Assembly (NCBI GenBank): GCA_963790025.1
Contig: CAWBMP010000004.1
Coordinates: 32,001 to 96,000 of the forward strand
Length of the DNA stretch: 64,000 nt
Source of the DNA: Nitrospirota bacterium
GTDB taxonomy: Bacteria; Nitrospirota; Thermodesulfovibrionia; Thermodesulfovibrionales; Dissulfurispiraceae
Direction of reading: 5' to 3'
In this document: positions 1-64,000 of the stretch, in pieces
Layout: each line of letters opens with the position of its first letter
Numbering within the stretch: position 1 is the stretch's first letter
The notes under the pieces: model-generated
The model's database searches: none
What the model saw: the letters and a program-made list of their open reading frames with translations, nothing else
What the model was told of the DNA's origin: nothing
Made by a program: the position numbers and the translations under genes

Positions 1-194
1 AGTGCTGTTGCATTGCCCTGTTCATCATAAAACACCGCATCGAGGGGAATAATTTGTCCGGTCCGCTCATTGATCCCCACATCACGTGTCTGGCCGCCAA
101 CGCCGACAGATCCGGCAGGCAATTCCTCATGCCCCCAGGCGATTGGGGGCAGGGTAACGCACGCGACAATCATTACAATCAGCAGTCGCCGCAT
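1..194 (-). CDS. SCO1/SenC-family copper chaperone, N-terminal part (runs off window start)
   Basis: Manual translation from ATG 194: MRRLLIVMIVACVTLPPIAWGHEE...DVGINERTGQIIPLDAVFYDEQG; signal peptide plus SCO-like VGIxExxGxxIPLDxxFxDExG start. Confidence 0.65.
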   Translation of the reverse strand, partial: MRRLLIVMIVACVTLPPIAWGHEELPAGSVGVGGQTRDVGINERTGQIIPLDAVFYDEQGNATA

Positions 195-201
195 ACCGGA
201 T

Positions 202-528
202 TTATTTAAAGGTCTTCAATATATATTTGGCAATCTCCTGCGCCTCGTTATCAGGTATTGTTTTCGTGTCGAACTTTGTCATACTGGGGCCGGGGTTCCG
301 CATTATTTTAACTATGTCGGCAACGGTCTTTACATTATTAGCTTCACGAGCGCTCCTGGTAAGCGGCTTGGCGGGATTTACAATATTGCCGCCGCCGGGA
401 TGGCATACCGCACAGTGCTCCTTGAATTCCGCTTCTCCGGATTTGCCTTTCCCATCCGAACATGCCGTATTCACGCCGTACAGACATACCATTGCCGCAA
501 CCGTAACTGCTCCCATAACAAATCTCAT
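202..528 (-). CDS. Monoheme class I c-type cytochrome (c6-like)
   Basis: CAVCH heme motif followed by GGNIVNPAKPL; distal Met (GPSM); signal peptide. Confidence 0.9.
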   Translation of the reverse strand: MRFVMGAVTVAAMVCLYGVNTACSDGKGKSGEAEFKEHCAVCHPGGGNIVNPAKPLTRSAREANNVKTVADIVKIMRNPGPSMTKFDTKTIPDNEAQEIAKYILKTFK

Positions 529-581
529 CTTTTATTACCTCCGTATATATAGAATTACCCAAGTTGAGCGATTATGTATGC

Positions 582-905
582 TTATTTTCCTGTTCCGTAT
601 TGCATCGACAAATATTCTACGATAATTTGCGTGTCCTTTTCATTAATAGGCGCTCCAAAAACCTTTATCATCTTGTTTACCGTGGCCGTCCACTGGGCAC
701 GAGAGAGTTCAGGCTGAGTAGTAATGTAGTCCAGACTGTGGCACATAAAACAATATATCTCTACCTTGGGCCTGCCCTCCCCCTGCTTAATTTCAGTCGT
801 GATATCAGGGAGTTGGATAGTGTGTATGCTGTCCGCAGCGCCTGCATAAGCAAAACCCGCCATGATTGCCGAAACGAGTAATGAACCGAGAACAATTTTT
901 TTCAT
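582..905 (-). CDS. sorB: SorB-like monoheme cytochrome c
   Basis: CFMCHSLDYITTQP and WxAxVxKMIKVFGAPI motifs; directly downstream of sorA-like gene. Confidence 0.8.
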   Translation of the reverse strand: MKKIVLGSLLVSAIMAGFAYAGAADSIHTIQLPDITTEIKQGEGRPKVEIYCFMCHSLDYITTQPELSRAQWTATVNKMIKVFGAPINEKDTQIIVEYLSMQYGTGK

Positions 906-914
906 GCCGGCCTC

Positions 915-2105
915 CTATTGTATCACAACTTCCGTTTTTTCAATCTTATTCCACAAATATCCGGCCGGATTCCAGAGACCCTCAAAAGGCTGGGACTCAC
1001 CGATGCTATTGGTAGCCCTCGCCATTAACGAATACCTCCCCGGTTTCGCCGGTCTCCATGAATAAAACCACTGAATCCATGAGTATTTTCCCTTATCCTG
1101 TCCCAAAGCGGCCTCGCCCCAGGTCTTCCCGCCATCTGTTGATACGATCACATCCTTGATGCCGTAGCCGCCTGAAAACGCTATTCCCATAATCTCAACA
1201 CGCATGTTTGCTTTCAGTTTGGTCTTATCTGCAGGATCAATTATTAATGACCTGGTCGTCATTTTGTTGATTGGAACGCTTTTCTTAGGTATCGTACCGG
1301 GAGGTATGCAACCGCAGGGAGTGTCGGGAATCCTGTAAGCTGTTTTCATCCAGAATTCCTCGAATGGTTTTTGGAGCACCAGTATATCACTGATACATTT
1401 AACCCAATAGGTAGCATACCATCCTGGAACTATAAGCCTGGCAGGGAAACCGTTAAGCATGGTAAGCGGCTTGCCGTTCATTTCGTAAGCGACAATAATG
1501 TCCTCTTCCAGGGCCTTATCGACCGGAAGGCTTTTCACAAAATCGGGGACCTTTGGAAGGGGTGGCTTATCAAGACCGTTAAATGAAATATCAACCGAGC
1601 CCGCCTTTATACCGGCTGTGCCTAGAATGTCTTTCAGACGCGCACCGGTCCATGTCACATTTCCCATGGCACCGTTTCCCCACTGACCGCCGGCAACCCT
1701 GGGCTCGGAGAAACTGCGTCCGTTGCCTGCACATTGTATAACAGCCGTATAGGCCACCTTCTCAAACTTCTTTAAATCATCCATGGAAAGGTGCAGCTCC
1801 CTCTCCGTATTGCCGCCGACATTGAGCCGCCACTGGGCCAGGTCAACAGAAACGGGAATATTGGCAAGATGCCACCTCACGAAGAGCGCTTCATTGGGCG
1901 TGAACATCTGCTTAAAGTAATGCAGTGGAGTTTCAAGCTGAGGGGGACGGGAAGTAAGCAGGATCATGTCCGTCTTCTCAGGGAACTTTGCCATTCTCAT
2001 TTCGGATGAGAAAAGGTCCGACGGGACATCACCGAGAGCCGCAAGAGCAGCGGCCGCGCCGGCAGTCTTTAAAAAATCTCTTCGTGAAAACCCCTTGCTC
2101 TTCAT
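915..2105 (-). CDS. sorA: SorA-like sulfite-oxidase-family molybdopterin oxidoreductase, Tat-exported
   Basis: SRRDFLK Tat motif; FVRWH, QCAGNGR (Mo-ligating Cys), NGFPARLIVPGWYATYWVK; C-terminal dimerisation domain ending WNPAGYLWN. Confidence 0.85.
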   Translation of the reverse strand: MKSKGFSRRDFLKTAGAAAALAALGDVPSDLFSSEMRMAKFPEKTDMILLTSRPPQLETPLHYFKQMFTPNEALFVRWHLANIPVSVDLAQWRLNVGGNTERELHLSMDDLKKFEKVAYTAVIQCAGNGRSFSEPRVAGGQWGNGAMGNVTWTGARLKDILGTAGIKAGSVDISFNGLDKPPLPKVPDFVKSLPVDKALEEDIIVAYEMNGKPLTMLNGFPARLIVPGWYATYWVKCISDILVLQKPFEEFWMKTAYRIPDTPCGCIPPGTIPKKSVPINKMTTRSLIIDPADKTKLKANMRVEIMGIAFSGGYGIKDVIVSTDGGKTWGEAALGQDKGKYSWIQWFYSWRPAKPGRYSLMARATNSIGESQPFEGLWNPAGYLWNKIEKTEVVIQ

Positions 2106-2141
2106 CCCTTCACCTCCTGATAAGATGAGGTATCAAATAGA

Positions 2142-2516
2142 TTATTCTTCGACAATTATTTTCCCCGTCATGTCTTCATGCCCATCACCGCAGAAGATGT
2201 CACAATGAAATTCATAGATACCGGCCTTTTGCGGTACTATGTGCACGCTGGAGACTTTTCCGGGAAAAATATCGGCCCGGACTCCCAAATCAGGGCAATT
2301 AAATCCATGCAACCTGTCCAATGAACTTAATTCCAAAACAGCAGGTACCCCCTTCTTCAGTCTGATTTCATTAGGCGAGTATTCAAACTTCTTCGCCATA
2401 ATTTTGATCGTTTGTTCTGCCTGATTTTCCGCAAATACGTTTACTGCAATGAATGTTAAAAGAAAAATCAGGATTAAGCCGACGGTTATCTTCGCTCTGT
2501 TTGTTCCTGATCTCAT
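2142..2516 (-). CDS. Small exported cupredoxin with CuA-type motif (Cox subunit II periplasmic domain-like)
   Basis: DRLHGF...CDIFCGDGHEDM matches H...CxxxCGxxHxxM; single N-terminal signal/anchor. Confidence 0.85.
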   Translation of the reverse strand: MRSGTNRAKITVGLILIFLLTFIAVNVFAENQAEQTIKIMAKKFEYSPNEIRLKKGVPAVLELSSLDRLHGFNCPDLGVRADIFPGKVSSVHIVPQKAGIYEFHCDIFCGDGHEDMTGKIIVEE

Positions 2517-2521
2517 TTTAC

Positions 2522-3415
2522 CTACCCTTTCGTTAGTGGAAATTCGGTGAGTAGATATTCCGCTTTTTTAACCCGGGCCTCCACGCTGCGGTATCCCAGC
2601 CCTTTATATGGCTCCGCAGGGTCCCATGGAATTGCCACGCGCTTGGGGACAGAACCCGGAGCAGGCAACGGGAACATAAGACCTTTGGCAGCATGATGTG
2701 GGATATTTCCTGTCATATGATGATTTTCCTGGTGAATATGACCATAGAAAACCGTTACGTATTTATAAGGCGTGAGAAGTTCTACAGCCTTGGCCCCGTC
2801 ACGGGTCCACCAATCCCACTGAGGATACAAATCAAAAAGCGGGCGGTGCGTAAAGACCACGATCCGCGATTCTTTATCGAGAGGTTTCAGGGCCTCGCTT
2901 AACCATTGCAGCTGGGCGTCTCCGATGCTTGAGGTCGGGTCTGAAACATTATCTATGACTATGAAATGCACTCCTTTGTGGTCGAAAGTATAATGGGTCT
3001 TGCCGAAAAATTCCTGAAATGCTTCGCCGTTATCGAGCCCGGCATCATGTTCTCCAGGCATGAGCTTAATGTTTTTGACCTTGAGTTCGCCGATAATATC
3101 ACGGACTTCGGTCATGCGTTTTCTTCTTTCCTTGGGATCGTCCGTAGTATGTGTCAGATCGCCGGTGAACATGATGAAGTCCGGCTGAGATTCAAGGCTG
3201 TTAACGGCCGCTATAGCTTTTTTCAGAGTACCTGTTGCATCAGGGTTGACTTTCGGGCCTGTAAATCCCCAGTGTGTGTCCGACATTTGGACGAACATGA
3301 AATCGTCCTCTCCCATTTTTCCACTGGCAGCACCAGCCAGATGGTCCGGTCCTAATACAAGCACGGCGGTGCCGAGTCCCGCCAGCTTTAAGAAATCTCT
3401 TCTGTCCAATCTCAT
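2522..3415 (-). CDS. Tat-exported calcineurin-like metallophosphoesterase
   Basis: DRRDFLK Tat motif; SDTH, TGDLT, PGEHD, FTH, GHIH metal-binding motifs. Confidence 0.9.
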   Translation of the reverse strand: MRLDRRDFLKLAGLGTAVLVLGPDHLAGAASGKMGEDDFMFVQMSDTHWGFTGPKVNPDATGTLKKAIAAVNSLESQPDFIMFTGDLTHTTDDPKERRKRMTEVRDIIGELKVKNIKLMPGEHDAGLDNGEAFQEFFGKTHYTFDHKGVHFIVIDNVSDPTSSIGDAQLQWLSEALKPLDKESRIVVFTHRPLFDLYPQWDWWTRDGAKAVELLTPYKYVTVFYGHIHQENHHMTGNIPHHAAKGLMFPLPAPGSVPKRVAIPWDPAEPYKGLGYRSVEARVKKAEYLLTEFPLTKG

Positions 3416-3497
3416 AATATCCTCCCTGTCTGGGCTTATCGAAGGAATGCTTCACGTAATAGAATAAATATCATGTTACGGGACGGTTGTCAAGAAG

Positions 3498-3588
3498 GAG
3501 TGAATGAGTATATGGGTAAATGGGTGAATGGGTGAATGGGTAAGAAGACTTTTTATTACTCATCCACTCATACACTCATTTACCCATT
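3498..3588. repeat. Palindromic octamer micro-repeat (RGTRAATG)n ... complement
   Basis: agtgaatg agtatatg ggtaaatg ggtgaatg ggtgaatg ggtaa ... ttactcat ccactcat acactcat ttacccat; right arm overlaps the degP stop codon. Confidence 0.85.
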
Positions 3589-4701
3589 GAGCGATATATA
3601 AAATGTCTGTCCCTGCCTCTTTATTAAAAAGAGCAATGAGTTTCCATGCTCAGCCTTATTCAGGGCAGCATTAAAATCACGCGCATTATTGACCGGCAAG
3701 TGGTTCAGCTCTTTTATGATATCACCGGATTGCAAGCCAGCCTCATCGGCAGGGCTTCCTGGCACAACATCACCTACCAGTGCTCCCTCGCTCCCTTTTA
3801 ATCCAAAGGACTGGACCATGTCAAGCGATAGATTTTGAATGGAAACGCCTATCCATCCGCGGACCACTTTACCCTTGTCTTTCAGCTGAGAAATAATTGT
3901 TTTTACAACACTGCTGGGGATAGCAAAGCCTATACCCTGCCCTGAGGCCACAATAGCAGTATTGATGCCGATGACCTCCCCTTGCAAATTCACCAGCGGC
4001 CCGCCACTGTTGCCCGGGTTAATCGGCGCATCGGTTTGTATAAAATTATCGTAAAGGCCGGCGCCGATCACGCGGCCGGTTGCACTGATAATGCCCTGGG
4101 TGACCGTGTGTTCGAGACCGAAGGGGTTGCCGACGGCAAGCACCCAGTCGCCGACCCTCATTTTATCGGGATCTCCCAATGTGAGAGTCGGCATATCCCT
4201 GAAAAGTGAGGATATCTTTATAAGTGCAAGATCGGTTTTCTTGTCCCTGCCGATAACCTTGGCCTTAAATTCCCTTCCGTCGGAAAATTTCACTTTAATT
4301 TCTTCAGCCCCCTCAACGACATGATTATTCGTCATGATATAGCCTTCCTTATCAACGACAAACCCTGAGCCGAGGCTCTGCTGTTTCATCTCCCTGTCGG
4401 GGATATCGCCGTAATATTTCTTGAAAAAATCTCCAAACGGTCCTTCGTCCTCACGCCCGAAAAAATGCCTGAATGGATTGCCGGGGACCCTGACGGTTGA
4501 GGTCGTGCTTATATTTACAACCGCAGGACTGACTTTTGCCGCAACATCAGCGAAAGATTGCGGGAAGCCTATTACACTGCCAGGACCGCTTTGCACGTTT
4601 ACGCGCCCCATTTTTGAACCGATAAGAATTCCAATAGCAACCAGCAAAATGCCGCTTACAATTATTAGCACCACGAGCTTTCTTTGCATAATACCCCCCA
4701 A
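3580..4701 (-). CDS. Do/DegP-family serine endoprotease with one PDZ domain
   Basis: TNNHVV, DLALIK, INPGNSGGPL catalytic motifs; single PDZ. Confidence 0.93.
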   Translation of the reverse strand: MGGIMQRKLVVLIIVSGILLVAIGILIGSKMGRVNVQSGPGSVIGFPQSFADVAAKVSPAVVNISTTSTVRVPGNPFRHFFGREDEGPFGDFFKKYYGDIPDREMKQQSLGSGFVVDKEGYIMTNNHVVEGAEEIKVKFSDGREFKAKVIGRDKKTDLALIKISSLFRDMPTLTLGDPDKMRVGDWVLAVGNPFGLEHTVTQGIISATGRVIGAGLYDNFIQTDAPINPGNSGGPLVNLQGEVIGINTAIVASGQGIGFAIPSSVVKTIISQLKDKGKVVRGWIGVSIQNLSLDMVQSFGLKGSEGALVGDVVPGSPADEAGLQSGDIIKELNHLPVNNARDFNAALNKAEHGNSLLFLIKRQGQTFYISLNG

Positions 4702-4838
4702 AGGACGACACTATAAAATAATAGGAAATTATTGATAATTATTCAATAAGCGCCCGATCGCAACCAAACGCCCGTTACTTTTAAGGGCTATTATTGATAT
4801 ACTTAAACAGGAAACAGTTCATTTTGAAAGGTCAAAAA

Positions 4839-6953
4839 ATGACAGAGACAGTATCTCCTGTTTTTTTTCTCAGGCGACTGGCGATAGGTGTGCTGTTGGT
4901 CAACCTTTTCATAATTGCCCTGGCCGGTATTGCGATCCACCAGAGCCGTCTTCAGTATGAAGAGCGGGCCACGATTACAACCCGGAACCTGTCACAGGTT
5001 TTGGATGAGTACTTTAATGGAGTAATCGCCAAGATCGATGTGGCACTGCTGTCAGTGGTGGACGAAGCAGAGAAACAACTGGCACGCGGCGGCATTGATA
5101 GGCAGGCTATTAACTCATATATTATTCGACAGCAGGCACGCATCCCGGAACTATACGGTTTGCGGATGACCAATGCAAAGGGTGACGTCGCTTACGGGAT
5201 GGATTTGGCGCCGGGCGTAAACGTCGCTGACCGTGATTACTTTATCCGCCCGAGCAATGACTTGAAAGTAGGACTTTTCATATCCAAGCCGGTATTTGCC
5301 CGCACCACCGGAAAATGGGTGATCAATTTTGCCCGCCGTTTCAATCGCCCGGATGGTTCCTTCGCCGGAGTTGTATTCGGGATGATTACTCTGGAGGATT
5401 TTGCCAGGATGTTTTCCCGGATTAATGTCGGCAAACACGGGGCTATCATGTTGTTCGACAGTGATCTGGGTGTCATCGCCCGTTATCCGGAGCCTCAGGG
5501 AATAGGCAGCACCATCGGCAAGAAGTTCACATCAGCCGAGATCCGGGGATTGTTTGAAAGGAACCAAACTTCAGCAACGTATAGGGCCCATGGCACTATT
5601 GACGATATCGAGCGAATATTTTCCTATCGCAAGATTGCTGCCTATCCCCTCTATGTACAGGTCGGATTGGCCAAGAGCGACTATCTTGGGGAGTGGCATA
5701 ACGAAATTGTCAAGATGTTGGCCCTGGTGGCACTGTTTTTCCTGGTTGTGCTCTGTTTGGCATGGTTGCTCTACCGTTACATTACCGAACACAAGAAACT
5801 CGAAGCTCAACTCATTCAATCACAGAAAATGGAATCCGTAGGACTTCTTGCCGGTGGGATAGCCCACGACTTTAACAATATTTTGAGTGGGATGATGGGC
5901 TATGTGACACTGCTTCAGATGAAATCAAAAGAAGGCGACCCTGCAAGGCAATATTTGAACCAACTGCTTTCGCTTACGGAAAGAGCGGCAGCCCTTACCA
6001 GGAGTCTCCTGGCGTTCAGCAGGAAGCAGATACTGGACATAAGGCCGACAAATCTTAATGATATAGTCGGCATGGTTGGGAAACTCCTGTCCAGAGTGAT
6101 AGGTGAGGACATAGAGTTAAACCTGAAGCCTTCAGATAAGGATGTAGTGGTAAATGCTGATGCAGGGCAGATAGAGCAGGCCTTGATGAACCTTGCAACG
6201 AATGCCAGGGATGCCATGCCTGAAGGAGGCACATTGACCGTAAGCACGGGACCTTTTGAAATGGATAATCACTTCATAAACATGCATGGATATGGGAAGC
6301 CGGGTAAATATGCCCTTTTGATAGTACAGGACACCGGTATGGGAATAGATGAGGAGACAAGGAAGAAGATATTCGAACCCTTTTTTACCACCAAGGGAGC
6401 AGACAAAGGCACAGGACTTGGACTTGCGATGGTATACGGGACAATAAAGCAGCATGATGGATATATAAACGTTTATAGTGAAGAGGGCAAAGGGACAACA
6501 TTCAAAATTTATTTGCCGGCGATTGAGGCTGAAGCGGCGGAAGAAAAGACCGTGGACAACATCCCCCGGAGAGGCGGTACAGAGACAATACTATTGGTTG
6601 AAGATGAAGCATCATTGAGACAGGCGACAAGGAGCATACTGCAAGAATTCGGATATAGGGTAATAGAGGCGGAAGACGGGAATGACGCGGTGAACAAGTT
6701 CGCGGAACACAAGGCAGAGATCAAGCTTGTGTTAATGGATGTGATAATGCCGGGGAAAAGCGGCAAGGAGGCATATCAGGAGATGCAGAAAATACAGCCT
6801 GACGCGAAGGTCATATTCACCAGTGGGCATACAGGAGACATGCTGACAAGCAAGAAAATAGCTGAAGAAGGTTTACATTTTATTTCAAAGCCTGTTTCAC
6901 CAAGAGAGCTTTTCGAAAAAATCAGGGACGTGCTGGACAAAAGAAAAGATTGA
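4839..6953 (+). CDS. Hybrid sensor histidine kinase/response regulator with periplasmic dCache-like sensor
   Basis: Two TM helices; [11 protein letters not shown]-box, NARDAM, GTGLGL; C-terminal receiver (LMDVIMP); start placed at ATG 4839. Confidence 0.92.
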
Positions 6954-7136
6954 TCTTCTAACTATTCCTCCAGCCCTTTATTTTCTTCCCAGCCCTTACC
7001 GTAAATATACTTTTTACCATCCATCTCCACCTCGATGCGTCCGGAGCCGGTCCTTGGCCGCTCGGCAGGAGGGGAAAGCTGTTCGGCGGGGAGATCGAAA
7101 AGAAAGCTGCCCTTAAAACCGACAAAAAATGTTAAA

Positions 7137-7352
7137 AAATGGGACGGTTCTATTTTCCTTCACTTTTCTTTATACTTAAGCAATATCTCGATATATCTCT
7201 CATAATCCCTTTCATCTTTAAATATGTTCTGTCGATTGTTTCCTCTCGTCAGAACATGATATATATGCTCACTCGGAGCTATACGTGCTGTTCTCGACAT
7301 TCTGAAATGTCACCGCCACCCCGCTCATCTCGAAAATAGAACCGTCCCATTT
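7137..7352. mobile_element. Internally deleted Y1/RAYT-like element bounded by 21-bp perfect inverted repeats
   Basis: aaatgggacggttctattttc (7137-7157) and its exact complement (7332-7352) enclose a truncated transposase ORF. Confidence 0.8.
7160..7300 (-). pseudogene. N-terminal fragment of REP-associated tyrosine (Y1, IS200-like) transposase
   Basis: MSRTARIAPSEHIYHVLTRGNNRQNIFKDERDYERYIEILLKYKEK*; YHVxxRGNNRQxIF is the typical RAYT/Y1 start; stops before the HUH motif. Confidence 0.8.
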
Positions 7353-7412
7353 ATCACGAAATGAACTCACCATAGAAGAATTCTGAATTATAAAGCACGT
7401 TAAGCCTTCTTT

Positions 7413-7724
7413 TTATTCCGGCCACAGTCTGGCTCCATGAAAGATTCTCAGAATCTGAATAACATTATTCTTTACTCTGTACGGGATAATGTACGGGAGT
7501 CCTGAAATTACAATCTCCCTCGTTCCGTCTGCCCTTCCCAGCTTCCCCATATTTGGCTGGTCGCTCAAAAGTTGTACTTTTTTTTTAATATGCCGAGCAA
7601 CATCATTTGCCGCACGCGGATTGTCCTGCGCGATATAACGCCTGATTTCTATCAGATCCGATATTGCGTCCCCCGTCCATTTTATTTGCACTTCGGGACT
7701 TCCTTCTCTTTTCTTGATCCCCAT
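7413..7724 (-). CDS. RelE/ParE-family toxin (true start probably the GTG of VQIKW, ~7694)
   Basis: IKWTxxAxxDL...YIAQDNP...GRxxGTRE...PYIIPYRV...IQILRIFHGAR. Confidence 0.9.
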   Translation of the reverse strand: MGIKKREGSPEVQIKWTGDAISDLIEIRRYIAQDNPRAANDVARHIKKKVQLLSDQPNMGKLGRADGTREIVISGLPYIIPYRVKNNVIQILRIFHGARLWPE

Positions 7725-7951
7725 GTATCAAGCCATGAAGCGACTTTCTCATGGTCAACGAACTCAGCTCCGGGCTGGTCAGCCTTATGAATGGTTTTCA
7801 ATGTTTCCTGAATCTGCCACTCATTGATTGAAAGGAAATCCTGAATAGCGTTTGCCACAAGGTACGACTTACTGCGATCTGTTGCTTTTGCGAGTTTATC
7901 AAGTCTGTCTTTCGTTTGACTGTCAACCCTAATGGTTAATGTTGTGCTCAT
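7682..7951 (-). CDS. CopG/RHH antitoxin
   Basis: TLTIRV...RLDKLAKATDRSKSYL...EWQI; overlaps toxin; SD ggaggac. Confidence 0.88.
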   Translation of the reverse strand: MSTTLTIRVDSQTKDRLDKLAKATDRSKSYLVANAIQDFLSINEWQIQETLKTIHKADQPGAEFVDHEKVASWLDTWGSRKEKEVPKCK

Positions 7952-8060
7952 GTCTGTCCTCCTTTCGCCTTAGTTAATCACATTGTAACACATACAGCTA
8001 TTATGTGTACAAATGATATTCTTCTCCTCCTTGAATGTCAGATTAACGTTAAATGGCGTT

Positions 8061-8229
8061 AAATGGGACGGTTCTATTTTTCTTAATTTTTTTCCTTCCT
8101 GGGCCGCCCTTTCCTCCGTATAATCTCTTCAAGAGCAAATCTCTTCTGTAACATAGCTACGAAAGCCTCGTTCCCATATACTGCTTTCCGCTCCATTGCA
8201 CCTTTCATTGCCTCTTTTTCCGTAAGCAT
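8061..8229 (-). pseudogene. Repeat copy plus C-terminal fragment of RAYT-like transposase
   Basis: Repeat aaatgggacggttctatttt at 8061-8080; minus frame reads ...VYGNEAFVAMLQKRF...RRKGRPRKEKN* (GRPRK tail). Confidence 0.65.
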
Positions 8230-8271
8230 TCTATCCCTATCATCAGCGTGGTCATATGTATAAATAAAAAT

Positions 8272-8400
8272 AAATGGGACAGCCTGACGGTTCTATTTTC
8301 TTTTTTTGTCATTTCCCTTTGGTCTCTCTTTTGACTTTACCTCCCCCCCAACCTCAAACCTCTTCCCTACTTCCTCTATGAAATCTTTGCTTCCGTTTCT
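8272..8400 (-). pseudogene. Repeat copy (8-nt insertion) plus second degraded RAYT-like C-terminal fragment
   Basis: aaatgggac[agcctgac]ggttctattttc; minus frame GSKDFIEEVGKRFEV aligns with GNEAFVAMLQKRF of the previous fragment. Confidence 0.55.
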
Positions 8401-8458
8401 TGAAGTGGAAACGACAAACTGTCGGATGTCTGTCAGATCAAGTTTTGGCAACTACATT

Positions 8459-8737
8459 TTATCCAAACAAGTCTGAATGACTGCCGGTGCGGACAAAGGT
8501 AATCTCTCGCATATCTTCGTCCATCTTATAAGGCAATATCCAGTCCGGCTCTATATGGCAGTCTCTATGCTTTTTCAAATTACCAGCGAGGGAATAGTCA
8601 TGATATCTTCTTTCAAGGGGGAAGCTGTCGATAAGTTTTCGTACAACAGTCTTAAGTTTCTCCATGTCCTTATTGCCGGCCTTCTCAATTCTCTTGATGT
8701 CCTTTTTGAATTGTCTGCAATAGCGGGGTTTCAGCAT
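8459..8737 (-). CDS. yafQ: YafQ-family mRNA interferase toxin
   Basis: FKKD...RDCHIEPDW...RTGSHSDLF. Confidence 0.9.
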   Translation of the reverse strand: MLKPRYCRQFKKDIKRIEKAGNKDMEKLKTVVRKLIDSFPLERRYHDYSLAGNLKKHRDCHIEPDWILPYKMDEDMREITFVRTGSHSDLFG

Positions 8738-8739
8738 CC

Positions 8740-9000
8740 CTATATGCCCAGCTTTCTGAACATATCCTCAGCGTCCTGACATTCTGTAAGATCCCGTCTA
8801 TTTTCAGCGTCCCTCATAGCCCTCAGAGTGGTTTTGTTGGGTATTTTTACATCAAAAGGCAAACCCTTGCGCAGCCTCACCTGCGACAGAAACAAATTTA
8901 TTGCCTCTGTTGTGCTAATCCCCAGCTTGTGCAATACTCTTTCAGCATCAGTCTTTAACTCAGGGTCAACTCTCATCGTTATCATTGCTGTCTTTGCCAC
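8740..9000 (-). CDS. dinJ: RelB/DinJ-family antitoxin
   Basis: RVDPELKxxAExVLxxLG...AINLFL...GLPFDVKIPN. Confidence 0.9.
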   Translation of the reverse strand: MAKTAMITMRVDPELKTDAERVLHKLGISTTEAINLFLSQVRLRKGLPFDVKIPNKTTLRAMRDAENRRDLTECQDAEDMFRKLGI

Positions 9001-9217
9001 GCGGCACCTCCTTTTATGTTTTTATTGTATCACGTTGAGATATACACTTTTAAAGTCTGGTCCGAGATATCATAAAAATGGAATAACATGTTACAGGTGA
9101 AGCGTCATTCCGCTGCGAAGTTGCTGAACGACGCATAGAACTAAACCGCGGGTTATGGCGATTCAATCTTCCGCTTCCCACCCTTGTCTCTAAAGGAGCG
9201 GATTTTGACCCCTTTTG

Positions 9218-9469
9218 TATTACTTTGGTTCTGTCAGACAAAAAGGAAGTAGTCATAGAATATATAAAACACCATGGCATGGGGATCCACGGATCAATAT
9301 TCAAAATGACAAAGCTAAAAGCCAGGGGCTATCAGGTAAAACAAGTGTTTAAAGCTGCGGAAAGTTTGTGGTCCGCGTTGCTCCGGAAACACACAGATTG
9401 CTTGCTATCCAATCTGCTGAAACTGGAGTGAGCTTGAATCGTCTTGTCTCCGCCAAAGTGAGTCGGTGA
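9218..9469 (+). pseudogene. Degraded hicA-hicB toxin-antitoxin remnant
   Basis: YFGSVRQKGSSHRIYKTPWHGDPRINIQNDK, frameshift, YQVKQV (HicA-like) joined to GKFVVRVAPETHRLLAIQSAETGVSLNRLVSAK (HicB C-terminal RHH). Confidence 0.8.
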
Positions 9470-9472
9470 GTC

Positions 9473-9499
9473 CCCCCATCTCCAGCACAGAGATGGGGG
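9473..9499. terminator. Hairpin between convergent hicB remnant and hcp
   Basis: cccccatctc-cagcaca-gagatggggg followed by T-rich tract. Confidence 0.65.
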
Positions 9500-9515
9500 C
9501 TGTTTAGTTTTATTC

Positions 9516-11144
9516 TTACCCGAGGATCGCCTTCAGGTCGGCGTCAGGGGTTGTGATGGGCATGAGATTAAAGTTCTTCACCAGGACATCCAGCACATTG
9601 GGCGTAAGAAACGCAGGCAGTGACGGCCCGATGCGGATGTTCTTTATCCCAAGATATAAAAGTGTGAGAAGGATTGCCACGGCCTTCTGCTCATACCATG
9701 AAAGCACCATGGAGAGAGGCAGATCATTTACTCCTACGTTAAAGGCCTTGGAAAGCGCTACCGCAATCTGGATTGCGGAATAAGCGTCATTGCACTGTCC
9801 CACGTCAAGCAGCCTCGGAATGCCCCCGATATCACCAAGCTCTTTGTCGAAAAAGCGGAACTTGCCGCACGCAAGTGTCAGCACGATACAATCCTTCGGG
9901 ACCTTTTCAACAAACTCGGTATAGTAGTTCCTTCCGGGTTTTGCGCCATCGCAGCCTGCAACGAGGAAGAAGTGGCGTATCTTCTTGCTTTTAACCGCTT
10001 CGATAACTGTACCCGCTACGCCCATGACTGCATCTCTGGCAAACCCAGTCATGACTGACTTGCCATCTGAATCCTCCGGGAATCCTGACAGCGCCAGCGC
10101 ACGTTCTATCACCGGAGTAAAATCATTATCGGCAATGTGGCTGATGCCAGGCCAGCCCACAAGGCCGGTCGTAAAAATATTGTCCTTGTACGAGTCCCTC
10201 GGCTCCTGCAGACAATTAGTCGTCATCAGTATGGCCCCCGGAAACTTCTCGAATTCCCTGTGCTGGTTCTGCCATGCTGTGCCATAGTGGCCGTAAAAGT
10301 GTGGATACTTCTTCAACTGAGGATAGGCATGCGTAGGAAGCATCTCGCCGTGCGTATAGACGTTGATACCCTTGCCTGCGCTCTGCTTGAGCACGTTTTC
10401 GAGGTCCCTGAGGTCATGTCCCGAAACCAGGACAGCCTTTCCCTTCTTCGCTCCGAGGGGCACCTTTGTTGGAACGGGACTGCCGTAAGTTCCGGTATTT
10501 GCGGCATCAAGGAGTTCCATTGCTTTAAGATTAACTTCACCGCACTTGAGGGCAAGTCCAACCCAGTCATTTAGGCCAAGTCTTTTATTTGTCATTGAAG
10601 CAAGGGCTTCGTGGATAAAGGCGTAAACCGAATCATCACTCTTTCCCAGGATCTGCGCGTGGTCTGCATATGCCGCAACGCCCTTTATTCCGAACAAAAC
10701 GGTATGTTGCAGAGAAAGAATATCCGGGTCAATAGAATCGTCCGACGTTAAACCCGTCTTTTCACCCTGCCGCACCAGACCTTCGAGTGTTGCTTCGGGT
10801 TTGAAGACCGCAACTGCTTCGGAAAAAGCGGCATTCCCCCCGGCAGCTTCAACCTTTTTGGCCAGACCCTCCCTGAGTTCAACGCTCTTTTTTATAAGAG
10901 CGACAAAGCTTTCTGCATTGAAATTAACATTGGTAAGGGTGGAAAAAAGAGCTTTGACCGTAAATTCGTTTACCTCTTTATCGCTCACGCCCACTTTCCT
11001 TCCCTCTGTTGCGTAAAGACCCATTCCCATCAGCGAATACACCAGCAGGTCCTGAAGTGCCGCCACATCGGGCTCTTTTCCGCAAACGCTTATTGACGAA
11101 CAACCCTTTCCCTTTGACGCCTGTTCGCACTGATAACAAAACAT
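9516..11144 (-). CDS. hcp: Hybrid cluster protein (hydroxylamine/NO reductase)
   Basis: MFCYQCEQ...GC...VCGK start (SD ggagga); SGHDL, YTHGEM, AGCDG, LACGK, GQCND, SWYEQKA. Confidence 0.97.
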   Translation of the reverse strand: MFCYQCEQASKGKGCSSISVCGKEPDVAALQDLLVYSLMGMGLYATEGRKVGVSDKEVNEFTVKALFSTLTNVNFNAESFVALIKKSVELREGLAKKVEAAGGNAAFSEAVAVFKPEATLEGLVRQGEKTGLTSDDSIDPDILSLQHTVLFGIKGVAAYADHAQILGKSDDSVYAFIHEALASMTNKRLGLNDWVGLALKCGEVNLKAMELLDAANTGTYGSPVPTKVPLGAKKGKAVLVSGHDLRDLENVLKQSAGKGINVYTHGEMLPTHAYPQLKKYPHFYGHYGTAWQNQHREFEKFPGAILMTTNCLQEPRDSYKDNIFTTGLVGWPGISHIADNDFTPVIERALALSGFPEDSDGKSVMTGFARDAVMGVAGTVIEAVKSKKIRHFFLVAGCDGAKPGRNYYTEFVEKVPKDCIVLTLACGKFRFFDKELGDIGGIPRLLDVGQCNDAYSAIQIAVALSKAFNVGVNDLPLSMVLSWYEQKAVAILLTLLYLGIKNIRIGPSLPAFLTPNVLDVLVKNFNLMPITTPDADLKAILG

Positions 11145-11237
11145 AGTATGCTCCTCCTGTAATAGAATATTTGGCCACAAGCCAATAATTAACTTCAACC
11201 CACCTTTTAAGTTTATCTTTCTGTCCGGGATATGACC

Positions 11238-11251
11238 TTGACTTAGGTCAA
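11238..11251. promoter_or_regulatory. CRP/FNR-family (HcpR-type) operator upstream of hcp
   Basis: TTGAC-ttag-GTCAA palindrome about 95 bp upstream of the hcp ATG. Confidence 0.75.
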
Positions 11252-11262
11252 ATGGGTATTAA

Positions 11263-11315
11263 CAAAAACAAGGGGGACACTTCCCAAAATATGGGAAGTG
11301 TCCCCCTTGTTTTTG
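11263..11315. repeat. Perfect 24-bp-stem palindrome (REP-like; may also terminate the mla operon)
   Basis: caaaaacaagggggacacttccca-aaata-tgggaagtgtcccccttgtttttg. Confidence 0.85.
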
Positions 11316-11328
11316 TGCCCCTATTTTT

Positions 11329-11958
11329 TTAACTTGCCTTGTCGGCGATCATTCCTTCATCCTGCTTGTTCTTCAATCTCTTGACAAGTTCTGCATATGA
11401 GCCTGAGCCTATTATTCTATTGAACTGGTTTCTATAATTATTTACCAGGCTCACTCCCTCTATTACAACGTCGTAGACGCCCCACCTGCCGTTCTTCTTT
11501 TCCATCTTGTACGCAACCGGCACATCCATATTCTTACTCGTAATAATAATCTTTGTCTTGACTACGGCATAATCGGCGTCGCTTGTCTCTTCTGCGTACA
11601 TTACTTTGTAATCAGAATAGCTCTCGACTTTTTTGACATAGGTACGTTCCAGAAGGTCCGTGTATAATGCAACAAACTCTTTCTTTTCTTCGGGGGTCCT
11701 CTGGTTCCAATACCTGGCTAGAGAACGTTTTGCCATCTCTTCGAAATCGAAACGTTCGCTTACCACCTTGCGCATGAGCGCCCTGCGCTCTTTTGTTTTT
11801 TCAGGTTTGCGCAGTTCCTTGTTCTTCAGGATATCGATCACTTTGTCCGTTGTCTGCTTTGCCAGATCGGTAGGCTCTCCTGCATGGGCAAACGCAGCCA
11901 TCAAAAATACGATAAGGCATGTTGCAAAAAATAAATTCAACAAACTTCTCTGCTTCAT
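11329..11958 (-). CDS. mlaC: MlaC/Ttg2D phospholipid-binding periplasmic protein
   Basis: FDFEEMAKRSL, YDVVIEGVSLVNNYRNQF; start at MKQRS after SD ggagga. Confidence 0.92.
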   Translation of the reverse strand: MKQRSLLNLFFATCLIVFLMAAFAHAGEPTDLAKQTTDKVIDILKNKELRKPEKTKERRALMRKVVSERFDFEEMAKRSLARYWNQRTPEEKKEFVALYTDLLERTYVKKVESYSDYKVMYAEETSDADYAVVKTKIIITSKNMDVPVAYKMEKKNGRWGVYDVVIEGVSLVNNYRNQFNRIIGSGSYAELVKRLKNKQDEGMIADKAS

Positions 11959-12012
11959 TACAACTCCTCCTGATTCAGCGTGCTGCATGCAGCGAACACT
12001 ATAACACGTCGT

Positions 12013-12456
12013 TTATACTTTCCCATAGATGTATTTTGATATGACTTCTTCGAGATCGATGGGGGCCTCCGTCTCCCTTATTTTCCCGCCATTAACCAGC
12101 ACATTGTCAGATCCGCCCGGCGATATCTCTACATACTTTTCACCAATAAGACCCTTGGTCTTTATTGATGCAATGGCATCTTCCTGTATTTTGACCCTGC
12201 TATTAATAAAAAGTTCGAGCATTGCCTGATAATTCTTGTCCAGGCGAATGTTCTTGACCTTTCCCACCTCAACCCCGGCAATCTCGACCGCGGCTCCCGC
12301 CTTTAGACCGCCCGCCTTCGAGAATTCCGCATACAGCGCATACCCGCCGCCGCCTATTACTTCCAGCTTTCCCAGCTTTATGGAAATAAATGCAAGAGCA
12401 CAAATGCCAAGCAGCAGGAAAAACCCCGCGGACAGTTCAGCATCAAACTTTCTCAT
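12013..12456 (-). CDS. mlaD: MlaD MCE-domain protein
   Basis: GGLKAGAAVEIAGVEVGKV, TKGLIGEKYV. Confidence 0.93.
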   Translation of the reverse strand: MRKFDAELSAGFFLLLGICALAFISIKLGKLEVIGGGGYALYAEFSKAGGLKAGAAVEIAGVEVGKVKNIRLDKNYQAMLELFINSRVKIQEDAIASIKTKGLIGEKYVEISPGGSDNVLVNGGKIRETEAPIDLEEVISKYIYGKV

Positions 12457-12481
12457 TGCCAGCCTCCCTTTATTTTAACCT

Positions 12482-13237
12482 TCAGTATTCTTTTAAGCAT
12501 TCTATTGGTTCATCCTTACATGTACTGACAAACTGCCTCACAGCCGGTTCCTGGTTTCTCTTTATCTCATCAGGCGTGCCCGTTGCTATAATACGTCCTC
12601 CAAAGAGCATGGCCACCCTATCGGCAACATCAAATATTTCCGGGATCTCATGGCTTATTATTACTCCAGTAAACCCGTATTTCTTATGTGTATTAACAAT
12701 AAGCCTGTGAATGGAAGTCAAAATAATAGGGTCAAGGCCGGTCGTAGGCTCGTCAAAAAAGATAGTGGTCGGCCCTATGATCAGTGCCCGCGCGAGGGCC
12801 ACTCGCCGCTTCATGCCGCCGCTTATTTCAGAGGGGTACTTTTCATCGATCCCCTTAAGGCCTACATCCTCAAGTGCGCTTTTCCCCCTATCGAGAATTT
12901 CCTTTTCATTGTAATCCGTCTTTTCCCTTAACGGGAACACGACGTTCTCAAATACGGTCATAGAATCAAAGAGCGCACTGCCCTGAAATACGATACCGAA
13001 CTTTTCCCGTACTTTGTCGAGTTCCGCTTTGTTCATTTTAAATATATCGGCGCCTTCTACCAGTATGCTCCCTTTATCGGGCTTAATTAGCCCTATCAGG
13101 TGTCTCAGGAGCACTGTTTTGCCTCCGCCGCTTTCGCCGATTATGGCTATTACCTCCCTGTCGGCAATGCTCAGGTTTACCCCCCGCAGTACCTTTTGTC
13201 CGTTAAAAGATTTTTCGAGTCCGACAATTTCAATCAT
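12482..13237 (-). CDS. mlaF: MlaF ABC ATPase
   Basis: GESGGGKT, ISGGMKRRVALARAL, DEPTTGLDP. Confidence 0.93.
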   Translation of the reverse strand: MIEIVGLEKSFNGQKVLRGVNLSIADREVIAIIGESGGGKTVLLRHLIGLIKPDKGSILVEGADIFKMNKAELDKVREKFGIVFQGSALFDSMTVFENVVFPLREKTDYNEKEILDRGKSALEDVGLKGIDEKYPSEISGGMKRRVALARALIIGPTTIFFDEPTTGLDPIILTSIHRLIVNTHKKYGFTGVIISHEIPEIFDVADRVAMLFGGRIIATGTPDEIKRNQEPAVRQFVSTCKDEPIECLKEY

Positions 13238-13249
13238 TGTGTTTTTCCT

Positions 13250-14029
13250 TTACAACAAAACAGAACCGATGAAATAATCCCATATGAGAATCAGTACCGA
13301 GGACATAACTACCGCCTCTGTTGTCGCCGCGCTCACTCCCTCCGCGCCGTAACCGGTCTCATTGGTATAGAAGCCTTTATAACAGCATACCCAGGACACG
13401 ATTATTCCGAAACTTACCGATTTATAAATACCCATTCTTATATCAGACATGTCTACAAAATGTTCCATCTGGGAGAAATAGGTCCCTGAACTAATGCCGA
13501 GCAGCTTGACTCCTACAATGTATCCTCCGAATATTCCGATCAAATCATATACAGCGGCAAGAAGGGGGAATGCCATGATGGCAGCGACAAGGTTTGGTAC
13601 GCTCAGGTATCTGAGCGGATTCAGCGCCATAGTCGTCAATACGTCGATCTGTTCGGATATTCTCATAATGCCTATTTCTGCTGTCAGTGAAGAGCCCGCC
13701 CTGCCGGCGACCATTAATGCTGAAAGCACCGGTCCCAATTCCCGTATAAGAGCAAGGGCCACAGCAGGACCCAGCAATGCATCGGAACCGAATTTCCTGA
13801 GAGTGTAATAAAGCTGAATAGCAAGGACCATACCGGTGAAAGCTCCAGTCAGAAGTATGACTACTAAAGATCTTGTGCCGAAAAACCTGATCTGACGCCA
13901 AAGATAGCGAAACTTGAAAGGAGGCGCAAATATAAGATAAAAGGATTCGGCCAGGAAAATAACCATTCTTCCCATAGTCCGCACGGTAGCCAATCCCCAG
14001 GCGCCCAATTTCCTGATAATTTTCTCCAT
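13250..14029 (-). CDS. mlaE: MlaE permease
   Basis: RELGPVLSALMVAGRAGS, EQID, GAEGVSAATT. Confidence 0.94.
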   Translation of the reverse strand: MEKIIRKLGAWGLATVRTMGRMVIFLAESFYLIFAPPFKFRYLWRQIRFFGTRSLVVILLTGAFTGMVLAIQLYYTLRKFGSDALLGPAVALALIRELGPVLSALMVAGRAGSSLTAEIGIMRISEQIDVLTTMALNPLRYLSVPNLVAAIMAFPLLAAVYDLIGIFGGYIVGVKLLGISSGTYFSQMEHFVDMSDIRMGIYKSVSFGIIVSWVCCYKGFYTNETGYGAEGVSAATTEAVVMSSVLILIWDYFIGSVLL

Positions 14030-14179
14030 TAGTCCTTCTCACCGAGCACTCAAATCGCTTATGAGTTGCGTATTGAGTGCTCAGTAACTTAATTAATAAC
14101 CTCTCCGGATATTTTCGCCCAAGCTACAAGTCGCCAGAAAACCATAGAACAAATATTATAATAGCTATGAGATTATTTG

Positions 14180-15481
14180 TCACGTCTTATTGTATGCTTT
14201 AACTCCAAGCTTCAGCGCTTGCACCTCCCCTGCATCGTACCCTGAATACAGAAAACTGAAAACGGTGTTGTTGGTAAGCAGCGGGTCCAGTGCATCATCG
14301 ATTATGGAATTTTGCACCAGTTCGTTCCATGCCCGCGTACCTCTAACAGGCGAGAATTCTGCGAGGTATATCCTGACAGCAAGGGACTGCAGAAACCCTA
14401 CGCCCTCCTTGACTTCAGACCATTGCTGTCCCGGCAGCCCGTACATAAGGTAAACACCCAGTTCATTTTTTGTAAAACCGTATTTTTTAAGCAGCGCTAC
14501 CGCCTTTATCAGATCGCTGTTGGTCACTTTGGCCCCGGTATTTTCCTGCCTTTCCCTGTTTGTTGTCTCAAGGCCCAATCTTATGGTCCTAAAACCAGCA
14601 CGCCTCATCAAGAATGCAACCTCTTCATCAACAAAACGCGCGTGAAGTCCGTTCGGCGCATGAAATCTCACGGAGAGCCCTGAAGATGCAATACCCTCCA
14701 GTATTGGCTTGATATGATTGTCGGCGTCATATAGGAGGGCATCGTCATAAAAAGCACAATCCCGGATACCCTGATTGTATAGCCCTGATATTTCCGTCAA
14801 TACCTCGTCGGGCGGACGCCTCCGGAACTTTGCGCCGGACAGGAGTTCAGATGCGCAATAGGCACACCGGAAAGGACAGCCACTCGAGGTCTGGAGAGGT
14901 GCAAAAGGGTAATCGGAGTAGAAATTGAGACTGTAATGAGGTACCGCCTTGTCTTTCTTTTTGAGCTTAAAGCCGAAGGTGGCGAGGGCAAAATTAAGGT
15001 TTTCGGCCCGTGGTCCCCTGAAGATGAAATCGGCACCGGAGGTATTTACAGCATGTTCATGATAGAGAGTAGCATAAATTCCGCCAAGAATGACGGGTAC
15101 TTCACCAGCCAACTCCCTTATCATAGCCACGGCTTTTTGCACGCCGGGATACCAGTAGCTCATAAGTGAGGTAATCATGACAGCGTCAAAAGGCATTGCG
15201 GCCTTTACCCGCCGGGCAAATTCGTCGGTGCCGATGCCGTACCGCTTGAATTTTCTCGGTACCGCTTCGAGCAGCGCCGGCTTCTTTACCTCTTCGGCAC
15301 GGTATTTCCCGGGGCCGAAACGTCCTGCTGTACAGGAATCGGTGCAATCTATGAATAAGAGCTCTGCATCGAAAGAGCTTAGATATTCGGCCACCCTCAA
15401 CAGGCCGAGCGGTCTCGCCCACAGGTTAAAAGCCGCAAAATCATATATCCATGGATTAATAAGGAGTATTCTCAGACGCAT
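14180..15481 (-). CDS. B12-binding-domain radical SAM protein
   Basis: LINPWIYDFAA...PLGLL, LGGIYATL, GCPFRCAYC. Confidence 0.9.
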   Translation of the reverse strand: MRLRILLINPWIYDFAAFNLWARPLGLLRVAEYLSSFDAELLFIDCTDSCTAGRFGPGKYRAEEVKKPALLEAVPRKFKRYGIGTDEFARRVKAAMPFDAVMITSLMSYWYPGVQKAVAMIRELAGEVPVILGGIYATLYHEHAVNTSGADFIFRGPRAENLNFALATFGFKLKKKDKAVPHYSLNFYSDYPFAPLQTSSGCPFRCAYCASELLSGAKFRRRPPDEVLTEISGLYNQGIRDCAFYDDALLYDADNHIKPILEGIASSGLSVRFHAPNGLHARFVDEEVAFLMRRAGFRTIRLGLETTNRERQENTGAKVTNSDLIKAVALLKKYGFTKNELGVYLMYGLPGQQWSEVKEGVGFLQSLAVRIYLAEFSPVRGTRAWNELVQNSIIDDALDPLLTNNTVFSFLYSGYDAGEVQALKLGVKAYNKT

Positions 15482-15513
15482 AATATCACGACCTGTTACA
15501 ACTATTCAGACAC

Positions 15514-15693
15514 TGTAATGAAGGATATGTCTCTGAAGCGAATCGCGGAGCTTTGGCAACTGTTCCTGGCGAAATGAGCGTCAAACAGCCGCAATGTTTG
15601 AGCCCGAAAGGCGAGTTTTGCGGCTGCAGCGATTGGACCTTTAGAATAGTCAAAGCGCAGCGTCTGAGCGTAAGAGACATTTACTTCATCACA
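15514..15693 (+). repeat. Rod-like structured repeat/MITE-like element, copy 1
   Basis: Nested inverted repeats around cagccgcaa-tgtttga-gcccgaaaggc-gagtt-ttgcggctg; termini shared with 38168-38226. Confidence 0.75.
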
Positions 15694-15750
15694 CTGTCAT
15701 TTGTAAGATAACTTCCGTACAGTTTATAGTAAACAATCGGGACATGGCAA

Positions 15751-16602
15751 ATGGGATATTACGAATTCACTATTACATTGGCGGATGAATCACGAGATGC
15801 TCTTATGCAGAGGCTTACAGGATACGGCTGTCTGGGATTCATCGAGCACGAAAAGAACATCGTCGCATATTTTAACGATGTTACCGGTATCAGAAACATC
15901 CTCCGCGAGTTGTCGGTGTGCCGAACAATTCTCAAGAATGCCGGACTTGAACACAAACTATCTTTCGATTACGTTTTCATTTCTGAGCGTGACTGGAACG
16001 AGTCATGGAAAAAGAAATTCGAGCCAATCGATGTTGGAGAACGCTTCTCCGTCCTTCCGCCCTGGGAAGTACCGAAAAAAGACCGCATCAACCTGATCAT
16101 AGATCCGGGAATGGCCTTCGGCACCGGACATCATGAGACGACGAAAACCTGTCTCAAGCTTGTCGAACGCTTCTCCGGCAATTGTGCCAAAAACAGTTTC
16201 CTCGATGTCGGCACCGGCACAGGCATTCTTGCGATAGCCGCATCGCTGCTCGGTTTTCACCGCGTAGTAGGCGTGGACATCGATCCCCTTGCAGTAGATG
16301 CCGCCCGGAGGAATACCGGTCTCAATAACCTGAAAAATATTACGATTCATGAAGAGACGGCCGGGCCCGTACTGGGCACTTTCGATTTCATTGCTGCCAA
16401 CCTGATGTCCGAAATACTCATCGGGATAGCCCCGGACCTGGCCCCCTGCTTACGTAAAGGAGGCATTGCCTTACTGTCCGGTATGCTGGTCAGTCAGGAA
16501 GACGGAGTGATTACAGCCATGGAGCAGCAGGAACTTGAATTCCTGGAAAAATATGTCGACGGCCGCTGGGTATCGGTGCTGATGGTGCGCGCTACTGTCT
16601 AA
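15751..16602 (+). CDS. prmA: Ribosomal protein L11 methyltransferase
   Basis: DWNESWK, IDPGMAFGTGHHETT, LDVGTGTGILAI. Confidence 0.95.
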   Translation: MGYYEFTITLADESRDALMQRLTGYGCLGFIEHEKNIVAYFNDVTGIRNILRELSVCRTILKNAGLEHKLSFDYVFISERDWNESWKKKFEPIDVGERFSVLPPWEVPKKDRINLIIDPGMAFGTGHHETTKTCLKLVERFSGNCAKNSFLDVGTGTGILAIAASLLGFHRVVGVDIDPLAVDAARRNTGLNNLKNITIHEETAGPVLGTFDFIAANLMSEILIGIAPDLAPCLRKGGIALLSGMLVSQEDGVITAMEQQELEFLEKYVDGRWVSVLMVRATV

Positions 16603-16721
16603 TTCTGCGTCGCTATATGTTTGTGCAGACCTTCAACGATGATTTCCAAATCTGACTCGTCCAAGCAGGGGTAAAGGGGGCTTTGACGCACGATTTCAAG
16701 CAACTCCGTTTTGGTAATCAT
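16599..16721 (-). CDS. 40-aa small protein, tandem paralogue B (not in ORF track)
   Basis: MITKTELLEIVRQSPLYPCLDESDLEIIVEGLHKHIATQN*; ggatggtga SD-like sequence upstream. Confidence 0.55.
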   Translation of the reverse strand: MITKTELLEIVRQSPLYPCLDESDLEIIVEGLHKHIATQN

Positions 16722-16727
16722 AGATTC

Positions 16728-16841
16728 TCACCATCCTTGGTAATATTCGCTTTCAACGATGATTTCCAAGTCCGACTCATCAATCCCGGAATAAAAGAGA
16801 CTTTCACGCAGGATTTCAAGTAATTCCGTTTTGGTAAACAT
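16728..16841 (-). CDS. 37-aa small protein, tandem paralogue A (not in ORF track)
   Basis: MFTKTELLEILRESLFYSGIDESDLEIIVESEYYQGW*; gatggtga upstream; 120-bp period with copy B. Confidence 0.55.
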   Translation of the reverse strand: MFTKTELLEILRESLFYSGIDESDLEIIVESEYYQGW

Positions 16842-16955
16842 AACATATCACCATCATTGGCAATATTATTATCGGGGAATATAGGAAACAGTTTAATTTC
16901 ACTTCTCACCGGAAAAAGGTGTCAATACAGATAGAGGGGCGATTGATGATTGCAC

Positions 16956-18053
16956 TCAGACGTTGAACCTGAAATTGATGATGTCCCCGTCTTTTACTTC
17001 ATATGTTTTGCCTTCCAGCCTGAGGTGTCCCTTATCCCTCGCAGCCGCCATTCCACCGTCGGCAATAAAGTCGTCATAACTTACCAGTTCCGCACGAATA
17101 AAGCCGCGCTCTATGTCGGAATGTATCTTCCCCGCGGCCTTCTGCGCCTCGGTGCCTTTTGATATGGTCCACGCCCTCACCTCATCCTCCCCGGCAGTAA
17201 GAAACGAAATAAGACCCAACAGATTGTAGCTGACCTTTATGAGCTTGTTAAGGGCCGGTTCCTCTATCCCCAGGTCATCCAGAAAGGCTTTCGCTTCATC
17301 GGCTGAAAGCTGCGCTATCTCCATCTCTATTTTTCCGCATAGCGTTGCCGCCTTAGTTGTTTCGGCAATGCCCTTTTCGGTTACATATTGCTCTACTGCC
17401 GACTGCAGTGTGTTTGCCTTGCCGCTGTTCAAATCACTTTCAGCCGTGTTTATCACAATGACTTCCGGTTTCGTCGTAATGAACTGAAGAGGCCTCATCA
17501 ATTTTTGCTCCTCCTCGTCAAAACGGATGTTCCTTAGGGGGACCTCCTTTTCAAGGGCATCCTTGCATTTCAAGAGAAGCTTCTTTTCGGCCTCGTTAGG
17601 TTTTTTTCCCTTTTTCACGCCCTCTTCCATGCGTTCAAGTCTTTTATCCACAAATTCAAGGTCCCCGAACACAAACTCAAGTTCCAGCGTCTCTATGTCT
17701 CTGAGAGGATTCACTTCATTCATAGGATGCGAAACGGAATCATCTTCAAAAGCCCTGACAACATGAACAATGGCATCCACATCCTTGATAAGGTCGAAGA
17801 CCTTCCTGTTCTGTGCCACATCACCTTTGGTAAGGCCAATATAGTCGATATATTCAACGGTAGCGTAAGTGACTTTCTTTGGTTTGTAGATTTCGGCAAG
17901 TCTGTTGATCCTGTAATCAGGGACTTTGACTACTCCGAAATTAGGTTCGCCGCTGATTGTGGGATAGATGGTGGTATCGAGGCTCTGCCCGGTGAGAGCA
18001 TTAAAAACTGTGGTCTTTCCCGCATTCGAGAGCCCTATAATCGCCAGTTTCAC
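16956..18053 (-). CDS. ychF: Redox-regulated ATPase YchF
   Basis: GLSNAGKTT, EVRAW, AAGKIHSDIERGFIRAE, DGDIINFRFNV. Confidence 0.96.
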   Translation of the reverse strand: MKLAIIGLSNAGKTTVFNALTGQSLDTTIYPTISGEPNFGVVKVPDYRINRLAEIYKPKKVTYATVEYIDYIGLTKGDVAQNRKVFDLIKDVDAIVHVVRAFEDDSVSHPMNEVNPLRDIETLELEFVFGDLEFVDKRLERMEEGVKKGKKPNEAEKKLLLKCKDALEKEVPLRNIRFDEEEQKLMRPLQFITTKPEVIVINTAESDLNSGKANTLQSAVEQYVTEKGIAETTKAATLCGKIEMEIAQLSADEAKAFLDDLGIEEPALNKLIKVSYNLLGLISFLTAGEDEVRAWTISKGTEAQKAAGKIHSDIERGFIRAELVSYDDFIADGGMAAARDKGHLRLEGKTYEVKDGDIINFRFNV

Positions 18054-18092
18054 AGTATCTCCGGTAAATCAGTAATGAGTATAATCCTACAC

Positions 18093-18662
18093 TCATCCAC
18101 CAATGTTGGGGCATTTGACGGCTTCAAAAGCATACAGGATTCTTTTCTCCTTCTCGACCTTCTCTGAAAGACATATTTTGAAATCAGTTTCTCCCGGCAG
18201 ACGTTCTGCCTCGGACTTTGACGGAATAGCATCGAGACCCTGGGCGTATACCGTACCGTCGGCCGCATTAAGCATTTTTGCATGCTCGCCGTCCGTGATT
18301 ACTGCGTAGGGAATAAGACATTGATCGGCAATGCGGCAAAAAGCCACTGAGTGCCGCTCCCAGGATTCCATTGAACTCGCCACACATTTTACAGTGAAAA
18401 GGCGCTTTCCCTGTATCTTAACAATAATATCGGCGCGGACAGTGAAAGAGCATTCCGTCAATTTAACGCTGAAGTCCCGATTAATCTCCAGGTCACCCTC
18501 GTCATAGCCCTTCCGGAAAATCAGGAATTCAACCATTTTCTTTTGTATCTGGGTAAGCTGCAGGCCGGTGATGTATTCTTCCATTTGCACTTTTTTTGCC
18601 AGCAGCGATGCCCTTTCCTCGGGGCTTTCCGGTGCTTTACCCAGCGGGATATAGTCAGGCAT
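18093..18662 (-). CDS. HsdR N-terminal-like (PD-(D/E)XK fold) protein
   Basis: LIFRKGY...ADIIV...TVKC...PYAVITDG pattern. Confidence 0.6.
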   Translation of the reverse strand: MPDYIPLGKAPESPEERASLLAKKVQMEEYITGLQLTQIQKKMVEFLIFRKGYDEGDLEINRDFSVKLTECSFTVRADIIVKIQGKRLFTVKCVASSMESWERHSVAFCRIADQCLIPYAVITDGEHAKMLNAADGTVYAQGLDAIPSKSEAERLPGETDFKICLSEKVEKEKRILYAFEAVKCPNIGG

Positions 18663-19213
18663 TATTTTAAGCCTTCTTTAAGGGTTATTGCATATTTGGG
18701 GTGCTCAAAGGGGTGTATTGCAGGAAACTTTTCGTACAGCCATCCCTTGAATATGCTTTTCCCTCCCTCAAAAATCTCTATCCGCACTGCAGGATTAGTG
18801 AGTTCGTTACTTCCGGATGTAATGCTGTTCTCGGTCATCTTAAAGTCAGGCAGAAAATCGCCTACAGCTATTTTAAGGTCGCTGTTAGGGAGCTTAAAAT
18901 CGGATTTCAGGTTTACAATATATTCAACTGTCTTTTTTGATACCTTGTCCCCTACAACCAGTATCACCTTACTCCACTTTCCTTTTACGGAATCCGGAAC
19001 AACAATGGTTTTTTCGACCTTTGGGGCCGCTCCGGCACTATCACCGTGAGGCGACATCAAAGGCTGAGCAGGCATCTGGCCCATCGGTGTCTGAAGAGGA
19101 ACAGCGGGAATCTGTTCAGCTTTCGGTACCGGCTGCTCTTCCTTTTTTTTGCACCCTGTGATCAAACCCGTAATCACAAATATGATCAGCACGATAAAAA
19201 CAAACCTTTTCAT
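18662..19213 (-). CDS. DUF2155-like lipoprotein
   Basis: Lipobox ITGC; NPAVRIEI...FKGWLYEKFPAIHPFEHPKY. Confidence 0.7.
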   Translation of the reverse strand: MKRFVFIVLIIFVITGLITGCKKKEEQPVPKAEQIPAVPLQTPMGQMPAQPLMSPHGDSAGAAPKVEKTIVVPDSVKGKWSKVILVVGDKVSKKTVEYIVNLKSDFKLPNSDLKIAVGDFLPDFKMTENSITSGSNELTNPAVRIEIFEGGKSIFKGWLYEKFPAIHPFEHPKYAITLKEGLK

Positions 19214-19230
19214 ACATTTACCTCCATTAA

Positions 19231-19311
19231 AAAGCTAAGTGATAAGAGTCTCCAGCCCAGAGCTAAAAGATATTTCTTTTGCTCTTAGCTCTTGGCTCCG
19301 GTCCCTTAGCT
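19231..19311. repeat. Palindromic heptamer micro-repeat (AGCTAAG / CTTAGCT)
   Basis: aagctaagtgataagag...agagctaaaaga ... tcttttgctcttagctcttggct...cttagctt. Confidence 0.65.
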
Positions 19312-19324
19312 TGCCTTATTTAAC

Positions 19325-19417
19325 TGGCGGAGAGGCAGGGATTCGAACCCTGGGTGGGGTTTGACCCCCACAACCGCTTAGCAGGCGGCTGCCTTCGACC
19401 GGCTCGGCCACCTCTCC
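19325..19417 (-). tRNA. tRNA-Ser(GCT)
   Basis: GGAGAGG acceptor stem, anticodon loop CT-GCT-AA, long variable arm, GGTTCGAATCC, encoded CCA. Confidence 0.97.
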
Positions 19418-19505
19418 ATTAAGTTAGATATTAATATTATCAATTAAAGCACGGAATTGTAAACCTTTTATGCGGCAACTTTTTCCGGTAAGCTATAATT
19501 AACGG

Positions 19506-20900
19506 ATGGATATTATTGCGAAAGTGAAGAATACCATATTGAAGTATTCCATGCTGGCGCCAGGGGACGGTGTCCTCGTCGGGCTTTCCGGTGGACCGGA
19601 TTCCGTCTGTCTTCTGGCAATACTCAGCCGCCTGAGAGGGCACTTTAAGATTAATTTATTTGCCGAATATATAGATCATGGGCTAAGGCCGGACGAGACG
19701 CCGGATGAAGCCGCTTTTTGCGCGCAACTATGCGATTCATTGAATATTCCCTTTTCGGTGAAAGCAGTCGACGTCAAATCGTTCTCTAAAATGCACAGGG
19801 TGAACAAACAAGAGGCCGCCAGGGAATTGAGGTATAATGCTCTTTCCGATACGGCCCAGGTTGTGGGAGCTCACAAGATTGCACTTGGTCATACTGCCGA
19901 TGACCAGGCGGAGACCGTTATCATGCGGCTCGTAAGAGGAGCGGGGACTTTAGGGCTTTCAGGCATACCTCCAGTCAGAAAGAGAATAATGAGGCCTCTT
20001 ATCGGCACAGAAAGAAAAGAAATTGAACTCTTTCTGGACGCTGAACAAATTGGCTTCATTATCGATTCATCCAACCGTGGAGACAAATATATGAGAAACA
20101 AGGTCAGACACACGGTAATGCCGGCATTAAGAGATTTGGGCGTTGATGCGGTCATGACTATATCGAGGACAGCGGATATTTTCAGGGAAGAGGAAAACTA
20201 CCTTGAGTTGCAGGTAAGCAAAACCCTTATGAGATCAATAGGCAGAAAGACTGCCACAGCTATTGAATTGTTCTATTTGCCTTTGGAAAAAATGGACCGT
20301 GCGATAGTAAGGAGAATTCTCAGAAGAGCAGTGGGTGCAGTGGAAGGGCTCCGTGGGATAGCCTTTATACATATCGAAGCATTGCTTGAACTGGTGAAAT
20401 CGGGTCATGCCGGTGACAGGATATCCCTGCCCCGCGGGATACGGGCGATAAAAGGATACTCTACCCTTACCATCACCTCCGATCTGCCTGCGGCCCTCAA
20501 AACATATACCCTGGAAGGTCCAGGAGAGCTTGTGATTAAAGAGGCAGCTGTAGTGCTTGTATGCACACCTCTTGATAACTTTGACGCAGCGGAGAAAACC
20601 GCTTGCTGTGATGGCAGGAAGAAAGCAGTGTTTGATGCCGCCAAAGTGCATTTTCCCTTTTATGTCCGTTCACGGAAACCTGGAGACTATTTTTATCCCT
20701 CCGGGTTCGGGAAAAAGAAAAAACTTCAGGACTATTTTGTTGACGAGAAAGTGCCGAGAGATGAGCGGGATGGCATACCCCTGCTGCTCAGCGATAACGA
20801 GATTTTATGGATAATCGGATACCGTACCGACGAGCGGTACCGGATTGATAAAAGTACTGTAAAGGGATTAGAATTTGAGATAAAAGCATTAAATGCATAA
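19506..20900 (+). CDS. tilS: tRNA(Ile)-lysidine synthetase
   Basis: SGGPDS, DHGLR, ARELRY, GHTADDQAET, TilS C-terminal domain. Confidence 0.96.
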   Translation: MDIIAKVKNTILKYSMLAPGDGVLVGLSGGPDSVCLLAILSRLRGHFKINLFAEYIDHGLRPDETPDEAAFCAQLCDSLNIPFSVKAVDVKSFSKMHRVNKQEAARELRYNALSDTAQVVGAHKIALGHTADDQAETVIMRLVRGAGTLGLSGIPPVRKRIMRPLIGTERKEIELFLDAEQIGFIIDSSNRGDKYMRNKVRHTVMPALRDLGVDAVMTISRTADIFREEENYLELQVSKTLMRSIGRKTATAIELFYLPLEKMDRAIVRRILRRAVGAVEGLRGIAFIHIEALLELVKSGHAGDRISLPRGIRAIKGYSTLTITSDLPAALKTYTLEGPGELVIKEAAVVLVCTPLDNFDAAEKTACCDGRKKAVFDAAKVHFPFYVRSRKPGDYFYPSGFGKKKKLQDYFVDEKVPRDERDGIPLLLSDNEILWIIGYRTDERYRIDKSTVKGLEFEIKALNA

Positions 20901-20930
20901 TGCTTTAAATATATAATCCGGAGGAAATAC

Positions 20931-22391
20931 GTGCGACACAGATTACTTTCAGCGAATACACTTCATAAGACTTTAACAGGGTGCGTTGCATCCCTGCTTT
21001 TATTGCTGTCCTTGTGTCTTGTGCTGCCTGTTCCGGTGAGGGCGGACATTTCGGACAAGGAAGCTACGGAGCTGCTCTCAAAATTCGGGGATGCCATGGC
21101 GAAAGTGGCGGAAAGGGTGACCCCGGCAGTTGTTAATATTTCAACAACCAGAACATTTAAAGCTCCCAGGAACCCTTTTGCCGAAGACCCCTTTTTCAAG
21201 CGATTTTTCGGTGAAATCCCCCAGGGTGAACAAAAGAGAAAGGCCACGAGCCTCGGTTCAGGATTCATAGCAAAAGCAGACGGGTATATAATTACAAACA
21301 ACCATGTTATTGAAGGCGCTGAGGACATTCTTGTGAAACTCGCCGATGACAGGGAGTACAAGGGCAAAGTTGTAGGCATCGATTCACGGACTGATGTTGC
21401 CGTTATCAAGATAAATGAGAAAAACCTCCCCGTTATTCCCTGGGGAGACTCCGATAAATTAAAAGTGGGCGAAGTAATACTCGCAATCGGCAACCCCTAT
21501 GGCCTCAGCCATACCATTACCATGGGAATTATAAGCGCTCTCGGCAGGGTTGGAATGGGCCTCAGCGATTATGAAGATTTCATACAGACCGATGCGGCGA
21601 TAAACCCCGGCAATTCCGGGGGCCCGCTGGTGAATGTAAGGGGTGAAGTGATAGGCGTCACTAACGCAATATTCAGCACGAGCGGCGGCTATCAGGGGAT
21701 AGGGTTTGCGATACCTTCAAATATGGTAAAAAATGTGATGGACAGCATAATCAGCCAGGGGAAAGTGGTGCGCGGCTGGCTCGGCGTGCAGATACAGCCG
21801 CTCACACCCGAACTTGCGGCACAATTCAAATTAAAAGATGATAACGGTGTTCTGCTCGTCGATACTGTTGAGGCCGGGCCTGCAGACAAAAGCGGTCTGA
21901 AAAGGGGTGATGTTATTGTTGAATACGACGGCAAAAAGATCAACGACCCCTTCCATTTCAAAAACATGGTAGCTGAAACAAAACCCGGCAAATCTGTGTC
22001 TCTCACGATAATGAGGGACGGTAGCCTGCTGAAAAAGATTGTCACTATCGGTGAGCTGCCGGGAGAGTCGAAGGTTTTGCCACCAGTCGAGACCGACAAT
22101 GCATTAAAGGGAGTGTCGGTGCAGGAAGTCACCGACGAATATCGTCAAAAAATGGGCGTTACGGAGAGGGAAAAAGGCGTAGTCGTCAGCAATATTACTG
22201 AGAACAGCCCTGCCCTCGGTATCCTGACAAAAGGAGATATCATCCTTGAAGTTAACAGAACGCCGGTGATCAACACGAATGCATATAATAAAATTGTATC
22301 CGGCATTGAGGTCAATCACAACGTCCTGGTTCTGATAGTCAGAGGCGGCGTACGACAGTACATAACTATACCGGGAAAAGGGGCAAAATAA
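20931..22391 (+). CDS. Do/DegQ-family serine endoprotease, two PDZ domains
   Basis: TNNHVI, DVAVIK, INPGNSGGPL; two PDZ domains. Confidence 0.95.
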   Translation: MRHRLLSANTLHKTLTGCVASLLLLLSLCLVLPVPVRADISDKEATELLSKFGDAMAKVAERVTPAVVNISTTRTFKAPRNPFAEDPFFKRFFGEIPQGEQKRKATSLGSGFIAKADGYIITNNHVIEGAEDILVKLADDREYKGKVVGIDSRTDVAVIKINEKNLPVIPWGDSDKLKVGEVILAIGNPYGLSHTITMGIISALGRVGMGLSDYEDFIQTDAAINPGNSGGPLVNVRGEVIGVTNAIFSTSGGYQGIGFAIPSNMVKNVMDSIISQGKVVRGWLGVQIQPLTPELAAQFKLKDDNGVLLVDTVEAGPADKSGLKRGDVIVEYDGKKINDPFHFKNMVAETKPGKSVSLTIMRDGSLLKKIVTIGELPGESKVLPPVETDNALKGVSVQEVTDEYRQKMGVTEREKGVVVSNITENSPALGILTKGDIILEVNRTPVINTNAYNKIVSGIEVNHNVLVLIVRGGVRQYITIPGKGAK

Positions 22392-22402
22392 ATAGTTCAA
22401 AG

Positions 22403-23539
22403 TTAACTTTCAATTTCACTTAATATTCTTACCATTACTTCGGTGCTCAGAACAAGACCTTTTGTGGTAAGACGAAGATAATCGTCTTTGCTTTCGATAA
22501 GACCGTGGTGCATGAGGTCAGCCACGGCCTTGCTTTTTAGCAACCTCTCGCTTTCAGGCAGCAGGCGGATATCGGTCCCCTCTGTCTTTCTTAGGCCAAG
22601 GAATATCATTTCCTTAAATGCATCCTTTTCCCCAATAATGATTTCCTCGTCAACAGGCATGATTGCACTTTTTATTAATTGCATATAGCTGTCAAGATGA
22701 CGTATGTTGCCTGTTCGTCTGCCTTTAATAAAAGAGTGAGCGCCGGCACCGACACCCAGGTATTCACCCCGGTCCCAATAGTTCAGATTATGAACACATT
22801 CATGTCCTGGTTTCGCAAAATTCGATATTTCGTAATGAACATAGCCGTGCTCCTTCATCATTTCCAGCGCGGCATAATACATTTCAGTGACAAGCACTTC
22901 GTCGGGCAATTGATAAACGCCTGTCGCCAGCCTGGCATGAAGGAGCGTACTTTCTTCCGGCGTAAGTTCATAGGCCGATACATGTTCGGGAGAAAGCTCA
23001 AGCGCCCTGCTCATCGTATTTTGCCATATATCGATACTCTGACCGGGGATGCCGTATATCAAGTCAAGAGAGATATTGTCAAAACCAGCCTTTCTTGCAC
23101 CCCTTATCGCTGTATATGCATCCTCAACGCTATGACTTCTGCCCAGGGTGCGAAGCTCCTGGTCCGAAAACGATTGCATGCCGATACTAACACGGTTGAT
23201 TCCGGTTTCCCTTAAAGCGGCCAGTTGTCCTTCGGAAATCGTGCCGGGATTCGCCTCAATAGTGATTTCGGCCCCTGAAGCTATAGAAAATATCTCTTTT
23301 GCATTGGATAGAATGGCCATTACCTGTTTCGCAGAAAGAAGCGTCGGCGTGCCGCCCCCCAGATAGACCGTCCTGAGATTGCCCGCGCTACTCTCCCTTA
23401 ATTTCATTTCTCTCAAAAGAGAGCTCACGTATTCTGCAATCGCATCAACGCCGGAACTACCGATAGGAACAGAGTAAAAATCGCAATAATCGCATTTAGC
23501 AATGCAGAAAGGGACATGGATATAAAGGTATTTGACCAT
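22403..23539 (-). CDS. hemW: Radical SAM heme chaperone HemW
   Basis: YIHVPFCxxKCxYCDF, HYEISNFA, HNLNYW. Confidence 0.93.
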   Translation of the reverse strand: MVKYLYIHVPFCIAKCDYCDFYSVPIGSSGVDAIAEYVSSLLREMKLRESSAGNLRTVYLGGGTPTLLSAKQVMAILSNAKEIFSIASGAEITIEANPGTISEGQLAALRETGINRVSIGMQSFSDQELRTLGRSHSVEDAYTAIRGARKAGFDNISLDLIYGIPGQSIDIWQNTMSRALELSPEHVSAYELTPEESTLLHARLATGVYQLPDEVLVTEMYYAALEMMKEHGYVHYEISNFAKPGHECVHNLNYWDRGEYLGVGAGAHSFIKGRRTGNIRHLDSYMQLIKSAIMPVDEEIIIGEKDAFKEMIFLGLRKTEGTDIRLLPESERLLKSKAVADLMHHGLIESKDDYLRLTTKGLVLSTEVMVRILSEIES

Positions 23540-23655
23540 AAGATATCGTCGATAAATTATAACAGAAAAGATGCAAAGTACGGCTCGTTTTACTCTTAGG
23601 AGGTCTTGAAAGTCCGACAGGCCCGCAGCAGTTTGTATTATGATGTTGCGCTCTC

Positions 23656-24462
23656 TTAAGCGAGAAGATTGAGTATCTGACCGTTTTGCTGGTTTGCCTG
23701 ATTCAGGACGTAAATCGATGCTTGCAGCCTCACTTTGTCTGCCATCTGCTTGGATGCCTCGGATGCAAGATCGGCGTCGCTTATCTGCGAATAGGCGCTT
23801 GCGGTGTTTACGGCACTATTTGAGAGGCTTTCAGCTGTCGAGCTGAGTCCGTTCTCAGCAGCCCCTATGTTGGACTGTTGTGATGAAATTGCATCTATTG
23901 CGTTTGCCACGGAGGAGATCGCCGATTCTGACTGTGCCTGCGTCTCCGTACCGGCGCCTGACAAGCCCAGGTTTCCGTTGGTGATGTTTCCCGTTGGCAC
24001 GGTGCTCTGGTCTCCCGCACCGGTTCCCGACTGGATGCCTATCGATGATGCGCTTCCGTCCAGGATTGAGATTCCGTTAAATGAAGTATTCTGTGCAATA
24101 TCGCCAACCGCAGCGTTCAGCTGCTGGAATTGGGTGTCGATGTCGTTCAAGTCGGAGGACGTAAGGATGCCGTCTCCCCCCTCCACCGCCAGAGTGCTCA
24201 TGGCCTGCAGGTCATTGCCGGCGTCCGACATTCCTCCAGATGCAGTCTCCAGCATATTCATCCCGTCTGCAACGTTGTTTTCCGCCTGCTGGCTGCCGTT
24301 AAGTTGTGATAAGAGACTTTGTGCTATGGAATAGTCGGCCGAGTTGTCTGAGGCATCGTTGAGCTGGCTGCCAGTGCAAAGTCTTTGAAGAGGCTGAGTA
24401 AGCAGATTGTAGGCGTTGCTTATAGAATTCACTGAATCACCGTTATTTGTAATGCTGATCAT
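23656..24462 (-). CDS. Flagellin-like protein (short, divergent, orphan)
   Basis: RLCTGSQLN, NVADG, NTSFNG, IQSG, IGAAENGL, ISDADLASE, LNLL correspond to flagellin N- and C-terminal helices. Confidence 0.85.
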   Translation of the reverse strand: MISITNNGDSVNSISNAYNLLTQPLQRLCTGSQLNDASDNSADYSIAQSLLSQLNGSQQAENNVADGMNMLETASGGMSDAGNDLQAMSTLAVEGGDGILTSSDLNDIDTQFQQLNAAVGDIAQNTSFNGISILDGSASSIGIQSGTGAGDQSTVPTGNITNGNLGLSGAGTETQAQSESAISSVANAIDAISSQQSNIGAAENGLSSTAESLSNSAVNTASAYSQISDADLASEASKQMADKVRLQASIYVLNQANQQNGQILNLLA

Positions 24463-24468
24463 GCTGTT

Positions 24469-24524
24469 AGGTTACAACATTAAAAATTATTTGTCAAGTA
24501 AAAAATGCACAGTAAAAAATGCAC
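24469..24524 (-). promoter_or_regulatory. Sigma70-like promoter with adjacent 14-bp tandem direct repeat
   Basis: TTGACA-17-TAACCT-6-ATG; agtaaaaaatgcac x2 at 24497-24524 abuts the -35. Confidence 0.6.
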
Positions 24525-24764
24525 GTTTTTCTGAAACAGGTAATAATTCCGATAACATACTAAATTAATAGTATTTTTCTAAATTAAATAGGCTGTCCAC
24601 GGAACAAGAGCTGAGCCTGATGCTGGGCTTATCCCGGAAGGGGAGGAAATTCTTGCCGTTGCAGGCACAGGCAGGGGCTCCGATACAGTGCTGGGGATAA
24701 AATCAGCAGTGTCGAAACGGTTTTTTGATCTCAGCGTACTTGAAGTGCCGGCAAAACCGAGAGG

Positions 24765-25853
24765 TTAGTTAATATACCCTTCGACGAGGATATCTTCTCC
24801 GATCTTTCTTACACGCATATCGCTGACGCGGTAAGAGTCTTCAAGTTGCCTGAAGACACTGCCTCCGATTGCGGTAAACGAATGCCTGCCGCCCATTATC
24901 TTTGGAGCAATAAAGAACGCCACTTTATCAACAATGCCGTCTTGTAGTGCATAAGCTCCCAGAGAAGGGCCGCCTTCTATCATGACTGATGTAAAGCCGC
25001 GTCTGCCTAATTCCCCCATGAGCCACTGAAGGTCCACACGCTCTCCTATATACTCAATAACTTCCACACCCTTATCGAGAAGCATCCGCCTTTTTAACAG
25101 CAGTTCTGCTGACTGACGGTCATCAGCCGCGGCCTTCTTTGTGACAAGTATAGTTTTAGGTGGAAGTCTGAAAATATGGTAGTCCAGCGGAGTTTCGAGA
25201 TGGGGATCTATGACGATTCTTTCAGGCTGGCGCACTCTGACAGCAGTCCTCGCAGTAAGGCGGGGGTTGTCGGCCTTAACGGTACCGACAGCTGTAAGCA
25301 CAGCATCCGATCTGCTCCTCATACGGTGGACAAGACGCCTTGATTGCTCGCCGGTTATCCATTTAGAGTGTCTCTCGGGGGTTGCAATCTTTCCGTCGAG
25401 GGTCATGGCAACTTTCAAAGTGACAAAAGGGTTACCTGTAGTGATATATTTTACATACGTCTCATTGAGTCTTTGCGCTTCGTGCTTTAAAAGTCCCTCA
25501 CTGACTTCTATCCCATGCCGTCTCAGTTCAAGTATCCCTTTGCCGGATACTTTCGGATTTGGATCTTCCATGCCGACAATGACCCGCCCGATGTTTGCAT
25601 CTATTATAGATTTTGTGCACGGAGGCGTCTTTTTATCGAGATGGCAGCAGGGCTCCAGTGTCACATAGAGGGTAGAGCCTTTAGCCTTATCACCCGCCTT
25701 GAGAATTGCCAATGCTTCAGCATGGAGCTTTCCAGCCTTCCTATGGTAGTCCTCTGCAATAACACGGCCGTTTTTTACTAATACAGCCCCGACCATCGGG
25801 TTAGGTCTTGTCATGCCTCTGGCCCGTGCTGCGAGCCGCAAGGCCCGCCTCAT
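24765..25853 (-). CDS. ribD: Riboflavin biosynthesis deaminase/reductase RibD (start uncertain)
   Basis: PNPMVGAV, HAE, TLEPCCH...TPPC, TLDGKIA, EGG. Confidence 0.95.
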   Translation of the reverse strand: MRRALRLAARARGMTRPNPMVGAVLVKNGRVIAEDYHRKAGKLHAEALAILKAGDKAKGSTLYVTLEPCCHLDKKTPPCTKSIIDANIGRVIVGMEDPNPKVSGKGILELRRHGIEVSEGLLKHEAQRLNETYVKYITTGNPFVTLKVAMTLDGKIATPERHSKWITGEQSRRLVHRMRSRSDAVLTAVGTVKADNPRLTARTAVRVRQPERIVIDPHLETPLDYHIFRLPPKTILVTKKAAADDRQSAELLLKRRMLLDKGVEVIEYIGERVDLQWLMGELGRRGFTSVMIEGGPSLGAYALQDGIVDKVAFFIAPKIMGGRHSFTAIGGSVFRQLEDSYRVSDMRVRKIGEDILVEGYIN

Positions 25854-25870
25854 GAAGATTTTATCCTTGT

Positions 25871-27334
25871 CTAAAATCCGTACTCCTTCCATCGGCCATC
25901 GACCAACCGTTTTACTTCCTCGGTCATAAACAGCTCTTGCGGCCACTCCCTCATCATGCCCTCTTCCCTTGTTTTTCTTGTTGCATCAACGCCCATTTTT
26001 GATCCGTATCGTGGCCAGTTGGCAGCATGGTCAAGGTCGTCAAGCGGACCGTCCGCTATAACAACGTCCCGTTTCCAGTCCACATTATTAAGGACGCGCC
26101 ACGCAGTATATGAAATATCCTGAACATCCACATCATCATCAACGATAACGAGGAGTTTTGCAAACATCATCTGGCCCTTGCCCCATAGTCCGTGAATTAT
26201 CTTCTTGGCATGTCCGGGGTAGCTCTTTTTGATAGAAATCAATGCTGCGTTATGAAAAACTCCTTCCATAGGAAGGTTAAGATCTTTGATTTCGGGAAAG
26301 TCGAGCTTTATAAGAGGCAGAAAAATGCGTTCCGTCGCTTTGCCCATATAACAATCTTCCATAGGGGGCTTCCCGACTATAGTGGCAGGGTACACCATAT
26401 CTCTTCTGTGAGTAATGCAGTCTACATGGAACACCGGATAGTCGTCAGCCGCCGAGTAGAAACCGGTATGGTCGCCGAAGGGTCCTTCGATACGCATTTC
26501 TCCGGGCTGAAGATGCCCCTCTATCACCATTTCACTGTTCGCAGGCACCTCTATATCGGAAGTTATGCATTTCACCATCTCTACCGGGGACCTGCGCAGA
26601 AAGCCCGCAAAAAGCATCTCATCAACGGATTCGGGAAGCGGCGCGCTCGCTGAATATATCACTGCCGGGTCGCTGCCGACGGCAATAGCGGCAGGCATCT
26701 TCTGCTCGGAATCCTTATACCGGTCATAGTGGCGAGCCCCGTCCTTATGAATGTGCCAATGCATGCCGGTGGTGGCTTTGTCATATACATGTATGCGGTA
26801 CATGCCGCAATTCTGACGACCTGTCCGGGGGTCTCTTGTGAAAACCATCGGAAGCGTTATAAACCGCCCCTCATCGGTGGGCTGTCCGTCACCGGGCCAG
26901 CACTTGATTATGGGGAATTTGCTCAAGTCCGGATTGTCTTTTTCCACAATCTCCTGGCATGCTGCGCTTCTTACCGTCTTGGGAAGATACTGTGAGAATT
27001 CCAGGAGTTTAGGCAGCATTGACAGCTTTTCAATCAATGTCTTCGGGGGCGCCTGATTAAGCATCTCTTCGATACGAGCGGCGACATCATCGAGTTTTTT
27101 TACTTCAAGGGCAAGGCACATACGCTCAAAAGAACCGAATAGATTGGTAGCTACAGGATATGGCGAGCCTTTTACTTTTTCAAAATAAAGCGCCTTTCCT
27201 CCATTCGGGCCCTTGCACATCCTGTCGGTAATCTCGGTTATTTCAAGAACAGGATCGACCTCGACCTTTATCCTATGGAGAAGTCCTTTTGTTTCCAGGA
27301 GCCTGATAAAGTCTCTTAAATCATTAAATGCCAT
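25871..27334 (-). CDS. UbiD-family decarboxylase (menaquinone futalosine-pathway type)
   Basis: EGPFGDHTGFY, GKPPMED, YPGHAKK, GSKMGVDAT. Confidence 0.9.
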   Translation of the reverse strand: MAFNDLRDFIRLLETKGLLHRIKVEVDPVLEITEITDRMCKGPNGGKALYFEKVKGSPYPVATNLFGSFERMCLALEVKKLDDVAARIEEMLNQAPPKTLIEKLSMLPKLLEFSQYLPKTVRSAACQEIVEKDNPDLSKFPIIKCWPGDGQPTDEGRFITLPMVFTRDPRTGRQNCGMYRIHVYDKATTGMHWHIHKDGARHYDRYKDSEQKMPAAIAVGSDPAVIYSASAPLPESVDEMLFAGFLRRSPVEMVKCITSDIEVPANSEMVIEGHLQPGEMRIEGPFGDHTGFYSAADDYPVFHVDCITHRRDMVYPATIVGKPPMEDCYMGKATERIFLPLIKLDFPEIKDLNLPMEGVFHNAALISIKKSYPGHAKKIIHGLWGKGQMMFAKLLVIVDDDVDVQDISYTAWRVLNNVDWKRDVVIADGPLDDLDHAANWPRYGSKMGVDATRKTREEGMMREWPQELFMTEEVKRLVDGRWKEYGF

Positions 27335-27345
27335 TTAAATAAAAC

Positions 27346-27484
27346 AGGCAAAGGCAGAGGTAAAGGTAAAGTAAAGTCAAAACACAAATAGAATTTATCT
27401 TTCTCTTTACATTTATTTTGCATCTTTGCCTGCATTTCCTTCCTTTTTACTTTTCTTTATTATTTATATCTATACCTTTGCCTG
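27346..27484. repeat. Palindromic hexamer micro-repeat (AGGYAA / TTRCCT)
   Basis: aggcaaaggcagaggtaaaggtaaag ... ctttgcctgc ... tatacctttgcct. Confidence 0.75.
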
Positions 27485-27488
27485 TATT

Positions 27489-27902
27489 TTACAGTATTTC
27501 CAGAGCCGAAAAGAAGTAAGGTATTTCGAAAGCTGCGGATTCCGTAGAATCAGAGCCATGCACAATGTTCCTTTCGACACTCTCAGCAAAGTCTTTCCTG
27601 ATGGTCCCCGGCAAGGCATTTGCAGGATTTGTCGCTCCCATAATTTCCCTGTTTTTTGCAATGGCGTTTTCACCTTCGAGCACGATCACGACGATCGGCC
27701 CCTCCGACATGAATTCGGTCAGGCTATCGTAGAACGGCCTTTCCTTGTGGACAATATAAAACCCCTCTGCTCCGCCTTTTGTCAGCTTGATCTTTTTCAT
27801 AGCGGCGACCCCCAGGCCGTTTTTCTCGAACCTCCCGATGATCTCACCGATAATATTTTTTTTCACTCCGTCAGGCTTGATGATAGACAGCGTCCTCTCC
27901 AT
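27489..27902 (-). CDS. ndk: Nucleoside diphosphate kinase
   Basis: [23 protein letters not shown]. Confidence 0.97.
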
Positions 27903-27913
27903 TTACATCCTCC

Positions 27914-28150
27914 TTAAAACCCACAGATATTGAACGGGCTTTTTATTTTAATTCTCACCTGCTCACCTTCCTGCTCTATCGTATAAGTGCATTTAAAGGA
28001 GCGGACATAGTATTCAAACATTTTCAGCTCCCTGGGATGGTTGTCGATCAGCACCTCGACATCTTCATACACCGCGCAAAGCCCGGCAAGGTGCTTCTTG
28101 AATTCTTTAAGGTGTTCGGGGTGCTCCCTGCCTCTCGCATCAATAAGCAT
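27914..28150 (-). CDS. Small protein with TusA/SirA-like pattern
   Basis: LIDARGREHP...VEVLID resembles TusA (DxRGxxCP) but has no Cys at that position. Confidence 0.5.
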   Translation of the reverse strand: MLIDARGREHPEHLKEFKKHLAGLCAVYEDVEVLIDNHPRELKMFEYYVRSFKCTYTIEQEGEQVRIKIKSPFNICGF

Positions 28151-28159
28151 AACGTCAAA

Positions 28160-28260
28160 ACGCGCACAGCATACAGCGTACAGCGTTCGGCGCCAAAGGA
28201 TAAGTGTTCATTATAAATTTGTTCATGTCTTTAACGCTGAACGCTCAACGCTGTAAGCGT
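28160..28260. repeat. Palindromic heptamer micro-repeat (CAGCGTA / AACGCTG)
   Basis: cagcatacagcgtacagcgttcggcg ... aacgctgaacgctcaacgctgtaagcgt; right arm encodes the FabD tail. Confidence 0.75.
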
Positions 28261-29166
28261 TTTTTCGAGGGTTTCCGTATCCCCTACATTGAATAGGCGA
28301 ACGGACGGATCTATCCTCTTGATCAATCCCGAAAGCACTTTGCCCGGCCCTGCCTCAATAAAAGTATCAATTCCCGACGATACCAGAACCTTAATACAAT
28401 CCTCCCATAAAACCGATTGGCTCAATTGTCTTACAAGTAACTGTCTTATTGCATCAGCGTCCGAAATAAACTGAGCCTCGGCATTATTGACAAAGGGTAT
28501 TCCGGCATTATTGACAGTTACCTCTTCGAGGACCTCCTCGAACCGCCTTCCTGCATCCTTCATCAGTCTGCAGTGTACGGGAACGCTTACTGTTAGAGGC
28601 ACTGCCCGTTTGGCGCCGTGTGCTTTGGCCCGCTCCATGGCGTCCTCAACAGCAGGGCGTTCGCCTGAGATGACAATCTGGGCTGGACAGTTATAGTTAG
28701 CCACTGCGACATAGCCCGAATCAACGGTCTTACAGATATTGTCAATAACCTTCCTGTCCAGTCCGAGGATTGCTGCCACAAGCCCCTTCCCTTCCGGGAC
28801 AGCCTCATGCATTATTTGGCCCCTCATCCCGGTCAGCCATACTGCATCCTCAAACGAGATGCTTCCGGCTGCCACAAGCGCTGAATATTCTCCGAGGCTG
28901 TGACCGGCCACTGAAGAGGGGTGGATATTTCTGGATTTTAAGACGGTATAAGAAGCTATGCTCGCCACAAGCAGGCAGGGCTGCGTCCTGTGCGTTTTAT
29001 TCAGTTCTTCAGCAGGCCCGTTAAAGCTCAAGCCGGCAACATCATAGTCGAGGACCGCGGATGCCGTCTCATACAGAATCTTCACCTCGTCGAAATTGTC
29101 ATAAAGGTCCTTACCCATGCCGACTTGCTGCGAACCCTGCCCGGGGAAAACAAAAGCTGTTTTCAT
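28231..29166 (-). CDS. fabD: Malonyl-CoA:ACP transacylase
   Basis: FPGQGSQ, GHSLGEY, GPGKVLSGL. Confidence 0.96.
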   Translation of the reverse strand: MKTAFVFPGQGSQQVGMGKDLYDNFDEVKILYETASAVLDYDVAGLSFNGPAEELNKTHRTQPCLLVASIASYTVLKSRNIHPSSVAGHSLGEYSALVAAGSISFEDAVWLTGMRGQIMHEAVPEGKGLVAAILGLDRKVIDNICKTVDSGYVAVANYNCPAQIVISGERPAVEDAMERAKAHGAKRAVPLTVSVPVHCRLMKDAGRRFEEVLEEVTVNNAGIPFVNNAEAQFISDADAIRQLLVRQLSQSVLWEDCIKVLVSSGIDTFIEAGPGKVLSGLIKRIDPSVRLFNVGDTETLEKTLTALSVQR

Positions 29167-30357
29167 TTATTGTTTTCCCTCTTTAAGTTTTTTTATCAAG
29201 ACAGGTAAGACTTCATTAACATCGCCTACAATTCCGTAGGTGGCAACATTGAATATGGGGGCCTCGGGATTTTTATTGATGGCAATAATTATATCCGAGG
29301 ACTGCATCCCTACGAGGTGCTGTACCGCCCCGGATATGCCGCAGGCTATATAGACTTTGGGACAGACCGTTTTTCCTGTCTGCCCCACCTGATGGCTGTA
29401 AGGTATCCATCCTTCGTCGACTGCCGCCCTTGAAGCAGCAACAGCACCATCCAGCAGACCTGCCAGTTCCTCAAGCAGCGCAAATCCTTTGGCGTTGCTC
29501 ATGCCCCTTCCACCCGCAATAATAACTTCTGCTTCCTGAAGATTAACCATGCATTCCGAAGCTTCTTTCAGCGTTTCAACCACTTTCGTACGGCAAGTGA
29601 GATTGCCGGCGTCTACATGGATAATATCGCCTGTTCGATCGGGATCGGCATCTATCCTCTTCATAACCCTGGGCCTGACCGTCGCAATCTGCGGACGGTA
29701 ATTAGGGCAGAGTATCGTCGCCATGATATTACCACCGAAAGCAGGCCTTACCTGGAGCAGATTGCCGGTTTCTTTATCAATGTCGAGTGCGGTGCAGTCT
29801 GCGGTAAGTCCTGTTTTGAGCCGTGCCGCAACCCTCGGTATGAATGACCGCCCTATAGGTGTGGCCCCGGCCAGGACAATTTCAGGCTTATAATCTTTTA
29901 TGAGTTTTGTAAGCAATTGTGAATACGGCTCGTCATTAAAGGTCCCGAAGATGGGGTCTTCGCAGTGGTACACCTTATCGGCTCCCCACGAGATCAGCTC
30001 CTTGGCCGCATAGGCGGCGGCCCCGAACAGTATGGCCGACAGTTCGGTCTTTAATTCATCGGCAAGCCTCCTGCCTGCACCGAGAAGTTCGAAAGCCACA
30101 GAAGCTATTTTTGCGTCCCGCTGCTCCGCAAAAATCCATACGCCGCGGTACCCCGACAGGTTTGATTTTTGCCTGTCCCACTCATCTGCCACCTCGACAA
30201 TTGCGCCTTCGGGGCATGTACCGAGGCACGTCTTGCAGAACTCGCAATATTCGTTTATGACGGCCTTGTCGCCTTTAATTTCTATCGCAGTATAGGGGCA
30301 TGATTCGACGCACTCCTGGCATCCGGTACATCTTTCCGTATTTATGATAATTCGCAT
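29167..30357 (-). CDS. etfA: Electron transfer flavoprotein alpha subunit with N-terminal 2x[4Fe-4S] domain
   Basis: Two CxxCxxCxxxCP motifs; TGLTADC, QVGQTGKTV, GISGAVQH. Confidence 0.94.
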   Translation of the reverse strand: MRIIINTERCTGCQECVESCPYTAIEIKGDKAVINEYCEFCKTCLGTCPEGAIVEVADEWDRQKSNLSGYRGVWIFAEQRDAKIASVAFELLGAGRRLADELKTELSAILFGAAAYAAKELISWGADKVYHCEDPIFGTFNDEPYSQLLTKLIKDYKPEIVLAGATPIGRSFIPRVAARLKTGLTADCTALDIDKETGNLLQVRPAFGGNIMATILCPNYRPQIATVRPRVMKRIDADPDRTGDIIHVDAGNLTCRTKVVETLKEASECMVNLQEAEVIIAGGRGMSNAKGFALLEELAGLLDGAVAASRAAVDEGWIPYSHQVGQTGKTVCPKVYIACGISGAVQHLVGMQSSDIIIAINKNPEAPIFNVATYGIVGDVNEVLPVLIKKLKEGKQ

Positions 30358-31133
30358 TTCAATCCTCTCAGCTCCTTTATAAGTGCCTCGACCTGCTCCT
30401 CAAGACTGCCCTCCAGCATCTTCCTGTCAGCCTTTATTTGCGGGGCGAATATGTTCCTGACCTGCGTCGGAGACCCCTTCAAGCCGATATTCTCCTCTTC
30501 CGCGCCGATGGCGTTTAAATCCATTTTCGTGATTACCGCTTTCTTTGCAGCCATCTTACCTTTAAGCGAAGGCAGGCGCGGGGTGTTAATCTCCTTGACC
30601 ACGGTCATAAGCACAGGCAGTGAAGATTCTACCACGTCGTAGCCGTCGTCCATCAAACGCTGCACGCGTACCATGCCGTCTCCCAGCTCATCGATCTTTC
30701 TAACATATGCAATATGGGGAATATCCAGAAACTCCGCCACTTCAGGGCCAACCTGTGCTGTGTCGCCGTCGATCGCCTGCTTGCCGCAAAGAATGATATC
30801 ATAACCGATCTTATCTATGGCCTTGTACAGAACATAAGATGTGGCCCACGTATCGGCGCCCGCAAAAGCCTTGTCAGATATAAGCCTCACCTCATCGGCG
30901 CCCATAGAGACAGCCTCCCTCAATGCGACCTCAGCCTGTGGAGGACCCATGGTAATAACAGTTACTTTCCCTCCTGTTTTCTCCCTGATCTGCAGTGCCG
31001 CCTCAAGCGCATGCAGGTCATAAGGATTTATAATGCTTGGGACCCCCTCGCGCACTAGCGTATTTGTTTCAGGGTTTATCCGCACTTCGGCAGTGTCGGG
31101 GACCTGTTTGATGCAAACAATAATATTCACCAT
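30342..31133 (-). CDS. etfB: Electron transfer flavoprotein beta subunit
   Basis: VCIKQVPD, GADTWATS, GKQAIDGDTAQVGP; start at ATG 31133 after SD ggagga. Confidence 0.95.
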   Translation of the reverse strand: MVNIIVCIKQVPDTAEVRINPETNTLVREGVPSIINPYDLHALEAALQIREKTGGKVTVITMGPPQAEVALREAVSMGADEVRLISDKAFAGADTWATSYVLYKAIDKIGYDIILCGKQAIDGDTAQVGPEVAEFLDIPHIAYVRKIDELGDGMVRVQRLMDDGYDVVESSLPVLMTVVKEINTPRLPSLKGKMAAKKAVITKMDLNAIGAEEENIGLKGSPTQVRNIFAPQIKADRKMLEGSLEEQVEALIKELRGLKCELS

Positions 31134-31183
31134 ATCCTCCAAAGTAAAAAGTAAGAAGACTGCGGCGCAACCTTAAAGCGACT

Positions 31184-31383
31184 GCGCATAGCCTGGAGAC
31201 AAGCAGTGTCGGCCTGAACGAAATTGATGTTTTTCGTTCACAGTTCTTGGCGAATGGAACGTGTAGCAGCCGTAACTGTTTGAGCCGGAGGCGAGTTTTA
31301 CGGCTGTAGTGGAATGAGCCGTAGAACTGTCGAAAAACATCATCTGAGTGAAAGACGGCGCTGCTTGACTCCAGGCTATGTGC
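31184..31383 (+). repeat. Rod-like structured repeat element, copy 2
   Basis: Stems gcgcatagcctggag/ctccaggctatgtgc, tgatgtttttcg/cgaaaaacatca, acagttct/agaactgt, cagccgtaa/ttacggctg; same apical core as 15514-15693. Confidence 0.78.
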
Positions 31384-31427
31384 TCTCACTCTTAATAGCA
31401 CCAGTCTTTAGCTTAAAATTATACCTT

Positions 31428-31802
31428 TTATTTCTCTTTCGTTTCAAGCACAACGGTCGCCACGGCGTAATGCCGCTCATGGGAAAGGGTAAGATTGATG
31501 ATGTAGCGCTTCGGTAAATCTCCCGGGACGGTAATATAGGGCTTTCCCGATGGAAGATTCAGTACTGCAATATCGGTCATGTGCGGCATCCCGTAAGGTG
31601 CCTCCCGGCCTGATAATGCCTTTATAAATGCCTCCTTTGCGGCAAAACGGACGGCAAGGCATTGGAACACGTTTTTATTCTTGTAACAATAAGATATTTC
31701 ATTCTCAGTGAATATTTTTCTTAAAAATTTATCACCCCATTTTTGGACCGCATTTTTTATTCTATCTATTTCGACAATATCAGTGCCAATGCCGCAGATC
31801 AT
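31428..31802 (-). CDS. acpS: Holo-ACP synthase
   Basis: GIGTDIVEI, RFAAKEAFIKA, LSHE. Confidence 0.95.
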   Translation of the reverse strand: MICGIGTDIVEIDRIKNAVQKWGDKFLRKIFTENEISYCYKNKNVFQCLAVRFAAKEAFIKALSGREAPYGMPHMTDIAVLNLPSGKPYITVPGDLPKRYIINLTLSHERHYAVATVVLETKEK

Positions 31803-32512
31803 TAAAACCCCACTAACTCCTTCATCTCTCTCACCGCTCTCTGGATTCCCACGAGCACTGCTCTTGAAATAATGCTGTGCCCGATATAAAGCCCTCTGAT
31901 TTCCTTTATTGCAGCTATATCCATTACATTGAAGTAATTCAGACCGTGGCCGGCGTTGGCATGCAGGCCCTGCTTGACTGCTATTTTGACAGCTTCAGCA
32001 ATCCTGTGCAGTTCCTCCGTCTTTCTTTTCGCCCCGGCGTTCGAGTAGAGTCCTGAATGTATCTCCACCATATCAGCCTCGATTTCCCGAGCTATATCCA
32101 CATCAATAATGTGAGGATTAATAAAAAGGCTGACGGGAATATCGGCTTCATGGATTTTTCTGACAGCCTCCTTAAGGCGGTCTTTCTGTCCGATCATGTC
32201 CAACCCGCCTTCGGTAGTGAGTTCCTGACGTTTCTCCGGCACAAGCGTTACCATGTCAGGTTTCACCTCAAGCGCTATGCGTATCATTTCCTCTGTTGCA
32301 GCCATCTCCAGGTTCAGCTCGCACGGGACCGTCTCCCGCAAAAGCTTCAAGTCTCTGTCATGCACGTGTCGTCTGTCCTCCCTGAGGTGGACAGTTATTC
32401 CGTCAGCCCCTCCGAGTATGGCCAAGGTTGCGGCCACAACAGGATCGGGCTCGATCGTTTTTCTCGCCTCTCTGAGCGTAGCCACGTGGTCAACATTAAC
32501 ACCGAGTATCAT
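31802..32512 (-). CDS. pdxJ: Pyridoxine 5'-phosphate synthase
   Basis: LGVNVDHVATLR, HLREDRRH, TTEGG, NAGHGL. Confidence 0.97.
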   Translation of the reverse strand: MILGVNVDHVATLREARKTIEPDPVVAATLAILGGADGITVHLREDRRHVHDRDLKLLRETVPCELNLEMAATEEMIRIALEVKPDMVTLVPEKRQELTTEGGLDMIGQKDRLKEAVRKIHEADIPVSLFINPHIIDVDIAREIEADMVEIHSGLYSNAGAKRKTEELHRIAEAVKIAVKQGLHANAGHGLNYFNVMDIAAIKEIRGLYIGHSIISRAVLVGIQRAVREMKELVGF

Positions 32513-32528
32513 CTATGAACCTCCTTCT

Positions 32529-34226
32529 TCAGTCCGCATCTGAAATCCTGACAAGAGTGCCTTTTTTAGCGGCATAACGGAAAACTGTTATACCTTTTGC
32601 CCCCTTTTCATAAGCAAGGAGATAAGCCCCGGCAACATCCTCTTTCTTTGCCTTATGGGGGAGGTTAATAGTCTTGGAAACAGCGTTATCGGTATATTTC
32701 TGAAAGGCCACCTGCATCTCAATGTGGTCCTCAAACGGTATTTCCAGGGCCGTCCTAAAAAGCTTTTTTATTTTCCCCGGTATTTCCCTTATTCCCCTGA
32801 GGTTGCCATTGCCCAAAACACGTTTCATCACCGCATCAGAATAAAACTCCTGTTTTTTTGCTATCTCGATAAAATATTTATTAGTCTCATAGATTTCGGT
32901 ATCAAGAACAAGCCTCTTGTATGCAACGGCAAAAAGAGGTTCGATGCCGCTCGAACAGTCTGCAATAGTGGATATTGTCCCGGTCGGAGCAACGGTAGTT
33001 GTCGTGGCGTTCCTGACCTTCGGCATACCGGGTGCATCGTAAACCGACCCCCTGAAATTGGGAAACATACCGCGGTTATCTGCAAGCTCCACCGAGGCCT
33101 CACGCGCCTTGTCTCTTATAAACTTCATTACCCGGCGGGCCAGCAGGAAGGCCTTCCTGTCGTTGTAAGGAATGCCCAGCAGTATGAGCATATCAGCCCA
33201 ACCCATAACGCCGAGTCCTATCTTTCTGTTCCCCTTATGCATTCTTTCAATGTCAGGCAGTGGATACCGGTTTGCATCAATGCAATTATCGAGAAACCGC
33301 ACTGCGGTCTTCACGTCACTCCCAAGGGCATCAAAATCGATCTTCCCTCCTGAAACATAAAGAGACAGATTCATGGAACCCAGGACACACGCCTCAAACG
33401 GCAGGAGCGGCTGCTCCCCGCAGGGATTGGTGCTTTCAAACTGTCCGATATGCGGCGTCGGGTTGGCCCGGTTAATCCTGTCTATGAAAATGAGGCCCGG
33501 GTCTCCGGTTTCCCATGCGCTTTCAACTATCTCGTTAAAAACATCCTTTGCCTTTAATCTGCCTGCTGATTCACCGCTGCGCGGATTGATCAGATCGTAT
33601 TCAGCATCGCTTTTCAGCGCTTTCATAAAGGCATCGCTTATTGAAACAGAAATATTAAAGTTGATCAACTCACTGCTGTCCCGCTTGATTTTTATAAATT
33701 CAAGGATATCGGGATGGTCGACGCGCAGCATACCCATATTTGCGCCGCGCCTGGCGCCCCCCTGTTTTATGACCTCGGTGGCTGTATTATATATCTTGAT
33801 AAAAGAGACCGGACCGCTGGCAATTCCTCCCGTAGACCTGACAACATCCATTCTGGGCCTTAAACTGGAAAAGGAGAAGCCGGTGCCGCCGCCGCTTTGA
33901 AGGACCAGCGCAGCGTTTGTCAATGTATCAAAGATGCTCTTCATCGAGTCCTGCACCGGCAGAACAAAACATGCGGCCAACTGTCCCATTTGCTTACCGG
34001 CATTCATCAGCGCGGGAGAGTTGGGGAGAAACCTGAGTGACGTCATAAGCTCGTAAAACTTCTCTTCCCAATAGGCGACATTGTCATGGTAAAGTCCCTC
34101 TGCATCTGCAACGCCGCGGGAGACCCGCCTGAACATTTCTTCAGGGGTCTCGATAATACGTGACTTTTCGTCCCTGAGGAGATACCGTGCCCGCAGTACC
34201 TTCAAGGCATTCTCCGATAATTTCAT
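32529..34226 (-). CDS. nrdJ: Class II (AdoCbl-dependent) ribonucleotide reductase
   Basis: FLPNSP, ACFV, TNPCGEQPL, ACVLGS, APTGT, SSGIEP; start MKLSEN. Confidence 0.93.
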   Translation of the reverse strand: MKLSENALKVLRARYLLRDEKSRIIETPEEMFRRVSRGVADAEGLYHDNVAYWEEKFYELMTSLRFLPNSPALMNAGKQMGQLAACFVLPVQDSMKSIFDTLTNAALVLQSGGGTGFSFSSLRPRMDVVRSTGGIASGPVSFIKIYNTATEVIKQGGARRGANMGMLRVDHPDILEFIKIKRDSSELINFNISVSISDAFMKALKSDAEYDLINPRSGESAGRLKAKDVFNEIVESAWETGDPGLIFIDRINRANPTPHIGQFESTNPCGEQPLLPFEACVLGSMNLSLYVSGGKIDFDALGSDVKTAVRFLDNCIDANRYPLPDIERMHKGNRKIGLGVMGWADMLILLGIPYNDRKAFLLARRVMKFIRDKAREASVELADNRGMFPNFRGSVYDAPGMPKVRNATTTTVAPTGTISTIADCSSGIEPLFAVAYKRLVLDTEIYETNKYFIEIAKKQEFYSDAVMKRVLGNGNLRGIREIPGKIKKLFRTALEIPFEDHIEMQVAFQKYTDNAVSKTINLPHKAKKEDVAGAYLLAYEKGAKGITVFRYAAKKGTLVRISDAD

Positions 34227-34245
34227 ACAGGAATTATAACGCAAA

Positions 34246-34317
34246 TGACAGTGTCTGTGTCAGTGTCGGTGTCGGTTCATAGATTCCGTTATTGACACTA
34301 ACACTGTCACTGAAACT
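34246..34317. repeat. Palindromic hexamer micro-repeat (CAGTGT / ACACTG)
   Basis: cagtgtctgtgtcagtgtcggtgtcgg ... gacactaacactgtcactg, between two divergent TATAAT boxes. Confidence 0.75.
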
Positions 34318-34335
34318 TCGCTTTGGTTATAATAA

Positions 34336-34887
34336 ATGATGGATGTTATCGGTTTAATTGAAAAATATTACTCTCACGATTCGGAGGCCTATTTTCTCCT
34401 GGTCCACCATAGCAGACTTGTAGCGGAAAAAGCCCTTCAGGTGGCTGCACGGATTTCAATGCCCGTTCCTGATTTAACCTTTATCGAGGAAGCCGCCATG
34501 CTCCACGATATCGGCATTTTCATGACCGATGAGCCGCTTATAGGCTGTTACGGAACTCACCCCTACATAGCCCATGGCTGCCTGGGAAGAGATTTGCTGG
34601 AGAAGGAGGGCTTGCCGGCCCACGCTCTGGTGTGCGAAAGGCACGTCGGCACCGGATTGACATCCGCCGACATAGCGGAAGGCAACCTCCCCATTCCTAG
34701 AAGATCGATGAAGCCTGTGACACTGGAAGAACAAATTATCTGTTTCGCCGACAAATTCTATTCAAAAAAGAAAGACAGGCTCATGCACGAAAAACCTGTG
34801 GCTGAAATCCGAAAAGGTTTGGCCCGATACGGCAAAAGCAAACTGCAGCAATTCGATGAATGGCTGGTCCTGTTTAAAGAGAAGTAA
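34336..34887 (+). CDS. HD-domain phosphohydrolase
   Basis: HS...LHDIG...HG...RH...ADKF. Confidence 0.9.
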   Translation: MMDVIGLIEKYYSHDSEAYFLLVHHSRLVAEKALQVAARISMPVPDLTFIEEAAMLHDIGIFMTDEPLIGCYGTHPYIAHGCLGRDLLEKEGLPAHALVCERHVGTGLTSADIAEGNLPIPRRSMKPVTLEEQIICFADKFYSKKKDRLMHEKPVAEIRKGLARYGKSKLQQFDEWLVLFKEK

Positions 34888-34971
34888 AAAGTGAAAAGGT
34901 AAAAAAATTCAAGCTAAGAATTTAAAAAAGCCTTTCCTTTTGACTTTACTTTTAACTTATTACTTTTAACT
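34881..34971. repeat. Palindromic heptamer micro-repeat (AAGTAAA / TTTACTT)
   Basis: aagtaaaaagtgaaaaggtaaaa ... ttttgactttacttttaacttattacttttaact, between convergent genes. Confidence 0.65.
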
Positions 34972-36249
34972 TGTTTTTAATGCCCTTTCAACCGTCCTGA
35001 TGGCGCAAAACTCCCCGCACATGCTGCACACCTCTTTCTCGGCAGGCGGGACCTTGCCCCTCCACTCTCTCACCTTCTCAGGGTTTAAACTGAGAGATAT
35101 CTGTCCCTCCCAATTGAGGTCCTTTCTGAAACGGGCCATCTGCTTGTCTTTTTCCAGCGCACCGGGTACTCCTTTGGCAATATCCGCCGCATGTGCCGCT
35201 ATCTTCGACGCAATGACCCCTTCACGGACATCTTCGATGTCAGGCAGCCTTATGTGCTCAGCAGGAGTCACATAGCACAGGAAATCGGCCCCTGCGGCCC
35301 CTGCGATGGCGCCTCCTATCGCTGCAGCGATGTGATCGTATCCCATAGCAATATCCGTGACCAAAGGCCCGAGTACATAAAATGGCGCACCTTTGCAAAT
35401 CTCCTTCTGCAACTTGATATTCAGTTCCACCTGGTCCAGAGGCACATGACCCGGACCTTCTATAATGGTCTGCACGCCTGCTTCAAGCGCCCTGTCCCTC
35501 AATTCACCGAGCGTGACCAATTCCTCCAACTGGCTCCGGTCGGTTGCATCAGCAATACAGCCGGGCCGGAACCCATCTCCCAGGCTCAGGGTCAAATCAT
35601 ATTTTTTTGCCATTTCCAAAAGCCGGTCGTACTGTTCAAAGAGGGGGTTCTCCCTGTCATTCAAGATCATCCACTCAAGCAAAAAAGCTCCTCCCCTGCT
35701 GACCACGTCAAGTATACGTCTGTCCTCTCTTAACCGCTGTATGGCCTTCTGCGTGATGCCGCAGTGAACAGTAACAAAATCAACACCATCTTTAGCATGA
35801 TCTTCAATCACTCCGAAAAGGTCTTCCGGGTCCATCCTGGCAATATGGCCGCTGCTTTCGGCGGTTTTTACAATGGCCTCGTAGATCGGGACCGTGCCGA
35901 CCGCAACAGAAGATCGTTTCATTAGCGTCTGCCTTAAATCCTTTATAGCTCCGCCGGTTGAAAGGTCCATCACCGCGTCCGCACCATGTCTTATCAGCAC
36001 TTCGAGTTTTTGCAATTCCTCATCATAAGAAATCCTGTCTTTTGACGTGCCGATGTTTGCATTAATTTTTGTACGCATCCCCCGTCCGATGCCAAGAGGA
36101 AAAATATTGTGAAGCGCATTGCGGGTAATTACCGAAAAGCCTGAGGCAATATCTGTGGCGAGCCTCTCCGGTGCCATAGACTCAGTACGTGCCACCATCG
36201 CCATTTCATCGGTAATAATGCCTTTTCTTGCCTGCTCTATTCTTGTCAT
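34966..36249 (-). CDS. thiC: Phosphomethylpyrimidine synthase
   Basis: TKINANIG, MDLSTG, SRGG, EGPGH, CSMCGEFC. Confidence 0.96.
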   Translation of the reverse strand: MTRIEQARKGIITDEMAMVARTESMAPERLATDIASGFSVITRNALHNIFPLGIGRGMRTKINANIGTSKDRISYDEELQKLEVLIRHGADAVMDLSTGGAIKDLRQTLMKRSSVAVGTVPIYEAIVKTAESSGHIARMDPEDLFGVIEDHAKDGVDFVTVHCGITQKAIQRLREDRRILDVVSRGGAFLLEWMILNDRENPLFEQYDRLLEMAKKYDLTLSLGDGFRPGCIADATDRSQLEELVTLGELRDRALEAGVQTIIEGPGHVPLDQVELNIKLQKEICKGAPFYVLGPLVTDIAMGYDHIAAAIGGAIAGAAGADFLCYVTPAEHIRLPDIEDVREGVIASKIAAHAADIAKGVPGALEKDKQMARFRKDLNWEGQISLSLNPEKVREWRGKVPPAEKEVCSMCGEFCAIRTVERALKTS

Positions 36250-36265
36250 AATTCATCTCCTTAAA

Positions 36266-36354
36266 AAGTAAGGTAAAAGTCGAGGCAGAGGTAATGAAAA
36301 AACAACAAAAAAGCTTTGTTTTAATCTATACCTATACCTTTACCTCTGCCTCGC
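36266..36354. repeat. Palindromic hexamer micro-repeat (AGGYAR / YTRCCT)
   Basis: aaggtaaaagtcgaggcagaggta ... tatacctatacctttacctctgcctcg; encodes the ThiE tail. Confidence 0.75.
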
Positions 36355-37005
36355 TTTTATCGTATTCAGATACTCTTTTGCTGCTGCATTTGTATCACCT
36401 TCACCCAGTATGCCGCTTATTACCGCTATCCCCATGGCGCCTGAGTGCATCACTACCTTTATCGTATCGCGCTTGACCCCGCCGATACCAAAAACCGGAA
36501 TGGCAATTTCTTCCGTAACTTTTTTCAGTGCTTCCAATCCGACCGGCGCACCGTATTGCAATTTTGAAGGGGTCTGGTAAAGCGGACCGAAAGTGATAAA
36601 ATCGGCCCCTTCCTTTTCAGCGAGGCGTGCCTCTTCCAAACTATGAGTGGAAACACCGATGAAAAGGCGGTCACCGGCTATCTTTCTGACTGCAAAGACA
36701 GGCATGGAGGCTTGTCCCAGATGCACGCCGTCAGCACCGGCGCATAGAGCTATATCAGCCCGGTCGTTTATAAAAAATTTTGCATGATAATGCATGGTCA
36801 GTTCTCTCATCCTGTATGCCATTGCAAGTAATTCCCTTGTGGACAAATCCTTCTCCCTTAACTGCACCGCTTCAACACCCGCCTTCAGAGCACCTCCAAG
36901 GGCCCCAAAAAAAGCATCATGGTCAGAGAATACCTTTCTATCAGTAATCAAATAAAGATTGAAATCTACTTTCCGTTCATGCATAAGAGCACCGCAATGC
37001 ATCAC
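36340..37005 (-). CDS. thiE: Thiamine phosphate synthase (start uncertain)
   Basis: LYLITD, VQLREK, INDR, GVHLG, STHS. Confidence 0.94.
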   Translation of the reverse strand: MMHCGALMHERKVDFNLYLITDRKVFSDHDAFFGALGGALKAGVEAVQLREKDLSTRELLAMAYRMRELTMHYHAKFFINDRADIALCAGADGVHLGQASMPVFAVRKIAGDRLFIGVSTHSLEEARLAEKEGADFITFGPLYQTPSKLQYGAPVGLEALKKVTEEIAIPVFGIGGVKRDTIKVVMHSGAMGIAVISGILGEGDTNAAAKEYLNTIKARQR

Positions 37006-37010
37006 CGGTT

Positions 37011-37781
37011 TCAGAGCAATCCTTCTATCGGGCTGCTGGCCGCAGCGTAAAGCTTCTTCCCCATTCTCCCGGCCTTATATGCCAGCCGTCCTGCAATTAC
37101 AGCGTGCTTCATCGCGGTTGCCATTGCTATAGGGTCTTTGGCTGCGGCAATTGCGGTATTGATCAGCACCGCATCACAACCAAGCTCCATTGCAATCGTC
37201 GCATCAGAAGCGGTACCGACTCCAGCGTCAACAAGGACAGGGACCTTTGATACCTCGATGATTATTTTGATGTTGTAAGGATTTCTAATCCCCAGTCCCG
37301 AGCCGATCGGCGCACCGAGCGGCATCACCGCGGCGGCCCCTGCATTCTCGAGTCGCCTGGCCATTATGGGGTCATCGTTAGTGTAAGGAAAGACAATGAA
37401 GCCCTCTTTTGCAAGTATTTCAGTTGCCTGGAGGAGCCCTATGGTATCGGGAAACAACGTCCGCTCATCCCCGATAACCTCGAGCTTGATCATGTCCGAT
37501 ATTCCTGCTTCCCTCGCCAGACGTGAATACCTCACGGCATCCTCCACAGAGTAGCATCCTGCCGTATTGGGTAGTATCCTGTATCTCTTCGGGTCAATAT
37601 AATCGAGAAGATTCTCTGATTTCCTGTCCGTGATATTCACCCTCCTCACTGCAACGGTCACCACATCAGCGCCGGAAGCTTCTACCGCCTTCGCTGTTTC
37701 GGCAAAGTTTTTATACTTTCCGGTGCCGATCCAGAGTCGGGAATTAAACTCGGTCCCCCTGATGATTAATGTGTCATCCAC
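37011..37781 (-). CDS. thiG: Thiazole synthase
   Basis: [32 protein letters not shown] start overlapping the thiS end. Confidence 0.96.
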
Positions 37782-37980
37782 GTGAGCCTCCTCCAACAAA
37801 ATTCACTATTTCTACAACATCGCCTTCGTGCAGCGGAAGCCGCTCAAAGTCAGTCCTCCTGAGCACTTTGAGGTTCACTTCAACAGCAACCCTTTCAGGC
37901 TTGATTTCCTTCTCTTGCAAAAGCTGCAGCACTGTTGCCGCAGCTGTCTCCAAATCTTCACCATTTACTTTAAGTCTCAT
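37774..37980 (-). CDS. thiS: Sulfur carrier ThiS (GG motif followed by SRG extension)
   Basis: VNGE...VAVEVN...EIVNFVGGG. Confidence 0.92.
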
Positions 37981-37988
37981 AATAACTA

Positions 37989-38020
37989 AAAATCCCCTAT
38001 CCCTGATGGGGGAATAGAGG
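37989..38020 (-). terminator. Riboswitch expression-platform terminator
   Basis: Minus strand cctctattccc-ccatca-gggatagggg-attttt between aptamer and thiS ATG. Confidence 0.6.
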
Positions 38021-38027
38021 ACTGTCT

Positions 38028-38118
38028 TCCATTCCCTACGCCGGAATTATCCGGATCAGGTTCAAGGGGTATATTCCAAAATAGGAAAACTCTCAGGCCT
38101 AAGGCCTCCCCCATGGTT
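38028..38118 (-). ncRNA. TPP riboswitch
   Basis: GGGG...GCCTGAGA...ATACCC...GAACCTGATCCGGATAAT.CCGGCGTAGGGA upstream of thiSGEC. Confidence 0.95.
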
Positions 38119-38167
38119 AATTGAATCATATACCGAAAAAATTATATTTGTCAATAAGAAAGGAAGA

Positions 38168-38226
38168 GTAATGAAGGATATGTCTCTTCCGTCTCAGACG
38201 CTACAGAGACACATCCTTCAATACAC
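38168..38226 (-). repeat. Ends-only derivative of the 15514-15693 element
   Basis: gtaatgaaggatatgtctct identical to 15515-15534; reverse complement reads gtctctgtagcg|tctgagacggaagagac. Confidence 0.75.
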
Positions 38227-38246
38227 TTCATGGATTGCAGATAAAG

Positions 38247-39038
38247 TTATTTGTAAACTAAAATCTTATCTCTTTTTTGAAGCCCGAATTCTTTCGCTGC
38301 ATGCCCGTTTTTAACAAATAACTCAAGATGACCTGAGCTGTTCACGAGGCAGCTAAGACTGTTTTCTTCGGTCTGAGCATAATACTGTACAGGCTGAATA
38401 ATAACATTGTTGACCTCAACATTATATCCATTGCCCATCGATGTAAGATCATCACTTCTAATGCTGGTTATGGCGTTGCCAAAACCGTCTATATAAATAA
38501 CTTCTCCGGAGATGCCACTGCGCGCAACTTGGGCACATGCAACAGGAAGCAAAACGAAATCTTTGGCAGGCGACCCTAATTTACGTGGTTCCAGCCCTTT
38601 TGACAGCCAGGCAGCAACAGGCGCAAACATATCCCTGCCTTGGAATGTGGGGCTCTTTGCTGAAACCATGTATTTTTCTTCATATATATGATGCACGGAA
38701 AAAGAAACGGAGTCTCCTTTTCTGTTGAGTATATAAGAAAACACTCCATTATCAGGCCCTATAAAATAGTGGCCTTCTGCCTCGATAATAAGGGCTTTCC
38801 GTCTGGAACCTACGCCTGGGTCCACTACACCTATATGTATAGTTCCCGAAGGGAAATAGCTGAAACTCGATCCGATAATGTATGCGGCCTCATCAATATC
38901 CTGAGGCTGTATCGAATGGGTCATGTCAACAATTGCCGCGTCTCGATTTATCGATAAGATAACACCCTTCATTTGGGCAACGAAGGGGTCTTTACAGCCA
39001 AAATCAGTAGTGAGTGTTATTATTCGATTATCGCTCAT
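38247..39038 (-). CDS. SAM hydroxide adenosyltransferase / chlorinase-fluorinase family (DUF62)
   Basis: [33 protein letters not shown]. Confidence 0.92.
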
Positions 39039-39991
39039 TCACCCCTTTTCTCATTCACTCTGAGGCTTCCGATAAGGTCATTAATATCGGCAATGTTTTC
39101 TTCTAGCATGAACCGTTCTATTCCGTCTATTATCTCAAGTGCAGCAGTGGGATTGACGAAATTGGCAGTCCCTACGGCAACCGCTCCGGCGCCGGCAATC
39201 AAAAACTCCAACGCATCCCGGGCCGTCATGATACCTCCCATTCCAATAACCGGGATGCGGACCGCCTTGTGTGTCTCCCATACCATCCGAACGGCAATAG
39301 GTCTTATGGCCGGACCGGAAAGCCCTCCGGTATTATTTGCGAGTACGGGTCTTCGCTTCCTTATGTCCACGACCATGCCTGTGATAGTGTTCATGACAGA
39401 CAAAGCATCCGCGCCGGCATTTTCTGCCACCTTTGCCATCCAGCCGATATCTGTAACATTAGGGGAGAGCTTAACAATCAAGGGCAGATCGGTGGCCTTC
39501 CTCACTTCCGTGATAACATGGTCCATTGTCCCGGGATCAGTGCCGAACACAATCCATCCTTCCTGCTTATTGGGGCAGGATATATTCATCTCAAGGGCTT
39601 GGACACCTTCCGCTTTACTCAATTCGCCGGCAGCCTTGACATATTCCTCTACTGAATCTCCGAAAAAATTTACAATCACCGGCGTATCGAATTGCTTCAG
39701 GAAAGGGAGTTTATCTTTTATAAATGCCTTGACGCCGATATTCTGAAGACCTATGGCATTTAGCATGCCGGCAGGCGTCTCGACAATCCGGGGCGTCGGA
39801 TTTCCTTCACGGGGTGTTATCGAGAGTCCCTTTACTACGATGGCCCCGAGCCTGTTCAAGTCGAAATACTCCGCATACTCCTCACCATAACCGAATGTCC
39901 CCGACGCAGTCATAACAGGGTTTTTCAGTTTCAGAGAGGCAACGTTTACGGATAACCCGGGACTGCCCGGATGGTCTGTTACATTTACCAT
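39035..39991 (-). CDS. pyrD: Dihydroorotate dehydrogenase 1B catalytic subunit
   Basis: [31 protein letters not shown]. Confidence 0.95.
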
Positions 39992-40788
39992 ACAATATCC
40001 TCGATGTTAAAGACGGGACCTTCTTTACAGACCCGTTTTTGTCCGTTAACAGTCTTCACCATGCATCCAAGGCACGCCCCTATGCCGCATGCCATATGCT
40101 CTTCCATGGATGCATAGCAGGACAGCCCGGCAGCGCGCGTAATCTCGGACAGTGCTTTCAACATGGGAACCGGTCCGCATGCGTATATCTGTGATCGGTG
40201 ATACGTGCCGGGTGAAGCGGCGAGAAAATCTTTAACTGCATGGGTAATCCATCCTTTTTGTCCATCGGACCCGTCATCAGTCGTTATGAATATTTCCTTT
40301 GCCAATTCCCTGATCTCCTCCAGCATGACCAGTTCGTCAGTGTTCAAGGCGCCGTAAAACAAATAAGCCCGCTGCCTGTATTTTCTTATAAACGGAATCA
40401 GTGAGGCTATTCCTATCCCGCCGGCAACAGCGATAAAGTCTCCATCAGGCTCCGGGTAGCTGTTCCCGAGGGGTCCGATAACCTGGACCACATCACCTTC
40501 CCTGAGCTGTGAAAGCGACAAAGTCCCTTTTCCCCGGACCCGGTAAAGAAAACTCAAGCGGTCCTGTTGGGCACTGTAGATACTGAACGGCCTTTTAAGA
40601 AGAGGATCATAAGCGGTCCCTGTCTGCAGCATATAGAACTGGCCGGGTTCTGCTATAACGCTTTCAGATAACGGCCGCAACGTCAGCAGTTTGAAAGAAA
40701 GGTTAGAGGTCAGAGGTTGGAGGTTCTCACATCTTTTTATGTGGGTGTTGCCAACAATTTCAGCATTAAAAAACCTGGGGCTAGACAA
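39985..40788 (-). CDS. pyrK: Dihydroorotate dehydrogenase electron-transfer subunit
   Basis: [24 protein letters not shown]...VCKEGPVF. Confidence 0.94.
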
Positions 40789-41254
40789 AACTGATCTCTA
40801 CAATCTCATACTCAATTTTACGCGCAGGAGCCTTGACCACAGCAATATCGCCCACCTCTTTGCCGATTAGCGCCCTTCCTACAGGAGAACTTATGGATAT
40901 TTTGCCGCCTTTGACGTCCGCCTCGTCAGGACCCACAAGAATAAACTCATACTCTTCGTCGGCCTCTATATCAAGCACTTTCACTCTTGCGCCAAAGGCC
41001 ACAGTAGATTGGCTTATCTTTGAGGTATCAATAACATCTGCCATTGCGAGCTTCCCCTGAAGTTCCTGAATCCGCCCTTCAATAAATGACTGCCGTTCCT
41101 TGGCAGCATGGTACTCTGCGTTCTCGGACAAGTCACCGTGCGCCCGCGCTTCAGCTATAGCCTTGATGTTCCTCGGCCTGTCTTCTTTCAACAATCTGTC
41201 AAGCTCTTCCTTCATCTTTTGGTGTCCATCAGGTGTCATCGGCACGCGGCTCAT
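40781..41254 (-). CDS. greA: Transcription elongation factor GreA
   Basis: HGDLSENAEYHAAK, SPVGRALIG; start MSRVPMT. Confidence 0.96.
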   Translation of the reverse strand: MSRVPMTPDGHQKMKEELDRLLKEDRPRNIKAIAEARAHGDLSENAEYHAAKERQSFIEGRIQELQGKLAMADVIDTSKISQSTVAFGARVKVLDIEADEEYEFILVGPDEADVKGGKISISSPVGRALIGKEVGDIAVVKAPARKIEYEIVEISFV

Positions 41255-41392
41255 GTATCGGTGTTCCCTCCTTAGCAATGCAATAATGATTGTAATATAT
41301 AGGGCAGACAAATGAATAGTATGATTTAAGATAACATGTTTAGAGAGTTTTTTCAAAAAAGGAGGTGAATCAAAATGTTAGTTGCATCTGCT

Positions 41393-41419
41393 CTGGATTC
41401 CAGTCCGCGCGGGAATAAC
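41393..41419. repeat. Degenerate REP-like half element (GGATTCC...GCGGGAATRAC type)
   Basis: ctggattccagtccgcgcgggaataac; similar to 51925-51949. Confidence 0.55.
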
Positions 41420-41448
41420 GGCTTTTTACCCAGCCGCCAAAATTTATT

Positions 41449-41874
41449 TCACGTTTTGTTAGGCAGCGAAGGCAGCGGGGTTTTAAACGAATACTTGTCA
41501 TCATCGAGAAGGACCTGCGCTGCCTTGAGATTAGCGCTATTCATAACAAGCGGACCCCTCAGGTTGACCGTAATAGTCTGATTTGTAACAGTTAGAATGG
41601 ATAGTATCACCAAATCTTTCGGTTCCTTGATCTCCAGGAACGACTCAATATCATCCTTGATATCCAAGGAATAATCCGGGAACATATTGAATGGATTGAT
41701 CACTATAAAAGCCACATCCGGATCATCCACGGCATGGAGCCATTGTATGGGGTCTTTGTAGTCTATCAGCACATAACGTTTTAAGTCGGTAAATCCAGGA
41801 ATTCCCACTGGGAAAATAATAATTTTTTTCTCGTCAATTTCAATTTCACCGAATCTTGTTGTGCTGATTTTCAC
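41449..41874 (-). CDS. fliW: Flagellar assembly factor FliW
   Basis: TTRFGEIE, FPxGIPGF, TVNLRGP. Confidence 0.93.
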   Translation of the reverse strand: MKISTTRFGEIEIDEKKIIIFPVGIPGFTDLKRYVLIDYKDPIQWLHAVDDPDVAFIVINPFNMFPDYSLDIKDDIESFLEIKEPKDLVILSILTVTNQTITVNLRGPLVMNSANLKAAQVLLDDDKYSFKTPLPSLPNKT

Positions 41875-41888
41875 TTTTACCTCACTTA

Positions 41889-41992
41889 TGCGTTATATCC
41901 TACTCCGTTCAGCGCTAAAAAATCAACATCATGAAATCTTTCAATAACTTTTCGTTCTTACGCTGAACGCACAACGCAGTACGCTGTACGTT
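41889..41992. repeat. Palindromic heptamer micro-repeat (CAGCGT / ACGCTG type)
   Basis: ccgttcagcgct ... tacgctgaacgcacaacgcagtacgctgtacg. Confidence 0.6.
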
Positions 41993-42224
41993 ATTTTTCT
42001 TTCATCCCCAGAAAATCCCTCAGCTTGTCCATGTCAGCTTCGACCGATTCTTTATTTAATTGTTTAAGCTTCTCGTATAGTTCCTCACGGTATATCGGCA
42101 GGTCTCTCGGGGCCTCGATGCCGATCTTGACAACGCCGTTGCTTAAGTCGACAATCTTGATCCGTATATTGTCGCCAATCTTAATAATCTGCCCCGTCTT
42201 TCTGCTAAGAACAAGCATTCCCAC
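41991..42224 (-). CDS. csrA: Carbon storage regulator CsrA
   Basis: MLVLSRK...IGD...KIGIEAP...IYREE; next to fliW. Confidence 0.95.
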
Positions 42225-42237
42225 CTCATTTCAAAAA

Positions 42238-45009
42238 TTAAAACTTTAAGAAATCAAATAGACTTTGATTTAAAACCTGCGATGAAATAGTCCGAAGTGC
42301 TGTAAGCGCCGCTTGTCGCTGCGTCAGATCGGTACTGACTTTGGCAATGTCCGTATCATCGGCATTCGATAAAAAAGTCTGTATATTAGTTGAAGTGTTA
42401 GTCTGATAAGTGGTTTCCGCAGTTAGTTCATTCTCCCTGGCCCCGACTAACGCCTGATTTTGGGAAACAATATCGGTCAAATCGTCCATGTATTTTATAG
42501 ACTGTCCGATACGCCCGCTATCATTGTTCAGAAGGGATTGGTTTTCGAAATTCAGCGCCCTGAGAACGTATTTATCATTGAGATAGTTGTTATTGAAACT
42601 GTAGTAGTTGGCCAATACAGAATTGTCGCTTTGAACAGATCCCCCGCCCGCCGCTATCCCGGAGTTGATTGTCATGGCGGGACTAAATCCTAATAGCTGT
42701 GCTGTTGTTGTATTCAAACTGTTCCATTGAAAAGTGACAGCCACACCTGTCGCATTAGTTTGAGCAATCTTGAATTTCATAGCATTGGGGTCGAAGGTAA
42801 CTGAATATGCGTTAGTATTGGCCCCATCAGGGTTAGCAGCACTATTAAGGGCATTTTGTATTGCCACAGCCAGTTGGTCCCTAGTATATGTACCGCGGGC
42901 AATGGCAACGGGCTGGGACGCAAACCCGGTTTCCTCCACAACGATTTTGTTATTTGCAATCCCGCCGGAAGTACCATCGCCTATTACTATACTATCGTTT
43001 GCCCCTGTCTGGGTAATATAATTGTAGTTTGTGATGTTTGTTCCCAGTGTCATATTTTGCGCCGTACTTTGATCATATGATAGCATATTAACGCCTGCAG
43101 CGGGCGGGCCTGATGAATCCGGAGCAAACCCGAACTGCTGCGGCTCGGCAGTGCCGCTGCCCGTGCCGGTCCACAAAATATTTACATTGTCTGTTGCATG
43201 ATTGTTCGTAATGGTCAAAGTGTTGTTTGCGTTCGCGGTAACGGTAAAGTTATTGCCGAATGCCGTCCCATTCAAGGCAGCCGCGACTTGCGGGGCAAGC
43301 TGGGCAACGGTATACGTGCCTGCCGCTATCGCCGGGGTCGTGTAGTTGACGCCGGTAGTCGCATCATTAAAGCCTATAGTAGTGCCTGCGCCGATAACAA
43401 CCGAGGGTGAGACAAGCCCCCCGGTCAGGGTGCCGCCACTTGATAATATGGTGCTCTCCGCTAGGCTTGGAGACGCCAAAACCTTGATATCGATGCTGGC
43501 CGAACTCCCGGCGGGGTCAGATGCAACAATGAGCCTGAAATCGGGGGTTATCGTTGTCCCTTCATTTACGACTTTCGCTTTTACGCCCAAGCCTGTAGTG
43601 TTTAATGCATCACTGACGTCTTGCAGGGTAGAGCCGGCAGCGAGATTTACATCACCAAGCACGTTATCGCTTGTAATGCCTGTAGTACTTAAATTTTGAG
43701 AAGCCGCTGAATCAAACCCGATTATATTCCTGGCGGTTGATTTGGAAAGATCGATGCTGTGCCCAGAACCGGCAATAGTGAATTTATGAGCCGCCCCACT
43801 ATAATTGAACGTCACCCCTGAAACCAAATTGGAAAGGGCCGCAGCAAGGCCCACTCCAGTATAAACATTGCTTGCTATGGTATATTGAGCACCATCAATA
43901 TTGATCTCATTATTTGAACTGTTGATAACAAACCCTCCGGTTGATGTCGTGCTGTTCGACCCGACATTAACCGATAAGGCGCCGCCATTTTGAGTAAAAA
44001 TATTATCGGACGCCGTAAAATTGCCGATCGTATTATCACTTTCAATATATCCGCTTGCCCCAATTGTCTGAGGGCCATTTGAGGTAAATCCAAGAGTTTG
44101 CTCTGCCTGCAGCGTTGTCGATTCCCAGTGTATTGTGGTCCCGGGGGCGGCGGTCATCTTAATTTTATTGGTAGCGGCATCATATGAAAATGTTACTCCT
44201 GATGCGGGTACGCTGGTATCATTATTAAGTTGTGTTGCCAGGGCCGCGGCGCTGGAATATGCTCCGGGAGTCAGGTTGTAAGTGTTGGCGCCTATTGTAA
44301 TTTTATCTCCTTGATTAATAGTATATATAGGAGCAGACGGCACAGTTGTCTCTAACGCAGATACAGGATCAGCATCAGGAATCGTATTGGCCCCGCCATT
44401 TGCCCAATTGTAGGCAGGCAGAATGCCAACTGCCGAATCCGTAGTATTCACACGCTGGAAGCTGAACAGGCTGCTTGCCGCAATATTGGTAGTGATATTA
44501 ATGCCGTTGGCTATGCCGACATTGACTGAATTATTATCGGAAACAGACTCGCCGGTGGTCGGATCTATGGGGTTTGTAGTCGACTTATATCCCGCGAAAA
44601 TGTACTTTCCGTCTACCTGCGTATTGGCAGTGCTGACAGCAGTGTCAAACAGTTGCTGGACCTGGTCCGATATCATGAGTCGCGTATTGGCGTTTTGCGT
44701 GCCGTTCGCTCCATTTATCGCAAGTGTGTTCGCACTGGCAAGGGTCTGGTTCAAGCCTGAGAGTGCCGTGTCCAGGGATTGTAAAGGGGACTTTGCGTCG
44801 GTCATCGCCTGCTGGTACTGTGCGATTTCGGATATTTGCGTCTGGTAGTCGACAACTTTCGTAAGTGCGGAAGGATCATCTGAAGGAAGACTGAGTCTTT
44901 TGCCGCTCGCAATCTGATCGGTATCCGTCAGTTCAGCCTGCAGGTTCTGCTGCAACCCGGTAAGAAATTGCTGATAAAATAATTGTGAAGTTATCGTCAT
45001 CATGCTCAT
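42238..45009 (-). CDS. flgL: Hook-filament junction protein FlgL, greatly enlarged (923 aa)
   Basis: ASGKRLxxPSDDP, GKYIFAG, VGAREN, SLFDFL; follows flgK. Confidence 0.9.
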   Translation of the reverse strand: MSMMTITSQLFYQQFLTGLQQNLQAELTDTDQIASGKRLSLPSDDPSALTKVVDYQTQISEIAQYQQAMTDAKSPLQSLDTALSGLNQTLASANTLAINGANGTQNANTRLMISDQVQQLFDTAVSTANTQVDGKYIFAGYKSTTNPIDPTTGESVSDNNSVNVGIANGINITTNIAASSLFSFQRVNTTDSAVGILPAYNWANGGANTIPDADPVSALETTVPSAPIYTINQGDKITIGANTYNLTPGAYSSAAALATQLNNDTSVPASGVTFSYDAATNKIKMTAAPGTTIHWESTTLQAEQTLGFTSNGPQTIGASGYIESDNTIGNFTASDNIFTQNGGALSVNVGSNSTTSTGGFVINSSNNEINIDGAQYTIASNVYTGVGLAAALSNLVSGVTFNYSGAAHKFTIAGSGHSIDLSKSTARNIIGFDSAASQNLSTTGITSDNVLGDVNLAAGSTLQDVSDALNTTGLGVKAKVVNEGTTITPDFRLIVASDPAGSSASIDIKVLASPSLAESTILSSGGTLTGGLVSPSVVIGAGTTIGFNDATTGVNYTTPAIAAGTYTVAQLAPQVAAALNGTAFGNNFTVTANANNTLTITNNHATDNVNILWTGTGSGTAEPQQFGFAPDSSGPPAAGVNMLSYDQSTAQNMTLGTNITNYNYITQTGANDSIVIGDGTSGGIANNKIVVEETGFASQPVAIARGTYTRDQLAVAIQNALNSAANPDGANTNAYSVTFDPNAMKFKIAQTNATGVAVTFQWNSLNTTTAQLLGFSPAMTINSGIAAGGGSVQSDNSVLANYYSFNNNYLNDKYVLRALNFENQSLLNNDSGRIGQSIKYMDDLTDIVSQNQALVGARENELTAETTYQTNTSTNIQTFLSNADDTDIAKVSTDLTQRQAALTALRTISSQVLNQSLFDFLKF

Positions 45010-47960
45010 GCCCCCCCGCTTCCAGGCTGCACTATCTGGAGAAGCGTTGTTAGAAGAGTGTTTGCAACCGTTATCATCTGGGCCGAGGCCTGATATAATT
45101 TCTGATACATTACCAGATTGGCAGCCTCGGTATCCAGGCTTACGCCCGAGACTTCAGATTGCCTTTGTGTAAGCTGGTCCACCAAATTACTCTCATATTT
45201 CTGGTTGTTATTTGCAGATGCAGAATCGACGCCCACATTAGAAACCAGGCTCATATAGAAATCGACCGGCGTTGTGCCGCCAAAAAAAGTTCCGCTTGCC
45301 AGGTTGGCAATGTTTGTCGCATTTCTGTTGTCGCCGGGGACGCCCTGGTTCGCGCTCAAGAGAACGGAGGCAGGGTTATCGCTCACAGCGGAGTCTCCGA
45401 CATTCGTTATTGTCGGCGAACTGCCGTTGCTGAAACCAAATAAAGACGCTGCCGTCGAGTTGCCCCATTGGAATTGAATCGGATCGGTTCCGTTAGTCTT
45501 AATGATCTTGAACTGTTTTGTATTCGGGTTGAATACAACGTTGACTGTATCAGGCAGCGTGCTTCCGGTGGCATTAGTATATGCTGTTTGGATCGCGGTC
45601 GACAATGCCGCAGATATATCATCCGTTGCACCGGCAGTGGGATCATTTGTATAAGAGCCCGTTGGAATGGTGGCGGTCACCTGCGTAGCAACGCCCCCAA
45701 CAGTTGCAGTGAAAGATACACTATTATTTGTGCTGTTGACAGCCCACATATCGGTAGAGGCCGCGACTTTATTAGGAGCGTCAATGACTGTCTTGATATC
45801 GCTCGCAGCATTTGGGTCCAACTGCACGTCGAAGGTTTCTCCGTTGGGGTTTATATTACTGCCTATCCCATTGCCGTCTATCTGGACCTTGATCCCTTCG
45901 AACTCAAGCGTTCTGGTGAAATATCCCGAAGAAGAAGGACTGGACTGATTATAGTCAGGGGTCAAATTGACCTCTGATTCGTTAATAGTCGCGGGGTTGG
46001 AAGAAACATAACTTGCATTTGGATCAAGCGTTGTCCAGGTGCTGCCATCCGTCGATTTCTGGACACGCCAAAAAATTGTGGAAACGCCTGCAGCAGTCGA
46101 AGGAGGATTGACTTCCGGCTGATATGCGCCGTAAGCAGCTGAGCTGGTCTGGCTGCCGCCTCCCGAAATACTTAGACTGCCTGAAGGAAAACCGAACATC
46201 TCCGGCGTTGCAGTACTGCCGGCCAGAAACATTTGCGCAGCGCCTCCTGTATTAGCGATAACAAATTGACCCGAGGCATTATATTTAGTGCCGGCGCCGT
46301 TTAGATTGGCATCTCCAGCCGCAGTTAAAGCCGCCTTCAAAGCCGTCACCAGACCGCTGGCGGAATAACTTCCTGCAGCGATGGTTGCGGTCTTATTGGC
46401 CCCCCCATCATTAAAAACTATAGTACTATTGGTTGAATTGATTACAAAGGCGTTGGGAACATTGCCGAAATTTGCAACTGCTGTGTCAACATAGTCAACC
46501 TTATATTGGGCCTGGCTATCAAGGCTGTTCACATTAGTAACGCTTACTGATGACAATTCAGTGCTGGCGCCTCCAGCTGAGCTGTTAAGGCTATTGGCAA
46601 GCAAATTGAGCCCCTCTCCTGCAACATCAGTAGTACTGACCCCGATCCTCACTTGTCCCAGATTCCCGTCCGGGTTTGACTTGATGCTTATCCTGTAATC
46701 ATGGGTCCCTGTGGGATCCAGATCAACCACTGACGCCGTCACTTTCGAGCCCGCTACTGAATTAATATCATTTACCACGTCATTAAGCGTCGCCCCGGCC
46801 GCCACATTAAACGTTGCAGGTGTCGTATCATTGTCCCCCAGCTTAATAGTTAACTGACCGCCATTTTTTGTAAATTGAAGCGTCGGCGACGTGAAAACAC
46901 CATTAGCGTTACTGCCGTCAGAGGTACCTGAACCGAGGGAGTTGGAGTTATACCGTGCCTGAGCAGTTAGTAGTTGAAAGAAATTACCTCCCTGCATGCC
47001 GTTGAGATCGTATCCCTGCTTCTGATAGTAATTGGTCGTGTCGGCAAGATCTATCGCAAAAGCATTCAGCTGATTAAGATAGGATGGTATTTGGGTATCT
47101 CTCAAGTCATAATTGGCTTTGAGCTGGCCGCCTGTGACCGAAGAAGTAACATCAGGATTCTCGGCGCTGCCTTGGGTCGCGCCTGGTATAAGGTCTACAT
47201 AAAAATGCATATTGTTAGCTGTGTCAGAGTTAACACTCAATTGATACGTATTTGTGCCTTGAACAAGGGAGGCGCCGCCGATCATGACCGTAAGATTTCC
47301 AGCATTATCACTAAAAGTTGAAACTTTTATAATCGAATTCAGATTCTGCACAAGGGTGTCGCGCTGGTCCTGAAGATCCAGTGCTCCGGGGCTTGCTGCA
47401 ATCTCTGCATTTAAATTCGCAATTTGAGCGGTATCGGAATTCACTTGAGTGGCAAGTGACTGGCTGTCTGACAACAATTGGGTCCTCTCGTTTTGGAGCG
47501 AAGCAGAAGCCGAGTTCAAACGGGAACTGAGATTATTTGCATCCGTAAGAAGAGTTGCACGCTGCGCATCGTCCACTGGACTTTGCGCAACATTCTGCCA
47601 GTCAGAAAAAAATGTCGTTATGACAGGGCTTATGCCGGTAGTGGATGTCTCGTTAAAAACATTTTCGACCGGTGCGATGCCTGTCTGATAATTGTTCCAG
47701 TAAGAAAGGTTTGAATTCTCAGTGTTGAGCTGCGAAGCTACAAATGAGTTATAAGCCCTTTGTATATCAGTGATCTGGACCCCGTTGCCGGAAGTTCCTG
47801 TTGAGGTTATTAAAGCTGAGGGGATGGCCTGCACAGTCGCTTCCTGACAGGAATAGCCAGGGGTATTTTGATTGGCGATATTATGTGCCGTAATGTTAAG
47901 TAACTGGGTTGTACTTTGTAGCCCGGTCAAGCCGATATTGAACAAACTGGAAATAGACAT
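45006..47960 (-). CDS. flgK: Hook-filament junction protein FlgK, greatly enlarged (984 aa)
   Basis: HNIANQNTPGYS, GNGV, LQDQRD, GDNRNA, SGVSLDTE...YQASAQ. Confidence 0.92.
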   Translation of the reverse strand: MSISSLFNIGLTGLQSTTQLLNITAHNIANQNTPGYSCQEATVQAIPSALITSTGTSGNGVQITDIQRAYNSFVASQLNTENSNLSYWNNYQTGIAPVENVFNETSTTGISPVITTFFSDWQNVAQSPVDDAQRATLLTDANNLSSRLNSASASLQNERTQLLSDSQSLATQVNSDTAQIANLNAEIAASPGALDLQDQRDTLVQNLNSIIKVSTFSDNAGNLTVMIGGASLVQGTNTYQLSVNSDTANNMHFYVDLIPGATQGSAENPDVTSSVTGGQLKANYDLRDTQIPSYLNQLNAFAIDLADTTNYYQKQGYDLNGMQGGNFFQLLTAQARYNSNSLGSGTSDGSNANGVFTSPTLQFTKNGGQLTIKLGDNDTTPATFNVAAGATLNDVVNDINSVAGSKVTASVVDLDPTGTHDYRISIKSNPDGNLGQVRIGVSTTDVAGEGLNLLANSLNSSAGGASTELSSVSVTNVNSLDSQAQYKVDYVDTAVANFGNVPNAFVINSTNSTIVFNDGGANKTATIAAGSYSASGLVTALKAALTAAGDANLNGAGTKYNASGQFVIANTGGAAQMFLAGSTATPEMFGFPSGSLSISGGGSQTSSAAYGAYQPEVNPPSTAAGVSTIFWRVQKSTDGSTWTTLDPNASYVSSNPATINESEVNLTPDYNQSSPSSSGYFTRTLEFEGIKVQIDGNGIGSNINPNGETFDVQLDPNAASDIKTVIDAPNKVAASTDMWAVNSTNNSVSFTATVGGVATQVTATIPTGSYTNDPTAGATDDISAALSTAIQTAYTNATGSTLPDTVNVVFNPNTKQFKIIKTNGTDPIQFQWGNSTAASLFGFSNGSSPTITNVGDSAVSDNPASVLLSANQGVPGDNRNATNIANLASGTFFGGTTPVDFYMSLVSNVGVDSASANNNQKYESNLVDQLTQRQSEVSGVSLDTEAANLVMYQKLYQASAQMITVANTLLTTLLQIVQPGSGGA

Positions 47961-48404
47961 TTACACCTCCAGTGATACTCTCTGACGCGCGGTTACACCA
48001 AAAGTGTTAAGGAAGTTGTAAGAGGTTCTGATGTAATAAAGCGATTTTTCAATTAATTTACCGTTAAGTTTATTGAGTTCAGTGATGCTCTGAATAACCG
48101 ACGTAAATTTCGATGCAATATCACTAAGCCGTTGTTTGTAATCATCAGCTGCAACTGCCGCAACCTGTGATATCGTCTTTTCTTTGAAACCGAGGTGATT
48201 GAGCAATCTTTCACGCGCTTCTTCGCACATCCTTATGTTGGATGTCACTGTGTCCTTGTCAGAAAGCAGTTCTTCAAGCGCTAACATATCAAGACTAACA
48301 ATGACATCCTTTTCCTTCTGCATAAGTCCAACAAGTTGAACGCAAAGAGAAAATTCTTTTTCCAGGACATCAATAAGTTCTTCATATAATTGAATCAATG
48401 ACAA
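47961..48404 (-). CDS. flgN: Flagellar chaperone FlgN (TTG start uncertain)
   Basis: Helical protein with LNxxNxxLI motif between flgM and flgK. Confidence 0.8.
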   Translation of the reverse strand: MSLIQLYEELIDVLEKEFSLCVQLVGLMQKEKDVIVSLDMLALEELLSDKDTVTSNIRMCEEARERLLNHLGFKEKTISQVAAVAADDYKQRLSDIASKFTSVIQSITELNKLNGKLIEKSLYYIRTSYNFLNTFGVTARQRVSLEV

Positions 48405-48681
48405 CCTCCTTTAACATCTTTCCGGCTACAGTTTCGCCTCTGACATTGTAAGTACCTGTATTTATTGCATTTTGTACGTCATTCACACGGTCCGGCCTAA
48501 TGTCCGGGAGTTTACTCACTTCGGCCTGCAGTCTCCCTATTTCCCTCGCCTGACCGGAAACCGAAACCTGGTCCTGAGGCATAATCTCGCTGCTATTACC
48601 CGATGCTTTTTCCTTCGTCTTATCAGGTAGTTGCATGCCTGCACCTGCAATATCAACACTGTCTGTAATCCTCATTTCCAT
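48382..48681 (-). CDS. flgM: Anti-sigma28 factor FlgM
   Basis: DQVSVS, PDIRPDRV...INTGTYNV...VAGKM. Confidence 0.9.
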   Translation of the reverse strand: MEMRITDSVDIAGAGMQLPDKTKEKASGNSSEIMPQDQVSVSGQAREIGRLQAEVSKLPDIRPDRVNDVQNAINTGTYNVRGETVAGKMLKEVVIDSII

Positions 48682-48725
48682 TACCCCCCAATATTTTGTC
48701 GTATCTATATACGTATACGCTTACT

Positions 48726-48752
48726 ATATCGGGGAATTTACTAAAATATTAA
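48726..48752 (-). promoter_or_regulatory. Possible sigma28 promoter for flgM
   Basis: TTAA-15-CCCGATAT on the minus strand. Confidence 0.5.
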
Positions 48753-49138
48753 CCCGTCACGCCTGATTTGGATATAGTATTGTTTTTATTCATTAGTCCT
48801 CCCGTTTTTTGATCAATTGTTTGTAACCCATTGCCCTTCAGGAAGAAGTCTCCCAGACCTATCCCTCCTCGTTCAGCCAAAGACGTCGAGAGCTCCGACG
48901 TTATGGCAGGTAAAAAGGTGGAAACAGTTCTGTCTTGCCCAAAGGATGTCTGCTCCATCATAATTCTCATCAATTCATTCAGAAATACCGTTTCAATTTG
49001 TTTCGCGGCTATTGTGGCATCAGACTTCCCGGCGCCCTGTGTTGCAGGCTGTGCAGGAACGTCTGTCGGCTTGCCAACCTGCCAGCCTGCAAGCTTGTCA
49101 GCTTGTAACATATTGATATTATGTTCTATCCCACTCAC
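48749..49138 (-). CDS. flgJ: FlgJ-like rod-binding protein (no muramidase domain)
   Basis: AAKQIETVFL...M...LAERGGIGLG; follows flgI. Confidence 0.75.
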   Translation of the reverse strand: MSGIEHNINMLQADKLAGWQVGKPTDVPAQPATQGAGKSDATIAAKQIETVFLNELMRIMMEQTSFGQDRTVSTFLPAITSELSTSLAERGGIGLGDFFLKGNGLQTIDQKTGGLMNKNNTISKSGVTG

Positions 49139-50349
49139 ATTAGCACCAGATCTGCCTTGAGACTTCCGGCAGCCTTGATGGCTTGCAGTATTGCTACAAG
49201 ATCCCTGGGAGTAACGCCCAGGGCATTCAATCCCTTCACAAGCTCTCCGATAGTAGAGCCTTTTACCTGCACTAAATTCGTCTTTTTTTCCTCGACAGTT
49301 ACCTGTTTTTGAGGTATAACGACAGTCTTCGCACCTGCCGGCGCAAAGGGAGGAGGCTGTGAAACCTGATAATCCGTGTTAATTACTATGGTCAGTGAGC
49401 CGTGAGCGAGAGCAACAGGGCTGATCGTAACATTTTCTCCGATAACAACAGTACCGGTCCGCTCATTAATGATCACCCTGGCAGGGGTGTCTATAGTAAC
49501 ATTCAGCATTTCGACAGTTGAGATCAGGTCCACTACTTTATCGGCAAAGGCGTCAGGGACAATCAACGACACCTCTGATGGCCCTTCGGCTTTTGCAAAA
49601 ATACCTCCGAGGTGCTCATTAATTTTATTGGCAACCCTGGTAGCAGTTTCGAAATCCTGCATGTTAAGCAAAAGATCAAGACTGTTCCTCCGGTTTAACT
49701 GCACAGGAACCTCTCTTTCAACTATGGCGCCGTTAGGCACTGTTCCGACATTAGGATGGTTCTTAATCGTCTGTGTGCCGCCGCCCCCAGCCAAAAAACC
49801 TCCGATTGATACTGGTCCCTGTGCCACCGCATAGACATTATCATCAAGTCCCTTGAGAGGGGCTGCCAGAAGCGTCCCTCCCTGCAAACTCGATGAATCC
49901 CCGATCGAAGAGACCTGGACGTCGATTTTTCCGCCGGGCATGATCATCGTGGGAAGCTTCGCCGTAACAATGACCGCAGCAACATTCTTGGTTTTACCTT
50001 TTACATCGCCGGGGTTCACATTAATACCCATCTTGGCAAGCATATTGGCAACGGGCTGATAATAATATGTTCCGTCCCTGTCTCCCGTTCCGTGAAGACC
50101 CACAACAAGACCATATCCGATAAGATCATTCTCCCTCACGCCTGAAAATGCAGCTATGTCCTTTATACGCTCAGCATATGCTTCAGTAGGAAAAAAGCAT
50201 GAAAAACAAATTGTTAATGACAAAAGGCTAAAGGGCAAAGACCGTAATAGAGATAGACTTCTTAATGTTTTCCTGATCGAACCTTTAGCCTTCAGCCATT
50301 CGTCTTTTGCCGATTTATATATGAACATCTGCTTTTTACCACCCTTCAT
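49135..50349 (-). CDS. flgI: Flagellar P-ring protein (start uncertain: 50349 or 50328)
   Basis: ERIKDI, GYGLVVGLxGTGD, SLQGGTLL, INERTGT, ILQAIKAAG. Confidence 0.95.
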   Translation of the reverse strand: MKGGKKQMFIYKSAKDEWLKAKGSIRKTLRSLSLLRSLPFSLLSLTICFSCFFPTEAYAERIKDIAAFSGVRENDLIGYGLVVGLHGTGDRDGTYYYQPVANMLAKMGINVNPGDVKGKTKNVAAVIVTAKLPTMIMPGGKIDVQVSSIGDSSSLQGGTLLAAPLKGLDDNVYAVAQGPVSIGGFLAGGGGTQTIKNHPNVGTVPNGAIVEREVPVQLNRRNSLDLLLNMQDFETATRVANKINEHLGGIFAKAEGPSEVSLIVPDAFADKVVDLISTVEMLNVTIDTPARVIINERTGTVVIGENVTISPVALAHGSLTIVINTDYQVSQPPPFAPAGAKTVVIPQKQVTVEEKKTNLVQVKGSTIGELVKGLNALGVTPRDLVAILQAIKAAGSLKADLVLM

Positions 50350-50390
50350 AATGTCTTCCTTTAACCTTTTACCTTTAACTATTTGTTTTA
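50221..50390. repeat. Heptamer micro-repeat palindrome (AAAGGYT / ARCCTTT) in the flgI 5' region
   Basis: aaaaggctaaagggcaaag ... acctttagccttcagccattcg ... cctttaaccttttacctttaac. Confidence 0.7.
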
Positions 50391-50399
50391 CCTTTTTTA

Positions 50400-51152
50400 T
50401 CAGAACGGCCAAACTTTGTCCATTACGTTTAATAGCCAGCCTTGTGACTGCTTGTTATCAAGCTCGCCTTCACCAACTATGTATATCTTGGCGTCGGCCA
50501 CCTGCTGGGAAGCGATTGTATTAATAGCAGAGATATCCTCCGGCCGTATTATGCCCCGCACAACTATGATCTCCTTATCATTATTTATTATTGTTTCTTT
50601 TCTGGATTCGAGCACCAGGTTCCCGTTAGGAAGCACTTCTATCACCTTCGCGCCAATCGAAGCGGTAATAGTTCCTGTTCTTGCAGTGTCACCCTCCCCT
50701 TTCAAAGAAGTAGTTCCAGATCCCGAAAGACCGGTCTGCAGGTTCTTTACCGGGAATGAATAACCGGCCAGTCCCAAAGCGTTCGTCATGCTGTCGTTAA
50801 CAGAAGATGCGCGGCTGCTGTTCGTTGTCGCCTTATTTTGTGCTGTCGTAGTTTCAGTGATAAGAATGGTAACGATGTCATTAACCCGCCTCGCTCGCTG
50901 GTCTTCATAGAGCGACGCCCTGTCGGCCCAAAGAGAGCCTTCGCCTGTGTATGATTCTTTTTCTTTTGTGTGAACGTATTTTGGAGGCATGGGCTCATCC
51001 TTGATCTCACGCGCCTCCTTCAAACCGGAACAACCAAAAAGCAACAGAAGGCTAAAGGTTAAGGGTATAAGGTGAAAGGGAAAACAAACTTCCCTTCCAT
51101 ATTTCGCCTTTTGTCTTTTCTCTTCTGTTATTAACCTTTTACCTTTCACCAT
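50400..51152 (-). CDS. flgH: Flagellar L-ring lipoprotein
   Basis: Lipobox LFGC; GSLW, DQRARRVND, LPNGNL, QGWL...WPF. Confidence 0.94.
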   Translation of the reverse strand: MVKGKRLITEEKRQKAKYGREVCFPFHLIPLTFSLLLLFGCSGLKEAREIKDEPMPPKYVHTKEKESYTGEGSLWADRASLYEDQRARRVNDIVTILITETTTAQNKATTNSSRASSVNDSMTNALGLAGYSFPVKNLQTGLSGSGTTSLKGEGDTARTGTITASIGAKVIEVLPNGNLVLESRKETIINNDKEIIVVRGIIRPEDISAINTIASQQVADAKIYIVGEGELDNKQSQGWLLNVMDKVWPF

Positions 51153-51157
51153 TGACC
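51048..51157. repeat. Heptamer micro-repeat palindrome encoding the FlgH signal peptide
   Basis: aaggctaaaggttaagggtataaggtgaaaggg ... ttaaccttttacctttcaccattgacc. Confidence 0.75.
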
Positions 51158-51166
51158 TTCCACCTT

Positions 51167-51991
51167 TCATATTTTTACTTTTACTGTATCCGCCGAGACA
51201 AGTATTCCGCTGACCTCTTTCTTTTTAGAATCAAGAAGGACCCGTGCCACCCCGCCCACTACGGCATCATGATTCAGCACCCCTCGTGTAGAAATCTGCA
51301 TGCTTGCTCCTTCGACAAGAACTATTACTTCCCGGCCCTTTTTAATGTTCGATGTGTTGATAAAATTGTCAGACCGAAGTATTACGCCCTGCGCAATATT
51401 AGACTTAAGTTTCCTGCCTTTGATCTCACTTATATCAGTTATCGCACCCGACGGCAGTCTTGAATTCTTTTGTTTCACGGTATAGACATCCTCTTCAGTA
51501 ATGATCGTGTTGCTCGATATGGGCTTTGCAGCAACAAAAATATCTGTAAGGACGTCATATGCCGCTTCCACCCGCACTTTGAAAACCATTTGCCTGTCGT
51601 CATAAAGAGACACCAGATAGACGATTTTATTGCGGCCATTATATCCGTCCATTGCTATATTACGAACCGTGTAACTTTTGTCTTCATCCAGAGTGTCAAG
51701 GCCTTTTAGAATTCTTATTCCGTCAAGCTCAACGTTTGCAGAGACGGTGCGTACGAGCTCGGTCATAACAGCTTGCTTTATTGTGTCCATAACTTGCGGC
51801 CTGGCAGCAGCCAGAACAACAGCAGGCAGAAAAAAAGTAAGCAGTAAGCAGAAGGCAGTATGCAGAAAAATAGCAGGCCGTAGGGAGTAAGTAGTACGAA
51901 ACAAAGAAGAAAAAGAAGAATCTCGGATTCCCTGCTGCGCGGGAATGACAGTCAAACGTTTTTCAAAACTTTTGACGAGCTCGACCTTCAT
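51167..51991 (-). CDS. flgA: P-ring chaperone FlgA
   Basis: SAF-like C-terminal domain; between flgG and flgH; SD aaggag before ATG 51991. Confidence 0.85.
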   Translation of the reverse strand: MKVELVKSFEKRLTVIPAQQGIRDSSFSSLFRTTYSLRPAIFLHTAFCLLLTFFLPAVVLAAARPQVMDTIKQAVMTELVRTVSANVELDGIRILKGLDTLDEDKSYTVRNIAMDGYNGRNKIVYLVSLYDDRQMVFKVRVEAAYDVLTDIFVAAKPISSNTIITEEDVYTVKQKNSRLPSGAITDISEIKGRKLKSNIAQGVILRSDNFINTSNIKKGREVIVLVEGASMQISTRGVLNHDAVVGGVARVLLDSKKKEVSGILVSADTVKVKI

Positions 51992-52068
51992 CGGTTATTC
52001 TCCTTTTTCCCTGCTTCTTACTGTCTCTTGCCTTCTGCTTACGGCTCACTACTTACCGGCTTCTGCTT
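51836..52068. repeat. Heptamer palindrome (GCAGTAA / TTACTGC) spanning the flgA start, with nested REP-like half at 51925-51949
   Basis: agtaagcagtaagcagaaggcagtatgcag ... cttactgtctcttgccttctgcttac...; internal ggattccctgctgcgcgggaatgac. Confidence 0.75.
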
Positions 52069-52076
52069 ATTTTTTT

Positions 52077-52865
52077 TTACGATTTCATCGCTGCGGTGGT
52101 CTGCAGCATCTGGTCGGATGCCTGGACCGCTTTTGAATTCATGTCAAAGGCCCGTTGTGCTGTGATAAGATTTGCAAGTTCCTGGACCACATTGACATTT
52201 GAGTTTTCAAGAAATCCCTGGCTTATATCGCCAAACCCTTCGGCATCTGGAGTACCTGTTATGGGGTCGCCTGAAGAATCAGTGGCGAGAAATAAATTTT
52301 TACCGATGGCCTGCAGCCCTCCGGGATTTATGAAGCGTGCCAAGGTGATCTGACCTGCCTGTGCCGGTTGTGTTTGTCCTGCTGATAGTATATTGACAAT
52401 GCCGTCATAGGTCACTGTTACTTTTGTGGCGGTTGTAGGGATCTGGACCCCTGGGGAAAGAAGGTAACCATCGGGGTTCACAATATTTCCATCTTTATCG
52501 AGGCTGAAATTGCCTGCCTTTGTATACGCAGTGGTACCGTCAGGCCTTTGGAGCTGGAAAAACCCGTCACCCTCAATCACAAGATCAAGATCGTTCCCTG
52601 TATTTATAAAGTCTCCCTGGGTAAAAAGCTTTTGTACTGCCACAGGTTTTACGCCGAGTCCGACCTGAATGCCGGAAGGCACCTGCATCCCTGTTTCAGA
52701 CGGTGCCCCGGGAGCCCTCAACTGCTGATATAACAGGTCTTCAAACTCTGCCCGACCGGCTTTATAACCAGTCGTATTGACATTCGCAATGTTGTTGGAT
52801 ATAACATCAACATTCAACTGCTGGGCTTCCATCCCGGTTGCTGCTGTAAAAAGCGATCTGATCAT
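52077..52865 (-). CDS. flgG: Distal rod protein FlgG
   Basis: SNNIANVNTTGYK, FEDLLYQ, LENSNV, AQRAF. Confidence 0.96.
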   Translation of the reverse strand: MIRSLFTAATGMEAQQLNVDVISNNIANVNTTGYKAGRAEFEDLLYQQLRAPGAPSETGMQVPSGIQVGLGVKPVAVQKLFTQGDFINTGNDLDLVIEGDGFFQLQRPDGTTAYTKAGNFSLDKDGNIVNPDGYLLSPGVQIPTTATKVTVTYDGIVNILSAGQTQPAQAGQITLARFINPGGLQAIGKNLFLATDSSGDPITGTPDAEGFGDISQGFLENSNVNVVQELANLITAQRAFDMNSKAVQASDQMLQTTAAMKS

Positions 52866-52884
52866 AAAACCTCCAATTTAGTCT

Positions 52885-52983
52885 AACGGCAAAAGGGTAA
52901 AGGCCAAAGGAAACAGATAAGAAATAAACATCAAAAATCTTCCACTTCTTCCGCCTTTAGCCATCAGCCCTTTGCCCTTTGCG
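52885..52983. repeat. Palindromic heptamer micro-repeat (AAAGGGC / GCCCTTT)
   Basis: ggcaaaagggtaaaggccaaagg ... gcctttagccatcagccctttgccctttg. Confidence 0.75.
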
Positions 52984-52989
52984 ATTTTT

Positions 52990-53715
52990 TTAAACTTTTG
53001 CAATTTGCGTAACGGTCTTCTCTGCCAGTGTATCAAAGTTCTTTATAACAGTCTGCGCCGCTTCAAACTGTCTTGAGGCCGTTATAATTCCAACCATCTC
53101 CTTAATAGGGTTCACATTGGACATCTCAAGATTACCTTGCAGTATTTGTGCGTCCGAGACACCAGTCTCAGTGCCCGAAATCATGGAGTTACCGATATAT
53201 GACATGGAAGACTGATCGAGCTTTACCACTTTCAGCTTGCCCATGGTGTTTCCATCCATAAAAATGGTACCGTCTGCCGAGATCTCAATTTTCGAGCCCT
53301 GTATGAGTATCGGTCTGTTTGCCGTATCAAGGACCTGCTGCCCGGTCGCGTCTACAATAAAACCTGCTTTATCACGGCTGAAATTGCCGTTTCTTGTGTA
53401 ATATATATTGTTCTTTCCCTGCACCGCAAAATAACCGTCTCCCTTCAAAGCAAGATCAAGTGGGTTCCCTGTTGCCCTCACGTCGCCATCCGATAAGTCA
53501 ATTGAATATTGCCCGAAGTAAGTCATGTCATTTGCACCGGAATAGGCGGCTTTCTGCTTGTCTGTCACTCCCTCAAGAAGCGGATAAAGCCGGGAGGCAA
53601 ATGATGTCCGTTTATATCCGGTAGTATTGGCATTGGCCAGGTTATGGGCCACATTGTCCAGTTCCTGGTCCCTGATCATCGCTCCGGTCATTGCGACATA
53701 TATCCCTTTATACAT
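52990..53715 (-). CDS. flgF: Proximal rod protein FlgF
   Basis: NLANANTTGYK, TGNPLDLA, YTRNG, LEMSNV. Confidence 0.9.
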   Translation of the reverse strand: MYKGIYVAMTGAMIRDQELDNVAHNLANANTTGYKRTSFASRLYPLLEGVTDKQKAAYSGANDMTYFGQYSIDLSDGDVRATGNPLDLALKGDGYFAVQGKNNIYYTRNGNFSRDKAGFIVDATGQQVLDTANRPILIQGSKIEISADGTIFMDGNTMGKLKVVKLDQSSMSYIGNSMISGTETGVSDAQILQGNLEMSNVNPIKEMVGIITASRQFEAAQTVIKNFDTLAEKTVTQIAKV

Positions 53716-53751
53716 AAGCGCATCACCTCAATCAATATTGAAATAAGAGAA

Positions 53752-53767
53752 AGCAATAACAATGCCA
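53752..53767 (-). promoter_or_regulatory. Sigma54 (-24/-12) promoter for the flgF operon
   Basis: TGGCAT-TGTTA-TTGCT with exact consensus spacing, 37 bp upstream of flgF. Confidence 0.8.
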
Positions 53768-53823
53768 GAAATACGTCAAGCGTCGAGCGCCAAAAGAAGG
53801 TGAGCAAACTGCCTGTTTTGATG

Positions 53824-53904
53824 GTCATTGCGGGCCCTGACTTATCAGGCGCAGCAATCTCAGGGGTTCAACAACGCAGATTCCTTAGATTCACTCGCAA
53901 GGAC
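53824..53904. repeat. Degenerate REP-like doublet (GTCATTGCG...GCAATCT / AGATT...CGCAAxGAC)
   Basis: gtcattgcgg...gcagcaatctc ... agattcct...ctcgcaaggac. Confidence 0.6.
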
Positions 53905-53984
53905 AACTGTTTTCCTTGTTTTTTTTATGTTGCTTGTGGCTCTTAACGCATCCAGGCGGGAAAATTTTACCTGAGGCGGGAAAA

Positions 53985-54185
53985 TTATACCTCTATATCG
54001 ATACCTTCGCGCATCTCTTTCGCAGACTTCAACAACTCTTTTTCTTTCTGCCGGGACTCCTCTTCGTCTTCGGGGCGATTTTTTTTCTTCTTCACAATGC
54101 GGGTCTTGGGCAGGACATAGCCCGAGCCGATATTCCTCACCCCCGTAATCCTGTATAAGTCCGTTATGCCATCATAATCAGCCAT
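53985..54185 (-). CDS. 66-aa charged hypothetical protein in the flagellar cluster
   Basis: ORF ending GIDIEV, preceded by a sigma28-like promoter. Confidence 0.6.
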   Translation of the reverse strand: MADYDGITDLYRITGVRNIGSGYVLPKTRIVKKKKNRPEDEEESRQKEKELLKSAKEMREGIDIEV

Positions 54186-54195
54186 CTTGCCTTAT

Positions 54196-54222
54196 TTATC
54201 GAATAAAATCATAATTACTTTA
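54196..54222 (-). promoter_or_regulatory. Sigma28 (FliA) promoter
   Basis: TAAA-15-TTCGATAA ending 10 nt before ATG 54185. Confidence 0.65.
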
Positions 54223-54238
54223 AAAAACAGGTAAAAGG

Positions 54239-55079
54239 CTACAGCAAATTAGTTCTTTGCTCCGCATGACAGTGCTTCAGCCTTTCCTGCAATGAGTTAA
54301 ACTGTGTTGTCGTCAGCCCAAGCTGCTCAAAGCCAATTTGGCTAAAATCTATTGCAGTACGCATCCCTATTCCCATGTGCAGACACATCGCATCGGCTAC
54401 CTGAACAATCTGGCACATAGTCTCGTAGCCGCTGTCTTGAAAGGCAGGATACTGTTCAGCATGATGGTATTCAATTACCGCCTCAAGGTTCCGCGGCAGC
54501 TTCCACTTCCTGGCAATAAGCGCCCCGACATTGCAGTGATTGAATCCCAAAATTTCATCCTCGGCAACAATAGAGTTAAGTTTCTCCTGATCAACCTTTT
54601 TTATAACAGCTTTGTATTGCTCAGGCAGACTATTGTTGATAACGATCTTTCCCATATCATGTATGAGACCGCCGATCAGCGCCTCTTCCGGTATCAGCAT
54701 CCCGGTCTCAGCCGCCAGGAGTGCCGCCGCAATAGACACACCGAGGCTGTGCTCCCAATGCTGCTGCTCGAATAGTCCGAATTTCCTGTGGAGAATCTTT
54801 TAGTGAGGCAGCCGCCACCAGAGACTTCATTGAACTAAAGCCGATAAGAATTATAGCCGTGGAAATAGTATCAATCCCCCTGCCGCGGCCGTAATATGGC
54901 GAATTGGCTATTCTCAAGAGACGGGTCGAAAACGATTCATCCTGGGAGATAATCTCTTCCAGCTGATTGATGGAAGTAAAATCACTGCTGACAAGCTGAA
55001 GAACTTTTGATGCCACAGGAGGCAGACTCGGGACATCGACGGTTTCAAGAATAATCTTTTCCAGCACGTCTTCTTTCAT
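54239..55079 (-). pseudogene. HDOD-domain protein with a single +1 frameshift near 54794 (real or sequencing error)
   Basis: PSLP...LRIANSPYY...IGF in one frame; WEHS...GLIHDMGK...HCNVG...WKLP...HH in the next; removing one base restores LKDLHRKFGLFEQQHWEHS. Confidence 0.85.
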
Positions 55080-55102
55080 CAGCTCTCCATTGGTTGTTTA
55101 TA

Positions 55103-55134
55103 AGTATATGAGTGCACCCATTTACTCATACACT
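55103..55134. repeat. Minimal octamer palindrome of the 3498-3588 type
   Basis: agtatatgagtg-cacccatttactcatacact, overlapping the cheB stop codon. Confidence 0.5.
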
Positions 55135-56187
55135 ATTAACTATTTCTCCTGCCATTTCTTCCAGTGGAAGCACTTTATCAGCGATTCCCGCATCTACCAC
55201 TGCCTTCGGCATACCATATACTACACAAGTTTCCTCATCCTGTGCAAATATGCGCCCCCCTGATTTTTTTAGGTTGATCAATCCTTTCAGGCCGTCATTC
55301 CCCATGCCGGTCAGTATTATGCCCAGTGCCCTGTCTGGGAAAAATTCGGCAACTGAAGACATCAGTGCGTCCACGGAAGGCCTGTATATGAATTCCTCTT
55401 TATTGACCGAAATGCTTATTATTGTCTCTATACCCCTTACCCTGGTTAAACGCATATGGCCCCGGCCCGGAGCAATCAGGGCCAATCCCGGCTTTACAGG
55501 CTCTCCTTCCACAGCCTCCCTGACTTCTATCTGACTCAACTGATTCAGCCTTTCAGCAAACGGACCGGTAAAGTTGGGCGGCATGTGCTGGGCAATAACA
55601 ATAGGGACGGGAAAGTCCTTCGGAAGTTTAGGTATTATCTCCTGCAGGGCCTTGGGCCCGCCGGTGGACGTGCCGATGGAGACAATTCCAACCCTGCGTG
55701 CGCCCACGGTCCTGAGCGGCATATGTGTCGGGACCTCAGTTACTCTCGGAGCTGCCGTCCCGGAGACCTGCCTGATGCGCTTTTTAACCATCCCCCTCCT
55801 TGCGATGTTCTTTATTTTGTCGAGCAGTATCTCCTTGATCTTCACAATATTGACAGAAAGGTCCGAGAGGTTTTTTGGGATAAAATCAACAGCGCCCAGA
55901 TCCAGGGCATCCAATGTTACCTTTGCGCCTTCCGTCGCTATTGAACTCACCATAATTACAGGCAAAGGGTTTGTCTCCATAATTTTCTTTAATGCGGCGA
56001 TCCCGTCCATTCTTGGCATTTCAATATCCATGGTGACAACATCCGGCTTAAGGGCCACGATCTTTTCAATCGCTTCAAGTCCATCTCTTGCCGTGCCGAC
56101 AATTTTGATTTCGGGATCAGAGGAAAGCATGGTGGACAACGCATTCCGCATGAAAGCCGAATCATCAACAATAAGAATTTTTACCAT
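55126..56187 (-). CDS. cheB: Chemotaxis methylesterase CheB
   Basis: Receiver domain plus GTSTGGP, QHMP, RPSVD, LTGMGNDG. Confidence 0.96.
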   Translation of the reverse strand: MVKILIVDDSAFMRNALSTMLSSDPEIKIVGTARDGLEAIEKIVALKPDVVTMDIEMPRMDGIAALKKIMETNPLPVIMVSSIATEGAKVTLDALDLGAVDFIPKNLSDLSVNIVKIKEILLDKIKNIARRGMVKKRIRQVSGTAAPRVTEVPTHMPLRTVGARRVGIVSIGTSTGGPKALQEIIPKLPKDFPVPIVIAQHMPPNFTGPFAERLNQLSQIEVREAVEGEPVKPGLALIAPGRGHMRLTRVRGIETIISISVNKEEFIYRPSVDALMSSVAEFFPDRALGIILTGMGNDGLKGLINLKKSGGRIFAQDEETCVVYGMPKAVVDAGIADKVLPLEEMAGEIVNSV

Positions 56188-57366
56188 CTAGAATCCAAAA
56201 TCTTTCAGCAGATCGTCGACGTCCTCTTGTGAAACTTTTTCCGGGGCTGCAATATCCGCTTTCAGACCCGTCTCAGATTTGGAGCCGAACGTCGTTACAA
56301 GTTTTACCAGCTCTTCTTCGATATCTCCGACAAGTTTTATGACCTTCTTTATAGTCTGCCCTGTAAGGTCCTGGAAAGACTGGGTCGTAAGAATTTCGGT
56401 CAAATCATCCTCAAACCCTGACTTGAATGTCTTGAGATACTGGACAGATTCTTCAGGCCCCTGCAGATTTCGTATATGTGAAGCCAGTTCATCCATGGTC
56501 AATATATGTTTTTCGACTATCCCCATGGTCCGGTTCGCAGCATCTTCCGTCTTCTCGATAACAAACTGCAACTGGTCAACTGCATTAGGCATCTCGGTGG
56601 CCGCCATATCTTTGAGTTTCGGATTAAGCGTTTCCTTAAAGCTTCGTATAGTATCATGGAGCTTGCGCGTTACCTTGCCGACCTCCCGGAAGAGATCATT
56701 CTGTCCTTTCTTCATTATGCTCTGGGCAGCGATGTCGGCTTTCTCAAAGTCCTCGCCTGCAATCGCATTCATGAAGCCGACCATGTCATCAAAAAGAGCA
56801 TAACGAGGATCTGAGGGGGCCACCCCCTGCCGCGAAAAGAAATTTTTAGCTTCGAGCACTTCTTTGACCAGCGTTTCTCCTCCTATCCCCTCAACCTTCT
56901 TAATCACCTCGACCTGATCACCTGTTTCCTTCACTTCATAAATTTCATCTTCAAACATGCTCATGTCTTCGAGAGGGATCAGCTTCCTTGTATCCAGCAG
57001 TACGAGCAATTTCTCGCCGACCTTTGCAACTCCTGACACGATCTCGGAGGTGTTAAAGTCTGTGGGCGGCTCTATCGATGAATCCTCTATCGTAATTACA
57101 CCCGTTATTTCATCAATAAGCACTCCGAAAGTAATCCGGCCGGTTGTTACGACAATGACTTTCTCTCCTATGGAATCTCCTCCGAAGCCGGCAAGTTTTT
57201 TTAGATTGACGATGGGAATAATCCTTCCCCTGAGGTTTGTGATCCCCTCTATATAATGAGGTACCTGCGGCAGTTTGGTCAGGCGCGGCAGATTAACAAT
57301 CTCCTGAACCTTCAGAATAGGAATGGTGTATTCATTATTATTCATGGTAAAACCTATATACTGCAT
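56188..57366 (-). CDS. CheW-CheZ fusion protein
   Basis: N-terminal CheW (GITNLRGRIIPIV); C-terminal CheZ (VGKVTRKLHD, TEDAANRTM, QSFQDLTGQ, SQEDVDDLLKDFGF). Confidence 0.9.
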   Translation of the reverse strand: MQYIGFTMNNNEYTIPILKVQEIVNLPRLTKLPQVPHYIEGITNLRGRIIPIVNLKKLAGFGGDSIGEKVIVVTTGRITFGVLIDEITGVITIEDSSIEPPTDFNTSEIVSGVAKVGEKLLVLLDTRKLIPLEDMSMFEDEIYEVKETGDQVEVIKKVEGIGGETLVKEVLEAKNFFSRQGVAPSDPRYALFDDMVGFMNAIAGEDFEKADIAAQSIMKKGQNDLFREVGKVTRKLHDTIRSFKETLNPKLKDMAATEMPNAVDQLQFVIEKTEDAANRTMGIVEKHILTMDELASHIRNLQGPEESVQYLKTFKSGFEDDLTEILTTQSFQDLTGQTIKKVIKLVGDIEEELVKLVTTFGSKSETGLKADIAAPEKVSQEDVDDLLKDFGF

Positions 57367-57381
57367 ACTTCCTCCTTAAAA

Positions 57382-57459
57382 TACGTCTACAGCGTACTGC
57401 GTTAAAAACCTAAAACCAGTCTTTAAAACACAGAACGCCGAACGCAGTACTCATACCGC
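57382..57459. repeat. Palindromic heptamer micro-repeat (AGCGT / ACGC type)
   Basis: cagcgtactgcgtt ... aacgccgaacgcagtac. Confidence 0.6.
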
Positions 57460-57469
57460 TTAAGTCCGT

Positions 57470-59260
57470 TCAAGCGGTCTTATTCGTAAAAATACTGCGC
57501 GAAAACACTGCAAGATCAAGAATGAGCACGACTCTGCCATCGCCGGTGATTGTGGCGCCCAATATGCCGCACTCTTCAGATTCTATGCCATTGATGGTCT
57601 TAATCACAATTTCTTCCTGTCCGAGCAATTCGTCAACAGCGATGCAGAACCGCCTGTCTCCGACGATCGCGACAAGCACATATGTATGGTCACTGCTCTC
57701 TTTTTTTATGTTCCGCACCGCGAGAACAGCAGACATGTCGAACATCGGGATGACCCTGCCTCTTATAGTCAGCACCTTTTGCCCTGTTATGTCCTTGACA
57801 TCGCTTTTTTTGATCCTGAATGTTTCTTCTATCATGGATTGCGGGACAGCGTAATACTCATCGCCGACCCTGACCATCATGGCCTGCAAAATTGCAAGTG
57901 TGAGCGGCAAACTTATCTTAAAGGTGGTCCCGATATCTTTTTGGGTAATAACTTCAACATAGCCGTTCAGTTTCCCTACGTTAGTTTTAACTACATCCAT
58001 TCCTACCCCACGGCCGCTCAATTCAGTAGAAACCTCTTTTGTCGAGAATCCTGGAAGGAATATAAGGTTTATTGCCGTGTCGTCAGACATCTTCTGTGAC
58101 TCTTCTTCGGATATGAGCCCCTTCGACAACGCCTTCTTCTTTACCGCATTAACATCTATCCCTTTGCCGTCATCCGATACTTCAATAACAATCTGCGTAC
58201 CTCTTTGGTAGGCGCTGAGAATGATCCTGCCCCTTTTGGGCTTGCCTTTAAGTTCTCTTTCAGCAGAAAACTCGATCGCGTGGTCTATGGAATTCCTGAT
58301 GATATGCACGAGAGGGTCGCCGATATTCTCTATAACGGTTTTATCGACCTCCGTATCCTCGCCAAACATCTCCAGATCTATGTCCTTGCCCAGTGTTCGG
58401 GACATATCTCTCACCATTCTGGGGAACTTGCCGAAGACCTTCTGAATAGGCTGCATCCTCATCTTCATAACGGCAAGTTGCAGGTCTGAAGTGACTCTAT
58501 CCAGAAAACCCGTAGTCTCGACCAGGCCTTCCACATAGGGGTCATCAGAATAATTTATATCGAGCTTGGTTGCAAGATTAAGGAGCCTGTTCCGGGCAAG
58601 AACTATCTCTCCGGCAAGGTCCATCACTTTATCAATTCTCGATATATCAACCCTCAGGTGAGAGACGACTTCCCTTTCCTTCGCCATCTCTTCAGCGACA
58701 GAGGAAGGTCCAACGGCAGGTGAAGGTATAGGTTTAGGTTTAGATTCAGGTTCAGATTCGGGTTCATTTGTTTGCTCTGCCTCTGCCTCTTTTTCGGGCT
58801 CTGCCTCAACCTTTACTTCTGCTTCTACTTTTGTTTTTGGCTCTGCCTCTGCCTTTACCTCTGCCTGTGGTTTCGCCGACTCGGAAGCCTTGTCCAGTTC
58901 TGCAAGCAGCGTTGAAATGTCTTCCTCAATGCCATCTTTAATTTTTATATGGAAAATAAGGAGCCGTAAGGTATCGACACTCTTAAGGATGACATCCATT
59001 AATTCCATCGAAAGGGCAATCTCGGCATCCCGGACCCTTTTCATGATGCTTTCGGCCCTGTGGGCAACATCGACTATCGGCTGAAATCCGAGGAACCCCG
59101 CAGCACCTTTAAGCGTATGCATGCCGCGGAATATCTCGTTGATCATGTCTTTATCGTATCCCTTTGTTTCCAGCTCGACAAACATGGGATCGATTCTTTC
59201 GAGCGTTTCCGAAGCTTCGGTAACGAACTCGTCTATTATTTCTTCCATCTCATCAGCCAT
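57470..59260 (-). CDS. cheA: Chemotaxis kinase CheA (no evident P2 domain)
   Basis: Hpt (FRGMHTLKG), dimerisation domain, HATPase (RNSIDH, SGRGVGMDVV), CheW-like P5. Confidence 0.96.
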   Translation of the reverse strand: MADEMEEIIDEFVTEASETLERIDPMFVELETKGYDKDMINEIFRGMHTLKGAAGFLGFQPIVDVAHRAESIMKRVRDAEIALSMELMDVILKSVDTLRLLIFHIKIKDGIEEDISTLLAELDKASESAKPQAEVKAEAEPKTKVEAEVKVEAEPEKEAEAEQTNEPESEPESKPKPIPSPAVGPSSVAEEMAKEREVVSHLRVDISRIDKVMDLAGEIVLARNRLLNLATKLDINYSDDPYVEGLVETTGFLDRVTSDLQLAVMKMRMQPIQKVFGKFPRMVRDMSRTLGKDIDLEMFGEDTEVDKTVIENIGDPLVHIIRNSIDHAIEFSAERELKGKPKRGRIILSAYQRGTQIVIEVSDDGKGIDVNAVKKKALSKGLISEEESQKMSDDTAINLIFLPGFSTKEVSTELSGRGVGMDVVKTNVGKLNGYVEVITQKDIGTTFKISLPLTLAILQAMMVRVGDEYYAVPQSMIEETFRIKKSDVKDITGQKVLTIRGRVIPMFDMSAVLAVRNIKKESSDHTYVLVAIVGDRRFCIAVDELLGQEEIVIKTINGIESEECGILGATITGDGRVVLILDLAVFSRSIFTNKTA

Positions 59261-59262
59261 GA

Positions 59263-59670
59263 CTATCCCTCAGCTTTCAAAGACTTTTTCTTATCAGCAA
59301 TTTTTTCGAGTTTCTCCTTTAGTATCTCGGCTGTAAATGGCTTGACGATATAGTTGTCTACCCCGGCTTTAATGGCCTCTATCACTTTTTCTTTTTCGGC
59401 CTCTGCCGTCACCATGAGAAAAGGAATATTTTTTAATGGTTCAGTCTCCTTCCGGACATTCCTGAGCAGTTCAATCCCTTCCACATTCGGCATATTCCAA
59501 TCAGAAATTACCAGTCCATAATTGCCGCTTTTCAGCCGTTGCATGGCCTGTCCCCCATCTTCAGCCTCGTCTATATTTTCGAATCCAAGCTGTTTGAGAA
59601 GGTTCTTCACTATTCTCCTCATAGTCGGGAAGTCATCCACAACAAGTACTTTGATAGTAAGATTAAACAT
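59263..59670 (-). CDS. cheY: Chemotaxis response regulator CheY
   Basis: [27 protein letters not shown]. Confidence 0.95.
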
Positions 59671-60053
59671 TACTCCCCACCTCCGCTAAATATCTTTTTA
59701 AAAATGAGTTTTATGCTTTCATTGATCTTGTCGGCATTAGTAGGTTTGACCAGATAGTCATCAACGCCGGCATCGAAGGCCTTTTTCTTTTCATCGTCAT
59801 CAGCTTCTGTAGTAACCATAATAATCGGAATGTTCTTCAGATTGATGTCTGACCTGAGCGTCTTAGTAAGTTCGATGCCGTCCATATAAGGCATATTCAT
59901 ATCGGTGACAACAAGGTTGATACTTTCAGTCCCGAGTTTCTCAAGCGCATCAAGGCCATTTTCTGCCGACGCCACCTCGTACCCCTTGCTTTTAAGATAC
60001 AAGCCCAGCAGTTTCCTCGTTGTCTTGTCATCATCAACTATCAATAGCTTCAT
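59670..60053 (-). CDS. Single-domain response regulator (second CheY-like)
   Basis: IVDD, TDMNMP, VTTE, YLVKP; start MKLLIV. Confidence 0.9.
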
Positions 60054-60063
60054 GGGACCCCCC

Positions 60064-60232
60064 AAAGGCAGACAAAGATTAAGGCAGAGGTAAAGACAAA
60101 CGAAAAGCAAAGTGAAAAAACCCCATCTCTTAATTCCACGCGCCTTTCTATCTTCATCTTACCTTCATCATTTTGTTCTTGCCTTTATTTTTCTCTACCG
60201 CTGCCTCTGCCCTTACCTTTACCTCTGCCTTT
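60064..60232. repeat. Palindromic hexamer micro-repeat (AGGYAR / YTRCCT)
   Basis: aaggcagacaaagattaaggcagaggtaaag ... ctgcctctgcccttacctttacctctgcct. Confidence 0.78.
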
Positions 60233-60236
60233 CTTT

Positions 60237-61067
60237 TTAGACCTTCTGATATATGATTACTCTATTTATCACTACAGGCCTGAAAGCCCTCGTCACATTA
60301 TGGAGACTTTCAGATGTGCCGATAAAGAGATAGCCTCCCGGCCTTAGCGCATCATATAAATGCGATACAACCTTTTGTTTGGCCTTATCATCAAAATAAA
60401 TAAGAACATTGCGGCAAAAAATTATATCAATCCCGCGTATCGACCTTACATCTTTTTCTTCCATCAGATTTACCCTGGATAATTTTACCAGGGATTTTAC
60501 CGCATTTGATAAAGTATATTGCTGGTTTGAATCTGTAAAGTATTTCTTCAAATATGCGGCCGGGATATTCCGGATGGCATATGAACCGTATACCCCTGCA
60601 CGCGCCGATGCCAGCACCGATTCGCTGATATCAGAAGCATATATATCTTTTTTAAATCCGATGAGTTCACCTTTCTCAAGAAGGACTATGGACAAGGTAT
60701 ACGGTTCCTCTCCGGTAGAAGACGCAGCAGACCATATTCTGATGTCCCTCCGGCCCGCATTTGCATTTTCGGTGGATATCCGGCTCAACAATTCGCTGCC
60801 GAATACCTCGAATTGCTGGGGCTCGCGGAAGAAAAAAGTCTCATTGGTCGTTATTAAGTCAAAAAGCCGCTGAAGCTCCAGGCGGTCCGCCCCATATTTG
60901 AGATTATAAAGGTAATCCTCATAGCCCTTCAGATTCATTTCCTGTACTCTTCTGCCGAGCCTGTTTTCAAGGAAGTATTTCTTATTGTCCGGAATAAAAA
61001 TACCGCTTTTTTCGTAAATAAAGTCCCTGAACTGTTTAAATACGTCATCCTGTATCGCGATGATCAT
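60237..61067 (-). CDS. cheR: Chemotaxis methyltransferase CheR
   Basis: TTNETFFFRE, WSAASSTGEEPY, IFCRNVLIYF. Confidence 0.96.
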   Translation of the reverse strand: MIIAIQDDVFKQFRDFIYEKSGIFIPDNKKYFLENRLGRRVQEMNLKGYEDYLYNLKYGADRLELQRLFDLITTNETFFFREPQQFEVFGSELLSRISTENANAGRRDIRIWSAASSTGEEPYTLSIVLLEKGELIGFKKDIYASDISESVLASARAGVYGSYAIRNIPAAYLKKYFTDSNQQYTLSNAVKSLVKLSRVNLMEEKDVRSIRGIDIIFCRNVLIYFDDKAKQKVVSHLYDALRPGGYLFIGTSESLHNVTRAFRPVVINRVIIYQKV

Positions 61068-62911
61068 AAGGAATTGAGCGCCTCCCTTATTTTCTCCTGA
61101 ACATCCTTGTTTTGATGGTCAAAATACGGAGAGAGGGCCTCATAAGCTTCACGTCCTCCAAGTTCAACTATGGCATCGATGGCAGACATGACAACAGGAA
61201 TGAATTCATCAAGCAGCAGCGGCGATATCCTGACAATAGCTGTGTCTCTATCGCAGGAGAAGGCAATTGTTTTGATCGCATAAAAACGGACCCAGGGGTC
61301 ATTGTCCTGTAAGACTCTGAAAAGTCCAGGGTGGCAGCAGCGCGCCTCTCCAAGCCCAACCACTGCGGCCTTGCGTACATCTGCATCACTGTCTCCCAAA
61401 AACGCGGACAACCGCGATGTGGCCTCTTCGGTCGCCATACGGCCAAGGCTGTTTATAGCGGCAATCTTTACTTTCTTCTCGGGGTCTTCCGTCAGTTTAC
61501 AGAGAATATTCTCATCCGATACTGTCTTTGATATAATCTCGCGGACCTGACTGCTGTAATCCGCAACGCCGGAAAGAAATCTCTCGGCATCTATTTGATT
61601 CAGCGATTCGACGATATTCTCAAGCACATCATAATAAGTCTCTATACCTATAAGTTTCATGAGCGGGCCATAAGCTTGTTTTGACTGCATCTTCCCGAGG
61701 GCCTCAATTGCGAGTCGCCGCACATGGCCGTCTGCATCGCGCTGCGCAGTCTCAAGAAGCGCGTCTATAGACTCGGAAGCCCCTATGTTGCCAAGCGCCA
61801 GGGTCGAAGCTCGCCGCAAATCCCTCTTCGCGTCACCCAAAAATCTGATAAGAATTGGCACAGCTCTCGTGCTTTTTATTTCACCCAGAATTCCCATCAC
61901 AAACAATATCCCCCGGCATTTCAAGCCGGGGGACTCAATCAGTCGCAAGAGTACCATTTCAGGATCAAGGGCCTTGATAGTGGTCTTCAACATTTCAATT
62001 CTTTCTTCACTATCCGGCAGTGAGGGATCAAGTGCTCCTGCAATATCAACCATCAGGTCGACAGCTTCCCTGCAATTAAGAGCTACGATCCCTTTCAGGG
62101 CCACCTCCCTGTCCTCCCATTCTCCATCCTTGAGCATGGTCATCAGGTATTCCGAGATATTGGACATGTCTGGGGTAATGCCTATCTTGAAAAGGCTCTT
62201 TATTACCGTATTCCTTTCATCTTCCGGCGCGTGCCGCAGGTAGGCGGCGAGTTTGTCAGCCGCCTTATCCGAGCCGAGTTTGCCCAGCGTCTCGATGGCC
62301 TCATGCCGAACAACTTCAGAAGGGAGCGCAAGCAGGGCGGCTATCTTCTCGACAGCACTGTCATCCTTGAGCTCTCCAAGGGCTTCCAACACAGAAAAGC
62401 AGACCCATTCCTCATCGTTCAGCGCATCAACCAGTTCCGGAACAGCCTGCCTGTATCCGAGCAGGCCGAGTGCCCTTGCCGCAGCCGCCCGCACATTGCT
62501 ATTGCTGTCCTTGAGCATCGGGACGATGAATGCCGGGGCAATGCCTTCACCTATATCGGCCAGAAGATCAATTGCGAATTTTCTTACATCATCGTCTTTA
62601 TCTTTGAGCAGCGGATATAGAAACGGTACCGATACGCTCCCCAGTTTTGTAAGTATAATCAGGGCCGTGTTTCGAAGATAGGTATTTTCCCGCAGGAGAG
62701 GCAGGACCATGTATGCTGTCACTTCGCCGCCGATGGCGATAAGGGACCTCATTGCGGCATCCTGCACCCCGACATTCTCATCGCTGAGCGCTTTGAGCAA
62801 TGGATACACCGCCGTATCATCACCGGCTGCCAGATCTTCAATAATCCTCTTTCTTACGGAAGGGTCTTTATCTTTCAGTTTTTGAATCAGTCTCTTGACG
62901 TTCTTCGCCAC
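61064..62911 (-). CDS. HEAT/PBS-lyase repeat protein co-transcribed with cheR
   Basis: Repeated LxDxxxxVRxxAxxALG units; overlaps the cheR start. Confidence 0.88.
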   Translation of the reverse strand: MAKNVKRLIQKLKDKDPSVRKRIIEDLAAGDDTAVYPLLKALSDENVGVQDAAMRSLIAIGGEVTAYMVLPLLRENTYLRNTALIILTKLGSVSVPFLYPLLKDKDDDVRKFAIDLLADIGEGIAPAFIVPMLKDSNSNVRAAAARALGLLGYRQAVPELVDALNDEEWVCFSVLEALGELKDDSAVEKIAALLALPSEVVRHEAIETLGKLGSDKAADKLAAYLRHAPEDERNTVIKSLFKIGITPDMSNISEYLMTMLKDGEWEDREVALKGIVALNCREAVDLMVDIAGALDPSLPDSEERIEMLKTTIKALDPEMVLLRLIESPGLKCRGILFVMGILGEIKSTRAVPILIRFLGDAKRDLRRASTLALGNIGASESIDALLETAQRDADGHVRRLAIEALGKMQSKQAYGPLMKLIGIETYYDVLENIVESLNQIDAERFLSGVADYSSQVREIISKTVSDENILCKLTEDPEKKVKIAAINSLGRMATEEATSRLSAFLGDSDADVRKAAVVGLGEARCCHPGLFRVLQDNDPWVRFYAIKTIAFSCDRDTAIVRISPLLLDEFIPVVMSAIDAIVELGGREAYEALSPYFDHQNKDVQEKIREALNSL

Positions 62912-63009
62912 GCAATCAGCCTCCGTATGAAGATCAATTATCGAATATTATAGTATATATATAAGGAAACATAAGAGCAAGAGCGAACAAGGTATCAGGT
63001 TGACCTTCT

Positions 63010-63732
63010 TTATTTGAAGTCTTCCATAACAGACCGGAGCTTCAAAAGGGCCTTGCCGTGCAGTTGGCAAACTCTAGACTCGCTTATTTCAAGGACTTTT
63101 CCTATTTCCTTCATAGTGAGCTCTTCGTAATAATAGAGGGTAAGCACAAGCCTTTCTTTTTCCGGCAGTGCGTCGATGGAGCTGCCGAGGACTGATCGTA
63201 ATTCCTTCAGATTCAGTTCATCGACAATGTCCCTGTCGTTTCTGTCAGAGATACATTCCAGTATATCCAGAGACTCACCTTCCTTATTTGTCATTCCAAG
63301 GTCCTCGAGTTTTATCATGCGCATGGTATTGGCAGTAGATAATGTCTTGTAAAGATCATCCATGGATATATTCAACCTTTCGGCAACTTCCTCATCACTC
63401 GCACTGCGGTTCAGCTCCTTCTCCAGCGATGCATAAGCGTGTTTCGTCTCATCCAATTTTTTTCTGGCATCTTTCGATCCCCACTGCATGGACCTGATTT
63501 CGTCAATAATGGCGCCCCGTATCCTGAAATCCGCAAAAGTGCTCAAACTGGCATTCAAAGAGGGTTTATACCGTTCTATTGCCTCAAGCAGCCCTATTAT
63601 TCCAGCAGACACCAGGTCTTCAATGCTTAATTCCGGCGGCAGATAAAAACCATACCTGGAAGCATAGTACTTTACTCTAGGCAGAAATTTCTCGACTATC
63701 TCTTCCTTTTCCTTCTCAGATACATTTCCCAT
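63010..63732 (-). CDS. fliA: Flagellar sigma factor FliA (sigma28)
   Basis: DLVSAGIIGL, RIRGAIIDEIR, LYYYEELTMKEIG...SESRVCQLH. Confidence 0.96.
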   Translation of the reverse strand: MGNVSEKEKEEIVEKFLPRVKYYASRYGFYLPPELSIEDLVSAGIIGLLEAIERYKPSLNASLSTFADFRIRGAIIDEIRSMQWGSKDARKKLDETKHAYASLEKELNRSASDEEVAERLNISMDDLYKTLSTANTMRMIKLEDLGMTNKEGESLDILECISDRNDRDIVDELNLKELRSVLGSSIDALPEKERLVLTLYYYEELTMKEIGKVLEISESRVCQLHGKALLKLRSVMEDFK

Positions 63733-63744
63733 AAATCCCCCAAG

Positions 63745-63828
63745 AAGCAGGCAAAGGTAAAGGTAAAGGTAAAGAAAAGACTAAAGACATTAAATAAGAA
63801 AAACTCTACCTTTACCTTTGCCTCCACC
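63745..63828. repeat. Palindromic hexamer micro-repeat (AGGTAA / TTACCT)
   Basis: aggcaaaggtaaaggtaaaggtaaag ... ctacctttacctttgcctcc. Confidence 0.8.
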
Positions 63829-63838
63829 CGTTTTATTA

Positions 63839-64000
63839 TTACGTTTGACGCATCAATGCCTTTTTCAAAAAGAATTGTATATTACCTTTAACATCGTTCA
63901 TCGGATCATCAAGCAACCTTTTCGCTATAACGCCCAGTTTCTTTGAAAACGTACTGTTAGGGTACATGGCAATGTAGCCCTTCTGTGCAATAATAGCATC
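63839..64000 (-). CDS. flhG: FlhG/FleN (MinD-like ATPase), C-terminal part (runs off window end)
   Basis: DAIIAQKGYIAMYPNS...KGNIQFFLKK; directly upstream of fliA. Confidence 0.7.
   Translation of the reverse strand, partial: DAIIAQKGYIAMYPNSTFSKKLGVIAKRLLDDPMNDVKGNIQFFLKKALMRQT

Follow-up and report, generated by a model that had tools for sequence, protein, structure and literature searches.

About 200 DNA hairpins are found in the intergenic gaps of this sediment bacterium, each arm being a run of repeats 6–8 letters long. The hairpin sites in the window (the whole stretch of DNA analysed, 64,000 nucleotides) are copies of this genome-wide class, which numbers about 180–225 copies in the genome and resembles the short tandemly repeated repetitive (STRR) sequences known from cyanobacteria and Xanthomonas; the cyanobacterial STRR heptamers had been named as a partial analogue in the earlier note. 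As to their nature, we lean, with a probability of roughly 0.55, towards the window sites being insertion-type hairpin elements that resemble intervening sequences, most of them without an ORF.

All 16 sites listed for the window were read. Clear tandem-repeat (TR) palindromes are present at 13 of them, with the shared layout that had been claimed, namely a degenerate tandem array, an A/T-rich spacer and a complementary array, while the other three are marginal. The claimed placement at gene junctions was also confirmed, as 13 of the 16 lie at co-directional junctions according to the ORF list and a Pfam scan. Fourteen sites are short enough for a fold test, in which each was compared to 200 dinucleotide shuffles. 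Long hairpins with z values from −2.6 to −6.2 were obtained in 13 cases, the exception being the site at 34878–34975 (z −0.55). The sites are the following:

3500..3590: TR palindrome of 8-nt units AATGGGTR/AATGAGTR, 29 of 35 positions paired, loop 6 nt, z −6.1; overlaps the stop of an HtrA-like protease gene (3580–4701, minus strand)
19231..19312: marginal hairpin of dispersed AGCTAAG units with weak tandem character, z −3.4; a tRNA gene (19328–19417, minus strand) lies on one side and a DUF2155 gene starts on the other
27341..27488: TR palindrome of AGGYAR hexamers at the ubiD–ndk junction, with a loop of about 104 nt, z −4.2
28157..28263: TR palindrome of CAGCGTA heptamers without purine bias, overlapping the fabD stop at 28231, z −4.7
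34246..34312: TR palindrome of CAGTGT hexamers between the divergent starts of a ribonucleotide reductase gene and an HD-domain gene, z −5.4
34881..34972: TR palindrome of AAGTAAA heptamers between the convergent HD-domain gene and thiC; predicted fold weak, z −0.55
36266..36353: TR palindrome of AGGCAG/AGGTAA hexamers at the thiE–thiC junction, z −5.0; one arm contains the thiE stop (36340–36342) and the thiC ribosome-binding site follows the other
41889..41990: marginal, asymmetric hairpin at the csrA–fliW junction, with ACGCWGW units on the 3' side and a 5' arm of one complementary unit that is not purine-rich, z −3.2
50216..50379: TR palindrome of AAAGGCT heptamers (50216–50300) with an extra CCTTTAA array (50358–50379) at the flgH–flgI junction, z −3.0; the pyrimidine arm of the mRNA strand encodes the FlgI signal peptide
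51054..51167: TR palindrome of AAAGGTK heptamers at the flgA–flgH junction, z −2.6; the arms, read on the mRNA strand, code for the beginning of FlgH, which is rich in K and G, and for its hydrophobic lipoprotein signal
51836..52069: GCAGTAA heptamer arms 171 nt apart; the spacer contains the ribosome-binding site and start of flgA, whose signal-peptide region holds the 3' arm of the mRNA
52885..52982: TR palindrome of AAAGGSY heptamers between the flgF stop and the flgG ribosome-binding site, z −4.3
55101..55134: marginal, short hairpin (site 55103) at the cheB–HDOD junction, with an 11-bp stem and a single AATGAGTR-type unit in each arm, z −3.3
57382..57450: hairpin of CAGCGTA-type units between the cheA stop and the cheW-cheZ start, z −4.3
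60064..60230: TR palindrome of AGGCAGA/AGGTAA-type units, loop about 100 nt, at the cheR–cheY junction
63745..63823: TR palindrome of AGGTAA hexamers, 19 of 20 positions paired, loop 35 nt, z −6.2; directly upstream of the fliA ribosome-binding site

A scan of the 3.45 Mb genome for gapless hairpins of at least 14 pairs with loops of at most 120 nt gave 593 after merging, and the purine content of the 5' arm is above 60% in 284 of these and below 40% in 79. Arms with a periodicity of at least 0.6 are found in 225 hairpins, which divide into 178 with the purine arm 5', 17 with the pyrimidine arm 5' and 30 mixed. Paired arms are strongly enriched over shuffled controls, contig C2 having 141 hairpins of which 39 are both periodic and purine-5', compared to 38–50 and 0–3, respectively, in five 150-nt-block dinucleotide shuffles. 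In an independent test with Tandem Repeats Finder (TRF), adjacent arrays of complementary units at most 120 nt apart formed 50 purine-then-pyrimidine pairs, none in the reverse order and 5 mixed, and pairs of the same orientation number only 2. The rule that the A/G-rich arm comes 5' thus describes a non-random feature, but the CAGCGTA and CAGTGT families are exempt from it; they have no purine bias, so that the rule is inapplicable to both.

The units had been described as interchangeable. This they are not freely, since about ten families recur across the genome and the genus. The two arms of a hairpin are not mirror copies of each other: the complementarity is 18.22 for arms of the same hairpin and 17.95 for family-swapped arms in a 21-nt window (p 0.27), and 22.67 and 22.45, respectively, over 28 nt (p 0.37). 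Mismatches of the G-U and A-C types are about equally frequent on the transcribed strand (95 vs 91). Of the 376 loops of at least 25 nt, only 57 resemble another loop at all, and these mostly come from other repeat families that are not tandem. The hairpins are thus not whole-element copies, which, together with the finding that none of the 11 Y1 ORFs is flanked by such a palindrome, upholds the view that ordinary IS/REP copying does not account for them. Separate from the TR palindromes, the genome also has dispersed palindromes of a conventional kind, in families with 12 and 8 copies.

The hairpins begin at stop codons. With crude longest-ORF gene calls made for this analysis, an ORF of 100 aa or more has its stop adjoining an arm in 136 of the 178 purine-5' periodic copies; of 168 such stops, 135 end no more than 20 nt from the arm's first base and 71 fall inside the arm. 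The share of gaps with a purine-5' hairpin is 63 of 295 for convergent, 117 of 1011 for co-directional and 23 of 391 for divergent neighbours. Of the 178 copies, 57 have a T-tract after an arm on the plus strand and 63 have one on the minus strand, compared to 54–55 per 1000 random places, which is an enrichment of about six-fold. The median loop is 42 nt, far above that of classical terminators. Some arms have become coding sequence, the pyrimidine arm encoding the hydrophobic core of the signal peptides of FlgI, FlgH and FlgA.

We now turn to the 23S rRNA. In both 23S genes, a 6-nt hairpin loop at about positions 283–288 of the Rfam LSU model is replaced by 109 nt that form an ORF-less AGGTTA/AGGTAR palindrome at the helix tip. 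Among the copies in relatives, 9 of 13 are clearly longer at this tip (95–169 nt) than the basal form, namely those of G002, G003, G004 (both copies), G006, G007, G015, G016 and G022. Plain tandem-unit arms, from three unit families, are found in G002, G003, G004a, G004b and G006; the arms of G007 and G015 are more degenerate, and clear tandem units are absent from G016 and G022 and from the 107-nt stretch of G021. The two rRNA operons of G004 differ in their inserts. A basal helix of 34–37 nt is present in G001, G018 and G027.

The arms are also found around genes of PF05635, the '23S rRNA intervening-sequence protein' family of Avd-like four-helix bundles. Both PF05635 genes of the genome lie inside TR palindromes, and so does its sole remnant (E 5e-8), where one spacer still codes for residues 1–32 of the gene product. 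In relatives, inverted flanking arms scoring at least 12 are found at 24 of 30 PF05635 loci, compared to 9 of 180 mismatched-flank controls. The periodicity is in addition at least 0.6 at 20 of the 30, and the left arm is purine-rich at 21 of the 24 arm-flanked loci. At three junctions the arms enclose the gene in one genome and form an empty hairpin in another. The ugd–manC junction is filled in G000 and an empty hairpin in G004, G006 and G002; the junction of manC and the next gene is filled in G000 and empty, with the same unit family, in G006; and flgI–flgH holds a filled cassette in G015. The earlier note's idea of a small-gene cassette traffic is directly supported to this extent, but only 3 of the about 200 palindromes hold any PF05635 sequence, so that a cassette origin is shown for a single copy. 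The other cassette genes that it had proposed, GxxExxY (PF13366) and DUF559 (PF04480), were not found in the genome.

The hairpins come and go between species of one genus. G002 and G010 each have one filled site where the G000 genes abut and the arms are wholly absent. When 12 window junctions were compared in 5 congeners, the hairpins were found to be sporadic, with differing units, and many orthologous gaps measure only 3–45 nt; at flgI–flgH, hairpins are kept in 6 of 6 congeners. We have also compared the number of purine-5' periodic hairpins per sampled length of each genome, where the genomes are relatives and the observations thus not independent. Those with PF05635 and TR arms have 8–14 (G000), 25 (G002) and 7 (G016) hairpins per 200 kb. 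Five relatives without PF05635 have almost none, with 1 per 200 kb in G024, 0 per 77 kb in G017, 1 per 100 kb in G018, 0 per 57 kb in G012 and 4 per 200 kb in G027, whose arms are A/T low-complexity sequence. Taken together, we somewhat favour the view that the TR palindromes, the 23S intervening sequence and the arms boxing PF05635 genes are one class.

It is important to point out what speaks against insertion. Complementary TRF pairs 121–1000 nt apart are few (n=5), so that a series of decay from filled to empty sites is not seen, and the unrelated loops give no hint of recent copy-and-paste. TR hairpins are present at the flg junctions of G005, a genome that is 81% complete and in which no PF05635 gene was found. 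Conversely, G025 has 6 PF05635 matches but 0 purine-5' periodic hairpins in 100 kb, and its two sampled PF05635 loci are without arms.

Another reading, which we consider rather unlikely, is that the hairpins arose locally, without any mobility, as RNA structures that selection favours at the ends of genes, where they act as terminators, attenuators or mRNA 3' stabilisers. Replication slippage would lengthen the stems in place, palindrome-correcting template switching would keep them complementary, and the link to PF05635 would be secondary, with four-helix-bundle genes settling in existing loops. This agrees with the tight coupling to stop codons, the depletion at divergent gaps and the folding of 13 of the 14 tested sites far better than shuffles. 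The T-tract enrichment and the flgI–flgH hairpins in all six congeners also fit selected RNA structures, and different unit families at one junction in different species would fit a conserved structure of free sequence. However, the palindromes are also present at the rRNA helix tip, where termination and translation are irrelevant, and there they vary between species and between both operons of one genome. Neither the complementarity of same-hairpin arms, which does not exceed that of swapped ones, nor the equal mismatch types on the transcribed strand speaks for such selection. Beyond the flg genes, moreover, orthologous junctions are often without any hairpin, arms and gene are jointly missing at two orthologous sites, and the median loop greatly exceeds that of classical terminators.

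The arms could also be synthesised de novo on the two sides of a DNA break or insertion by a templated, telomerase- or reverse-transcriptase-like enzyme that adds short repeats to 3' ends, with the Avd-like four-helix-bundle protein as cofactor. The polarity, which is absolute and intrinsic, rRNA included, the purine-rich strand always running 5' to 3' toward the centre, points in this direction, as do arms that are independent arrays of one unit family, the unit length of 6–8 nt and the resemblance of PF05635 to the reverse-transcriptase cofactor Avd (PMC10053308). We nevertheless find this improbable: a search of the genome (98.8% complete) for RVT_1 (PF00078) reverse transcriptases found none, the analysis identified no candidate template or enzyme, and slippage within arrays would equally erase mirror order. 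REP/BIME elements, with their RAYT genes, number in the hundreds; they are short palindromes found within operons at the 3' ends of genes, some flanking a gene as inverted copies, and in all these respects the present hairpins are alike. The genome has 11 PF01797 ORFs, and an IS200-like insertion is found at the cheW–cheA junction of one congener. Spread by such Y1 (IS200/RAYT-type) transposases is nonetheless very improbable, as purine-5' TR palindromes lie within 400 nt of 0 of the 11 Y1 ORFs (2 of 11 are near some other hairpin), the boxed gene is a four-helix bundle and not a Y1 transposase, the arms are tandem arrays from about ten families without a conserved REP-type sequence, and the conventional palindrome families of the genome are separate. 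We assign equally little weight to a role as DNA structures (cruciforms, G-quadruplexes or triplexes) with an influence on supercoiling, replication or recombination. The mismatches indeed lack transcription-strand asymmetry, and paired GGGAATC heptamer arrays of Xanthomonas have been studied as quadruplex formers (PMC4692102), but most units here are without G-runs and the positions are tied to transcribed features, that is, gene ends and rRNA helix tips.

Known systems share parts of this picture. Filamentous-cyanobacterial STRR heptamers, for example in the hupS-hupL spacer, are likewise tandem units of about 7 nt in intergenic spacers, also within operons, that can fold into hairpins and come in several families per genome. 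Transcript stability, translational coupling and termination are roles that have been put forward for them (PMC2670836). Here, in contrast, the host is a Nitrospirota bacterium, hexamers and octamers occur besides heptamers, and the strict purine-then-pyrimidine polarity, the presence in 23S rRNA and the arms boxing PF05635 genes come in addition; in the literature searched, these links were not found stated. The convergent GGGAATC arrays of Xanthomonas (Rehm et al. 2015; PMC4692102) amount to 70–75 inverted pairs in each genome, with an enrichment between co-directional ORFs and at most 50 bp from stop codons, and are under-represented between divergent ORFs. They are similar in inversion and placement, but consist of one G-rich unit read as a quadruplex former, whereas about ten mostly A/G-rich units without G-runs are used here. 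The TAACTGA heptamers of Beggiatoaceae (PMC4679880) also form intergenic arrays overlapping ORF ends, with stop codons in all three frames, but there is one unit, the arrays are direct (1 inverted case in 170 sets) and they lie mostly just upstream of start codons. In Coxiella, RNase III excises a 23S intervening sequence that has an ORF and is called a selfish element, and the summary of that paper (PMC4990558) gives no description of tandem-repeat arms. Intervening sequences, with or without an S23p/PF05635 ORF, are helix-tip inserts whose inverted repeats form a long stem. Both 23S genes here carry an insert of this kind in the form of a TR palindrome; the 16 window copies, unlike intervening sequences, sit between protein-coding genes and not in rRNA.

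If the hairpins are insertion-type elements, they would be gained and lost where a long protruding stem is harmless, that is, in the stretch from a stop codon to the following ribosome-binding site, in convergent gaps or at an rRNA helix tip, with arms drawn from the roughly ten genus-wide unit families. The genome has an RNase III gene, and we infer that the transcribed stems of 14–47 bp would be cut by this enzyme like those of intervening sequences, which would divide or insulate operon transcripts. The minority with flanking T-tracts may attenuate transcription, and most copies are probably near-neutral passengers. Taken as one class, these hairpins would link two long-unexplained features of bacterial genomes, namely intergenic tandem-repeat hairpins on the one hand, and rRNA interruptions and a small boxed gene on the other.

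The 64 kb under study belong to a genome of 3.45 Mb in five contigs, and the genes found in the window are ordinary chromosomal ones, most of them on the minus strand: a thiamine operon behind a TPP riboswitch, flgFGAHI, csrA-fliW, a che operon, fliA, ndk, fabD and ribonucleotide reductase. The earlier note had described 16 sites in the window at which an array of short tandem repeats is followed by a spacer and an array of the complementary unit. All 16 were inspected, and the described layout is present at 13 of them. The other three are marginal: the tandem character is weak at 19231, the 5′ side at 41889 has a single unit and is not purine-rich, and the stem at 55103 is short and made of one unit. 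Long hairpins are predicted at 13 of the 14 foldable sites, with z from −2.6 to −6.2, and the fold of the site at 34878–34975 has a z of −0.55. As to their surroundings, 13 of the 16 sites lie at co-directional junctions, one at a convergent junction, one at a divergent junction, and one between a tRNA and a gene. An Rfam scan of the window at gathering thresholds returned the TPP riboswitch and tRNA only. Other features of the window are the following.

Further features of the window

7413–9000, minus strand: two adjacent type II toxin-antitoxin pairs, ParE with a ribbon-helix-helix partner and YafQ with RelB

16632–16867, prmA/ychF gap: a 120-nt unit present twice in tandem, at 80% identity

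38016–38122, minus strand: TPP riboswitch (78 bits) upstream of thiG-thiE-thiC, an operon whose thiE/thiC junction bears one hairpin

54239–55079, minus strand: HDOD-domain gene broken into two overlapping ORFs, 54708–55079 (profile positions 1–86) and 54239–54739 (positions 103–195); the split is a frameshift, either genuine or an assembly error

58724–58866: imperfect 6- and 12-nt tandem repeats within the cheA coding region, probably a repetitive linker rather than a hairpin element

On the scale of the genome, a gapless scan found 593 hairpins after merging, with a purine-rich 5′ arm in 284 and a pyrimidine-rich one in 79. Periodic arms were found in 225 hairpins, of which 178 have the purine-rich arm first (purine-5′) and 17 the pyrimidine-rich arm. 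Contig C2 holds 141 hairpins, 39 of them both periodic and purine-5′, while five block shuffles of it gave 38–50 hairpins with 0–3 of this kind. Tandem Repeats Finder (TRF), which is independent of the hairpin scan, lists 806 arrays of period 6–9; among neighbours at most 120 nt apart there are 55 complementary pairs against two in the same orientation, and the complementary pairs are ordered purine-then-pyrimidine in 50 cases, in reverse in none, and mixed in five. The enrichment over shuffled controls and the non-random arm polarity expected in the earlier note are thus both present; its observation is confirmed and its interpretation partly supported. Only short contigs were available from two DNA runs. 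Those of X1 are identical to the genome wherever they cover the stretch, so that X1 may be the source sample, and no insertions or deletions of unit length are listed.

The elements share one architecture. The median arm is 23 nt long and the median loop 42 nt, the loops being 65% A+T, and the arm period among the 178 purine-5′ periodic hairpins is 7 nt in 96, 6 nt in 39, 8 nt in 25 and 9 nt in 13. Contrary to what the earlier note proposed, the units are not freely interchangeable but fall into about ten recurring families: AGGYAR, AAGTAAA, GCAGTAA, GGCAATA, AAAGGCT, GAGGTTA, AATGGGTR, CACAGAGR, CAGCGTA and CAGAAGA. A similar partner exists for only 57 of the 376 loops of at least 25 nt, and the large loop clusters belong to two further palindrome families that are not tandem. 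Since their loops are unshared, the elements are not repeats copied as a whole, and neither are their units arbitrary.

We have also considered how the two arms come to match. When an arm is exchanged for another of the same unit family, pairing is virtually as good as with the hairpin's own arm (own 18.22 against swapped 17.95 of 21, p 0.27, and 22.67 against 22.45 of 28, p 0.37, in 45–46 hairpins), that is, there is no signal of hairpin-specific compensatory pairing in the 21- and 28-nt windows, which were used because a 14-nt window is saturated. The complementarity is thus a result of both arms arraying one unit, and not of a mirror origin or compensatory change. At co-directional junctions the transcribed strand has 95 mismatches of G-U type and 91 of A-C type, which gives no signal of selection at the RNA level by this count.

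The hairpins are concentrated at gene ends. On crude ORF calls, 136 of 178 copies have an arm beside the stop of an ORF that is 100 aa or longer; of 168 such stops, 135 are at most 20 nt from the first base of the arm and 71 are inside it. By the same crude calls, purine-5′ hairpins are present in 63 of 295 convergent gaps, 117 of 1011 co-directional gaps and 23 of 391 divergent gaps, a preference for convergent and co-directional gene ends with depletion at divergent ones that is like that of the short tandemly repeated repetitive (STRR) sequences. In many copies the ribosome-binding site of the next gene follows directly. Of the 178 copies, 57 have a T-tract after the arm on the plus strand and 63 on the minus strand, compared to about 5% of random places, although this is partly the repeat itself. 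An intrinsic terminator has a short G+C-rich stem and a loop of 3–8 nt directly before its U-tract; some copies may act as such, with the T-tracts speaking for it and the median loop of 42 nt and the ribosome-binding sites that follow many copies speaking against it. Ordinary terminators also appear to be in use in this genome, as a perfect 25-bp hairpin with a 5-nt loop at 11262–11316, between an A-tract and a T-tract, resembles a classical bidirectional one.

The same palindromes are present in ribosomal RNA. In both 23S genes (C2:708506–711534 and C4:1569694–1572722; loci L120 and L121) a 109-nt AGGTTA/AGGTAR palindrome replaces the 6-nt loop of a helix tip. It is here, and not at the 16 window sites, that the features of an rRNA intervening sequence (IVS), a helix-tip insert with inverted repeats, are found. 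At this tip the relatives carry inserts of three different unit families, the two rRNA operons of one congener (G004) have inserts from different families, and G001, G018 and G027 have a plain helix without insert. Since the order purine-then-pyrimidine holds in rRNA as well, the polarity is intrinsic to the element and not imposed by local translation. With this insert, the 23S rRNA is probably either in fragments or extended by an expansion segment. The stems would be cut by RNase III, whose gene is present in the genome and which, as far as the cited excerpt goes, excises the IVS of Coxiella (PMC4990558).

We now consider the small genes that the earlier note had suspected between the arms. 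Genes for GxxExxY (PF13366) and DUF559 (PF04480) proteins were not found in the genome, but four-helix-bundle genes do show filled and empty states at matching junctions in relatives. One distant arm pair boxes a 121-aa gene of PF05635 (E 6.8e-36), the "23S rRNA intervening-sequence protein" family, described as Avd-like in the part of PMC10053308 available, and both PF05635 genes of the genome lie between tandem-repeat arms, outside rRNA. Only five complementary TRF pairs are 121–1000 nt apart, one of which is a filled cassette. A decayed state exists too: a GGCAATA-type palindrome retains 32 N-terminal PF05635 residues (E 5e-8) in its 95-nt spacer, and in G009 the boxed gene at that junction is intact. 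When six-frame translations of the 593 hairpins and the whole genome were searched with an HMM of 23 PF05635 proteins, only the two genes and this remnant were found.

In the relatives, inverted arms scoring 12 or more flank 24 of 30 PF05635 loci, compared with 9 of 180 controls; the loci are also periodic in 20 of 30 cases, and 21 of the 24 have a purine-rich left arm. The ugd/manC junction is filled in the genome under study and empty in G004, G006 and G002, the junction of manC with its next gene is filled here and empty, with the same unit family, in G006, and flgI/flgH is filled in G015. At two sites filled in G002 and G010 the genes of our genome abut and have no arms, so that at these sites arms and gene differ between genomes as one block.

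The window region is syntenic in genomes of the same genus, at about 70–85% identity. At 12 window junctions compared in five congeners, hairpins occur only sporadically except in the flg genes; many of the orthologous gaps measure 3–45 nt and are hairpin-free, and where a hairpin exists its unit family is often different. We infer that most copies are near-neutral. The occurrence of PF05635 and of purine-5′ periodic hairpins in individual genomes is as follows.

PF05635 genes and purine-5′ periodic hairpins by genome

G000 (this genome): PF05635 with tandem-repeat arms; 8–14 hairpins per 200 kb

G002: PF05635 with tandem-repeat arms; 25 per 200 kb

G016: PF05635 with tandem-repeat arms; 7 per 200 kb

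G025: six PF05635 matches, 2 of 2 sampled loci armless; 0 per 100 kb

G012: no PF05635 found; 0 per 57 kb

G017: no PF05635 found; 0 per 77 kb

G018: no PF05635 found; 1 per 100 kb

G024: no PF05635 found; 1 per 200 kb

G027: no PF05635 found; 4 per 200 kb, with A/T low-complexity arms

The opposite exception to G025 is G005, an 81% complete genome with hairpins in which the PF05635 gene was not found. As the compared genomes are kin, the co-occurrence of gene and hairpins has the weight of a lead rather than of a statistical test.

The flagellar genes are a special case, with a hairpin at flgI/flgH in all six genomes compared. The purine arms of 153 of 178 copies have a stop codon in one or more frames, and the pyrimidine arms of 101 of 178 have none; translated in any frame, the latter give mostly L, F, P, S, T and Y, and the former K, R and G. 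A palindrome in frame looks like a ready-made signal peptide. In flgI, flgH and flgA the mRNA-side pyrimidine arm forms the hydrophobic core of the signal peptide, and the charged start comes partly from the purine arm (50200–50300, 51054–51167 and 51836–51991; loci L011–L020 and L039). The FlgI signal peptide stems from the pyrimidine arm in most of 11 genomes compared, and also in G015, and in one congener it is encoded by five copies of one heptamer. The hairpins at the flg junctions may have been retained because their arms encode signal peptides.

Taken together, the sites are most likely copies of an insertion-type, IVS-like family of palindromes, mostly without an ORF. Two conventional kinds of mobile repeat were weighed against this. 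A REP/RAYT origin is contradicted by the units, which differ among copies, and by the absence of purine-5′ tandem-repeat palindromes within 400 nt of any of the 11 Y1-transposase (PF01797) ORFs. A MITE family is at odds with the loops, which mostly lack a similar partner, those with one being mainly of other families, and with the single clean filled-versus-empty boundary inspected, where there is no target-site duplication. The Y1 ORFs, mostly of about 320 aa, and two conventional families of dispersed palindromes with shared internal sequence, in 12 and 8 copies (e.g. C4:452192, C4:832247; C5:247740, C4:1299577), look like a separate REP/IS200-type system. At the cheW-cheZ/cheA junction of G004:C6 (L141/L142), where our genome has a tandem-repeat hairpin, there is a 570-nt insertion between identical 21-nt palindromes; from its reading frame alone, it looked like an IS200-type transposase.

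Going beyond the IVS-like family as such, one can speculate that the tandem-repeat palindromes, the ORF-less rRNA IVS and the boxed PF05635 genes constitute one mobile-element system without a recognisable transposase, in which the Avd-like four-helix-bundle protein is the trans-acting factor, as RAYT is for REPs, and the arms are laid anew as templated-unit arrays flanking each insertion. Arms laid anew would account for the absolute polarity of purine then pyrimidine, for the missing mirror order and for the unrelated loops. We regard this proposal as rather unlikely. A gene for a reverse transcriptase (PF00078) was not found in the genome.

For heptamer-type repeats, that is, STRR and simple repeats related to them, no explanation has emerged in the decades since they became known, and the same is true of rRNA IVS and of the very common genes annotated as four-helix-bundle or 23S rRNA IVS proteins. 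Intergenic tandem arrays of units of about 7 nt, several dispersed unit families and arrays paired in inverted orientation, all features of STRR hairpins, are present in this genome. To the extent of the cited excerpts, the known relatives of its elements are the STRR hairpins of cyanobacteria (PMC2670836), the paired GGGAATC arrays of Xanthomonas (PMC4692102) and the TAACTGA repeats of Beggiatoaceae (PMC4679880), which are direct and not inverted; a paper on intrastrand triplexes (PMC4666352) is, on its excerpt, not relevant. In the literature searched (mostly outside subscription journals, and excluding supplements) no paper links tandem-repeat hairpins, IVS and PF05635, and none was found on tandem-repeat stem-loops in Nitrospirae.

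In this genome one architecture unites heptamer-type repeats, rRNA IVS and four-helix-bundle genes. Filled, decayed and empty states occur at corresponding sites of relatives, and the origin of the repeats becomes a testable question about one family. For annotation, it means that about 200 operon-internal junctions bear long stems at which transcripts may be cut or insulated, that in three flagellar genes the arms have been recruited as signal-peptide coding sequence, and that the 23S rRNA is probably in pieces.

Follow-up and report, generated by a model that had tools for sequence, protein, structure and literature searches.

A stretch of Nitrospirota DNA (64,000 nt in length and hereafter referred to as the window) holds two long hairpins, designated copies A and B, and the question they raise is whether such structures are genes for a structured RNA or copies of a mobile element. 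An initial annotation, made from the letters of the window, had described them as a two-copy element with shared loops and differing stems, and considered them to be either a candidate non-coding RNA or a single-stranded DNA mobile motif. Both loci are real, but they are not simply a pair: they belong to a large family, of which a third, shortened copy is also present in the window. We consider it likely that the members of this family, here termed rods, are MITEs, that is, imperfect palindromes of ~180-210 bp which in this genus are moved in trans by a DDE transposase of the IS1182 family. The rods are a new family of a familiar kind, the MITE, with a conserved hairpin core.

The motifs on which the original description was based were all found at the two loci. 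These included CTGAAGCGAA and TCTGAGCGTAA in copy A, CTGAACGAAA and TCTGAGTGAAA in copy B, the sequence TTCYTGGCGAA, the apical TGTTTGAGCC..GGCGAGTTTT, and stems that differ between the copies while remaining complementary. When copies A and B were aligned the mean column identity was 78%, with the quoted loop motifs identical and the stems different yet still able to pair. The + strands of both loci fold as long rods with RNA parameters, at -71.9 kcal/mol for copy A (z -3.85) and -107 kcal/mol for copy B (z -9.41), whose hairpin spans its full length (31184-31383), and in neither case did any of 200 shuffled sequences fold as well. The - strands fold too, as do those of any palindrome. A covariance model (R1), built from 46 copies of three congeners, scored the reverse strands at 21.3 bits for copy A and 13.8 bits for copy B; its scores for the rods themselves are given with their coordinates in Table 1.

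The overall plan of the rod is that of a palindrome interrupted by large internal loops. In copy A, the outer stem (helix 1) is formed by the first and the last 21 nt, each of which matches the other in reverse complement. The two strands of each large loop are direct repeats of one another, with AGCG-containing motifs on the same strand, and for this reason they are unable to pair; the strands of loop 1 in copy A, for instance, are mutual direct repeats and non-complementary. In the tip domain of the same copy, two GA steps lie opposite one another as mismatches. The element is 180-210 nt long, and when both strands were checked the only ORFs found to overlap copies A and B were short ones.

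Table 1. Positions of the rod copies in the window and of the parts of copy A.
Feature	Position	Strand	Remarks
Copy A of the rod, 182 nt	15513..15694	+	Old, ends worn; R1 180.7 bits, E 4e-38
Terminal-repeat remnant (IS1182-type), ATTCAGACA, left of copy A	15504..15512	+	Read against intact CTGCAATTCAGACAGTG ends
Copy A outer stem, 5' arm	15513..15533	+	Pairs with 15674-15694; sequence variable among subfamilies
Copy A outer stem, 3' arm	15674..15694	+	From fold and alignment
Copy A loop 1, 5' strand, TGAAGCGAAT	15534..15543	+	Opposite 15663-15673 (TCTGAGCGTAA)
Copy A loop 2, 5' strand, CTGGCGAAATGAGCGTCAAA	15566..15585	+	Opposite 15627-15642; sequence conserved order-wide (alignments A2, A3)
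Copy A tip domain	15586..15626	+	Stem CAGCCGCAA / TTGCGGCTG around TGTTTGAG-hairpin-CGAGTT
Copy B, divergent subfamily	31184..31383	+	Outer stem longer and different; R1 138.1 bits at 31193-31374
Shortened copy, 61 nt	38166..38226	-	Outer stem and loop 1 only; R1 38.3 bits; from repeat search and fold

The claim that the + strand is under selection as a single-stranded fold was upheld by the covariation counts, the excess of G:T mismatches and a comparison of the stability of the two strands. Double changes were present in 36 of the 49 predicted pairs among the 46 copies from three congeners, and in 43 of the 49 pairs among 35 copies drawn from 35 genomes; for helix 1 they were found in all 16 pairs. 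In the 35-genome alignment, which was fitted to the model and to that extent favors pairing, 94.7% of the cells pair, versus 71.0% in shuffled alignments (0/500 of which reached the observed value) and 37-44% when the partners were slid. In helices 7 and 8 of the tip domain pairing was 98-99%. There is almost no variation in the loops and inner stems among the 35 genomes, whereas the sequence of the outer stem, though it remains complementary, differs in nearly every lineage and even among copies within one genome. Hence the termini differ between lineages and the interior is conserved phylum-wide, which is the reverse of the usual MITE pattern.

With regard to the strand, mismatches in the stems were G:T rather than A:C at 83:19 in the sequence-only alignment (A2) and 83:20 in alignment A3, G-A mismatches outnumbered C-T mismatches (24-27 versus 11-13), and the given strand was more stable than its complement in 46/46 and 35/35 copies with RNA parameters (all 81) and in 45/46 and 34/35 copies with DNA parameters (79 of the 81), with the proviso that the copies are related and these counts do not represent independent events. 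Consistent with the designation of the + strand as the folding strand in the initial annotation, the difference in free energy between strands favored it by ~12-13 kcal/mol with RNA parameters and ~4.6 kcal/mol with DNA parameters. Several GGA and AGCG motifs are present in the loops on one strand only, TAGCG is found twice in the loops, and a motif with GTAG in it (CTGTAGCG) hardly varies. At the tip, a GNA triloop is present in 26 of the 35 copies (closed by C-G in 20) and in 22 of the 46, and a GNRA tetraloop in none of them. Loops of the d(GNA) type with a C-G closure are reported to be very stable in DNA (PMC3201870, PMC13037366).

The element had originally been left without a family, and our searches were in agreement. 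With Rfam 15 at curated thresholds across the whole window, no family was identified at either rod locus; when matches with E up to 10 were allowed, copy A had only RybB and greA (15.9 and 13.5 bits, against cut-offs of 40 and 60, respectively), and for copy B there was no match. A literature search returned nothing on such repeats in Nitrospirae or Thermodesulfovibrio, nor on IS1182-derived hairpin MITEs. The initial annotation had named a match to a described Rfam family, or a lack of homologues and covariation, as outcomes that would count against it; what we found instead, in addition to the strong covariation described above, was a large number of homologues.

A BLAST search of 41 related genomes with copy A produced matches in 18, with 21-30 matches in each of three congeners. 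A covariance-model search had been proposed in the initial annotation, and R1 recovered both window loci and many further copies. There were 21 R1 matches in the window's own genome (G000; 3.45 Mb, 5 contigs), corresponding to 19 loci and 2 reverse-strand echoes, 28 in G002 and 44 in G004. No rods were identified with R1 in G006 or G008 (the latter genome being 74% complete), both of which carry IS-derived elements. Of the rods of G000, 11 are full-length and of the main type; the others include copy B, two further copies that are divergent or damaged, some fragments, and five hairpins of 60 nt. These hairpins retain the outer stem and loop 1 only, consistent with a deletion between the two loop-1 direct repeats.

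The family extends well beyond the genus. Full-length R1 matches were identified order-wide in 52/151 genomes, representing 32 of 80 genera and 10 of 13 families, and in a phylum-wide sample R1 had matches in 37/151 genomes. Three families outside the order had R1 matches in 3/6, 7/12 and 15/27 genomes, and three other families of the phylum had none (0/11, 0/18 and 0/27 genomes). A scan of public genomes with an IUPAC pattern yielded a few true-looking matches whose titles were those of Nitrospirota or Nitrospirae MAGs, the pattern being so loose that the listed matches are mostly due to chance. One DNA metagenome run was found to contain part of the stretch. Parts of the rod also occur by themselves or in new combinations: the tip domain (model positions 68-120) is found solo at many loci elsewhere in Nitrospirota, with many 53-nt matches in genomes of family f19, and in genome G174 (L308:3026-3531, L309 and L310) the tip domain and a full rod together make up a 505-nt non-coding composite repeat.

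The portion of the initial annotation that had proposed a mobile motif was borne out by the dispersal of the family, by sites that are empty in congeners, and by terminal repeats and target duplications in a congener. Rod copies are mostly intergenic. The site orthologous to that of copy A has no element in the congeners G007 and G004. Copy B is placed between an etfB-like gene and acpS, antisense to both, and its site is without the element in five congeners: the gap between the two genes is 265 nt in the window, versus 13-47 nt in G002, G004, G006 and G008 and 134 nt in G007. Similarly, in genus g38 orthologous sites are filled in some species and empty in others, and within the genus of the window the number of copies ranges from 0 to 44. 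Two orthologous-site alignments from family f11 were too diverged for the junctions to be placed.

Several other orthologous sites illustrate how rods vary in place. At the site of L266, the copies L304 (G092:C188) and L305 (G164:C103), from two species, have the same outer stem (AAATGCAGGACT.G) and the core is reverse-complemented in one of them, which represents either a flip of the core through recombination between its own arms or two hits at one site. Among the copies L261-L277 of G047, the same few tip variants recur in copies with different arms, indicating that the tip hairpin is modular, and at the L264 site the tips differ between the orthologous copies of G047 and G102 though the surrounding locus is 93% identical. 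These two observations on the tips suggest exchange between copies. At this same site, where G047 and G102 have a rod, G092 has a different repeat-like insert of ~100 nt (L301, G092:C233), and this intergenic site is a possible hot spot of insertion by small elements.

The assignment of a transposase is based on the ends of the younger copies in G002. These end as CTGCA-ATTCAGACAGTG...CACTGTCTGAAT-TGCAG with direct repeats flanking, and their terminal 17 nt (CTGCAATTCAGACAGTG) are common to the rods of G002 and a 2.0-kb IS1182-family element of G008. Flanking direct repeats, scored blind and counted as target duplications when 7 or more of the 9 flank positions matched, were identified for 18 of 26 elements with such ends, among them 12/16 rods (from G002) and 3/3 full insertion sequences (from G008). 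In the control, in which left and right flanks were mismatched, such a repeat was present in 9 of 650 pairings. The parent element of G008 (L281:404-2403; G008:C2:435003-437002) has a perfect 9-bp duplication, AAATGAAAA, and an ORF of 530 aa that, at 276.1 bits, exceeded the cut-off of 270 for the NCBIfam model NF033551 (IS1182 family transposase) and had Pfam matches to DDE_Tnp_1_6 (94.1 bits), DUF772 (52.1 bits) and DDE_Tnp_1 (49.1 bits). The same IS1182-type ends are found on a second MITE of 183 nt (L099:485-667), the interior of which is unrelated to that of the rod. It has 20-28 matches in each of G001, G002, G006 and G008 and none in G000, and BLAST located its halves 2.0 kb apart at no fewer than five places in G008, which are copies of its 2.0-kb parent insertion sequence, the L281 element among them.

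The rods are thus short and gene-less, with shared terminal inverted repeats, a duplication of fixed length, and dispersed, polymorphic copies, all of which are characteristic of MITEs. Given the IS1182-family terminal 17 nt, the ~9-bp duplications and the empty sites in congeners, we favor mobilization in trans by a DDE transposase, in which the IS1182-family enzyme would act on the 17-nt CTGCAATTCAGACAGTG ends and move the rod by cut and paste, with each new copy gaining ~9-bp duplications. It is important to note that the MITE features come from the younger copies in congeners and not from the window copies themselves. An intact terminal repeat is absent from copies A and B, copy A having kept ATTCAGACA on its left side only; when compared with the intact ends of the G002 copies and the G008 insertion sequence, its right tip is gone except for TGTC at 15695-15698. 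No target duplication is recognizable at either window copy, nor is one visible for the copies of G000, whose only constant flank base is an A at position -1, and neither the 2.0-kb element of G008 nor its transposase has a match in G000. Since the genome has no such insertion sequence or transposase, the tips are worn and there is no recognizable duplication, the window copies are shown to be relics that now merely occupy intergenic DNA.

Some observations are at odds with the MITE reading. An IS1182-type transposase was identified in only 10/151 genomes of the order, compared with 52 for the rods, and the two occur together in 7. A parent element, with its rod arms separated by a kilobase, was identified neither in the 41 relatives nor in five genomes of family f11, and G006 and G008 have IS-derived elements and no rods. 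In family f11 no conserved terminal repeat and no target duplication were seen, in a search where the folding of wide flanks gave spurious outer pairs. Because the transposase is so patchy, and because the copies of f11 lack conserved tips or duplications, the core is treated here as a module older than its present vehicle. The search for a parent element also covered 14 regions next to unpaired terminal repeats, in which there was no full-length element between IS-type ends; eight ORFs beside such repeats were ordinary non-transposase genes. Other IS1182-like elements in the order were searched for ends of the ATAAGCAGG type, and no link emerged.

In addition, cut and paste of a duplex needs only the tips of an element, yet the core of the rod is conserved and strand-specific, and the movement of double-stranded DNA by a DDE enzyme is not in itself a reason for one strand to fold better than the other. 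We infer from the purine-rich core loops, the compensated stems and the better fold of one strand that the core is under a second constraint, as a single-stranded hairpin of that strand. As to whether the folded form is DNA or RNA, we lean tentatively toward DNA. A role for the core as a DNA hairpin is possible, by reasoning from its sequence and fold, and we speculate that the hairpin might help IS1182-type transposases to find or handle the element, in which case master copies that had lost the fold would cease to spread. A transposase that reads shape is plausible since two members of the IS1182 family, IS1272 and TnSha1, are reported to use hairpins as insertion targets, with sequence mattering little (PMC4923244); according to the same work, IS1272 cuts its hairpin targets bluntly and without duplication, whereas the rods have ordinary 9-bp duplications and no hairpin was noticed at their target sites. 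A wider and more doubtful proposal is that the core is an old, self-standing single-stranded module, for which the best candidate would be a DNA hairpin whose G-A steps are sheared and whose tip is c(GNA)g, read for its shape by IS1182-type transposases or by a host replication or repair factor, and that it has been acquired repeatedly by mobile elements of Nitrospirota since it raises their mobilization in trans.

The covariation, the loops conserved across the phylum and the preference for one strand would also be accounted for if the rod were primarily a structured RNA riding in a MITE, either a multi-copy small RNA or an element that ends or stabilizes transcripts, with selection acting on the transcribed + strand. 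The larger stability gap with RNA parameters, the GGA and AGCG motifs confined to the loops of one strand, and a core that far exceeds the IS1182-type ends in age and in spread are in keeping with that idea. We nevertheless regard it as improbable, given that the rods have no Rfam match, that nothing resembling a promoter or a terminator is present within copies A and B and no conserved promoter was seen in the alignments, that the sites are polymorphic between species and the core is found in either orientation at one site, and that the tip loops are GNA triloops and never GNRA. The orientation of the rods is a further argument against an RNA. Relative to co-directional neighbors, the folding strand was antisense in 8 cases and sense in 3 in G000, 9 and 3 in G002, 5 and 6 in G004 (G002 and G004 being hand-read, with ORFs inside the element ignored), 12 and 0 in G047 plus G139, and 17 and 8 when one copy was taken per genome. 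Pooled, and with crude ORF calls, this amounts to ~50 antisense versus ~20 sense, after removal of one locus of the one-copy-per-genome set that was shared with the G047/G139 set. As the folding strand is mostly antisense, read-through transcripts would mostly carry the complement, which folds more poorly. Rods are also found between divergent and between convergent genes.

The same bias in orientation bears on a different proposal, namely that the rod is a DNA structure kept by the host, such as a cruciform or a protein-binding site for chromosome organization or replication, and spread by several unrelated transposases. The bias is relative to gene direction, which on the window's contig also follows GC skew, a skew that is noisy in G000 with the directions of replication and of genes inseparable. 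It is in keeping with this proposal, as are a core conserved phylum-wide between lineage-specific ends and the persistence of that core in many genomes without the transposase. The host, however, has not kept orthologous sites (both window sites are empty in congeners), the copy number within the genus varies from 0 to 44, and deleted and truncated copies are common, and we find this proposal very hard to credit. Equally slight is the likelihood that the rods are REP/REPIN-like and are moved as single-stranded DNA by an HUH (Y1) transposase of the RAYT or IS200 type, even with the preferential folding of one strand, the GTAG-containing motif, 11 Y1_Tnp matches in G000 and no target duplication visible in the copies of G000 or family f11. 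HUH elements are not known to make target duplications or terminal inverted repeats, and the young rods have ~9-bp duplications and terminal inverted repeats identical to those of a DDE insertion sequence. Moreover, the link to an HUH or GIY-YIG enzyme that had been suggested for the rods was not supported, for the Y1 genes are multi-copy, self-contained units of ~990 bp with almost no flanks, none of which adjoins a rod, the nearest being 12-17 kb away. Among the eleven units in G000 are those at C5:249351-250331, C4:1215123-1216097, C5:55813-56811 and C4:751461-752450, with ORFs of 285-306 aa; judged by their sequences, which fall into a few near-identical groups, they are apparently mobile on their own.

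Comparison with known systems assists in placing the rods, which we regard as MITEs, among bacterial repeats. They are like IS1182-derived MITEs in having the terminal 17 nt of the 2.0-kb congener element, ~9-bp duplications, no ORF and many copies, and differ in that the core has no relation to the parent's interior and occurs far more widely than the transposase. The ERIC/IRU repeats of enterobacteria and the Correia elements of Neisseria are short, gene-less, intergenic, MITE-like repeats with inverted ends that form long hairpins and occur in either orientation. The rods are likewise short, gene-less, dispersed, intergenic, hairpin-forming and found in either orientation. However, they have no sequence relation to these repeats and no Rfam match, it is the interior rather than the ends that is conserved, their purine-rich loops are specific to one strand, and members of the family occur across much of a phylum. 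REP/REPIN sequences are dispersed palindromic repeats associated with RAYT transposases, in which one strand is active and folds and a GTAG-like motif is present. As dispersed palindromes with one folding strand and a conserved GTAG-like motif the rods are similar; an identity with REP/REPIN was rejected because no Y1_Tnp gene adjoins a rod, and DDE terminal inverted repeats and target duplications are present. Elements of the IS200/IS605 type have no terminal inverted repeats, make no duplication and have an invariant short sequence on the 5' side of their left end. This type was rejected as well, given the inverted ends and duplications of the rods and that only the A at -1 is constant in G000. 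Lastly, single-strand origins of the ssoA type are rod-like single-stranded DNA hairpins of rolling-circle replicons with a TAGCG-type loop motif. The two TAGCG occurrences in the loops of the rods resemble this motif, whereas the rods are chromosomal and dispersed.

One copy outside the window has an unusual location. The best-scoring rod of G000 (G000:C4:1351405-1351586; L231:1501-1682) is situated in frame inside an intact cbiA/cobB-like gene of 488 aa (L231:857-2323), where it falls within the linker that joins the CbiA domain (residues 4-178) to the GATase_3 domain (residues 282-474). The ortholog in G007 (459 aa) has a shortened remnant of a rod, its residues QCNEGCVS being the translated outer-stem repeat (GTGTAATGAAGG...), and the orthologs of G004 (450 aa) and G006 (439 aa) are without a rod. 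The palindromic elements of Rickettsia are found in frame inside protein-coding genes, and this rod, which has left its gene open, resembles them in that respect. The rods differ from them in that there is a single in-gene case, most copies being intergenic, and in that there is no sequence relation.

These findings have consequences for annotation. The window loci should be marked as repeats or MITE relics and not as regulatory RNAs of prmA, the radical-SAM gene or the etf operon, and the R1 model could be used to mask such sites, of which Nitrospirota MAGs would have hundreds. They also illustrate that strong covariation together with conserved loops is not by itself proof of an RNA gene. 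With hundreds of copies that have compensated stems, the rod family is a natural data set, and it bears on why some MITEs keep a hairpin of one strand and on whether IS1182-family transposases read the shape of DNA.

Other features were noted in the window in the course of these analyses. Just upstream of copy B, at 31447-31418 (-), is a promoter-like site with 11/12 consensus positions (TTGAAA-18-TATAAT), and if transcription began there, the leader of the etf operon would contain the complement of copy B. A TPP riboswitch was identified at 38016-38122 (-) with an Rfam score of 78 bits (cut-off 54.3), and on that strand the shortened rod precedes it by 44 nt. A perfect palindrome of 49 nt at 11265-11313, with runs of A and T on either side, looks from its sequence like a two-way terminator; it is unrelated to the rods, although it scores 26 bits with the model on both strands. 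Lastly, a tRNA gene with a long extra arm is present at 19328-19417 (-), with an Rfam score of 57.9 bits.
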